A stretch of DNA of 55,119 nt from Seison nebaliae (taxonomy: Eukaryota). The position numbers and the translations under genes are program-made. Each line of letters opens with the position of its first letter. Within the stretch, counting starts at the first letter, position 1. The notes under the pieces were generated by a model. It ran no database searches. It saw only the letters and a program-made list of their open reading frames with translations, and was not told the DNA's origin. Positions 1 through 55,119 of this stretch are shown piece after piece. The stretch covers positions 1 through 55,119 of the forward strand of contig JALJEE010002327.1 in NCBI GenBank assembly GCA_023231475.1. The letters run 5' to 3'.

Positions 1-1
1 A

Positions 2-157
2 GATATAATTGCTGATCCATATCGTTATAAAATACTCCGAAATATAATCGATATCGGTGCATTTTCTGTTTATAAGCATTGGGTGAAGAAAGGAGATCAA
101 CAAAACAGAGCCGCTTTATTCGAATTCGACAGTCGAAGAACTTCCACAGTCTGGTAA
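2..157 (+). CDS. 3' end of an unidentified gene entering from the left edge ([14 protein letters not shown]...RRTSTVW*)
   Basis: Frame open from base 2 to TAA at 155-157, followed by AT-rich UTR-like sequence containing AATAAA; no recognisable motif. Confidence 0.4.
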
Positions 158-383
158 TATCTGCCTAATGTTCACTTTAGCAAAATCAACAGAATTAAAA
201 ATTCTTAAGCATTTTCCCATTTGAGTTATCAATCATTTTTTTTACGAAATTTACAAATCTTTTATGTCTATCCTAATATTTTTTCCAGAGAATTTTGATT
301 AACAATAAAGTGAAATTTTTTATTTAAATATTTTTTTATGAAGATCATATGATGAATATGATGATATGAAGATTATGTATGAG

Positions 384-405
384 GCGTGCGTAGCGCAGTG
401 GTCTA
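384..405 (+). other. tRNA-like 5' fragment (Pol III A-box only)
   Basis: GCGTGCG-TAGCGCAGTGG-TCTA fits an acceptor-stem 5' half plus A-box; no anticodon arm, T-arm or B-box follows. Confidence 0.35.
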
Positions 406-938
406 CACTAGAGGAGATTGATCAAAATTTTCAATTTATACTATTTCCTAAATACAACGTATTATATAATATGATGAATATAATATTCTAATGATGAAGT
501 TAATTATTCTAATTTCACTATCGATAAAATGAAAGAATCTTCAATTAATTTTTATCTTATTCTTTTAAATTTTTTTTGGTTTATTATTACCTAGAACATT
601 TTATACCGAATTTTATACTAAACTAAACCAAATGTAGTTTACTCCACTTCCATCATATATGAAATAAGGATGCCCTGCTTACCATTTCCAAAATTACTGT
701 TATGTTGAATAATAATTACAACCAAAAGAATCAGGATATTCGGAAATAAGAAAATAGTTAAACATATGTTTGAAATATCAGTTTGGGAATTGTAAGTAGA
801 TTAATTGGAAACATGATGTTACTGCATAAACTTTGTGAAAGAGAAACAGCCACAATTAATTATTTGAAATATTACTTAGTTTTAGTGAGCTTTCATGATC
901 TTATTTTGTTAAGAAAATATTTTATTAATAAGTTTACA

Positions 939-2414
939 ATGTTAAAAATTTTGTTGAAATTGAATCCGTTAATCAAAAACGAAATCGATTTACAGAAGAA
1001 AACTTATGAAATTTGGACACATCAAAACATATCGAAAGCGAAAGGTTTCACTATGCGAATCATCGAAGATATCGCCAACATGATTAATTTGAAGTTGTTG
1101 AGCGATTCAAAATTCATTACTTATAATTTCTAATTTAATAATAGTTTTATTTTGAATATTACCAACGAATTTGCTTATGGATTAGAAGATGCCACTCACC
1201 ATCATTTAACCGGACTTGCTGGTCAATCTTCTGAAGTTAATTTGTTTATCAAAAGGAAAATGAAGGTGAATTGATTCTAATATGTAGTACGATATTATAG
1301 GTTTACTGAATAGTATTAGAGAAAGGAGAAAATATTTGGAATTTATCAAAATTCTTGAAGTTCATCTCAATTTCAATTACAATGAAAATAATGAAGCACT
1401 TTATTCACCTTTCAATCGATTTATTCGAAATATAAATTACAGAGTATTTATTCTCGCTTTCTTCTTATCCATCTTGTCCATCATATTACTCTATATCTTA
1501 AATGATAAATGTTTAACAATCCATAAAGTTAACCAAAATGAAGGATGCATTTGTGAAACGAAGAAATCTCTGACAGAAATACGAAAGAAATGGATATTAA
1601 TATTCGGCAATTTCCGTTTAAAATTCTTATTAGAATTATATTTTCATGAAAAAATCTTTCTCAGGAAATATAAATATAAAATTAAATATAGTTTGGAAAA
1701 TATTTCAAATTTCTTGGTGGTTCGGAGCCATCATTTTCTCATCACAAGTCATCGCTCTATTTATCAGTATTATAACAAAATTACAACATACCGATTTGAC
1801 TGTACAACAAATATTTGACGACAATATCAATTTTCTGGTTAACATCAATTCCACAACATCAGCCATATTAAGGGTTTACAAACTTTTCTTACATAAAACT
1901 TATTAAACATAAAACGTTTTTTATAGAATTTTGTTTCGTCTCAAAGAATTATCGAAGTGGATGACGTGCTTCAACATACTCATCGGTTGGAGAAAGGAAA
2001 GTTTGTGATCGCTTCATTCGGAGACTATTCCACTTTCTTAAAAAACCGATATTGCAATATAAAAGAAGCAACATATCAACTGTTTTTTCCAGCAGTCTTA
2101 GGCTTAGCAATGAGAAAGAATCATCCTTTAATCGACCGAATGAGATACAAGTCATAAATTATATTATGACATAATTTAACTTTTGTTTTTTCAGTGTGAG
2201 AATGTTAGAGGAATCAGGTACATTAAAACATTATCTGAGCACTGAGAAACCTTATTCGAAGACAACCAAATGTACCAACAAGAAAGGAAGGAATATGATA
2301 TTTTTCAGTCAATTGAAAAATTTCTTCATTTTCTTTTGTTGCCTCGACTTCATTTTGCTTCTTTATCATTCATTTACATATCTCTTGTTAAAGATTAGAA
2401 ATAAACAATGTTAA
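939..2414 (+). CDS. Divergent ionotropic receptor (IR/iGluR-like), copy A, 6 exons, ~408 aa
   Basis: Introns 1094-1144, 1236-1287, 1616-1664, 1874-1926 and 2151-2194 give an open 409-codon frame. It has an M1-like hydrophobic stretch, M3-like ISWWFGAIIFSSQVIALFISIIT, S2-like GLAMRKNHPLIDRM..RMLEESGTLKHY and a C-terminal TM segment. The start codon is uncertain. Confidence 0.65.
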
Positions 2415-2880
2415 CTAAAAATTTTTCTTTCAAAATCTTTATGTTCTATCGAATAAATCGTTCGAGGTAAAAAAAATATTTTTGAATATATAATATCTAT
2501 AATAATATAATAGAGAAATGAGACCTATAACGTAAAATGACGTTCCATTAATATATCAAAGGAGTTTTAAGGACAAATGTTATGCAGTTTCCGAAATTAA
2601 ACTTATGACGTACATAAAAAAGACCATTATAATGGAGTCTACCGGAACTATTAAAAAAATTACAATAAATTTCGTTACATTAAAACAGTTTAGCTTAAGA
2701 AATATTTCAAAACATCATTCTTTCAATTATACATTAGATAATTACTTCCATGATGTGGCAACATATAAGTCATCGGTATGCTGAAAAAAATGTGACAATT
2801 ATTTTTCGCACAATCTAATATTTCTTGGCATAAAACTTTCGGTTGAACTGAAAATATTCACAAACATTCGTCGGAACTAA

Positions 2881-4370
2881 ATGTTAAGAGTACTACTAAA
2901 ACTTAATCCGTTAATCAAAAGTGAGATCGATATATCTCCAAAAACACATGAAATTTGGACAAATCAAAATATATCGAAAACAAATGGTTTCACTGTTCGA
3001 ATCATTGAAGATATTGCTATGATGCTCCAAACAAAGTTACTTAAAAATAACGTTCATTTGTTCATTCCAAATATAGTTTTATTTTAAATATATCAACTGA
3101 ATTAGCTTATGGATTAGAGGATGTTTCTCATCATCAATTGACCGGAATTTCGGGTAAAGCTTTAGAGGTTTATTGGATTTTTATTTAAATTCTTAATTTT
3201 AATAATTAATGATTAAATTTTATAAAATTAGTATGATATTATTGGACTATTGAACGATATGGAAGAACGAAAAAAATATTTGGATTTTATTAAAGTTCTT
3301 GATGTGGTTTTGAATTTCAATTATAACCAAAAGAATGAACTACTCTATTCTCCATTCAATCAATTTATACAAAGTATAAATTATGAAATATTTATTCTCG
3401 CTTTCTTCTTATCCATTATATCGATCATACTCCTCCATATTATTAACGAGAAATGTTCATCGACGAATAACACGACTTACAATAGAAATCGACGGAAACT
3501 TTGCTTTTCTCAAACAAAGAAATCTCTAACCGAAATTCGGAGAAAATGGATTTTGATATTTGGCAATTTCCGTTAAATTTACGTTTGTTATGAAATTTAT
3601 GTTTTAACGCACAAACTCTTCTCACAGGAAACATAAATATCAAATTGAATACGGTTTGGAAAACATTTCAAATTTCATGGTGGTTCGGAGCCATTGTTTT
3701 CTCGTCGCAAGTCATCGCTCTATTTATTAGTATCATCACCAAATTACAACAAACGGATTTAAGTGCTCAACAGATATTTAATGGAGATATCAATTTTATT
3801 GTGAGTGTCAATTCAACAACTTCGAGGATGTTGAGAGTTTTAATTTGAAATATCATTTTTTTCATTTTGCTCATTAATTAGAATTATGTTTCTAGTAAAA
3901 GAATAATTGAAGTAGATACCATCTTCAATCACGTTCATCGATTGGAGAATGAGAATGTTGTAATTGCATCATTCGGCGATTATTCCACTTATTTAACGAG
4001 TCGATATTGTAATATTAAGAAAACGACTTATGATATGTATGTCCCAACATTTCTCGGATTAGCAATGCGCAACAATCATCCACTGATTAATCATGTGAGA
4101 TATATGTTTCTTTTACAATCGATCTTTCATTAAATTCAATTTCATTATAGAGTAAGAACATTAGACGAAGTAGGTCTCTTGAAACATTATTTCAGAACAG
4201 AGAAATCGTATACCAAAATCGAGAATTGTGCAAATAAAAAGGGAATGAATATGATTTTTTTTAGTCAACTCAAAAACTTCTTCCTCTTCTTTTGTTGTGT
4301 CGATTTCTTTTTTATATTTTATCATATTCTCGGATATGTTTTATTGAAATTGAGAAATAAACAATGTTGA
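2881..4370 (+). CDS. Divergent ionotropic receptor (IR/iGluR-like), copy B, 6 exons, ~412 aa; tandem paralog of copy A
   Basis: Introns 3036-3076, 3168-3231, 3572-3627, 3837-3881 and 4106-4150 sit at the same protein positions as in copy A and give an open 413-codon frame with the same motifs. Confidence 0.65.
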
Positions 4371-4600
4371 AATTTAGTCTCATTTTCTTCTCACCATCTT
4401 CTCGTCTTTCTTACCATCATTTGGTCATTCTCATAGTTTTTGGCTTAGACCAAACTATATTTTTCAAATAACTGCAACTGAAGGTTTGAAAAATTCAAAT
4501 TTTAGTCTTACATATTCGCACTCATTCAAATTCTCCATTTGACTTGTACCGTTTGAATTTGAAGGAAAATTATTTGATAAATTTATAGAAGAACGAAAAG

Positions 4601-7060
4601 ATGAATACCGCTCCTATTAATGCTACAGAAGAACAACATGAACGTTTAGCGCAGAATGAATATGCGAAATTTTTGGATGATGTCTCATCCGACGGAAAAT
4701 ATACGGAGAAGATAAAGAAGATGTATGATGATGACGAGCATCGATTAATTGTTGATTTGAATGATTTAAGGAAGCGATGTCCGGAACGTGTGCAAAATTT
4801 ATTGGGAAAAGATTTGACATTCGAAGAGATGCGCGCAATTCAGCATGCACTCTTCGATGTGTTAACGTCGTTAATGGGCTCGAAAGAGAATCGTGAACAA
4901 TTGTCGATTTTGGATTATTTCGTCGGATTTTGTGGTAGTTTGGGCTCGAATCATCTCACTCCACGAACATTGATGTCATCTCATATTGGATCATTGTGTT
5001 GTGTGGAAGGAATAGTGACGAGATGTTCTATGGTCAAATGTAAAGTGGTAAAGAGTGTGCATTATTGTGAAAAGACGAAACAAGTGATCGAACAACGATA
5101 TAAAGATATTACAAGTTATGACACATATACATCTAATGCATATTATCCTACGAAAGACGAACATGGTAATCTTTTAGAAACTGAATATGGTCTTTGTAAA
5201 TTTAAAGATCATCGAACATTCTCCATTCAGGAATTACCAGAGAAAGCTCCCGCTGGTCAAATGCCACGACAAGTAGATGTAATTGCTGATTATGATTTGG
5301 TTGAATTATGTCAACCAGGAAATCGTGTTCAAATTATCGGAATTTATCGATGTCTCCCATCCAAACAGAATGGATATACTTCTGCTTCTTTTCGCACCAC
5401 ATTAATCTCTAATAACATCATAAATGTGGAGAAGAAAAATGAAGACATCCAATTCTCCGATGAAGATACTCAACATATTAAACAATATGCCAAATCGAAT
5501 ATTGACACATTTACGGAATTGGCGGAGTCGTTAGCCCCATCAATTTATGGTCATGAATTGATTAAAAAAGCTTTGCTTTGTATGTTGGTTGGTGGAGTGG
5601 AGAAACGATTAGATAACGGTTCTCGATTACGTGGTGATATTAACATCATGCTCATCGGTGATCCAAGTGTAGCTAAATCGCAACTTTTACGATTTGTTAT
5701 GAGAGTTGCTCCGCGTGCAATTAATACCACTGGACGTGGTACTACTGGTGTGGGATTAACAGCAGCTGTTACTCAAGATCATGAAACAGGAGAACGACGA
5801 TTAGAAGCTGGTGCCATGGTTCTGGGAGATCGTGGAGTAGTTTGTATCGATGAATTTGATAAAATGTCTGATATCGATCGAACAGCTGTTCATGAAGTGA
5901 TGGAACAAGGTCGAGTATCCATATCGAAAGCAGGAATTACTGCACAATTAAATGCACGATGTTCCGTTTTAGCAGCAGCTAATCCAGTTTATGGTCGATA
6001 TGATGAATCAAAAACACCAGTAGAAAATATCGGATTACAAGATTCTTTATTATCTCGATTCGATCTCATTTTCATTCTATTAGATAGTGTTGATCGGAAT
6101 AATGATTCCGTTCTTTGTGATCATGTCGTCCGAACCCATTGTTATCGATCAGCTAATCAATCAGACGGACAACCTGAACCATTTGCAAATATCGATTCAA
6201 TTCTATGTATAACAGCTGAAAATGAAGAAAATGAAGCGAATTCAACTCAACGAACTCGACGGAAAAATCAATGGAAATTAACAGATGTTTATGATCAGAC
6301 GAAAGATTTCCGTTCGGTTCGAAATAAAAAAAAATATCTTAAATTCGATTTCATCAGGAAATACATCCAATATGCTAAACGGATCGAACCGACAATTACG
6401 AAAGAATGTGCCAGTCGTTTAGCGGAAGAATATACGGAAATGAGAAATAATCCCAATTCCATTAATGACGTCCTTAATGATGGGAGTACTCAACATAAAA
6501 CTCAACCGATTACTGCGAGAACGATGGAGACATTAATTCGATTATCTTCGGCACATGCCAAATGTCGTTTGTCGAATAAGGTGACTGAAGATGACGCCGA
6601 AGTCGCCATTCAACTCGTTCATTTTTGTCACTTCAAAAAAGTTTATAAGAAACGGACGAAGAAAGATTCCCTCGATAAATCGCCAGAAGCGCTCGAGAGA
6701 AATTTGAGAAATAATCAATCGAAACGGGAAAAACGTAAACAATCGAATTCAATCGATCAGAATGTCGATGAGGCGGCGAAACGATTGAAAGAAACAAATA
6801 TTTCCTCCAACAAGTTCCATCTTCAAATTTTTCTTATAAAATTCTTATTATAAAATTTCGTTTTTAGAATAATTGTTGGGAAGAAATTCTTGTTGAAATT
6901 GTTTGATGATCGAAACACTCAATCGTTAGATATGGATATCATTCGAGAAGAAATAAAAAAACAAGATGATTTGACCGAAGAGGAAATTATGGAAATTATC
7001 GATGATATGCAAAAGAAGGATATGATGATGATCGCCGAGAACGCTCTCTTCCTCGTCTAA
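4601..7060 (+). CDS. MCM3: DNA replication licensing factor MCM3, 2 exons, ~801 aa
   Basis: MCM3-type Walker A GDPSVAKSQLL, IDEFDK, SLLSRFDL and ITARTMETLIRLS. Intron 6814-6867 joins a C-terminal exon ending IAENALFLV*. Confidence 0.96.
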
Positions 7061-7391
7061 TCGAAGTGTTGAATATAGAAGAAAAGAGAATTTATTAATT
7101 TACTATAAATTAAGAGAATAAATAATAAGAAATGATAAAATTAATTTGATTTTCGAAAAAGAAAAAGAAAGAAATACTTTGGAAAATTAATCATAAATTT
7201 TTTTTTAAAACTTTTTCATCATTTTTTTTTAGTCATGAAAAACAAAAATTTTTCTTGAGACTAAATATTTTTGTCAATATTTTTTTTGGAGAAATAAATA
7301 AGAAATTTTATTCTAATTTTTTCGAGATGAACTTTCCAGATAGCCAGATGATGATAGGGAAGACAAAAAAAAAAGAAAATTATTGATATTT

Positions 7392-9017
7392 TCAATAATT
7401 GTTATGGGATCGATTGTCATAGAAATTTGAAGTTTTATTGTTGTTGTTGTTGTTTGATAGTCGAATGTGATTCGTGTCGTAATTGGAAGAAGAATTTCGA
7501 TGAGAATCATCGATATTGGAATCACTTGAATTGCCACTATCGGAGGTGGTGGTTTGAGGGGTGGTGGATATTGGTTTGAACATATGCTTCATGTTCTGAT
7601 AATACATCATGTCTTTCTCATACGACATATGATCATTATCGATCGATAATCCATCATTATATAAATGATTATTTAAACTCTTCAATGATTCATTCAAATA
7701 ATTCTGGAAAGCAGACAAAGCAGCAACAATAGCTGGTGAACCGAATCCGTGTGTTATTAATGAGAAATGAGTAAGAGGATCTTGAATAGTCGAATCTAAA
7801 ATTGGAGATGATTGAAAATTTCCCAAAGGAGAACGATCCTGATTTAGAAGGTCAGTAAATTCTTTCACTAAACGTCTAAAAGGAATATAATTTTTATTAT
7901 AATGGAGTTTAAAAGAAATGAAACTTTGTTGATAAAATAGAACATTTTCTTTCATTCAAATATTCTTTCAAATGATTTTGTTCATCTGTCGAATTTGATG
8001 GAGATGATGATGATGATGATTGATCGTTGGAACGAAGACTCAAATTCTTCTTCGTTATATAAGACGCACAATATTTGGCGGGGAAATCAGATTCGCAAAC
8101 GTTACCGAAATCTCGAGCTAAATGCAATGCTTCTCCTTCTACCAACGATGTTATGAGTGTGACGTTTGCTGCTTTTCGTCTACCAGCAGGTAATGAAATT
8201 CCAAGTCTCTCCAATTTATGACGTAATAATCGACCACCATTTTTAGATTTAGCTCTAAAAATGAAGAAAGTTGAAAATAGGATAAAAATTTGAATTAAAT
8301 GAAACCGTCTTAACACACCACCCAACAACGAAGCGTTCAAACATTCAGGTGGTGCCAATCGTCGTTGAATTTCACCGATGGTCACTTTATATTTGGATGT
8401 TGAGCTAAGAAGAGATAAACGTCCAGGTACATTGCAAAAAACGGACAACGGATTGAAATTAGTTACATCGGGATGATTCCCAGGATTATCTAATAAAGAG
8501 AATAGAGTCGATTTCTCAGAATCAGCGTCTTCAGTTTCGACAACTTCATCTAATTTGAGCATAGAATTTAATATTCCTAATGAATTAAATTCACATAATG
8601 CCGAATCATTTAATATTTTCGTTTCTTTATATTCTTCTTTAATATTCAACAACTTTCGATCGTTTTCATTCAATTTCCGTTTTTTTGATGAATTCTCATT
8701 ATTCTCATTCGACGATAAATGAGATCGTTTCAACGATTTCTCTTTCTCGGCTGACGACAATCCCGGATTCTTCCACTGATTCTCCACATTCGCATAAGGA
8801 AATGCATTTGAAGAGTCCATACATTGAAAGAATTGGCTATTGGCAACTAGATTTGAAGCGATAGTATCATTATTCATAAGATATTGATGATAATTTTGGA
8901 ATGAAGCCACATCACAAAAATTATAGTAGGTCGCATAAAATGCTTTATTCTGATCATTCTCATCATTTCTTAGAATCGAATTCGAAATTGACGATTGAGT
9001 TTTATCATTCCAAGAAT

Positions 9018-9071
<54 letters not shown>

Positions 9072-10513
9072 GCTGTTGATTTTGATGATCTTCTGATTGT
9101 TGATGATGTTGAATGTTTTGATTATTACAATTAACTTCTTTTAATTGAACGTTCTCGTCATTGAACTCGATCTTCACTTTAGCATTTTCATTGCACGAAT
9201 CGTATGGATTAGAAGGTAAAGGAGTGGACGTACCATTCTTGACAACGTTACTTGTATCCATAACCAATTGAGAATAATCTAAATTATCTTGCTTCGAATA
9301 ATAGTACGGAGATTTCTACAAATTAATAAAGGAGAAAATAATATTTTTGAATATTGTTCGTGAATTAATGGAGAAGTTATTCCATTTCATGGAACCAATA
9401 AGAATAAGAAGAAGAGTTCCGTTTGTTTGTTTAACGAAGTGAGAAGAATAGGAGGAGGAAGGATAAGAATAAGAATAATTGACAAACGAAGAATGCCAGT
9501 GGAAGGTGGAGTTAACGGGAATAAAGAATAAATTCTAAATGAATCGACAAAGTTGAAGCACTCAATTCTGAGTGGATGTTCTTGATGTAATCAAGATGCT
9601 AAGCCTAATGGATTGTGAATGTAATTGAGCTGAATCAATTACTGATTATGGACTCTTGAGATTTTGTGCTTTATCCTCAATTCATCGGGCACATATTGAG
9701 AAGAAGAAAAAGAAGAAGAGATTCTCCTCTCTCAATCACCCAAGAAAAAACGAAAACAATAGACGAATTTATAATTAAATGAACGTTCCCATCAAATAAC
9801 AACAATTTCATTAGGAAATGAATATGTTAAAGAACTGGAAGAAGAAGAAGAGAGCCATGTGTCGAATACTTAAATCTATTTTAATTAAGTTATCACGCTT
9901 CTCCACACTGTCTCATTCTCTTCACTTCGAATTATCTCTAAAATGATTTTCCATTGATTCGTTAGTGGATCAACGATATGCGAGAGAAACTTTTCTTTCC
10001 ATTAACTAATAGAATGAAGTGGAATCGTATCGATTGAGAATGATGGGGAGAAGAGACAAGGAGCGTCAAAATAATCTTCAGATTATCGTCACTGATAATG
10101 AATAGCGGAAGCGAATGTGTCATAATTCGGAAGGGAAAGAATACACTGGAAGAAATTGGTAAAGATCTTTCACAGAATCTACTCGATGAGCCAAACATGA
10201 AAAACGATATTTCGGAGATAGAGAAAAATCGGACAGGTAAGAGAATGCTTAGAGGAATAACAATGTTCTAAAAATAAAACAATCGACTAACATCGAAATT
10301 GGATGGTTCTTGATCGCCAAATATATTCCATTTATTCTTCCGATCTTCATTAGAAAATTGATAATATTTTAATTGATTGTAATACAGATTCTCATACGTC
10401 TTTAATGCCAAAGCGGTTTGTGGCGAGATTGTTGATGTGGTTGATGGTGGTGACGTTGTCGTAGTTGTGGTTGTTAGGCCGACGGCGAATTCGTTGTAAG
10501 TTGTCACTGACAT
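7392..10513 (-). CDS. TFAP2: Transcription factor AP-2, 4 exons, ~681 aa
   Basis: [53 protein letters not shown] and [16 protein letters not shown]. Introns 9316-10291, 8255-8305 and 7876-7924 give an open frame; exon 1 is less certain. Confidence 0.93.
9019..9078 (-). repeat. Coding CAA repeat encoding 20 Gln in AP-2
   Basis: (TTG)18 followed by CTG TTG on the + strand. Confidence 0.95.
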
Positions 10514-12272
10514 TCTTCTAACAAGAAGAAACTTTCTCTCAAAAAAGAAGAATACAAAAGGATTTTCTCAATATTCGTTTGTGTTGATTGTTTTTTGGAA
10601 ATTCTTTTATTCTCGTCGTTCTTATCTAAACCAAGTCATCTATTTTATGAGATGTTTAGACTGAAAGAAATAGGAAATTATAGTTATTAAAGTATCCGTC
10701 TAAACAATGCAACAGTGGAAGATTCCATGCTGTGTTTTGATGGTGGAGAAGGTGAAGTTTATAAAAAGAAATGTATTCTCTCCTTCTTTCTCCTCCCGAC
10801 TAACAAGAGAAGAAAGTAACTAGAAATGACGAATGATGACAAATATGAAAACGCTTTGAAAAGCGACACAGATTCGGTAAATCGATAACATTCGCCATGT
10901 AATTATATATTTCCCTGTCGATCATACATTGATATGAGAGCAGTTGCTGTTTTACACTTCTACTAATATTTTCTTAATAATTTGCCATTCGTACAAATCA
11001 GACGATCATATTAATATCGTTTCTATTTCTTCTAATCCAATTGGGAAGTTTGTTTTCTTTCATTTTCTTAAAGAATTCCTCAAAACGGAAAAACTATTCT
11101 CAAATTCTTCAATTCACTCAATTATCAGATAAATGTTATTTATTGAACATTACAAGAATAACAAATAATAATAGCTCGTTTTTATTGAATAATCATCATT
11201 TCTTTCTTTTTATCGATCGCGATGACATACACATATAGGAAGATGAAAAATTCATCAATGCTTTCATGAATGAATGGAAAAAAGTTCTTCCATTTTCAAA
11301 GAAAGTGGAACTCCAGTTCGCTGTCAATATATCGACTCGACACGAATCATGTATTAGCATCAACTACACGAGGAGTGAGAGCGGATAGGAAAGAAGCAAT
11401 TCAATCAATCGACAGTCGTTTGCATCACAAACATCATTCGCCCTCCGGATATTTATAGTAATAGGCATCGAAAACATTCTAATTTGTCATACATTCCAAC
11501 TCATTCTTATAAAGTGGAATTTCTTCGATTCTTCATTGTTTTCAATCCATTCTTTCATACTCATCGACTTATCATTGTCATGGTCTTTTGTACATCAGTC
11601 CAATTGTGAATGACATAAAAAAAAATGATTCGATTATTCAGTCGAACGAATAATTGCCTCCTTTCGACATCCAATCAGAAAGTTTCTCTTCTTTTCCGTC
11701 ATCACTCTCATTTCTCATCACTCTTGATCATTCGAACGATATCGTTACTTTCATGCGCAAGTGAGAGTTCGATGCAGCACCACTCGTATCTATTATCATT
11801 TGTCAATTATAGTTTTTAAGAGATATCTAATTGAATCATTACCCGAATGATAACGTCCCGAATCTTTTCTATGGTCTAATTCTCCCCTCATCCACTCCTA
11901 CTTAAACATCTTCTCCCATATTAGATCTATCAATAACTCTCAGGTGTTTTTATGAATTTATCAAGATCAATTAGAATAATTCCATTTCGCCCACCAGCTC
12001 CCCCAATTTCTCTTCGTATCATAATCGTTTTATTATCTTAAACACTTAATCACTTTTACACCCACCGGTCTATAAATAACTTACTCTCTTATTACATTTT
12101 TCTTTTTCATTCATTCTCTTATAAAACTGTTGAGAATTACATATGGTAACTGCAGTATAAAATTAACAAAGTGTTGAAATAATAATAATAATTTTAACTT
12201 GAAAGAAGTTTGATTGAGAAAGGGTATCGTTGGTCATCAAAATCAGGATAATAACCACCGAACACCAATCTA

Positions 12273-12509
12273 GGACAAAACGACACCCTTTATATTTTTT
12301 TCTAAAAAATGAGAAATTGTACAAAACAGCACTCTTTTGTATACACACTTTTTCAGTTTGTTCTCTTGACTGAAAGAGAAAGAAGTAGATAATGAATTTC
12401 CTTTTCTTATATGAAGAAAGATACGGATAGAGAACAATCAAGTCAATTTCCACAATACGAACTGAAAAATTAGAAATAAAAAGGTAATTTTGTTTGTTCG
12501 AGTAAAATA
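12273..12509 (+). repeat. Left TIR of the MULE
   Basis: Starts GGACAAAACGACACCCTTTATATTTTTTTCTAAAAAAT and aligns to the reverse complement of 14421-14658. Confidence 0.9.
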
Positions 12510-12690
12510 ATTAATAATTTTATTATTTATATTTAATGAAATATTATAAGAAATAAAAAAGTTATTTGGGAATTATATTTATTTTCTATACAACATATGA
12601 AACAAAACAAGCAAAACAAAAAGGTCAAAATATACAAATTAGTTTTAATGAAATTAGTTTTTTAAGATATGAGACGACTTAGTCTTTATT

Positions 12691-13890
12691 CTAATTCACA
12701 ACTTTTTTTCTTATTTCTTCATCTTTCTTAACTTGTTTCTTCGGCACTCTTCTCAATTCTCCTTTCATACTTTGATTGAATTTGGTAATTTCTAAATTGA
12801 ATTTTGTTTCAATTAATAATTCGGTCTTTTGTACACCCATGTGACTTCTGGGGATAATAAATTTCAAACCATTATTTCCTCCTTCTACAGCGTTATTGGT
12901 TCTACGTAGATTAGAAACCACTCGGATGTAATTTGACCAGAGTTCAGGAGGAAATAATGGTGTAGTAAAGCCAGAAAAAGAAGAACAACCCACATAATTC
13001 TTTTCGAAATAGGAGAAAGTATCTTTCGCAAGGTCCGAAACTGATTCACCTATCTTCCTAAAAGCTAATGGAATGTCCTGGGGTGGTACAAATGAAAGAG
13101 CCTTAAGTAATTGAATTTCTTTCTTAAAACTCTTATTCGATTGATATTTTATTTTTTCCCCTAAACTTTGTACCTGTCTAATAATTGATTGCCCTAAATG
13201 GAAATAACAACCGTGAATTGTTGCACTGGGGAAGACTAACCTAAACGCGTTAATTGTTGCTACCTCGAAATCTACTGTTATCGAACAAACTACCCTGTTT
13301 CCTAAAAATTTCCTAAATTCCGAAAAAACCTCAACATAATGTTCCTGTTTTTGATATTTCATAAAAACGTATCCTAACTGTAAGTTTAATAATAATAATA
13401 ATCTCTCTAATAAAAACGAAATGATATAAAGCTGGTAATATCCTAAAGGGGCCCTATCAAATGTGTCGTCCGCAAATAAACGGAGGTTTGTTTGTATTCT
13501 ATCCCTAATTCTAATATTGAAATAAACTATAAAATCTTCCTTTGAAATTTTTCCTCCCTCTTAAAGAACTACTTCCTCCTTCTCTTGCTTTCTTCGAACA
13601 TTTCTTGTAACAGCTGAAATTCTTCCAAAAACGCTTTGTACGTCCACTGGCGCTTTTGAAAGTGTTCTGGCCACTATTCTCCATATCATGCGAATGGTTG
13701 TGTCTCATGTGTTTGATTTTCAAATTCTTGTCGACGCATATCATTGACTTGCAGCTTTGTGATGTTTTATGTTGTCTACACTACCAGGCGGAATTTCCAG
13801 AACTAACATAATCTTTTTTTTTAGTATATCAATTCTTCGTTAACGATGGCAATTAACTTTTGAACTCGGAATAAATCTTATATTGTTCAT
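12691..13890 (-). pseudogene. FLYWCH-MULE transposase pseudogene
   Basis: FLYWCH-like W*CRQHKTSQSCKSMI..HNHSH with an in-frame stop, LFADDTFDRAPLGYYQLY (normally DGTF), TVDFEVATINAF..FP..GCYFHLGQSI and RTNNAVEG, split by frameshifts and stops. Confidence 0.85.
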
Positions 13891-14420
13891 GAATCATGAT
13901 AAGTATAAATTTAAATTGAGGTTTTAATATAATCATTTTCCAGAACACTTACATAGGACGGTCTTTGGCGGGTCAAAAGATTATAGACATGAATAAGTTC
14001 TTTCACATTAAAAGGAACTGTGGTTAATTGATTGATTGACAATATGTGTTAATTCTTCATTTTCCTGTTTCTTCTTATATCTATTAACAACTATTTCGCT
14101 CTCAATTGCTACATCTATTACATTAGAAGAGAAAACGCGGTAGAACTGATAACTTTTTGTCAATCTTTTTTGTGATACTTCAATGAGAAGGTATTCAATC
14201 GAATGGTGGTTTGAGAGTATAGTTCGCAAGAGTTGAAAGGATTAGAAGACACGACTTATATATTTACTAGGTAAAGAATTTTTAACTAATTGATTAATTC
14301 GAAAATCAGGATAAACTACAATCATTTTAAAACGAAGGTTCGAGTTTAATGTTCTTTTATAAGAAAGTTGCAATCACAGTCAAAATATTTCATTAAGAAT
14401 GTTCTTCTCATGCATGAGAA

Positions 14421-14658
14421 TATTATACTCGTAGAAATAAATTTACCTTTTTATTTCAAATTTTTGAGTTCGCATTGTGGAAAATGACTTGATTGATCGC
14501 TATCCGTATCTTTCTTTATATAAGAAAAGGAAATTCCTTATCTAATTCTTTCTCTTTCGGTCAATAGAACAAACTCAAGAAGTATGTATAAAAAAGAGTG
14601 CCGTTTTGTCCAATTTCTAATTTTTTAGAAAAAAATATAAAAGGGTGCCGTTTTACCC
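14421..14658 (-). repeat. Right TIR of the MULE
   Basis: Reverse complement starts GGGTAAAACGGCACCCTTTTATATTTTTTTCTAAAAAAT. Confidence 0.9.
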
Positions 14659-15272
14659 GATATGAAATAGTGTAAAATTAATTAATGAATTAATGACGGT
14701 TTCCCTAAATTAACAAAGTCAGTTTCAAAATAAGTCATTTTTTTACGATCACCTCTCAGTAACGCTCGAACACGATTTGCTTCTTCAACTAATTATACGA
14801 TTTTTGTTTGGAAAATTCTATCGATCGAAATAAACTTCTATCGAAAATTCTAAATGCTTTATAATTCAAATTAAATGATTTGTTAAATAATAATATTTCG
14901 AGTAAAAATTACGGAAAGTTCCGTTTTTTCTGAGAATTCTTAGGTGTTACCTTGATAACATAATTATGGTAGGAAATTTCTATATTAAATTATAAGTTGT
15001 AATTAATGTACAAGTATAATGTCATATGACATATAACAATCATACAAGTATCAGTATACAAGATCATATTATTGATAATATAATGTTACCGATCATATAT
15101 TAATAATCTACAAATTACAAGGAATTGTTAAATATTTTACAACTCTTAATTTTAAATTTTTAAAAGATTGCCCAATTAAACCATAAACAATTTATTAACA
15201 TTTTAAGGATCATTTAAAAGAGTGTGAAGTTTTTAAAAGATATTCATCGTTGAAACAAACAAAGAAACAATG

Positions 15273-16892
15273 TTAACTTCTCTTTTTTGAAGATTGGAAG
15301 ATAATGTTTTCCAATTCCTTAACTTTATTCTCATGAAATTGCGTTGACGATAAAGTGATGAAGGTTATTTGTTCATAACGATATGCCTTTAAAATTGTTT
15401 GTATATTGTCAACCACCGATACAATGTCATTGACAATATGAAACCAATATTTCTTATCTAACGATCTCACAAGAGCAATTCCATACGATTCCGTCCTGCA
15501 ATCTTCCATTCTAAATCGATCAGTCTTCATATAAGATCGACAAATCGAATCAACATTATCCGTAATTAATGGTTCCATTGCTCTCCAATCCTTCCAAGCT
15601 TGTGGACCACTTAAGAGAGTATTTGCATGTTCCTTTATCAAATCATGATAATGTTCCACACATATTCTCCTCGACATTTCATGGAATACGGTTAGATTCT
15701 TTTTTATTACTTTCGGCAATTCATCCATATAAGCATTCGTCATCGGTTCCGTCACAATGAAGACGAATGATGTAATATCATATTTCTCCTTATTATCTCC
15801 CCCAGATATTTTTTCGAATATCGACAAATCCGTCAACGGACGAGAATAATCGTACGATGGTTTCACCAACGTAGTTGGAATTAAAGTTTCTTTTAAAGTC
15901 TTTTCCTTCGTTTCCAACGATCCCTTACCATTGATGATGCGGAAGATTTCTGTATAATAAGAAATGTGAATACAACGTCGATAACCACGGAAGAATTTAT
16001 TACTGTTGAATAAGGTGAACGTTAATATAATGAATTTAGGTTGACCAATTTTCAAACTATCAGACAGAAATTGATTGCTTTCATTATCTAAATATTCGTC
16101 CAAATCATTTGGATGAATTATTTTGTTTTTGGGTGAACATAGAGGAATGTCCTGATCCTCCACCATCATATCGATGAGCCACATTCCCAATTCGGGAAAT
16201 GTAAATATATTAATATCCAGATCATTTCTCGGTAACGACTCCCCATATTTAATATCAAATAAATTACCTATTTCTGATTCTTTGAAATCGTTGACTGGTG
16301 TATCGGAGAAGAGATTATTAATCAACATTAAATAATCCTTATAATTATATTTTATTGCTGCCATATATTGACTAGGTTTCAAAGGAACTTTCACTGCTTT
16401 CCCTCCTCCATCAATACTTAATCGTTTGAGAGTGTTACGAATCAATTTACTCCGACCAGAAGTAGTCGAATTTTCAATCGTTAAATAAACGAAATATTCC
16501 AAATAATTACTTCGATGCAATCGATGTGAATGATTATAAGCTGCGAATAATTGCATAGCTAAATATCGTCCTGGTAAATCATATCGATCGGTGACGATAT
16601 TACTATAAGTACTATAAACATTATTCATAATATCATGCCAATTATCATTCATATAATTCTTATGTACTTCCAACATGAAATAAGGTGCCGATTGTAAGGT
16701 GGCTAATATTGCTATGAGGAAAGAACAACCGATAGTATTTTTGGGGAGTTTTGGAAAAATACCTGATTCCATTTTCACATTTTTACCAATTCCCACGCCT
16801 AATTTCGCCTGATATTCTTTATAAGGAAATCTCAGTGCATATAAAGCATATGTCTTATAACATTGTGTTTTATCAAATGAAAAACATTTCAT
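15273..16892 (-). CDS. Intronless ~539-aa protein with remote USP (C19 peptidase) fold motifs; catalytic residues appear lost
   Basis: Cys-box-like KNTIGCSFLIAILATLQSAPYF, PKFIILTFTLF, KYDITSFV and His-box-like SYGIALVRSLDKKYWFHIVNDIVSVV occur in USP order. First ATG is at 16892. Confidence 0.5.
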   Translation of the reverse strand: MKCFSFDKTQCYKTYALYALRFPYKEYQAKLGVGIGKNVKMESGIFPKLPKNTIGCSFLIAILATLQSAPYFMLEVHKNYMNDNWHDIMNNVYSTYSNIVTDRYDLPGRYLAMQLFAAYNHSHRLHRSNYLEYFVYLTIENSTTSGRSKLIRNTLKRLSIDGGGKAVKVPLKPSQYMAAIKYNYKDYLMLINNLFSDTPVNDFKESEIGNLFDIKYGESLPRNDLDINIFTFPELGMWLIDMMVEDQDIPLCSPKNKIIHPNDLDEYLDNESNQFLSDSLKIGQPKFIILTFTLFNSNKFFRGYRRCIHISYYTEIFRIINGKGSLETKEKTLKETLIPTTLVKPSYDYSRPLTDLSIFEKISGGDNKEKYDITSFVFIVTEPMTNAYMDELPKVIKKNLTVFHEMSRRICVEHYHDLIKEHANTLLSGPQAWKDWRAMEPLITDNVDSICRSYMKTDRFRMEDCRTESYGIALVRSLDKKYWFHIVNDIVSVVDNIQTILKAYRYEQITFITLSSTQFHENKVKELENIIFQSSKKRS

Positions 16893-17218
16893 CACAGAAG
16901 ACAAGTTAAAAACAAGACGGAAAAATTAAAATGGAAATTTAGACAATTTTTATTTCGAACCGAACAACATTAGTTTCGTTTTACACCATGACAATTTCCA
17001 TGAAAAGTTGAAGAATTTTTAAAAATATTTCAAATTCATTTTTAAATTTTTTTAATTTTTTTTTATTGAGAATCATATTTATTTTTGAATGATAAATTTC
17101 AATGGAAAATATAAAATAGAAATTGAATAATAATAAACTTTAAAATAAACTTTATGAAACATTTACAGAGGAATAAGATGAAATTTTGCTAAACATTTAT
17201 TATTGTTGTTGTATGTGA

Positions 17219-20200
17219 TTAAGAGACGAAATGTCCCATGTTCAAATCGATTGTGTCGAATTTGCGCGAATTATCTTTCTCATAATCATCCATACTAAAA
17301 TCGATGAAGACCTTTATGTCTTTCGCAGATAATTTTTGATTCGATGAATTCGTTTCATCGATAGGAACAGGTTCATTTTGTTTCTCTTCGAAAACTATCC
17401 AAATTGTCGTTTCGTCTTTCCCTTTCACTTCTTCGTCTCCTTTCCTGATTTTGGGGACGGTTGGTGCCAATTGATCAAAAAAATAAGAATTTTCATCTTC
17501 TAAAATTTCTGTCGTATATTCGGAGGAGCGTTCAGCTTCTTTAGCAATAGCAAATTTCCTATATAAAATTAATTATGAAAATAAATTCCAAAAATAGAAA
17601 CCAGTCGAATTTCTTTGAAAATTTCTTGTCGTATTTCCTTTCCATTCCTTCATTGATGATATGGCGAATATCCGAGTATTTCATAGAGTAAACATCGAAC
17701 GTCGTAATTCCCCAATCAAAACCTGAAAGAAAATTTTCATGAAAAAAAATCATAAAAATGGAAAAAAAACCGTTTTGGGACCATTTGGCCACCAGAATCA
17801 TTAGAGACAGTGATCGATAGATAAGATGTTCATCATAGCTGTCTTTAGACATAGCTAGAATTCGTGCTTTCTTACTCAACAGCGACATCCTAGAAGAGAA
17901 GTGAAAAAAATCATAAAATTTCCATAAAATTTCCATAAAATTTTCATGAAATTCATAAATTAATTTTTTTGAGGTTACACATGTCACCGTGAAAGTATAA
18001 TTGAAATTAAATGAAAATTATTTTTTCTCTTCAAATTAAATTTTAACATTTCTCTCTAATTATTAGAATTGGTTATTATGGAAGAAAAGAATTATTTCGC
18101 TTTAAAACTTCTCCACATTTGATTAGTGAAATAAGAAGAAGAAATATGAGAAATTTCAACCAATTGATCTTACAGTCAACACAACGATCTGTAATAATTT
18201 TCCTTCTTTTTTTCCTTAAAAAATTTTAAATTTTCGTTTTGTCATAAGAGAAAATGGATGGAAAGATGAAAATTATCAACAAACCGTGCGATCATATTTC
18301 CCAAAGTATTGAACGGTGCCGGATAATCGTTTTTAATGAGAACTTTACTTCTCGAATGTTTCTCCACCACCAATTTCGACGGTTTCAATAGAATTGGTTC
18401 GCCATCTACTTGCATAGGAATGTCTAACGCCGTTTCGATAACAAGTCGACTACATTGAGCAATTCGATCACCGTTTCCGCCAATTTTCAATTTGGCTAAT
18501 TGTGAAGTTGTCGCTCCAATCAACTCCAATTTACCGTCGGAGATCGATGGCGTTTCAAATTGATTCGACGTTCCCCATGGTGTCGCTCCACCAGCATATC
18601 TGAGAAAATTAAAATTTTTTGAAAAAATTTCAAAATTCAACCTTGGAATGTTCAATAGAATGAGACAATGATATTTTCCTTTTTTAATTTGATCAGTTTT
18701 GTCAATTCCGTCGATCTAACAATCATATAAGAATAGATGAATTAATCAATTGAATTAAACTTCGATATAAGTGATGAAATTGGTTAAACATTTCCATGTT
18801 TGTCGAACCATATCTTTAAAACCGGCCTAAACAATTAAATATAATAATTTATAATATTATATTAATTTAGAAATTATTAAAAATTTATTTAAACTTCGAA
18901 ATATTTCCAGAAATTATATCCGCGAGATTTATATCGTTGAGGATTGGCTCGACGTCCTTTATCGAAATCTAAAGCAATTGCAGCATCTGCTCCCATTGAG
19001 AAATAATTGTTGAAGACATTTAAAGGAAGATTTGTTTTCCCTTTTCCAGCGGCTTGTTCTAACATCACTCGAGTTCCTTCACTTGGTGGATCGGCTTCAA
19101 TTTGTTTATCTTCTTGAGATATATTTTGAGGGAAATTCACATCGAGAGTTGTTACATCAGTCATCGATCGAGTTTCAACTGATATCGACCATCGATCTAA
19201 TGACGCTTCATTACTACATGCTACATTATTGAGGACGGAATCCAAAGCTTCATCGTCATAAGTTCCACCCCAATTCAATGTCCGTGCCAAATCATTACCA
19301 GTTCCTAATGGCAAGATAGCGACAGGTGGTTGTGGTTGAATGTTGAATTCATCGATTTTTGAGAAAACCCAACCAGCTGTACCATCTCCGCCACAAACGA
19401 GAATTCGAGAATTGGTCAAACAACGATAAAGATTGAGAGCGAATTCTGGTGGATAATCAGTTAAATTGAAGACTTGTCTCGGATTGACGAGATTGTTGAA
19501 TCGTTGAATAATTTTCTTTCCTAAATTTCCTCCACTTTTTGGATTTACAAAAATGATTAATGGACAAGTGACAATAGATGAATCGGTGAGTAATGGTAAA
19601 ATATCGAAGGCATATGTGGAATTAGGAGAATGAGTCGGTTCGAATGAATCTTTCGATAATTTCAAATCAGTCAATACTCTTTTCTCATCGATCGATTTCA
19701 TTGAACGTTGTTGAATGGCAAAATCATTAACACTTTCAATTGATCGTCTTCTCTTACTAATCGCCTCATTATTTGATGATAAAATTTTTGATGATAATTT
19801 TATATCAATTGATGGTGTAGTGGGAGATTTTAGTGTTCGATTCTCGTTATTGTTGATGAGTTGTATGTCTTTCTTCTTCCAATAATCCATTCCTTTCTCT
19901 TTCAAATATCCGATAATATCAGTAAATTTATTATCATCATGAACGGTCGATGATCGATTGACTTTCATGTTAACGTTGGGTGTCGATGATGTGGTGGTAT
20001 TAATGGTGGTGTTTGTTATTTTCGAATTTTGAGTGCTGGGAAATCGATCAAGTATTCTCGCTCTCATCGTCGACGAACGAATTGTTGATCGAATTTTCGG
20101 AAGTTTTTTTGGTGCTATTGTTCGTTTAACGATCCATGATGGTGGTATAGTCACACGATCTAATGACGGGAGAGCTAAACAAATCTTCTCATCGAACGTA

Positions 20201-21709
20201 CTCAAATGAACATTAGGATAAGAGGCAGTGGCTGAGAGTTGATTCTGTTCATTTATCCGACTCGTCGTATTCATTTTTCCTTTCAAAAATTTTATATATT
20301 TCGGATGATTTTTATTTTTTGGCGTCGCCAAATCATAAGGAGATGGAGTGAATGATGTCGGTCCATCTCGAATTTGATCGATTCCCAACGGTGTTCTCAA
20401 CGTTTCATTCAATGTCGTATTTAATGATGATCGTCTTTTATTACTATAAGCTTTCAATGTATTTTCAAAATTTTCAGATGCTTTCTGCAAATCCAATTTC
20501 TTTCTCGTTTCATTGAAACATTTACCTTCGTGATAAACTCTTTGACACCATGTACACACCCACGCCTTCGAATTGATCAACTGGAAAATTTACTAAAATT
20601 AATTTTTCCCCAAAAATCGTTAAAGAATCTTCTCTAAAAGATTTATCTTTTCCATATTTTAAATCATCACCAACATTAGATATGACTAATATATAAATCT
20701 AATAAGTTTTCTAATGGAGAATGTTTGAGGAAGAGAAATAAATGGGAAAGTTCTCTAGCGACTTCTATAAAAGATTTCTTGAGAAATTTTGGATTTTTTT
20801 CTAATTTTTAAAAAACAAAACTATAAAATAATGAAAAAAAAAAAGAATGTTTCATTCAACTTACACATCATTTCCCATCGTGAAATTATAATTTTAAAAA
20901 AAAAATCGACTTAAATGATAAAATATTTTTATTAAATTGAAAAAAGAGGAAGATAAAGACGGAAATAAAGGGAACCTTAAAACAAGCATAACACTTCAGA
21001 TTACGTGGATGTCGAACTCCCCAACAATGATGCGTTCTCTTGGAGATTAAGAAAATTTAATTTAAATTAATATGTAAAATAAAAATTAACATAATTTTCA
21101 CGTCGTTGATGATTTTCGATGAAGGTTTCTTTGCATTCGTACTGTTATTCAACGAGATAATGAAGAAAAATTGGAAAATAATTAGAAAACGAACTTTCTT
21201 CTCGTATTGTTTAATGCATGCAATGTGCACAATAGTTAAACATATTTGACATTCAACTTTTAACATCGATTTTGATATGGAATTTCTGGAAATGGATTTG
21301 GAAGTACGTGGTTCACTGAAACCGTTCGCACATTCACCAGACGAACGGTTTCGATGAAAATTCACTTTCTTCCTGAAGTAGAGTGGACGACAAGCGGACA
21401 GACAACAATGATCACAAAAGCTTTCTTTCTCTTTCCGTTCGACATACAAACATTCGCAATCGTTATCTTTCTTGGATGTTAACTCGTCAATTTCACATAG
21501 TCCATCAACATCTCCTGCACAACAATTCTTCATAGAAGTGGTTGGCAACCAAATGTGTTGACGAGGCGTTGCCGTTACCTTAATGGAAATTAAAGGAGAC
21601 GATATGATAATAATTACGAATGATTACTAACCGTCCAATCGACAATTCGTCTTAATGATGATAAATCGTCATCAATTCGCTTCTTCCTTTTTAATCGTTT
21701 TCCGATCAT
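17219..21709 (-). CDS. DGK: Diacylglycerol kinase, type IV (zeta/iota/rdgA-like), at least 11 exons, ~1098 aa
   Basis: Two C1 domains (VDWT..HIW..; HHCW..CYAC..CTWCQRVYH), PLIIFVNPKSGGN, CGGDGT, LPLGTGNDLAR, FNNYFSMGADA and IPMQVDGEP. Introns: 21579-21631, 21142-21194, 21039-21090, 20581-20975, 18827-18894, 18716-18760, 18600-18641, 17890-18284, 17723-17770, 17559-17601. The 5' end is uncertain. Confidence 0.92.
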
Positions 21710-22938
21710 TCTTCTACTCGTTCGTGTTGGCGTGAAAGGAATGGAAGTTGAATATTTAGAAGTTGAATGGAAAAATTGTTCAGTTTAATTTTTCAAGGAT
21801 AAACCCGTTATTCCTGGACAAATGATTATTTTAGTCATTTGTCAATGATTCTATCAGTACACCAGAACAACAACATTTTATTTATTCCACACATAAACAA
21901 TGACATGAATGGATGGTGAATGGAATGAGAAGAGAAGGAATAAGTAGATAAATGATGATGTAATTGTTAATCAGTAAACTTCAGGAAAATTATAATGAGA
22001 AGAAATGTTGGAAATGAAGAAAAGAAAAAACGGAATTATTTTTTCGTGGCTCAATAGAAGAAAAAGTAGACGAAATTGAATAAAATAAAGAATGAAAGAA
22101 AATGATAATTAATCATTATTCCATCAGAATGATGTAATATATTAATATTTTCATATTACAATACTTTCCGATGACATTCCGAGAGGTATCATAATAAAAT
22201 AATCATCATCATCCTCGTCATCGTCCTCTTGTCATTATTAATTATTCAATATTCCCGTTTACTTTAATGTTTACTCTTCCAAATGTTGATGAATGGATGA
22301 GAAGGATGAGAAAATCGACGAGAAGGAAAATGAGTGAAATTTTAATTTGAAATTTTTTCGATGAAAATTTATTAAATAAATTTTATTTTTCCCATTTTTC
22401 AATCAAATTTATTATTCTCAATTTCAATCAATTTTATTATTGTTCACCAAGAATTGAAATGGTGATACATTGGGAGGAAATGTATGTTAATGTCGAATGA
22501 ATAGGAAACTCATTAATTTTAATTATTTTTCTCACAGAATGGGATTTTCGTGAGAAATTTAAAATTCTCTCATCACCTTAATTGGTATTGAATTAGAATG
22601 TCACTAATTTTAGTGGTCGCGGAGGAGTGTTCGACCAATCAACATTTTCTTTGGTCACAAAAATGAAATGTCGAGGAGAGAGAGAGGAGATGGATTTGGG
22701 GAGTGAGATACATAAATTAAACGTGTTAGTCATATTCATATGATAATTTCTTTCACATTCAAAATAGTTTTGCTCCCGTTCCATTTTTAACGAATAATTT
22801 TTCTAATGTTCTCGTACTGATTTCGTATTGAGACATATCCAGTTATGGATAATGAATAAACAAAATAATCATTTTCTTACATATCTTTCAAGTTACATAA
22901 GCTTCAATACGTGTATTTCTTATGTTTATTCATCCTTC

Positions 22939-23361
22939 ATACACACACAAACACACAAACACACACACACAGACGCACACGGAGGTTGAAGGAAATGAAC
23001 AAATTGGGCAATCTCTGTGTGGACTGGAGAAATACAGGAAAATAATTTTTGTTTAAGGAAGTCAGGATAATATTGATTAATATCGATTAAAGTATTAGAC
23101 ATATGTATACAGAAAACATACATGGACATAAACGTACTTCGTTTCTGGGCGAGGAGTAGCTTTAATAGTTTTCACAATTTGATTTTATTAAGAATGATTA
23201 TGATGAACGAATGAAATGAAACACATGATTTACTATGTTCTATTCAGCTCCCTCACACACACATGCACACAAACGCACATTCGGTGAGTGACTGTTCACA
23301 ATTTTTCGTGTTGATATGTGGTTGTATGTGTGTATGAGTGTGTATGTGTATGTATGTGTGC
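22939..23361. repeat. Cluster of imperfect CA/TG microsatellites
   Basis: CA tracts near 22939-22980 and 23253-23280; TG/TATG tract near 23322-23361. Confidence 0.8.
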
Positions 23362-24773
23362 ACGTAAAAATAACTGTTTAAAATATCAATAGCTTAAACA
23401 ATGAGACAATATCCTTTTTATCATATCATTTCTCTGATAACCTACTCTCGTCAACCATCCAATAACTCATTGAGTGACATTGGAGATTAAGTAAATGGAG
23501 CGATATGTAATTGAATCATGGAAAGTCGAATTGAACTTTCCATTTCCGCCAATTGTTTGCCCATTCGTCCACACAGTCATGTTGTTGTTGGGAATTCGAA
23601 GGGACGGGTCAGATAAAATTTATTAAAATTCTCCAAATGACATATCGCGACTGTTCTACCCATTTGATCTTTTCTATCTCCCATAAATTTTATTAGTTAA
23701 TGTAAAAAGAAGAAGGAAGAAAATCTTATCTCATTAGCTAATATGCAGAATCGATCATGCATTTTATTCATAAAATAATGGTGATACATGTTCATCGGTT
23801 TCATATTCCGCAAAGACACAAGATCTACACAATTGGAGAAGAGGCATCGATCTACACATTGTTAGATCTGTACCTTTTTCTTCCTTTTCTTCTTCTTCTT
23901 CTCTCACCATTCGTCGTCCTATTTATACAGTTACTTATAGGAAGTAATGCGGCGTAAAAGTGTATTATGTTGTTGGTGCATAGGACATTCGTCCAAACCA
24001 ATAGTAACAGTAGTGGTAATTCAGAGGAATATAATAGGGAATAATGATCGCTTTCAATTGGAAGAAGAATAATAGCAATGAACTGAGATAAGCTTCCTTC
24101 TTCCCTCCTGGATTTGGCATGATTCCGACAGACAAACAATTATTATACTGAAAATGAATTATTAATTAATTCTTTCTTTCTTTCTCCACCAATTCTAATT
24201 GATTCCTTTATTTATTCTCCTCCTTCTTTCTCGATGTTATATAATAAATATTTCCATGAAATATTTTTCTTGTCGTACTTCCGTTCTATTCTATTTACAT
24301 TTCTTCTCCTACAACTTATCGATATCGGGTTTGTAGGAAATTGAGTCAGATGGAAGATGTTCCACCTCTCGATCCGTTTCGAATGGAAAGGTAAATTTAT
24401 TCTTTTCCTAAAAATAACGTAGATGAACGGGTGGGCAGAATGTGTTGATAGTGGGCGGTGAGAGGTGTATTGTGTGAGTGTGTTATTTATCCGTAACAAT
24501 TCCGAATAATTTCCCCAATTCCCCCTTCTCTCCCGTGATATTGTTCGTGATATCATTTGAGAGAATTCTCCTAACAAATAACTATTTCTTTTCCTCTTTT
24601 CTCTTTTGTTCACAATTATCATTTGATAATTAATTGATAATATGATGGATAGACATCAAATCGAATGGAATGAATTGGAATAAATAATAAGCGTCTGTCT
24701 CTATAGACACGAACATCCTCGAAAGGAATGTTAATGTATTGAAACAGATCATTATCAATTTACATTACGGCAA

Positions 24774-25589
24774 ATGTTACGTCTATCCATCAAATGTTTA
24801 TCTAAAACAACACGTAACTCTTCCAAACAATGGAAGAAACGACAAATGAATGATATCTACGTTCGTATGTCTCAAGTCGATAATTATCGTTCAAGAGCTG
24901 CTTATAAGTTATTGATGTTACAAGACAAATATAAGTTTATTCATTCAAATCAAATCATTTTGGATGTGGGAGCCGCACCAGGTGCTTGGAGTCAGATAGC
25001 TCTTCAATCATCCTCCCCTCATGGAATAGTTGTTAGTGTCGATCGTCTAAATATGAAAGAGATTACTTCACTCAATGATCATCAAGACAATAGACTTGAA
25101 TACAGACTCAATGAGAAGAAATCTTTATTCTCTAAAAATTCCACAATATCCACTATCAGCAAACTCGCCGATCTCTCCAATAAACGTCACGTTCCCATTG
25201 GCAATTGTGACATCAGAAAATCGGAGAACATTCAATTAATCTCCTCAGTAATTGAAACGATTAATCGACAACTTTTCAATTCAGACAACATTTCAGTCGA
25301 TGTCATATTATCCGATATTTGCGAGAATATTACCGGACATAACGATATCGATTATGAGAATAATTTTCAACTACAATTGTCCGTCTGGAATTTCGGACGA
25401 CGTTGGTTGAAAAAGAACGGATCCATGCTGCTTAAGTTACGTCATGGACCTCAATTACAGGGAGATATCAACAGACATTTTAAGAATCATTTTACGAAAA
25501 TCGATTTAAGTAAACCCGTTGCTAGTCGTGAGTCATCGAAGGAAATTTATTTATTATGTAAAAATTATTTAAAAAAAGAATCTTTGTAA
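24774..25589 (+). CDS. MRM2: Mitochondrial rRNA 2'-O-methyltransferase 2 (FtsJ/RlmE family), intronless, 271 aa
   Basis: Basic presequence-like N-terminus, WKKRQMNDIYV..YRSRAAYKL, LDVGAAPGAWSQ, VILSD and KPVASRESSKEIY (K-D-K-E tetrad). Confidence 0.9.
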   Translation: MLRLSIKCLSKTTRNSSKQWKKRQMNDIYVRMSQVDNYRSRAAYKLLMLQDKYKFIHSNQIILDVGAAPGAWSQIALQSSSPHGIVVSVDRLNMKEITSLNDHQDNRLEYRLNEKKSLFSKNSTISTISKLADLSNKRHVPIGNCDIRKSENIQLISSVIETINRQLFNSDNISVDVILSDICENITGHNDIDYENNFQLQLSVWNFGRRWLKKNGSMLLKLRHGPQLQGDINRHFKNHFTKIDLSKPVASRESSKEIYLLCKNYLKKESL

Positions 25590-25840
25590 ATTTCTTATAA
25601 AATATCTCTCTTATCATAATCGTGATTGTTCTAACCTGTAAAAATTATATTTCTAAATTTTTTTAAAAAAATATTTCTAAAATTATTTTTATAATTTTTT
25701 TTAAAATTAAAAAAAAATTTGTTTTAGATTTCTCCTTCAAAATGTTAAATTCATTCAATGATTTTATTCAATTCCATTAGATGATGTGAGAATTATTTAG
25801 TGCAGAGTGAAATTATTATTTTTTCGATTATTCCTCGAGA

Positions 25841-26594
25841 ATGGAACAACATTTCCCTATAAAACTTGTTGCCGTTGGCGATGGTACAGTTGGGAAGACA
25901 TGTATGTTAATCAGTTACACAACAAATACATTTCCTGAAGAATATGTACCGACAGTGTTAGACATTGTTCAATTGATTTGTGCAATCTTCTCTTTTTCAG
26001 TTTCGACAATTACAACGCACATCTACTCGTTGATGGTTCTACCGTCTCACTCGGTTTATGGGACACGGCCGGTCAAGAAGATTACGATCGATTACGTCCA
26101 CTCTCCTATCCCCAAACTGATATATTTCTCATGTTTATTTTTTGATTGAAATTTCAATTATTTCATTGTTCTTTTCCAGGTGTTTCTCCGTTGTTTCACC
26201 ATCATCATTCAATAATATTAATGCGAAATGGCTTCCCGAACTGAAGCATTATTGTCCGAGAACTCCATATATTTTAGTTGGAACAAAAATCGATTTACGT
26301 GACGATAAAGATATCATCAAATCGTTAAATTCCCAAGGTTTATTCTCATTTTATATAACTTAAAATTTAAAATTAAAAAAATTTTTTTTGTTTTAATTAA
26401 TTTCAGATTTATTACCAGTTAGAAAGGAACAAGGAATCAAATTAGCTCAGAAGATTCGAGCATGCAAATATTGTGAGTGTTCAGCACTCACTCAAAATGG
26501 ATTGAAACAAGTATTCGATGAAGCTGTACGTGCCGTTCTCATGCCACGTTATTCGAAAAACGAACGTGTAACAGCTAAATGTAGCTTCCTATAG
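25841..26594 (+). CDS. Mtl: Rho-family GTPase, Mtl/MIG-2 type, 4 exons, 197 aa
   Basis: [60 protein letters not shown] and CAAX box CSFL. Introns 25957-26000, 26133-26179, 26338-26406. Confidence 0.9.
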
Positions 26595-27057
26595 TTTAAT
26601 AATTCGTTTAATTTGATATGTCAACACTCAACTCAACTCAATCTCATTTTTCCATTTATACCTCGATTACTATTTTTATTCATTCACTGACGTGAATAAT
26701 ATTAGAAATTCATGTACACACATTTTAGTTCCTTAAAATTTTTCCTTATTTCATCAATTCTATATTTTCCCAATTTCCATCTAATTGAATTGAACGTTTT
26801 AAAACGAAATTTCCAATCTCTTTTTCACAATTCTCTAATTTTCTTTAACTTTCTCGCAACTTCATCTCTATCTCCCTCATAGAATATATTCTCATTCTTC
26901 TAAAGAATAAAACGATCGAACTTTAATCTCTTACTGTTCGTTTAATGGAATTAATTAATTAATATTAATAAATGAATAATAAATGAATAAAAAGAAAATT
27001 TATTTCTGTGAAAAAAGAAATTTTATTACAAAAATGTTTCATACATTTTAATCGATT

Positions 27058-30000
27058 TTAGATGAGATAATCTTTTGTTGTATAATGAAGAATTTGTTCG
27101 TTAATTGGCGACGATTGAGATTTGGTCGATGTCGAATTTGTATTGAATATATAACGATCATATGATAATTGTTTAGTTGTCGGTGGTTGAATGTTGATGA
27201 ATATTTTACTTGTTTTTCTTTCTGTTTTATTATTGTTATTGTTGTTGTTGTTATTATTAATATCAGAATCATTGACAGAACTTACACCACTGCTACTTTC
27301 GTCACGATCATTTGACAATTGTCTTAAATTCCTCGAAAGTTTATCAGCTGATGAGAGAACGGATGAAGAGGAAGATGAAGAAGATGATAATGATGAAGAA
27401 TTTATATGATTCTTCGTTTTCATCACCGAATAATTGCCATTATGATGTGTCGAATAATTTTTCATTGGTGGTGGATAAAGTGAAGCGGCAGAATTCTTCG
27501 GATTAATTACAATCGTTTCTTCTTTTCTTTCAATTTGTTTATCTTTCGATTTCGGTTCATTATTCTGAGAGAGGAATTTCGATAAACGATTTTTCGATTT
27601 TCGCCAAATCGAATTGAACGAATTTAATTCATTCGGTAAACTACTCATTGAATGAGATGATATCATATTCTTTTTCGATGGGACAGTCAAGGATGAATTG
27701 CCAATGTCGGATTTCGTTGTTAATGATTGATGTGGTGGTTTGAGTGGACGATGGTTTTTTTCTCGAAAGAATTCAAAGAGAACCATATTAATTTTGGAAT
27801 TAACTAACAATTGTTTACTCAACGTTATCTCGTTCACCACTTTCTGATGAGACCAATTGATGATAGGAATGGAATTAATTGAATATAAAATGTCGTTGGA
27901 TTGGATACCATATTTGGAGAGATATTCGTCGACTTCCACAATTCTCACAGGAAATTCCCCATGTATCGTAAAACCATATTCGATTTGTGTCGTATACTTC
28001 GAATAATGTAACATATCCTTTTTGAATTCGACAAATAATCGATCAGAAAATCGACTTGACGAATTAAATAATTCCATCGGACCTAAATAATCGAAAATAT
28101 CGAACGGTTTATTAATGGTGAGAATATCGGTAGAAATTACATTTAATTCTTCACTTTTCCAGATTGCATGATTCTCTGTTTTTGGAAGTATATTCGGCAC
28201 ATCATATAAATCATGCAGGAAGTTTTCGTTCTCATTATAATCTTTAATTCGTTCACTTAATTGTATCAATTTCTCATTCGTTTCATCGATGAGATGTTGG
28301 AAAGAAATCATATGTTCCAAATCGGGACACAATGTTGTACATGATCTCGACTCATCCAAATATCGTTGAGCTTTCATTAGATGTGCGAACGCTATACTGA
28401 CAGTTCCATAATCGAGGAATGGTAACCATTTCGGATCATCGCGAGGTATTGATTGATGTAACTTCTCCAATAAATATGTCAACGGAAATTGATCCGTATA
28501 ATAAAGTAGAGCTAAAGCAGCATAATAATGAGATAAGCAAGCATAAAAATGACATTTACTTCTAATACAATAACGCCAATATTCCGGTATGATGGAATTG
28601 GAAGATGACGGTGTGACCATCGAAGAAGACAATGTCGAATATTTATTATCCATTAAAGATTTCCTCTCATTCTTTTTGAGTGTATTTGAATTATTTTGAA
28701 TAATATCATTCAATTGAGATTTCATTGAAGGGAAAAACATTTTCGATCTTTCCAATGTCAACGACGACGACGGAGTACTTCGTAACGATGTACATGAAGT
28801 GAATAATTGATGAGTTGACGTTAGATTGGACATGGTGGAAAACCGTTTTTTCTCTCGAACAAATTCTTTCGATGGCAATAAAGAAATTGATGATTTCGAA
28901 TTTTGCATTGTCAGATTTGCCGTTACATGAACTTGTTTGTACATGTCGGAGACTTTGGCTGATTCTTTCGCTTTGCTCACATAATCCCGAATGAATTTCA
29001 TCTTTCTCATCTCCTCTTTACTATTGACGAGACAAGTGTGAGTAAAAACGGCTTCTTGAGCTTGAGCTATCATCAAATTGGTGATAAATTGAAGGAGAGT
29101 CTGATTGAAATCGGTCGATTGATCTTCATTCGATTTATCTGATTTTATCATCTCGAGAATCATGTTGAAAATGGCCGCTGAATTTTCGAAATTATTTTTT
29201 ACTCGTACAAAATCTCCATTCAAAGTTTCTCGAACAGCTATCTGTGAATAGGCTGCAGCTAAATTGAATAATATCGATAATTCTTCTTCGTTAATATCTG
29301 CCGATAAATTCTGATCGCCGTCCAGGAAATTATACCAAATGAAAAAGACATTTTCTTCCTGATTATTATTCGTCAACGACAACGAACGATTCGACGTCAA
29401 TACTGATAAATTCTTCTTTCTTTTCAATGTACTCAATCTCTTGTGTCGGGATGACGACATGGTACAATATCGTTCATTTGTTATCATTTCCACCGGTTTA
29501 GTGGAATATTGGAAAAATCGCTTCTTGATGTTACTAATTTGTTTCCAATATTTCGTTAGAGTTTGTAGAATAAATTGATCCATTTTGTCAGTTCCATTCT
29601 CATTAGGATAACCTGGCCATCCTTCCAATACGTTGTTTGGTGAATATTCAGCGATCATTCTCATTTGCTAAAAAAGTAATTTAAATTGAAAAAATATTTC
29701 AAAATAGAAACCTCTCTCAATTTTCTCAATTTATGAATTAATGGTTCACATTCCGCTTTCTTCCATTTGAAATTTCTTATGATTATATTCTAGAAAATTT
29801 CAATTAGAATTTTAGGAAATTGAAAATTTGGGAAAAAACTTCGATAATTCGATAAATGTTCGTTTTTTCACTTGTATGTTTCATGGTGATTGGAATCATT
29901 GGAACACAATTCTCCATGTCACTAGAATTGTAAGTATTATTAAAAATTAATAATTAAATTTAAGAAAGAATTGGAGAACTTGAATAAATTGAACCATTCC

Positions 30001-30201
30001 GTACCGATAAGTGAATGGTATTCATATTTGAGAATTTTCAAACGAGATTCAGCGAACATCAGTTCTAATTTTGCCGAATTTTTCACTTCTCGATTATTCG
30101 ACGCACTTTCGGGAAAGGAATAAGAGAATTGAAAGAAAGTTGAGAGTTAACCTTATCAAATTGTTTGCACCGTTGATAAATTGGCGAAGGCGGAACATTT
30201 C
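27058..30201 (-). CDS. RHPN: Rhophilin (HR1-BRO1-PDZ); further 5' exon(s) not resolved
   Basis: HR1-like GANNLISASNNREVKNSAKLELMFAESRL, VPMIPITMKHT, BRO1 FIWYNFLDG..SILFNLAAAYSQIA..MIAQAQE and PDZ YGFTIHGEFPVRI. Introns 30106-30151, 29922-29979, 29790-29839, 29668-29711. Confidence 0.85.
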
Positions 30202-30693
30202 CTGAAGGATTTTTATATTATTCTTCTTTTCCTTCTGCATCTTTCTTTTTCTCCTCCTTCTAATTCCAGAATGAAGATGCTAAAGTTCGATGGGAGATAA
30301 ACGGGAATCTAAAAATTTCGAACGGAATAATAATTGGAGTAATTTGACCCTTAACGACTTTAACTGTCGTATGAGAAACAGTCGAGGGATGAAGGAAAGA
30401 AAGTGGGAAGAGAATTGAATTTTCTCAAAGAATTCTTCCCGACGAAGCTGCTCTCAAAGAAAGAAAAGAAACGATTAAGCGAAAGAATTTGATGCGACAA
30501 AGTTCCATTGAATGGAAATTAATGTTGGAGACATTAATGATGACGTCATTAAGTAGGAAGAAATGGAGTTGATATTTTTTCACTTGAAGGTTCTTTCTTA
30601 GCGTTCTGCGGTTTCCTTCCTCTTATTGTGTTTTATTGAGAAAATAGCTAATGAGCGAATAATTTACGTTAAACGAATGGAATTTATATCGAA

Positions 30694-30715
30694 ACACACA
30701 CACACACACACACAC
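30694..30715. repeat. (CA)n microsatellite
   Basis: About 11 CA units. Confidence 0.9.
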
Positions 30716-31091
30716 ATAAACAGACAAAAGGGGGAGAGACATCAATCTCAAATAATAAGTTCGATAAAGAAAAGACGAATGAACGTTTATCGATTCAATT
30801 CCATTCTATCAATAGAACGGAAAATTTAAAGGAAATAATTCGAATTTCTCATGGAATATTTCTATTATCTTCATCGCCTCTAAATATAAAGAGAAATCAA
30901 TGTTAGAAGTGGAATATCAACATCAGCACTTACACCATAATATTATTGGTATCTGTTGATGTAATGTTTTTTTTCGTTACAATCATTCTTTCTCTTATTA
31001 TCCATTTCTCATATCTTCCAATCATCGTGTTGATGATCTGTTCCAATGTGAATAAACATTGTCAGTTCAGTTTCTGTTAATTACATTCTAT

Positions 31092-31135
31092 TACTACTAC
31101 TACCACTACTACTACTACTACTACAACAACGACTA
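31092..31135. repeat. Imperfect (TAC)n microsatellite
   Basis: tactactactaccactactactactactactacaacaacgacta. Confidence 0.85.
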
Positions 31136-33677
31136 TTAGTTGAAAAATGGGAGTACTTAAGCAGACGAGGTAAAACCAACTTTCCACCGTTTAAACGGTT
31201 ATCCATTTTTACTCAATATCGTCATCGTTTAACGTTGATAATGAAATAATTTTCCATTCCGTCTAATCTCCTTCACCCAATATACTTATTCTTAGCAGCA
31301 CACAACTATTATCGTTTTCCAATGAACATGAATGAAATCAAATTGGTAAATTCGATAATTATTTCCTCTGTCTGTCAAAGAACGTTTAAGGTAAATGAAT
31401 CTCTGACTAATTCCCACTTACATGATTAATTCCCCTACTGCCATTATTAGTGATCATGAGAATTAATCATTTTATTAATCATTATTTAACGTTATCATAA
31501 TGAACGATAGTGGCATCGATCGATGATGAACATCATCTACATATGATAATTTGTAACAATTCACTTTCCTACGAAAGAAAAAACTTTATTGTAGACAAAT
31601 TATGGACGGAGAAAAAAAACGTCACATTCCATTATATGAACAATACGTGTCCACCAGAATTATCATCGTCATCAGAAAGTAGCCGTCTGTTCAATGAATG
31701 AATTGGGATGATGTGAAATTTTCCTCCACGATCATCGTATTCATCAGAGTGTAAGAGATTGGAAGGAATGAGAAGAAAAGAAACAACAAAATATCTTTCT
31801 TTCCCATCATCATTATCGTCATAAGAGAAATAAATGGAAATAATTTTAAAAGTTTTTCTTATTGATAAGAATAAATAAAATAATCCTTTCCTCTCCTCAA
31901 CAACAAGAATGATGTAATCCCAATTAATTCTCATTATAAAATAACATTTACAGAATTATAAAAAAGAAATGTTTAATTAGACGAGCGCGTTTCCATCACA
32001 AAATAAATTAATATCAGAACGACCATCATTATTATTTACGTAATTCTTTTGTTCCTTCTTCCTTAAACTTCTCGAATGATTCTTATGATTATCATCTCAA
32101 TATTCATTTGTAATCAATATGACATATACAAATAATGCGGATACTGGTAATTTTCGGATAATCACATTGAAAGTTAAAAAGAAGAAAAAGATTAAATTAT
32201 TCTCAATAGAAAAGAGTGATGGAATAGATGATGGTTCTTTTTCTTATATTTTTGATCCTTAATACAATAAATCGTAATTCATTTCTATTAATATCTGTTA
32301 CGATTAAGCTTTACAAGAAATCGTCAAATCATTTGAAGACTTCCACATCGTACGGCGATCGATGGAGATAACATCTCCACGATTTAGTTCGGTTAGACTT
32401 CCTCCAACTAACTATATAAATACGGAACTACCATACGTCGTCGAATTCTGATCTCCGACCACGTCAACTGATTTTATTCATTATCGATCCTCCTTCTCCA
32501 CCTCCTGACCTCACTATCTGTCTATTGAATACTATTCGATCATAATTTCTATGCAAATTATCATTCTTTATACGGGAAATGACAATTATCTAAGAAAATT
32601 AACTAAAGTTTTTTTTCCCAGAGAATTTCGTCGGGTCCAACAAAATTAAGACGGAAATAGTTGTGAACGAAAAAAGTTGTTTTTTTTGAAATTTGCCATT
32701 TCATTTTGTATCGAGTCTTCTTCTGTTAGTTGAATAATTAGAGAAGAATGCTTTTATTCTGATTCGATTGTAATGTAAATATTTGAATGAGACAATAACT
32801 CAATGTGATGATAAAATGACAATTTTTCCCCTCAATCTTTTCAACCAGTTGAGGACAACAAGGGAAGTTTATTATAACAAACGAAATTCGAAAAACAAAT
32901 GAATTATTATTATTTTTAATAAAATTTATTGGAGATTCTTATCATTACTCATTTGGATCTCTAATTTTATTGTACTCCATTTGAAGAAAGAAAGCAGGTT
33001 AAAAGAGAAACCGAAATAATTTTAAAAGAAAATAAATTATAATGTAAATAGGATAGTGGTAATAAAATTAGGTGATAATGAAACCGATTGATATCAATAT
33101 GAAGTAGACAGTTGACTTGAGAATGATTTACGAATATTTCACAATATCATATCGTTGTCCTTTCTGTCATCCGAACAAAGATTAACATTGATATGATGAT
33201 GGATGGAAATATAAATAATATATCGTTTGGCATGTCGACTATAAATCAGAGAATGAATATTTAATGATTTAGAAAGAATTATTAATTATCTATAAATTGA
33301 TAATGATTCTTATTATCATACCATATCATCTTAGATGATGGTTCATAATAATATGAAAAAAGGATGTTCGATAACAGATAATTGAATTAATTAAAAAACT
33401 TCTTCAACAATAAACAAAATTTGATGAAAATTAATTAGAGTAACATGTAGACGTGAAATTGAACGGTTAGAGATGTCGATGATTCGATAAATAAATAAAT
33501 AAATTTTTGTCATAGTTAAGAAATGCGTACGATCAACATTGTGGGAGACATGACCATCACTGAACCGTAACATGGACATTATCAACTTGATATTGACATT
33601 ATTCATTTGCATTGAACTTTCAGTGAATGAGTAAACTGATAATTGTTGCGGTCACTCGACATTCACCAACTTTCACG

Positions 33678-33691
33678 GTTGCTATGGCAAC
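33678..33691. promoter_or_regulatory. Candidate RFX X-box
   Basis: GTTGCTATGGCAAC is one mismatch from the palindromic consensus GTTGCCATGGCAAC. Confidence 0.5.
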
Positions 33692-35075
33692 TGTGTTGAG
33701 GGAAACTATCTGATTTCATGCTTCAATTAAAATACTTGTCGGTATCGAATGTTAGTATCTCGATGTCTCTCACATACTCGATTGGAAAGATGATTGTAGT
33801 AGGAGAAGAATGTTATAAAAATTACTTGGACGATTATTTATAAATTAGTTTGAGAGAGGACGTATTAACTGACTAATACTGGTCAATCATGAAAATAATG
33901 GAATTTCCCTATTGGTCATTTATGAATTTTTCGTAGTAGGCAAACACATTTCTCTATCTGATATTATTCTCGTGTTCATTAATCGTTAGTTCTCGTTCGT
34001 TCAAGAATTAACCCCACATCAAAATTAGCATAATTTCAATTTTCTCACAAAACGGCGATTCTATTGAATTTCCACTTTACTTAACATACTTTTATCTGTC
34101 GGCTGCCAATTATTTAACTTACAATTTAGAAGTTAGTGTGAACAATTTAGTCTTCCTAACTTTCTTATCCCACCGTTGTAAACGGTCGATAACAGTCAGC
34201 CTAAGTTTTTTTATTCAACAAATACGACAAAGTCTTATCTGTGAAACGGAAAGAAATCTTCACTTCCATCGAAGTCGATGGAAGAAATGGAATGGAGGAA
34301 CCTTCCTAAATTCAGCATGATATCGATTTATTTTCAGTTTCATTTTAACAGGAGAATGGTAAATGGGTCAGTCGACATCTACTTGCTAAATGTGAGATTG
34401 TGTTGTTCAGTCATTCAAGTATTTAACGTTCTGCTCCGTTTCCAATATTCCTTTCATTCACTTCCTAATTTCTTTTTTCGTTAATCAGTCGAAACGAATA
34501 ATTTATAGAATATCGTTTAATATTCATTTTAGTTACAATTTACGAAACTCGATTTATGATTGAAGTTGAACAGATTCATTATTCATCGTCTATTCTCCAT
34601 TTTACCTCATATCTCTCCCATGTTATTCATGATTGATAATGATCATTCATATCTAATAATTCTCAGATAATTTGGTGATAAATCTGAGAATTATTATTTC
34701 ATAATTCGATGATAAATTTCTGACAATATTATACGATGACATCATTTAAATGAGATGAATTTAATAGAATATAATCTACTATAATTAATTGTTAATAGTT
34801 TTTTAATGGAATCTAAAATCATGTCGCAAAATTTCCTTCTCTTATTCATCATCATCATAAGATTTCCTTAAAAATATTGATATGTTCCCGTTGATTTTAA
34901 GAAAAAGAATTGACATAAATTGAAATTCCATTAACAATTAAAAGAAATACTGAAAATATTTAGTAAAGAATAGACGTCTGATATAATTCTCAAAGAATAA
35001 TAGATAAATAAAGAGCTAAATCACAAATTTACTATTTCAAATTTTATTACCCAAAAAAAATTTCTAGTAATAATA

Positions 35076-35368
35076 ATGAAATTATATTTTTTCTTATTGT
35101 TCATCGGATTTTGTGCCGCAATGGAACTACAAAGTTCTCCTCAAGACAAGTTCTGGTTTTGGAAGAGAGGCACCCAGTTTAATCCCAAGTCGATTATTAA
35201 CCAACACTGCGAATTCATCTACAATAAATGTTTCCAATTTTCACATTAAACAAAAAAAAAACGATCATTTCTTCATTTGATGCAGGTGTTCAAAGAATGA
35301 AATCGATATTAAGTACGAATGTGTATGGAAAAGCAAATGATGACAACATGAGATATTATGACAATTGA
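35076..35368 (+). CDS. Small secreted peptide precursor, 2 exons, ~78 aa (absent from the ORF track)
   Basis: Signal-like MKLYFFLLFIGFCAA, then MELQSSPQDKFWFWKRGTQFNPKSIINQHCEFIYNKC|VQRMKSILSTNVYGKANDDNMRYYDN*. Intron 35230-35285 (GTTTCC..TGCAG). Confidence 0.55.
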
Positions 35369-35412
35369 TTCTATTTTATTTCTAGTAACTTCTTGTGAAA
35401 TTTCGAAACTTG

Positions 35413-37380
35413 ATGAGATTAATTAATAAATGTCTACTCTGTTTAATTCCTTCTCACTTAATTTACGTGATAATTTATTGTTATCATCATATAAATTTCA
35501 CTCAACTTTCTCAAACGAAGTTTACTACTAAAAATTGTCTTATTCAACATGATCATCAATTCAATTATTCGAAATCACTTCCACATAATTTCTCTATAGT
35601 CCGACCACAACCAAAAGTGGATTGTCATAATTTTTTTTTTAAAAACCATCCGTACACCTCAACTTATAAAAGAGAAGTTTACCAATTTCCTTTCATTGAA
35701 AGTCACCTGAAAATTGTCCCACCCGAAGAAATTACTCCTCTCCATTTCATTAGATATCTGAAGAAATATGGTTGTCGGAAATATTTGGAGGAACGAGGTA
35801 TCGTCCATTGGTATCGATTTGGTCATTTGGAGAGATTAGAAGAATTCCATCATTTCCCATTGAATAATGTGAAAATTTCGAAAGATATCCAACTAAATGA
35901 AGATGGAACATTTAAAAATTTTTATTATGTAAAACAAAAAGAATTAGAACAACCGATTGTTTTCAGTATTCTCATTTCGGATGGAATCGAACAATTGGAA
36001 CGATTAATTCTCAACATTTTCTCACCACAAAATATTTATTGTGTTAGTGTGGATTTGAAAGGTGGATATTATTTGATGTCAGCCATTCGATTATTGAGTG
36101 AATGTATTCCAAATATGATTGTGGCGGAAAAACAATACAAAGTGGAATGGGGTGAATGGTCGATAGTAGAGGCACATCATTCTTGTTTTAAGAATTTATT
36201 GAAATATCAAAACGGTCTTCAATTAGCAAACGACAAGTTAAATAGAAGAAAAATTTCAATTTATTCAAAAGAAACTTTTGAATATTTCATGAAATATTCT
36301 TCTCATCAATGGAATTATCTTTTGGACATCGCTCATGAAACAATGCCAATGATGAGTGTTGGTGAAATGGGATCATTCCTTCATAAATCCTTCTATACAA
36401 ATGACATCGAATGTTATTGTCCATTTCCACAATATTATGCAATGGGTCGATTCCCAAAAACTGATGCAATTCGTACAAAGATTTTTTTGGGTCATTCTCG
36501 GGAGGAGAATATGAAGTACTTGAAATATTACATAAACATCCCGACACTTTTATTGGAGAATAAGAATTTTTATGAAATTTTACAAACGAAAGAAAGACAA
36601 AAAAAATTTGAATTTGTTCGAATTTTCCATTACCAAACTTTCATGTTTTACGTCTCGTTCAATCCGTTTGGAAATCAACGAAAAATTTTCATTTTAACAC
36701 TGGGCAAAGGGAGTATGTATGGTGCGTTTAGAAGGGAATTCATTCAAGAAATTTTTCGAAATCCATTCGTTCGTGAATTTGGGGAGTGGGTAAAAGATTC
36801 ATATATTTCCGATGAAACATTCTGGTCGTCATTATCATGTGTCTGTGGTATGATTCATTTGGAGAAAGTATTGGAATTAATTTTTGATTATTTCCAATTA
36901 ATCAGATCGAATAAAGGAAATGAGAAATTTCTTTCTCCACAAATCATACCGGAAATAAATAAAAGGAATTTTAAAATAAAATTCTTCAAATCTGACCATA
37001 TCTCTTCCCTCACATCAATCTCATTGGAAATTGGAGATAAAATTAGAAATTATTCAATTATTTTACCTCCCTCACAATCATCGTTAGCGAACATTCATCA
37101 AACAACTGTTAATTATCAACAATGGCTACCAAGACCATGTCGATCATTTTTCCATCATTCTATGTGTGTTATCGGAATAAGTGATTTATATTGGGTGTTC
37201 GATTTGGGGAAGATGTTTATAAACAAATTCAAAATTCGATATGATCCCACGGCAATTTATTGTGCAGAAAAACGACTAATTGAACGTCGTCTCCAAAATC
37301 AAATTATAGAAGACGACGAATATTGTCAAAAGAACAATATATTGAAATGTTCGAAAATACGTTTCCGTTATAAATGGTAA
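35413..37380 (+). CDS. GT14 core-2/I-branching beta-1,6-GlcNAc transferase-like protein, ~655 aa
   Basis: N-terminal signal anchor, PIVFSILI..LERLILNIFSPQNIYCVSVDLK, VEWGEWSIVEAHHSC, KGSMY, SDETFW, CVIGISDL and FINKF..DPTAIYC. First ATG is at 35413. Confidence 0.88.
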   Translation: MRLINKCLLCLIPSHLIYVIIYCYHHINFTQLSQTKFTTKNCLIQHDHQFNYSKSLPHNFSIVRPQPKVDCHNFFFKNHPYTSTYKREVYQFPFIESHLKIVPPEEITPLHFIRYLKKYGCRKYLEERGIVHWYRFGHLERLEEFHHFPLNNVKISKDIQLNEDGTFKNFYYVKQKELEQPIVFSILISDGIEQLERLILNIFSPQNIYCVSVDLKGGYYLMSAIRLLSECIPNMIVAEKQYKVEWGEWSIVEAHHSCFKNLLKYQNGLQLANDKLNRRKISIYSKETFEYFMKYSSHQWNYLLDIAHETMPMMSVGEMGSFLHKSFYTNDIECYCPFPQYYAMGRFPKTDAIRTKIFLGHSREENMKYLKYYINIPTLLLENKNFYEILQTKERQKKFEFVRIFHYQTFMFYVSFNPFGNQRKIFILTLGKGSMYGAFRREFIQEIFRNPFVREFGEWVKDSYISDETFWSSLSCVCGMIHLEKVLELIFDYFQLIRSNKGNEKFLSPQIIPEINKRNFKIKFFKSDHISSLTSISLEIGDKIRNYSIILPPSQSSLANIHQTTVNYQQWLPRPCRSFFHHSMCVIGISDLYWVFDLGKMFINKFKIRYDPTAIYCAEKRLIERRLQNQIIEDDEYCQKNNILKCSKIRFRYKW

Positions 37381-37729
37381 AGATTTAAGTTTTAATGAAA
37401 ATTTCTTTCTTTTTTTTTCGATAACTTTTCGTTTAAATCAAATAGAAGAATAATTAAATAATTTATGAAATTTAAAAAAAAAACGATAAACAACGATGAT
37501 AATTTTTTCTTTAATCTGATTCTGGAAAGACATCATTTTTTTTTTGAAGGAACAAGAAGAAATATTTGAGAAAAAAAAGAAAACGATCAAATGACTTTGT
37601 TTCTACTTTCAATTTCATTCATTAGTCATCTTTTGCTCGCGTACATGAGAATGTACAGATTGTTGTTGTTGCTGTTGTTGACGATTCTTCTTTCATACCA
37701 GAATTTTTGAAGAATTTAAATTTTGATAA

Positions 37730-39531
<1,802 letters not shown>

Positions 39532-40310
39532 AACTCAATCGAAAGTAATTTAGAAATAAGAAGAAATGAGCGATTTTGGTTGACTTCTTTCTTTTTAATT
39601 CTCAGTTTTGCTGAACGATTATCTTTCCCATGCCACGAAGACAAAATGAGGCAGCTCAAATTAATATTGGACGACTACCATACATTTTTGTTCAATTTCT
39701 TATTTTAACTTTTAGCTTACCCCATTATCACTTCTGACATATGTCGACGTGACATCCAGTGATCACTACGTATTGTAAATTCCTATTCTTCACATTATTA
39801 ATTTTTCAATTTTCTTTGTACATATCAGAGAAACGCCTCCAATGAAATCTTTCATATCATCATCCTGACACTTCCGTACACTGACATTGTCAATCCATCT
39901 AATTATGATCATCCATCTCAATAATAATCATTTGTTTCGATTACATAAAAATGAACATTTTAAAAAAGTATTAAAATTCATTTTAATTTCAAAAATTTAA
40001 AATTTAAGTTTAAACTTTAAAAAGATTTAAATGTCGACCAGTTTTGGTCGGATTAGTGCTAAGAGTGTTTAATCCTAATTGTGATCGAAACTCAAGTGTT
40101 TTTCACTTTTCAAGTGTCAAATAGCTTATTCAATGGGAATCTCATGACATGGGACTTAAGTTCTCCATCTAATCTTCGTTCGAAGAACGAGTCATTGTTC
40201 ATTTTTATTAATGTTAAAAGAACGTTAATGGTACATGAGATATAGATGATTATGTCAAAAGTTGATATTTCCAAAAAAAGAAATGGTCATTTGAATGAAT
40301 GGTTAAGGTA

Positions 40311-41104
40311 TTATTGTTGTTTTTGTTGTTGTTTTTGTTGCTTTTTCTTGATTAGCCATTCGGTGAAAGCTTTCTGGGAATTAATTTTTTTCTCTTCAAT
40401 TCGTTTCTTCTTCTCGACATCATCTAATCTTTTCTTAGACAGTCCATATAAATGATGGAGTTGTCTCAGATGTTTCTTGTTTTTGTGCCAATCGTTGATA
40501 TCGTCGTTATGATGACATTGTTCCAATCGTTTAATTTCTTTCCAATAGAAAGAAGGATCTTTCAGTTTATCTTCTTTCTTCTTCAATAATTCCTGTTGAG
40601 ATTCTCTGATCTTCTCATATTTATTCCGATACTCATCATCCACATCTTCTGTAAATACATGGTTGATTGCAATTCGTTTCGTCGGTTTTTGAATAAATTC
40701 TATTCTATACATATCATTAGGACGACGTATTAATCGGACATGTTTCAATGTCTCAATCGTTAGAGGTTGCTCTTTTTGTCGTCGGAAATGAGAGAACATT
40801 TGTTGGACTTTATCATTTGAAGGGAATTTCGAGAAACTATTAGGTTCCTCATTCGAAAGAGTTGCATAAATATGGGAAGCTGTCGTTATCAAACGTTTTG
40901 TTGTTGTCGTGCTTATTCTCTCACACTCATCCGTCATCTTTAATTTTAACGTCACGATATTTTCCTACCTAATAATTCTTCCTTCTTCTAATTGACAAAC
41001 ACATAATTATTAGAATGTAATTCCACAAATAAGAATTACATTTATTTTACTTCGATCGGATGGTTAGAGGTGAATATGGAATGGAAATCACAAACTTCTT
41101 TCAT
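40311..41104 (-). CDS. Basic coiled-coil protein, ~220 aa, with a C-terminal CCDC34/CCDC181-like AFxEWLxKK motif
   Basis: ORF 40311-40964 plus a probable 9-nt first exon ATGAAAGAA (41096-41104) joined by intron 40965-41095 (GTTTGT..TAG); ends NSQKAFTEWLIKKKQQ. Confidence 0.5.
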
Positions 41105-42293
41105 TCTACAAAGACTTTGAGGGAAAAGGTCAAATCCGACAATGTACGATAGAAATGTAATTATAAAAATGTCCTTTAAAAATATTTTCTTCAAACTTCT
41201 CCATTTACCAAGCATTCGATCAATCGAATTATCAACATGTACCTAAAAAGAGCTGTAACTATCTCTAACATATTCCATTAGAGAAGATAATGATTATTTT
41301 AAAAAAAATTCGTCTTCAAATAAGAGTCATTTAGAAGAATATAAAGAAAGTTCTCTAATTCTTATGACGTCAAATATTTTTTATTCATCATTTTCATATT
41401 CTAATTTCTTTGGTCAAATTGAACTTGATTGAACGAATAATTTGCCAACGGAAATCGAGAGAATGGAATGATATGCAAATATTTGAGCTCCACAGCTCGC
41501 TCATCTAACTTCATCATGTTAAGATGCAGTTTTTTTGGAAAGCAAATATTTGTAAATTCCATTTGATTCTAATTTATTCCATTCCTCTACGTCTATTCCA
41601 TTGAGCACATAACATCGACAAATATTCAACGTAATTTCTTCTACTTCAAAAAAAATAATTACTTTAAATTTATTCAGTTTTTTTTGAATAATTTTTTCAG
41701 TTTAGTCTTTTAGTTTTCTTGTCCTTCTCACAATAAATTCCAGCATAATATACGTATCATCAATATTTATGTTTTATACGAAATTTCGAAAGAAAACATT
41801 TTCTCTTTCTTTCCTTCGTTTTCTTTTTTTAAAAGCAAATCAGTGTTATTTTAACTATTTACTTCGATTTCATTATATCGATAACTTTATTCTCTTTCAC
41901 TTGCACATCATCTCTTCTAATTTACGAAATTGATGTAACATAATCGAAACAATCGATTGTTTTTGTCTATTTAGTGTATCGCAACTGATTCAATGATAAG
42001 TGACTGTGTAGTAGTTAGTTAGTTGTTCGATAGTAATTTAAAGCTGAGAACAAGTCGTCTGTCGGATATGTGGATAAGTTGTAAAAAGGTGATTAGAATT
42101 ACGTTCACCTTTTAAATGGAAAGCTATATTTAGGAAAATGGAAAAAAGCAAAAAATTCTGTTTTTATTTTACGCAATCATTCTCCATTTTAACTAAATCT
42201 ATTGGAATAACAATTTCCATCATTATTTTTCCGATCATTTTTTGAAAGAGAAATATGAAAATTTTGAATTGTTTATATATAGAGCGTTGAATA

Positions 42294-44221
42294 ATGATCG
42301 ATAATCCGGATAGGATTATTATGGAGGGATTAGAAGATATGAAAGGTGATGAAAGTAATTTAACTGATACTCTAATTCGATCGGACACGAAGAAAATGGC
42401 GAAGAAATCAGGAGGAATTTTCTATCGACTAATTAATCGAAGTTTATTACAATTAACAATAAAGAAATCGAAAGAAGAGAATATAAATCAATTGGCTGTT
42501 AATGAGGAAAGGATAGACAATTTATTAATTACTAGACAAGATATTCGTGTTTATTGGTGGCGATATATCATTCTCATTCTTTTCGCTTCATATTCACTTT
42601 CCAATGCATTTCAATGGATCCAATATTCCATCATCACGAACATCGTCATTCAATTCTACAATGAATCTCTTCCAACATCAACTCTAGCGCAGAATAACGT
42701 CGTCAATTTAACATCTCTCATATACATGGTTCTTTATATTCCCTTGGCAATTCCAGCGACATATATGCTCGATAAATACGGTCTGAGACCGATGGCATTG
42801 ATTGCCACTTTTCTCAATGCTACCGGTGCCATCATCAAAGTAGCGAGTGCACATCCAAATCTCTTTTGGTTATCGATGGTGGGTCAAACTGTCTCCGCGT
42901 CCGCTCAAGCTTTCATTCTTGGTGTACCGGCACGATTAGCTGCTATCTGGTTCTCCTCAAACGAATTAGCAACTGCCACATCAGTTGGTGTATTTGGAAA
43001 TCAATTAGGTGTCGCTATCGGTTTCGCTATACCTCCCTTAATTGCCGTTGCTAAAGGTGATGCATTACAATCTAATCTCTTCCAACTCTACATGATAGTC
43101 GCCATAATTTGTACGTCATTATTCATTCTCGTTTTCATCGGTTAGTCTCTTAATTATTCGTTTATAATTTAAATTTATTTCAATTTTGAAGCAATGGAAA
43201 CAAAACCACAAAGTCCACCATCAAAAGCTGAATCGAATGCACCAGACGTGAAACATGAATGGAAACATTATTTGAATCGAATAAAGAATTTGGGAAGAAA
43301 TAAAAATTTCGTTTTATTAGCAATATCTTATGGATTGAGTACGGGTGCATATTATGCCATTGGAACTTTATTAAATCCAATTCTTAATACTTATTTTCCT
43401 GTTCGTTTTCTTCATTTTCAAACTTTTTAAAATTACATTTCATTCAGAGTGAAGAAATAGCAATTGGTCATTGTGGTTTGATCTTGATCACATCTGGTCT
43501 ACTTGGCGCCATTATCTGCGGCTTCGTTTTAGATAAAACTCGGAAATATAAGTTAATTCCATCAATTTGTTTATGTACGATAATATTCCATTTATCTCTT
43601 CATTCTTTTTAGAATCGTCACAGTAATCATATATTTCCTATGTCTCGTGTCATTGGTGGGATTTTGTGCGACTCCTTATCTCAAAAATATTTATTATATG
43701 TATTATATCTCATTCTTTTTAGGGTTCTCTTTTCAAATTTTTCTTTTTATTCTTTAAACAATTTTATGATATTCTATAGATTTTTTATGACCGGATATTT
43801 ACCAGTTGGATTTGATTTAGCTGCGGAAATAACTTACCCGGAATCGGAAGCAATTTCATCTGCCATTCTCAATATTGCTTCTCAAGTTATTTATTTTATT
43901 CAAACATTATTATATATTATTTATTAATATCTTTTTTTTTTTTCAAATAATTTACTATCAAATAATATTTTTGGAATTTTTAGATATTTGGTATTATATT
44001 TACAATAATTCACACACAAATGCTACAGGAATTGGGACCGTTATATGGAAATATATTTCTCATTTGTGCAATCGTTCTCGGTCTCGTCCTAACAAGTCTC
44101 ATCTCTTCTTATCCTTATCTCATATTATCTTCTCAATATTTCAGTTCTGATAAAAGAAGATCTCAGAAGAACTCATATAACTTTAATGAGGAATAATGAC
44201 GAGGTGGCAGTTGCTAATTAA
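42294..44221 (+). CDS. FLVCR: FLVCR-family MFS transporter (SLC49), 7 exons, ~521 aa
   Basis: [71 protein letters not shown] and IKEDLRR. Introns 43141-43191, 43401-43447, 43552-43612, 43724-43779, 43886-43983, 44096-44144. Confidence 0.93.
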
Positions 44222-45280
44222 TGAAAATAAGTTTATTATAGTTTTCGAGAGAGGAAGAATTTATTTTGAAAAACTTAATTTTTTCTTTCTAGCAAAATCT
44301 GATACATATTTTTTTTAAGGATAAATCTGATTTAAGTTTTACAATTTTAGTTGAGACAATTCTCCACATTTGGACTTGGATGAGTCTCTTATTTATTATT
44401 TTTCATTCTTATTATATGATAAATTGATTTTCTTATTTATTATCGAAATAAATTTTCACATAAATTTCAATCAGTTCAATTCATATCTTTCCCCCTTCGA
44501 CATTTTGAGACGTGAACGGATTAATAGTTGGTAATTGAAGGGAATATGATTAATATTTAATTTGGAGATATTAGTAAAGAAATAAAATAGAATGACTTTC
44601 TCGCATCGATAATCTGTTCCTGTGTTGGTTGGTTGGTCAATGAAGCGAATCTTTATCGAATAATTATGGTGGAGGTGCAAGCAGACGTGAAGTTGACCTA
44701 AAAACCTCCTTGCTATATTTCATTTGACGATGATTCTAATTGTTCGGTTGATCGCATAGAAATATTTATTTCTTTATTGTTAGACGAATATCTTCTCGTA
44801 CTATCTCGTTACTTTCTTCATAGAAAGAAACGATCTGTTTGGAAGCAGGAAGTCATATTTTTCTATGTAAAGACAAAGTTGGGAGAACAATCGTGCATGT
44901 TGTTCATTTAAGCTAATTCCTTTCCTATCTCAACTCGTGTCATCGATTTATCTGTAGCAAGTAATCGGGTAAAAGATATGAAGAGATATGGAGGAACGAA
45001 AAGGAAAATATTAATAAATTAAATTTTCATCGTGTCAATTGTTAGTCGAAGAAGAACATTTACGAGAAGTTAAGAGTCGGATAATGAAGGGAAATATTTA
45101 AATTTGAGTGAAATTTGTTTGTGGTTCAATAGTTGATCTTTATTTTCTCAAACATCTCATCGATTGTTCAAATAGGAAAATTGGTTTTCTATTCACCTGT
45201 ACTATATATACAATTTAACAGAAATCTTTTTCATAACAAATATTCTTTTCGTTTCATCCAACAAATTTTCCTTTAGGAAA

Positions 45281-48200
45281 ATGAGCGAAACTAATTTCAA
45301 TTTGGAGACGTTACATCATGTTCGATTATCTCGACCTCATTCCTTGTTGCTTCCATACACTGAGGATTATTCCACTTACCAATATGCCAATAACGACAAC
45401 AATGGCGGTCGATTGAGGAACTTTGTGAAATATACGTCTTATAATAATGAGAACTTCAATCTACCTCCAACCAGAGCATATGGAACGAATAATGAAAATC
45501 CGAAAATCTATAATCTTCTAAATTATCCGATAAGGGGGAAAAACGAATATGGGAGAGCATCGCCGATGAATATCCGTCATCAGCAATTACCTCCACAAAT
45601 ATCAACTCCGACAAATTTCAATTTGATACGACGAAAAGACGATTTTCCACGATTATCTGCAGAAAACGGTAAATTTATTTCATACAATTCATTTCGAATG
45701 AATTCCTTCGATTATAATTCCAATGATTGTTATCAATTTAAATTTATTCCAAATTCAATGAATATTCTCGAGGAATCAGAAGATGACATAATAATGAATA
45801 ATGAGAAAAATGAAATTATGATGAATAATAAGACGAATAATAGTAATTCGAATATTAATCGAATTTCTTTATTGAATAAATTGAACAAAACTATCATCAA
45901 TAACAACAACAATAATAATAATAACATTTTACAAAAAACTTATACATTTCAACCATCAAATAATCAGAATAATGTAGTGAAGAAACCTCAATTGAAATTA
46001 CAACAGAATAAAATGAATGAAAAAGATTTGAAAATAACGAGGAAGAAGAGTCGACATCGAGATAGAAAATCGACGGAGAAAACTAAAAGTAAATTATCGT
46101 CCACTCAACATCTGATTATTCGTACAAATATTCCGAATGGACCATGTAATTTAAAGAAGAAAAATTCCCTTCTTACACGTTACCAATCATTACATCCTCA
46201 GACGATTAGGAAACCGTCTTTTAAGGAATTGTCTAACGAACCGCCAATAGTAAATAATTCGAATTCCACCACCGCTTCATCCAATGAAGGTGATGAAGTT
46301 TTCTATACGAAAGAAACGATCGAACCGAATAATGATAAAGTATCAAGTTCTTATGAGATGAATGTGGTGGAAGGGAAAACGAAGAAATTATCGACAGATT
46401 CCGGAATCTCAACTGAAGATAATGGATCGTATGCAACTCATCATAAGTTGGAAAGTGTAACGGAAGCTTCCGAATCGTTTAATGAGAATTCATTACCTCA
46501 TTCACCACAAATCACTGAGAGTGACTCAACGAAAATTAATCAGAAAGACGAAAGATTATTGAATGGTGAAGAGAAGAAGAAAGAAACAAGTCCATCGAGT
46601 TATAAGAAGTCGGATTTGAATCAATTACTTTGTCAGTTGTTGGCAAATGAAAATGCAGCAAAACCACCACAAACCGGTAAGAATTGTTCGAGAGTGTTAC
46701 GTATAACTGAATTATTCATGAATAATTCGAATGATGACAAATCGGATAAAACCATCGCTAATGATAATACTCTCTCTTCCAGTAATGTATTTCTTAAACA
46801 AAAAGATATAAATTTGACAGATGAAGATGATAAAAGAAATCGAAATACCAATCAAATTATTAATGATACAAGTCGATTATCCAAAATGAGCAAACAACAT
46901 TTTGAAAATATTTCTACCAACAACAACAACAATAATTCGCAATTGAAAAAATCGATGACTGATGATTTGTGTGAGAAGAAACCGGAAAGAATAAGTAATC
47001 GCATGATCGATACGAGTAAGATGGTTGCTTTCGATGATAATTGTATTGAGATTGATCGACATGTTGCCGCTTATCGTGCACAAAAGAAACGAGCGAAACA
47101 ATTTAACACGATGCCATCAAACATCAGGAAAGCTCTCAAATGTCAAATGAAACAAGAGAATAAGAATACTTTAATGAAACAGATTACTACATCGCCCGCC
47201 AATTTATTCAAAGAAAATAATAAAAATTCATTTTGCAAACAATTATTTAATCAACAACAACAACAACAACAACCGCATCGAATGATGGAAGATAAACAGA
47301 ATGACCGATTTTTATTAGCACGACCATTGAAGCCGTTAATGTTTCAAGTGGCCGTTAACGGTATCGGAAAACATCGAAGTGCCGAACAAGGTTTACCCAA
47401 AAAGAATATTTGTCTAATTCGTGGAAATTTTGGTGATGATTCCGGTATATATATTCAAACGAATTCACATCTTTTTATCGGTTCCAATTCTCTTTTCTTA
47501 AAATCGAGACTATATTTTCTCTTTAGCTTTAGCTGACGGGGCGGGAGGTAATCGACAATTTGGAATTAATCCCAAATCTTTCTCCAACGCATTAGTTAAA
47601 GAATTACAGAACACAATTGAAAAGAACGATATTGCACCAGACAATTTAACAAAGATCGTTCATCGTGCATTACACGCCGTTGAAAAGCAAGGAATTTGTG
47701 GTTTATATTTTTCTCTATATAATTTTATAAAACTTTTTAAAAATTTTTTTTCTCATAAAAAATTTCATTTTCCCTTTTCCCTTCTATAGGAAGTAGTACA
47801 TTGTGTGTGATTGTGGTGGATAAGATGCGTCGACGATTAAGAGCATTAAATATTGGCGATTCCGGTTTCGCTCTTGTACGCAATAACCGAATTATATGTA
47901 AATCTGAATCTACTTTACACGCCGGATATCCCAAACAACTCTATTGTTTAAATGAAAAATTTGACGGCGTTTCCTTCATCGACGAACAGTTATTTCATTA
48001 AACATTTATCTTATTCTAATTTCGTTTCCAGAACGATTCTTGATGATTCTCATATGGTAACAACAAAAATCAATTCTAACGATTTCATTCTATTAAGCTC
48101 CGACGGTTTATTCGACGTTCTAAATATTGATGAGATCGAACGTTGTATATCAAATGATCAAGTTATTTTCTATTTCGTTTTATAATTCGTTTATAATTTC

Positions 48201-48364
48201 CTCAGACATCTGCTACGGTAGCGAAGACATTGGTAAATCGTGCAGTGCAAAGTTAAATTTTACATATTTCAATTTCCAATCTATTTGTCATTTATCTATT
48301 TAAAGAATATCGAAAAAAATCTCACGACGACATTTTGACGATAGTGGCGAAGGCAGTTTGCTAA
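45281..48364 (+). CDS. PPTC7/PTC7-type PP2C phosphatase with a ~680-aa low-complexity N-terminal extension, 6 exons, ~935 aa
   Basis: GNFGDDS, ALADGAGG, GSSTLC, NIGDSGF, SSDGLFD and HDDIL. Introns 47481-47526, 47701-47789, 47989-48031, 48162-48205, 48252-48305. Confidence 0.85.
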
Positions 48365-48534
48365 GAAAAACTATGAAAACAATTGAAGTGAATTGAACTT
48401 CTTTCTTTAATAGAATTTTGAAAGAATTTTTTTTTATGATAAAAAAATAAATATAAAATAATATCCAAATTTCAAAATAAGATTAGAAGAGATTAGATAA
48501 ATTATAATTTTTTTATTAATTCAATTATCAAAAG

Positions 48535-49533
48535 TTATTTCTTAATTAATTTCTGAATTAATTTCTGATGTTCACACATCTTCAACCATTTCCTCACCTC
48601 GTTATTAACTTTGAAAGATTTCTTTGCCAGTTCAGATTTGTTGGAACTTTGATTGAATTGTTGGAGGGCGAAAGTGAGAAGTGAATAACATAAAATATCG
48701 ATGACATGTAATTGGTTTACTTCACTTTCATCTAATTGATGAATAATCCATTTTGGATGTTGTTCTTTCTCATAAATTTCTTCCATCTTTCTAATAAATG
48801 GAATGAAAGAAAGAAGATTATTTGTTGATTGGAATCTTCTCATACCATTATTTCCCAAATCATATAATTCACTCAATTTTACATGAATTATATGATTTTC
48901 TTTATTCTGCATTGACATAATTTTCCTCACAATCATTTCATCCAAATATCGACAAATATTTCCTTCACCTATCACTTCCTCATTTTTTCCAAATTTCAAT
49001 TTACTTTCCGTATTTTCCGAAAGAATGAACATTATTCGACAAGTCATCCCATGAAAATCCCATCGATTCACTGATGACGATATTGTTGCAGGTTTTTCAT
49101 TTAAATAATGATATTTCGTCTCTTCAATTGATAACAAATTCTGATCAGCTAAAAATTGATGAATGATTTGAAATGACAGAGGAATCGGTTGAGGACAATG
49201 AATAACGAAGTCGTAGATCGGAGTGGTGAAATCGATTTTTCCGGTCAGAGAATTTTTTATCGCACAAATATGAGAAGATAATCTTAAATTTAATTCTTTC
49301 AAATTCTCTTCCAATTTCACTAAATTTTCTTCATTTTCCACTTTTGGAACGTTGTTCTCTTTCCTTGAAGAATTAACAATCGTTGTCGTCGTCGTTGACG
49401 TTTGTGTAACTATTTTTTCACCAGATCCATCACTCTTTTCTGTTGGGAGATATGTATCAGACTTATACATCGAAGTCGGTATATGTTCCTCAGAAATTTT
49501 CATACTTGTGATAAACGGTTCTACACGATACAT
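48535..49533 (-). CDS. AIMP2: Aminoacyl-tRNA synthetase complex scaffold AIMP2 (p38), intronless, ~332 aa
   Basis: MYRVEPF..IPTSMYK, a coiled-coil segment, DFVIHCPQPIPLS, IGEGNICRYL, IDILCYSLL and EVRKWLKMC match AIMP2 blocks. ATG is at 49533. Confidence 0.8.
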   Translation of the reverse strand: MYRVEPFITSMKISEEHIPTSMYKSDTYLPTEKSDGSGEKIVTQTSTTTTTIVNSSRKENNVPKVENEENLVKLEENLKELNLRLSSHICAIKNSLTGKIDFTTPIYDFVIHCPQPIPLSFQIIHQFLADQNLLSIEETKYHYLNEKPATISSSVNRWDFHGMTCRIMFILSENTESKLKFGKNEEVIGEGNICRYLDEMIVRKIMSMQNKENHIIHVKLSELYDLGNNGMRRFQSTNNLLSFIPFIRKMEEIYEKEQHPKWIIHQLDESEVNQLHVIDILCYSLLTFALQQFNQSSNKSELAKKSFKVNNEVRKWLKMCEHQKLIQKLIKK

Positions 49534-50438
49534 TCCTTCTTGAAATAATTTTAATTTTACCACTTAACTTACGTGACCAATCTTATATGAAACATCCACG
49601 CTAAATTTTCAAAATTAAATTGTTCGTTAGAGTAGGTGGTAGAAAGAACAATAATTTATCGAGAACCTTTACCGAGATAGTGCACGAATTATCTGAACTA
49701 CCGGTTTTTGAAAAAAAAATCTCGTTAACTTGTTGACCAAATAATACTTGTTGTGATACTATCGAGACATAACATTATTTTTTAATCCGAAGGAAATTTT
49801 CGATACATGGCATAAGAACATTCTCGCTCTACAACGTGGCATACAATGAGTAGGTCATTACAGTCGACTAATTGGAAACGAGGAACAACTGAACAGACTT
49901 TTCTACCATTTTATGTCATTTATTCTTTGTCAGTTAAATTATTAATGGCTAAACGTTAATGTGGAAGAAAGAGCATATTAGTTTGAGAGTTGAAAAATTG
50001 ATTCGTTATCGGAAAAATTTAATAATTTTAATAATAATGTAAGTCAATTGATTAAGAAAAAAACCTTTAAAAACATAATATTTACGTTATTATGTAACAG
50101 GAAGTGAGTTTTAATTCAAAGTGACAACTATAGTCATGTAATAGTCAAATATCAAATATAGTCAAAATAAAGTCATGTAAAAAATTGGAGGAGTTCTGTA
50201 TCTGTTAGATTATTTCGTTTCATAATTCAATTGCATTATTTTTCCGAAATTTCTTAATAAATAGAATTTCCTTATACCGTCTTGTGGGTCAAAATGAGAC
50301 ACTTGCTACGAAGGTTGCTACGAAGTGTCTCATTTTCTCATTCTTGGTCTTTGATTTTTTGGGTTAATAATCTATGGTAAGTAATTATTTGACCGAATCA
50401 ACCAACAAAAAAGGAAAGACATCATAATATTTATCCAT

Positions 50439-50510
50439 TCCCATGTGGTCTAGGGGTTAGGATTTCGCCCTTTCACGGCGACGGCCCGGGTTCGATTCCC
50501 GGCGTGGGAG
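50439..50510 (+). tRNA. tRNA-Glu(TTC)
   Basis: 72-nt cloverleaf TCCCATG..CGTGGGAG, anticodon arm TCGCC-CTTTCAC-GGCGA, T-loop TTCGATT, and TTTT downstream. Confidence 0.95.
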
Positions 50511-50673
50511 ATATGTTTTGCTCTTTGATTGGACTTCGTCTTTTTCTGTTGCAATTTATTCTCTTTTGTAGGTTCAAAATACAAATATAATCAAAAGTTT
50601 TGTTTATAATGTATCGTAAATCTGAAGCGCGTTCCGCATTCGATCAAAAACGAAAACAAACTCACAAAAATTT

Positions 50674-50746
50674 AGGTTCGAGCGAGAATTGAAACCGCGA
50701 CCTTCTGCGTGTTAAGCAGACGTGATAACCACTACACCACCGAACC
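50674..50746 (-). tRNA. tRNA-Val(AAC) with a T-stem defect (possible pseudogene)
   Basis: GGTTCGG TGGTGTAGTGGTTATCAC G TCTGC-TTAACAC-GCAGA AGGTC GCGGT-TTCAATT-CTCGC TCGAACC T; the 53:61 pair is T.C instead of G:C. Confidence 0.82.
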
Positions 50747-51191
50747 ATATAATTCGGAACCAATATAGAATAAAGTGCTACAAAAGATATAATACAACAT
50801 ACTACCTGTGAACAGATAATTAAATATGGTTACATAAGTAACATATGTTACTTATGTTTTATGTTTAAAGGGCAACTTTTTCAGTTATAAACGTAGCTTA
50901 TATGCTATTTAATTAGTTCATAAATAAATTTTTTTGTTACCGATCAATCATAAAAAACTTTTATTAAAAGTAGACTTCGGAGAAAGGAATAAATCTATAT
51001 CCGTAATTAATATATTGGACCCCAAATTATAGCACAAATTATACATATTATTAATTTTTTTGAATAAACTGTAACTATAAATTTGGAGTTGTCATTATTA
51101 TATGTTCTTTCAGATGTTTATTGATTTTTTTTTTCAACTATAAATATTTCTAAAATATATTCTTAAATTAAATAAGTATACTTATTCCCAA

Positions 51192-51916
51192 ATGTTATTC
51201 AACTTCATAACAATTTTATTATTTGTATTAGGAACAATAAAAAGTTCATTTGTTCCTCAAGAACCAATAGTTGATGAAACTAATTTAAACAACAACAATT
51301 GCACTACAAAGTTTAAGAAAGTTCGGGGAATTTATGATCCAAATAGTTCGCTGTTAAGTTCTTGTAAAACTGAGAAAAAATGTTATGGTTTGGAAATAAT
51401 ATCCGATAGTACAATATTTAGTATTTATAAACTATCGGATTTAATCAATATAGAACATTTATATTCACCTGAAGATAGTTCACCCGTTTTTTATATAAAA
51501 GAAGGTGATATTTCTTATTAGATCTTTGAAATTATTCAATTTTAGAATTCCAAACATTGTATCATGAACTGATGGCCAAAATTAACGCTCAATATGAAAT
51601 TTGCCCTCAAAATTTTCGAAACGAACCTGGTGACTTGAAACTTCAAATTGGGAAACTCCTTGAAAAGAAAGTCGTGGGAAGATCGTTAAAAGAATTATAT
51701 TATGGTTTCCATAACTCATGTGATGACTATTTTTTCGGTGCTCATTATATGTTCTCATTCGTAAACCACACTTCCAATTACGTTGTTGAAATGCCAAAGA
51801 ATGGATTTATTAATCCATTTAATTTCACTTTAAATTCATTTTTCGATAATTACTTCGATATCATTCGGAATTTAACAAATGTTGACATTTTTTTAACGAA
51901 GACGGTGAAAGATTAA
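51192..51916 (+). CDS. Orphan secreted protein, 2 exons, ~220-230 aa
   Basis: Signal-like MLFNFITILLFVLGTIKS and several Cys. A phase-1 intron ending TTTTAG at 51545 joins the two ORFs (donor at 51478 or 51505). Confidence 0.6.
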
Positions 51917-53089
51917 TTAGTTTTATTATATGATAATTATACAGTTTAAATGATTTTTAACGGAATTTTGAATATTTCCATCAAATATATATTCTTTCTT
52001 TTCGTTATTATTTATTACAAATTATATCGAAAACGTTCATTTCAAATTTTCGAAAAGCGGAATATCATTTGTATAAATTACACAGTGCTTACTTACTTTT
52101 CTCCTCAGAATTCGAATAAAAAAGTTATGGAGCTCTAAAAGTTTTCGGCAATTTAAGTGCACTAATTTAAATAAAAATAAAAATTATAAAATTTTATTAT
52201 CTGGAGAAATATTTACCTTGTATAAAAAAACCTAATTCGAATATCATGTGATTTAACGAAAAAACGTAAATAACGAAACCTTAATTAGTTTAATAAAAAC
52301 TTCAAAATTTAAAAATTTTTGAACGGAGCAATTTTTGAATCACGATGATTTCGCCACCTTTTTGTAGAAAAACGGTGATTTTGCCACCCTTCTTTTGTCG
52401 AATATGTCTAAATTTTTTCGAAACATTAACCCTCTATTCTTTCTTGCCGGGAGCACCATGATGATCAGCATAAAATCCTACATCTAATTCATTAAAAAAA
52501 ACTTTGTAATAAGACAATTCATTTTTTTTTGTCGCACTGTATTATTATTTCATTAACTGAATTGAAAACACTGATTATTATTATTTATTAGTTATAATTC
52601 CCGTTGGGATTAATTAGAAATTATGTAAGAATTCTATTTAAATTGTTCATTAAATTGAATAATACAATGCACAGATTGATATCATTAAAGGGAAAGTTTA
52701 ATTAATTATGAATTGCCCTGAAAAGGGCTGCCAAAAATTGCATACTCCGGCCATATTTCATGCCGTCGTTGCGGGGTATTGGGAAAAGTTTTCAACTAGC
52801 AATAACCGCGTCTCTGTTGTACATCATTAACTACGGTATTGCCCGAGCGCAAAGATAACTTCTTAATAGTAAATCAGAAGTATTTACATGAAAAGTCCTT
52901 GGTCATAGTTTAATTTTCATTTCTCCACACTTTCCGTCAATTGAAATAATTTAACGAAAGCTAAGAAATTTGATCAAACATATTCATTAAATGTTTGAAT
53001 TCTTTTTTATATATTAATCAAATCAGAAATGTTCATGTCTAATTTTGAACATGTTCCATTGTTGAACTATCGAACTTTGTTAGGATCAG

Positions 53090-54569
53090 TTACATATCAT
53101 TAATTTGGAAGTATTTCACCAAGTCAATCCACGAATTATAACTTTGAAATTGCATCATCGAACTGAACAACAACCCCAAAATCCCAGTGATTGGCCGTAA
53201 CTTAACATTGTCAATAAGTGGAATATGTCGTATACTTAAGTTGAATTCTTGACGGTCTTTAGTTCAAAAAATAATAAATCTTGTCTTAATCTATTGCAAT
53301 AATAAACTGATTCAGGATTACTTTCTTTGACTGTGTGTAAGAATACATTAACGAACAGTACCGCTAATGTGCAAAAATCACTTCCTTGCATCGAATTGAA
53401 TAGACGATTTTTATGAATCTTGTTCAATTCTTTAATGTTCTTTTCTTTCCTCAAATTCATGTTATACATACCAATAGTAATATCGTCAGATTTACGATAT
53501 AAGTCTGAAGGAGCAAATGCATAATCGATTATGATCGGAATTTTATTATTTTTCCCATTAAAAAAATGGTCTTTATCTTGTGTTATTATTATATTGTAAA
53601 TATGTAAGTCATTATGCGCATTCGCATAACTCCCCTCATCAAACAGAGGCATCTTTACAATTGGCAGCGCATTGAGAGAGAAGTGCAACGCTTGTATTTG
53701 ACGAAGTATTAATATGGAAAAAGAATAAAACTCTTTCAAATTTCGAGACAAATCATTTTGATAGTCAAATAACTCATGTATTTCATCACCATCTACATAT
53801 GTCATATCGATACAAAATTGATTTCCTACATAATTGTAAGATAATCGGTTAGTGATATCTTTTTTATGATTAACAACTAAAAATTTTTATGGGATTTCTG
53901 TTTAATCCTAATGAATTATTAACTTGGTCTTTCTATCAATTCTTCCGATCGTTCACCGAATAATTTTCCATGAGAGATACCTAAAATCTTATAAGTATGA
54001 TATAAACCAAGAGGATTAAGCTCAAACGCTAACAACGCGTTGGCTTCCATGACAATCTCACCTGGTATTCTCATAGCTTTATATAGAAATATCGCAAAAT
54101 ATCCAAAAATTTAAACTTTTTGCTACATACTTTTCTCCTGTTTTCTTCGAAACCAAAAAAATTTCTCATTGAACGCCTACGGAAATTTTTTCCTGAAATT
54201 CAATATCAATTGATTACATGTCGTGATAGAATATATGCAATCTAATAATAACGCCTTGAAAGTTTCTTTTTGGTAACAGACGAACTGATTTCGGTTGAAA
54301 AATCTGTTGGATTTTTGACCAGCAATCCGTAACACATCTTTTAATGATGGAACTTTATGTAAATGTTTACAAATTTCACTGTACTGAAATTTATCCATAG
54401 TTAAATTGTACGTGAAAGATTTCTCATAGATTTCCAGGTTCTCATTCTGTCTTAACGCCAACTGAAACTTCTCTTCATCCACATTTTCGTCAAAGATTAT
54501 GGAACAATCCAGCAGAGAAAAACGGTGTAATGTCGAAATAAAGAAGAAGAAGTACAAATTGAAATGCAT
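53090..54569 (-). pseudogene. Divergent protein kinase with a hydrophobic N-terminus, probable pseudogene
   Basis: EKISVGVQ*EIFLV (Gly loop with TGA at 54166-54168), KYVAK, IVMEAN, IDMTYVDG, AHNDLHIYNIII and IIDYAFA. Introns 54077-54116 and 53877-53923; probable frameshift near 53270. Confidence 0.7.
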
Positions 54570-54855
54570 TGCTTTTAGAAAATAATAAATGAAAATAAGT
54601 GTAAGAGGTCTAAACATAGTCATGGCTATGCCAAAAGAAATGGACAAGTTGTCTGGAAGAAACAATTAACGAGAAGCAATTAAGTCGTCGTTCGCCGAAA
54701 CATTTAAAAGATATGCTGACCTTTGATCAAATATTCCTTGCTCATTTATTAAAAACCGTTCTGCATTAACGTTTTATTATTTACGATTGTGATTCAATAA
54801 TTTACATTGATGTCCTTATCACATTGACCTAATGAACCTAAGGACGTCTATATTG

Positions 54856-55119
54856 ATGAGATCCTCCTTCGGGGGTAGAAGAGCGAAAACTACAAGTTCC
54901 AAGAGAACAAACATGTCAAACAACAACGGGAATTATCAGAATATCGATTACATGACGAGCCAAAATAATTTTCCGTCGGGTCCTAATAATGAAACCACAA
55001 AAGATAAACTGAATAGAGTGATTTCTTATATCTGGTCTCTCACCTGTAAAATTGACGAACTGTCTAATCTGGTCAATGATCTAAAGAATGATAATAAATC
55101 AATTATCGAACAAAATAAT
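54856..55119 (+). CDS. 5' part of an ORF running off the window, with a basic N-terminus and heptad-like segment
   Basis: ATG at 54856, open for 88 codons to the edge: MRSSFGGRRAKTTSSKR..KIDELSNLVNDLKNDNKSIIEQNN. Confidence 0.4.
   Translation, partial: MRSSFGGRRAKTTSSKRTNMSNNNGNYQNIDYMTSQNNFPSGPNNETTKDKLNRVISYIWSLTCKIDELSNLVNDLKNDNKSIIEQNN

Follow-up and report, generated by a model that had tools for sequence, protein, structure and literature searches.

Introns that begin with GTT on a contig of the animal Seison nebaliae, and how their donors may be read

Introns on a contig of Seison nebaliae, a tiny marine rotifer, begin with GTT, and these donors are real and confirmed. The introns are ordinary short GT-AG introns in which the third base is almost always T, whereas no donor feature in animals other than GT itself is more constant than a purine at +3. 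Such donors were not found reported for Seison or for any animal in the literature searched. The window analyzed is this single contig of 55 kb (55,119 nucleotides), from which all donor statistics are drawn. The original prediction, made from the sequence alone, described 49 introns in ten genes with 47 GTT, two GTC and no GTR donors. We rebuilt the ten gene models and obtained the same per-gene counts (49 introns; GTT 47; GTC 2, at 2151 and 44096; GTA/GTG 0), with reading frames that stay open beyond the final junction in all ten models, and direct reading returned the claimed letters at all seven donor coordinates that had been quoted from these genes. The models, with the basis on which their introns were placed, are:

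1094..2194, + strand, IR-A (ionotropic-receptor-like): five introns, donors 1094, 1236, 1616 and 1874 GTT, 2151 GTC; paralogue alignment
3036..4150, + strand, IR-B: five introns, donors 3036, 3168, 3572, 3837 and 4106, all GTT; paralogue alignment and open frame
6814..6867, + strand, MCM3: one intron, GTTCCA...TAG; NCBI protein SNEBB_003953 maps exactly
7876..10291, - strand, AP-2: three introns, donors 10291, 8305 and 7924, all GTT; RNA, human AP-2 and frame
17559..21631, - strand, diacylglycerol kinase: ten introns, 11 donors, all GTT; all RNA-mapped, Pfam DAGK_cat and DAGK_acc
25957..26406, + strand, Rac/Mtl-like GTPase: three introns, donors 25957, 26133 and 26338, all GTT; RNA, Rac1 and frame
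29668..30151, - strand, rhophilin-like (BRO1, weak PDZ): four introns, donors 30151, 29979, 29839 and 29711, all GTT; RNA-mapped, Pfam
38017..39524, - strand, SEC61A: seven introns, donors 39524, 39326, 39069, 38912, 38548, 38297 and 38081, all GTT; RNA-mapped
43141..44144, + strand, FLVCR: six introns, donors 43141, 43401, 43552, 43724 and 43886 GTT, 44096 GTC; spliced alignment blind to +3
47481..48305, + strand, PP2C/PPTC7-like: five introns, donors 47481, 47701, 47989, 48162 and 48252, all GTT; frame

RNA evidence was taken from Trinity transcripts placed by GMAP (supplement of PMC8351084), a map with at least 49 rows on the Seison contig, nearly all from minus-strand genes. Among the rows listed, excision from mRNA is recorded at 25 junctions, representing 25 introns with 24 distinct donors from five genes. 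Every one of these donors is GTT paired with AG (24/24), none is GTA or GTG, and each of the mapped introns can be placed in one way only; a 3-base gap in the transcript rows was excluded, as it is not an intron. The set covers 23 of the 49 model introns and adds an alternative GTT donor at 18160 in the diacylglycerol kinase gene, where one alternative acceptor is also RNA-mapped. Among the same rows, 26 of the 49 introns, including most of those in plus-strand genes, have no RNA junction, and neither GTC donor has one. GT...AG ends are present in 49/49 model introns and 25/25 RNA-mapped introns, and over 50 donors (the 49 models plus 18160) the +3 base is T in 48, C in 2 and A or G in none.

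By class of support, the 49 introns comprise 23 placed by RNA, one by an NCBI protein, six by spliced alignment, ten by paralogue alignment and nine by frame. The alignment of IR-A with IR-B is gap-free at the junctions and fixes ten introns; the first four IR-A junctions recur in the library protein P0361, the only one found for this gene, whose reading frame continues across the GTC intron at 2151 before it stops. The Lig_chan-Glu_bd match of IR-A is weak and falls under the Pfam cut-off. SEC61A is further supported by NCBI protein SNEBB_003961, and four foreign proteins agree in 23/24 junction calls. FLVCR, for which no Seison protein stands among the best 120 of the search, was resolved with a spliced aligner blind to +3 and 12 foreign homologues: four junctions were recovered by 11-12 of the 12, position 43552 was chosen as donor by 12/12, and the GTC junction at 44096 was recovered by six, the other six alignments stopping before they reach it.

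Among the nine frame-placed introns, solved human proteins fix the position of two precisely: relative to human AP-2, 8305 amounts to an insertion of exactly 17 residues, and 26133, which the single transcript row spanning it retains, interrupts the codon of Rac1 residue 80. The neighboring AP-2 donor 10291 and Rac/Mtl-like donor 25957 are RNA-mapped; 7924 follows from frame and Pfam pieces, and 26338 from frame. For 19 of the 26 introns placed by means other than RNA, no GTA/GTG alternative of the same phase that preserves the frame lies within 12 codons; at 47481, 47701 and 48252 of the PP2C/PPTC7-like gene a same-phase GTA/GTG alternative exists, which frame alone leaves standing. A PDB search with one PP2C-like exon yielded chance matches only, and one such exon was without a match in Pfam; the name 'PPTC7' itself stems from the reader behind the original prediction. 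Two DNA runs show 0 differences from 35000-49945, which excludes assembly errors at the donors of that stretch; two further runs compared with 35000-50400 gave no alignment, which carries no information on expression. In divergent low-depth contigs GTT is retained at 43886 of FLVCR and at 47701 and 47989 of the PP2C/PPTC7-like gene, the intron interior having changed at the latter two. Four candidate introns that had been offered as less certain (35230, 41095, 54116, 53923) would begin with GTT on the proposed strand, although both transcript rows over 41095 are unspliced up to 41098.

Composition does not account for the third base. On the sense strand T follows 39% of 610 non-donor GT dinucleotides, and against this local background the chance of GTT at 24/24 donors is 1.9e-10 and at 48 or more of 50 is 1.7e-17. 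Equally AT-rich, short introns of bdelloid-like rotifers are mostly GTA (23/28; GTT 5/28), which bears out the earlier argument that AT-richness is not the cause; its premise that A is about as common as T fails inside introns (A 33%, T 51%), yet the argument still stands. C(+3) is also depleted, at 2/50 compared with 19% C among intronic pyrimidines (p=0.002). On the exon side A(-2) and A/G(-1) are preferred, with A(-1) in 21/50. Beyond +3 little is fixed: +4 is A in 20/50 and T in 19/50, G(+5) occurs in 8/50 donors overall and exceeds the intron background among GTT donors (8/48, p=6e-4), G(+6) occurs in 0/48 GTT donors, and across all donors neither A(+4) nor T(+6) is enriched over intron background. 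The eight donors with G(+5) have T(+6) in 7/8 and A(+4) in 5/8. Compared with 240 decoy GTT sites, true GTT donors score best in the standard U1 register (p=6e-8, against 0.008 for a +1 shift), and this discrimination comes mainly from the exon side. A see-saw between G(-1) and G(+5) was not seen (p=0.46), and A(-2) and G(+5) show weak mutual avoidance (p=0.04).

The introns are short (median ~50 nt) and dense, with 49 in ten genes on 55 kb, or about five per spliced gene on this one contig. Their 3' ends are pyrimidine-rich (T in 31-35 of 49 at -7 to -5) and close on YAG, with T 27, C 15 and A 7 at position -3 of the 49 introns. Four YURAY-like branch patterns showed no enrichment over shuffles in the 49 introns. 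U12-type introns have a fixed RTATCCT 5' end; U12-type identity was rejected, A(+3) being found in 0/50 donors. The GT-AG ends and the pyrimidine-rich YAG acceptor are U2-type features, and the purine at +3 that is typical of that class, though not defining, occurs in 0/50. A gene of the major spliceosome lies in the window:

52716..52856, - strand, U4 snRNA gene, Rfam RF00015, 119.6 bits, full length

Its U6-pairing stretch of stem I, T-loop and stem III matches the Rfam consensus, and the U4 arms that flank the ACAGA box in U6 pairing are conventional. Rfam found no U1, U2, U5 or U6 within the 55-kb window, so that U4 is the sole spliceosomal snRNA there.

Several of these introns are old. 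In SEC61A, 44 of 115 foreign proteins have a deletion that coincides precisely with the exon enclosed by Seison introns 5 and 6, single deletions among the 115 terminate at Seison introns 2, 3 and 4, and for FLVCR one of the best 120 proteins, from Adineta steineri, has a deletion whose limits are those of Seison exon 4. Because several SEC61A introns are exon boundaries of other animals, the donors of several introns likely changed in place at ancient positions. An element-derived (Introner-like) origin was considered and is disfavored, as the positions in SEC61A and FLVCR are not lineage-specific. The original prediction had held that the 5' splice-site preference of this lineage differs, and the RNA junctions, the bdelloid-like control, the old intron positions and the retention of GTT in a divergent second genome uphold it; as possible seats of the change it had named U1, U6, U1C, LUC7 and PRP8. 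Extrapolating from the one contig, the GTT rule likely extends through the Seison genome, and the donors likely reflect a genome-wide rewiring of how the splicing machinery reads introns.

Of the causes considered, a change in U1 is the likeliest: we hold at about even odds the prediction that the U1 snRNA, as in Entamoeba, carries A, not U, facing intron +3. The observed starting point is a GTT donor that, apart from A(-2) and A/G(-1) in the exon and a weak G(+5), carries hardly any further signal; for several introns it sits at positions that exon boundaries show to be old, with donors likely converted where they stood. A standard U1, with U (pseudouridine) opposite +3, would accept A or G; an A there would accept only U, tolerate C poorly and clash with purines, which would yield the 48:2:0 pattern. 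Because +4 to +6 contribute hardly any pairing, the helix from -2 to +3 would have to be unbroken, leaving +3 nearly as fixed as GT. GUUAGU would be the ideal donor, matched by ACUAAC in the U1 arm. After hand-over U(+3) could form the wobble pair with U6 G44 that has been proposed in Entamoeba, G44 itself being unchanged, and U5 loop 1 would hold the A-rich exon end.

Depletion of C(+3) is more readily explained by an A partner than by U6 G44, whose best partner is C, and the standard register that scores best against decoys, the enriched G(+5), the absent G(+6) and the conventional U4 arms all support an altered U1. Human +3 contacts U6 G44 only weakly (PMC11732430), so U1 is the RNA that normally reads +3. 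Entamoeba, with GUUUGU donors, U1 ACAAAC and a normal U6 ACAGA in the material drawn on from Roy and Bowser (bioRxiv 10.1101/2022.06.08.495308), provides a precedent. Against an altered U1, Thecamonas, Mamiellales and 69/69 yeasts keep a standard U1 despite atypical donors, the changes there being at +4; the exon-side signal behind the register discrimination is also read by U5; and the unenriched A(+4) and T(+6) mean that U1 pairs weakly past +3. Were the U1 arm to end in ...UACUAAC, it would duplicate the branch-site consensus, a resemblance that could be a cost. The evidence is also confined to one contig, and its 24 RNA donors represent five genes.

U1 may instead be standard, with U(+3) selected later, at hand-over to U6 and U5, through an essential G44-U wobble, replacement of G44 by A in the ACAGA box, or changed SNRNP27, METTL16 or PRP8 contacts. 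We judge this possible but on balance unlikely. In the portion of PMC11732430 relied on here, yeast +4 donor changes accompany loss of METTL16 and SNRNP27K, not a U1 change, and C. elegans SNRP-27 mutants shift +3 preference (PMC11347140). Most G(+5) preference has been lost in Seison (8/50 against 10/11 in bdelloid-like introns, p=5e-6), so the U6 step has changed somehow; yet an unchanged G44 predicts C over U where C is depleted, a standard U1 would leave most donors only three or four pairs, and in U4 the T-loop and stem III region, which positions the ACAGA box, shows no change. Recognition of the donor by a protein, with U1 base pairing minor or absent, is improbable, and more so than late selection. 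The protein would be U1C or LUC7 in altered form, or a TIA1-like factor that binds U-rich sequence, and the short T-rich introns would be defined across the intron. Short introns (median ~50 nt) that are 51% T, carry nearly no information past +3 and lack an enriched branch motif would suit such a protein, but U-rich binding would not isolate +3 while +4 is A in 20/50.

A standard U1 shifted one base inward, in a shifted or +2/+3 bulge register documented in humans (in the passages cited from PMC4856993), would account directly for the invariance of U(+3), which would replace the invariant U(+2), and would agree with the common A(-1) (21/50) and the slight gain in score relative to decoys (p=0.008). 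That register predicts a purine at +4, A at +5 and G at +6, whereas 22/48 (p=0.13), 19/48 (p=0.20) and 0/48 are observed, and it is the G(+5) expected in the standard register that is enriched; we find it the hardest of all to credit. Unchanged machinery, with a pattern that is local, compositional or derived from a GTT-ended element that generates introns, is very unlikely. The single contig, T as the commonest intronic base and GTT at 2/11 bdelloid-like positions speak for it; the departure from the local GT background (p ~2e-10), the AT-rich control, the agreement across ten unrelated genes on both strands, the SEC61A and FLVCR introns that match exon boundaries in other animals, and the second genome that keeps GTT where the intron interior differs speak against it.

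An intron-rich animal with the opposite +3 base is a natural suppressor experiment. Structures explain +3 loosely, through the weak U6 G44 contact, and the Seison U1, U6 and 5'-site proteins would reveal which component enforces it, with a bearing on the co-evolution of splice signals and machinery. It is conceivable, though we doubt it, that an animal rewrote +3 in inherited introns numbering in the tens of thousands, with no prior loss of them and no U1 change of the Entamoeba type, by way of a changed U6 ACAGA box or a U(+3)-reading protein. No spliceosome is known to use such a route. In practice, gene prediction software trained on GTR donors will misjudge the Seison genome.

Seison shares with the standard metazoan system its GT-AG ends, pyrimidine-rich 3' end, A(-2), purine(-1) and major U4, and differs in the absence of a +3 purine (0/50) and the weak G(+5). 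Of the metazoan AG/GURAG classes AG//GU and //GURAG, in the account cited from PMC11732430, it resembles the exon-strong class. The related bdelloid-like rotifer lineage, in MCM3 introns from five loci (GC 26-31%, 46-59 nt), has GTA at nine and GTT at two of 11 positions and, unlike Seison, G(+5) in 10/11 (locus L001). Human shifted or bulged U1 sites also start with GUU, but they are rare and carry the remaining consensus one base inward (in the passages drawn on from PMC4856993), a displaced consensus that Seison lacks, with G(+6) in 0/48. Saccharomycotina, Thecamonas, Mamiellales and Mastigamoeba likewise changed one donor position lineage-wide, but at +4 (to a pyrimidine), and unlike an altered U1 these changes go mostly with a standard U1, those of yeasts being linked to METTL16 and SNRNP27K loss. 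The changed-donor cases that Roy and Bowser list, in the part of their preprint used here, go with massive intron loss except in Mastigamoeba, whereas in Seison old introns seem to have been converted singly. Entamoeba shares the near-universal U(+3), according to the same source (96.9-98.5% GUUUGN; Seison 48/50). There a co-evolved U1 arm AACAAAC meets a donor GUUUGU(U) that is rigid over 6-7 bases, including U+4, G+5 and U+6, whereas in Seison +3 alone is fixed (+4 A 20, T 19; G+5 8/50; GTTTGT 1/50); and Entamoeba is an intron-poor protist, whereas in the animal Seison a spliced gene on the one contig has about five introns.

The long MCM3 exon and SEC61A of the window each match a Seison nebaliae (Seisonidea, Rotifera) NCBI protein at 100%, and the GC content of the window is 31%. 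Positions 35000-49945 show 0 differences and 0 gaps against one contig in each of two DNA runs, so the sequence is sound over this interval. For RNA-derived junctions we used at least 49 transcript-map rows for the contig; the available text of the genome paper (PMC8351084) describes Trinity transcripts placed on the Seison assembly by GMAP, and the SEC61A exon and intron lengths derived from protein equal one GMAP row of its supplement, at the window's own coordinates. Across five genes the rows listed define at least 25 different introns, which use 24 different donors (DGK 11, SEC61A 7, rhophilin-like 4, AP-2 1, Rac-like 1), and 25 of 25 introns read GTT...AG, each junction having a single GT/GC-AG solution when slid through all equivalent placements. 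The original prediction that GTT replaces the usual GTR donor is thus borne out on this contig; a GTA or GTG lies unused within 30 bases at 11 of the 23 RNA-mapped introns that the prediction listed, and at four of them this site would keep the phase and leave the frame open. Counting against it, single introns at 18760, 17601 and 26133 are kept unspliced in some isoform rows, and the transcript rows overlying 41095, a donor proposed as uncertain, are unspliced. DGK (17890-18284, minus strand) is also alternatively spliced in the transcript map: 18161-18214 is a cassette exon of 54 bases, a second donor is used nearby, and some rows retain introns.

Other features of the window
12694-13560 (-): fragment of a MULE transposase lying between the AP-2 and DGK genes
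15276-16925, 40314-40964, 48538-49563 and 53239-53886 (-): long open frames of no clear Pfam family, the first three overlapping transcript rows
24735-25586 (+): FtsJ-like methyltransferase (Pfam), intron-free frame
35389-37377 (+): core-2/I-branching glycosyltransferase (Pfam), intron-free frame
45281-48360 (+): ~690 low-complexity N/K/S-rich residues ahead of the PP2C-like domain, in one exon
near 49770-50400: repeats with raised depth
50439-50510 (+): tRNA gene, one of two, the second copy nearby (-)

The other 26 introns were placed by other means, and the reading frame is open in all ten spliced gene models. MCM3 intron 6814 was placed from the NCBI protein, and six FLVCR introns (five GTT, one GTC) by spliced alignment of 12 foreign homologues, using an aligner that knows GT/GC-AG and nothing about the third intron base (+3); one homologue picked another GTT four bases on and one skipped an exon. 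Given four foreign SEC61A proteins, the same aligner made 24 calls, of which 23 fell on the RNA junction; the sole miss chose a GTG that lies three codons upstream of the GTT used in RNA. The ionotropic-receptor-like paralogues IR-A and IR-B share five intron positions, with no alignment gap at any of them, the Rac-like exons correspond to Rac1 residues 37-79 and 81-130, and AP-2 intron 8305 is an exact 17-residue insertion. A same-phase GTA or GTG is available within 12 codons at 7 of the 26 introns; homology decides four of these, and three, all PP2C-like, depend on frame, 47701 also on conservation. The two GTC donors (2151 in IR-A, 44096 in FLVCR) have no RNA junctions among the transcript-map rows listed. 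An IR-A library protein runs through intron 2151, and IR-B is conserved for ~70 residues beyond the equivalent place, where it has a GTT intron. A textbook GTGAGT (3801-3806, plus strand), in the same phase and 12 codons upstream of IR-B donor 3837, appears unused in the paralogue alignment. A further GTT intron is likely in the FLVCR 5' leader (42160-42284, plus strand), where a divergent contig from the DNA runs matches to 42169 and resumes at AG 42281.

Over 50 donors (the 49 modelled plus the RNA-mapped DGK donor 18160), +3 is T in 48, C in 2 and never A or G. Non-donor GTs in the same genes are followed by T in 39%, against which 24 GTT in 24 RNA-mapped donors has a probability of 1.9e-10. 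A matches T in frequency at +4 (20 vs 19), so intron starts as such do not lack A. Our control comprised five metagenome loci fetched by bdelloid MCM3 alignment (5 relatives among 594 candidate stretches; one gene), with GC of 26-31% and introns of 46-59 bases; after splicing, their products share 88-98% identity with the MCM3 of Adineta and Rotaria and 34-62% with that of Seison. Their donors are 23 GTA and 5 GTT (n=28), or 9 and 2 by distinct position (n=11; Fisher p=8e-7 vs the 24/24 of Seison). AT-rich, short rotifer introns are therefore not GTT by default, which upholds, for this one gene, the claim that AT-richness is no explanation. Given the chance probability and the GTA-dominated control, a local or neutral cause of the +3 T is very unlikely. 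GTT is tolerated in bdelloid-like introns and may have been a starting point of the change; the control GTT donors (locus and position L001:837, L001:1377, L002:717, L002:1253 and L005:1306) each follow A-rich exon sequence (AAG or AAA) and carry G(+5), as though in compensation. Bdelloid-like MCM3 has 11 introns within its first 574 codons; Seison MCM3 (4601-6813, plus strand) shares none of them and has one intron near its end, a possible case of gene-wise intron loss.

Donor information in Seison lies at the last exon bases, -2 (A 31/50) and -1 (A 21, G 19), and at +1 to +3, while +4 and +6 to +8 show intron composition only. The +5 signal is weak, with G in 8/50 vs a 4% background and 10/11 in the control, and this lost preference suggests changes in at least two contacts. 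The G(+5) donors (GTTAGT four times, GTTCGT twice, GTTTGT and GTTAGA once each) point to GUUAGU in the standard register as the ideal site; a shifted U1 register, which predicts G(+6), fails on 0 of 48 and is extremely unlikely. The 3' intron end is T-rich (TAG 27, CAG 15, AAG 7), and no branch motif stands out in the 49 modelled introns. Normal U1 presents U to +3, where A or G is accepted. A U1 with A opposite +3 would accept U, barely C and no purine, a predicted order that fits the observed counts, in which C is depleted (p=0.002). Such a U1 change occurred in Entamoeba, with a normal U6, according to the available text of bioRxiv 10.1101/2022.06.08.495308, and a changed U1 has about an even chance of lying behind the +3 T in Seison. 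Selection of +3 at the U6/U5 hand-over can be entertained tentatively; U6 G44, if unchanged, would favour C over U, yet C is depleted, which speaks against G44 as the reader of +3. A protein-based reading of the donor is unlikely. The sole spliceosomal RNA in the window, a full-length U4 (52716-52856, minus strand), matches consensus in stem I, the T-loop and the stem III stretch; its stem II arm departs from the Rfam consensus at two bases, which may be mismatches or mirror matching changes in U6. Judged from its sequence, this U4 implies normal U6 flanks and is silent on the U6 box itself.

Of the 115 foreign SEC61A proteins compared, 44 are missing residues 260-324/325, which is precisely the exon flanked by Seison introns 5 and 6. 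Deletions in individual records end at 47, 117 and 154, where Seison introns 2-4 lie, and the segment missing from one Adineta steineri FLVCR is exactly Seison exon 4. Because the deletions in these records, which are annotated isoforms, match Seison exon boundaries, we infer that the introns are old and that their donors were converted in place. Over 35000-50400 both DNA runs also contain low-depth contigs (2-4x, where the main depth is roughly four to eight times higher) that share ~80-85% identity with the genes, the differences mostly recurring every three bases. In one of them the match runs through GTT 47701, gives way to 52 other bases for the window's 84, resumes at AG and stops five bases into GTT donor 47989; in others it runs through GTT 43886, such conservation being soft evidence read from local-alignment ends. 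The available text of PMC8351084 describes two lineages within Seison nebaliae, and the low-depth contigs represent a second genome, which may be that of the species' second lineage.

GTT donors very probably extend genome-wide in Seison and are directly testable on public data. The literature searched, in which subscription journals are thinly covered, described neither the donors of Seison nor any animal in which GTT dominates; the stem 'splic' occurs once, in another context, in the available text of PMC8351084, and the accessible part of a survey (PMC10599564) of 30 species, 17 of them animals, has no dominant-GTT case. As far as this search reached, dominant GTT is new for animals. Entamoeba provides a precedent for U at +3, from which Seison differs in that only +3 is fixed and the genes are intron-rich.
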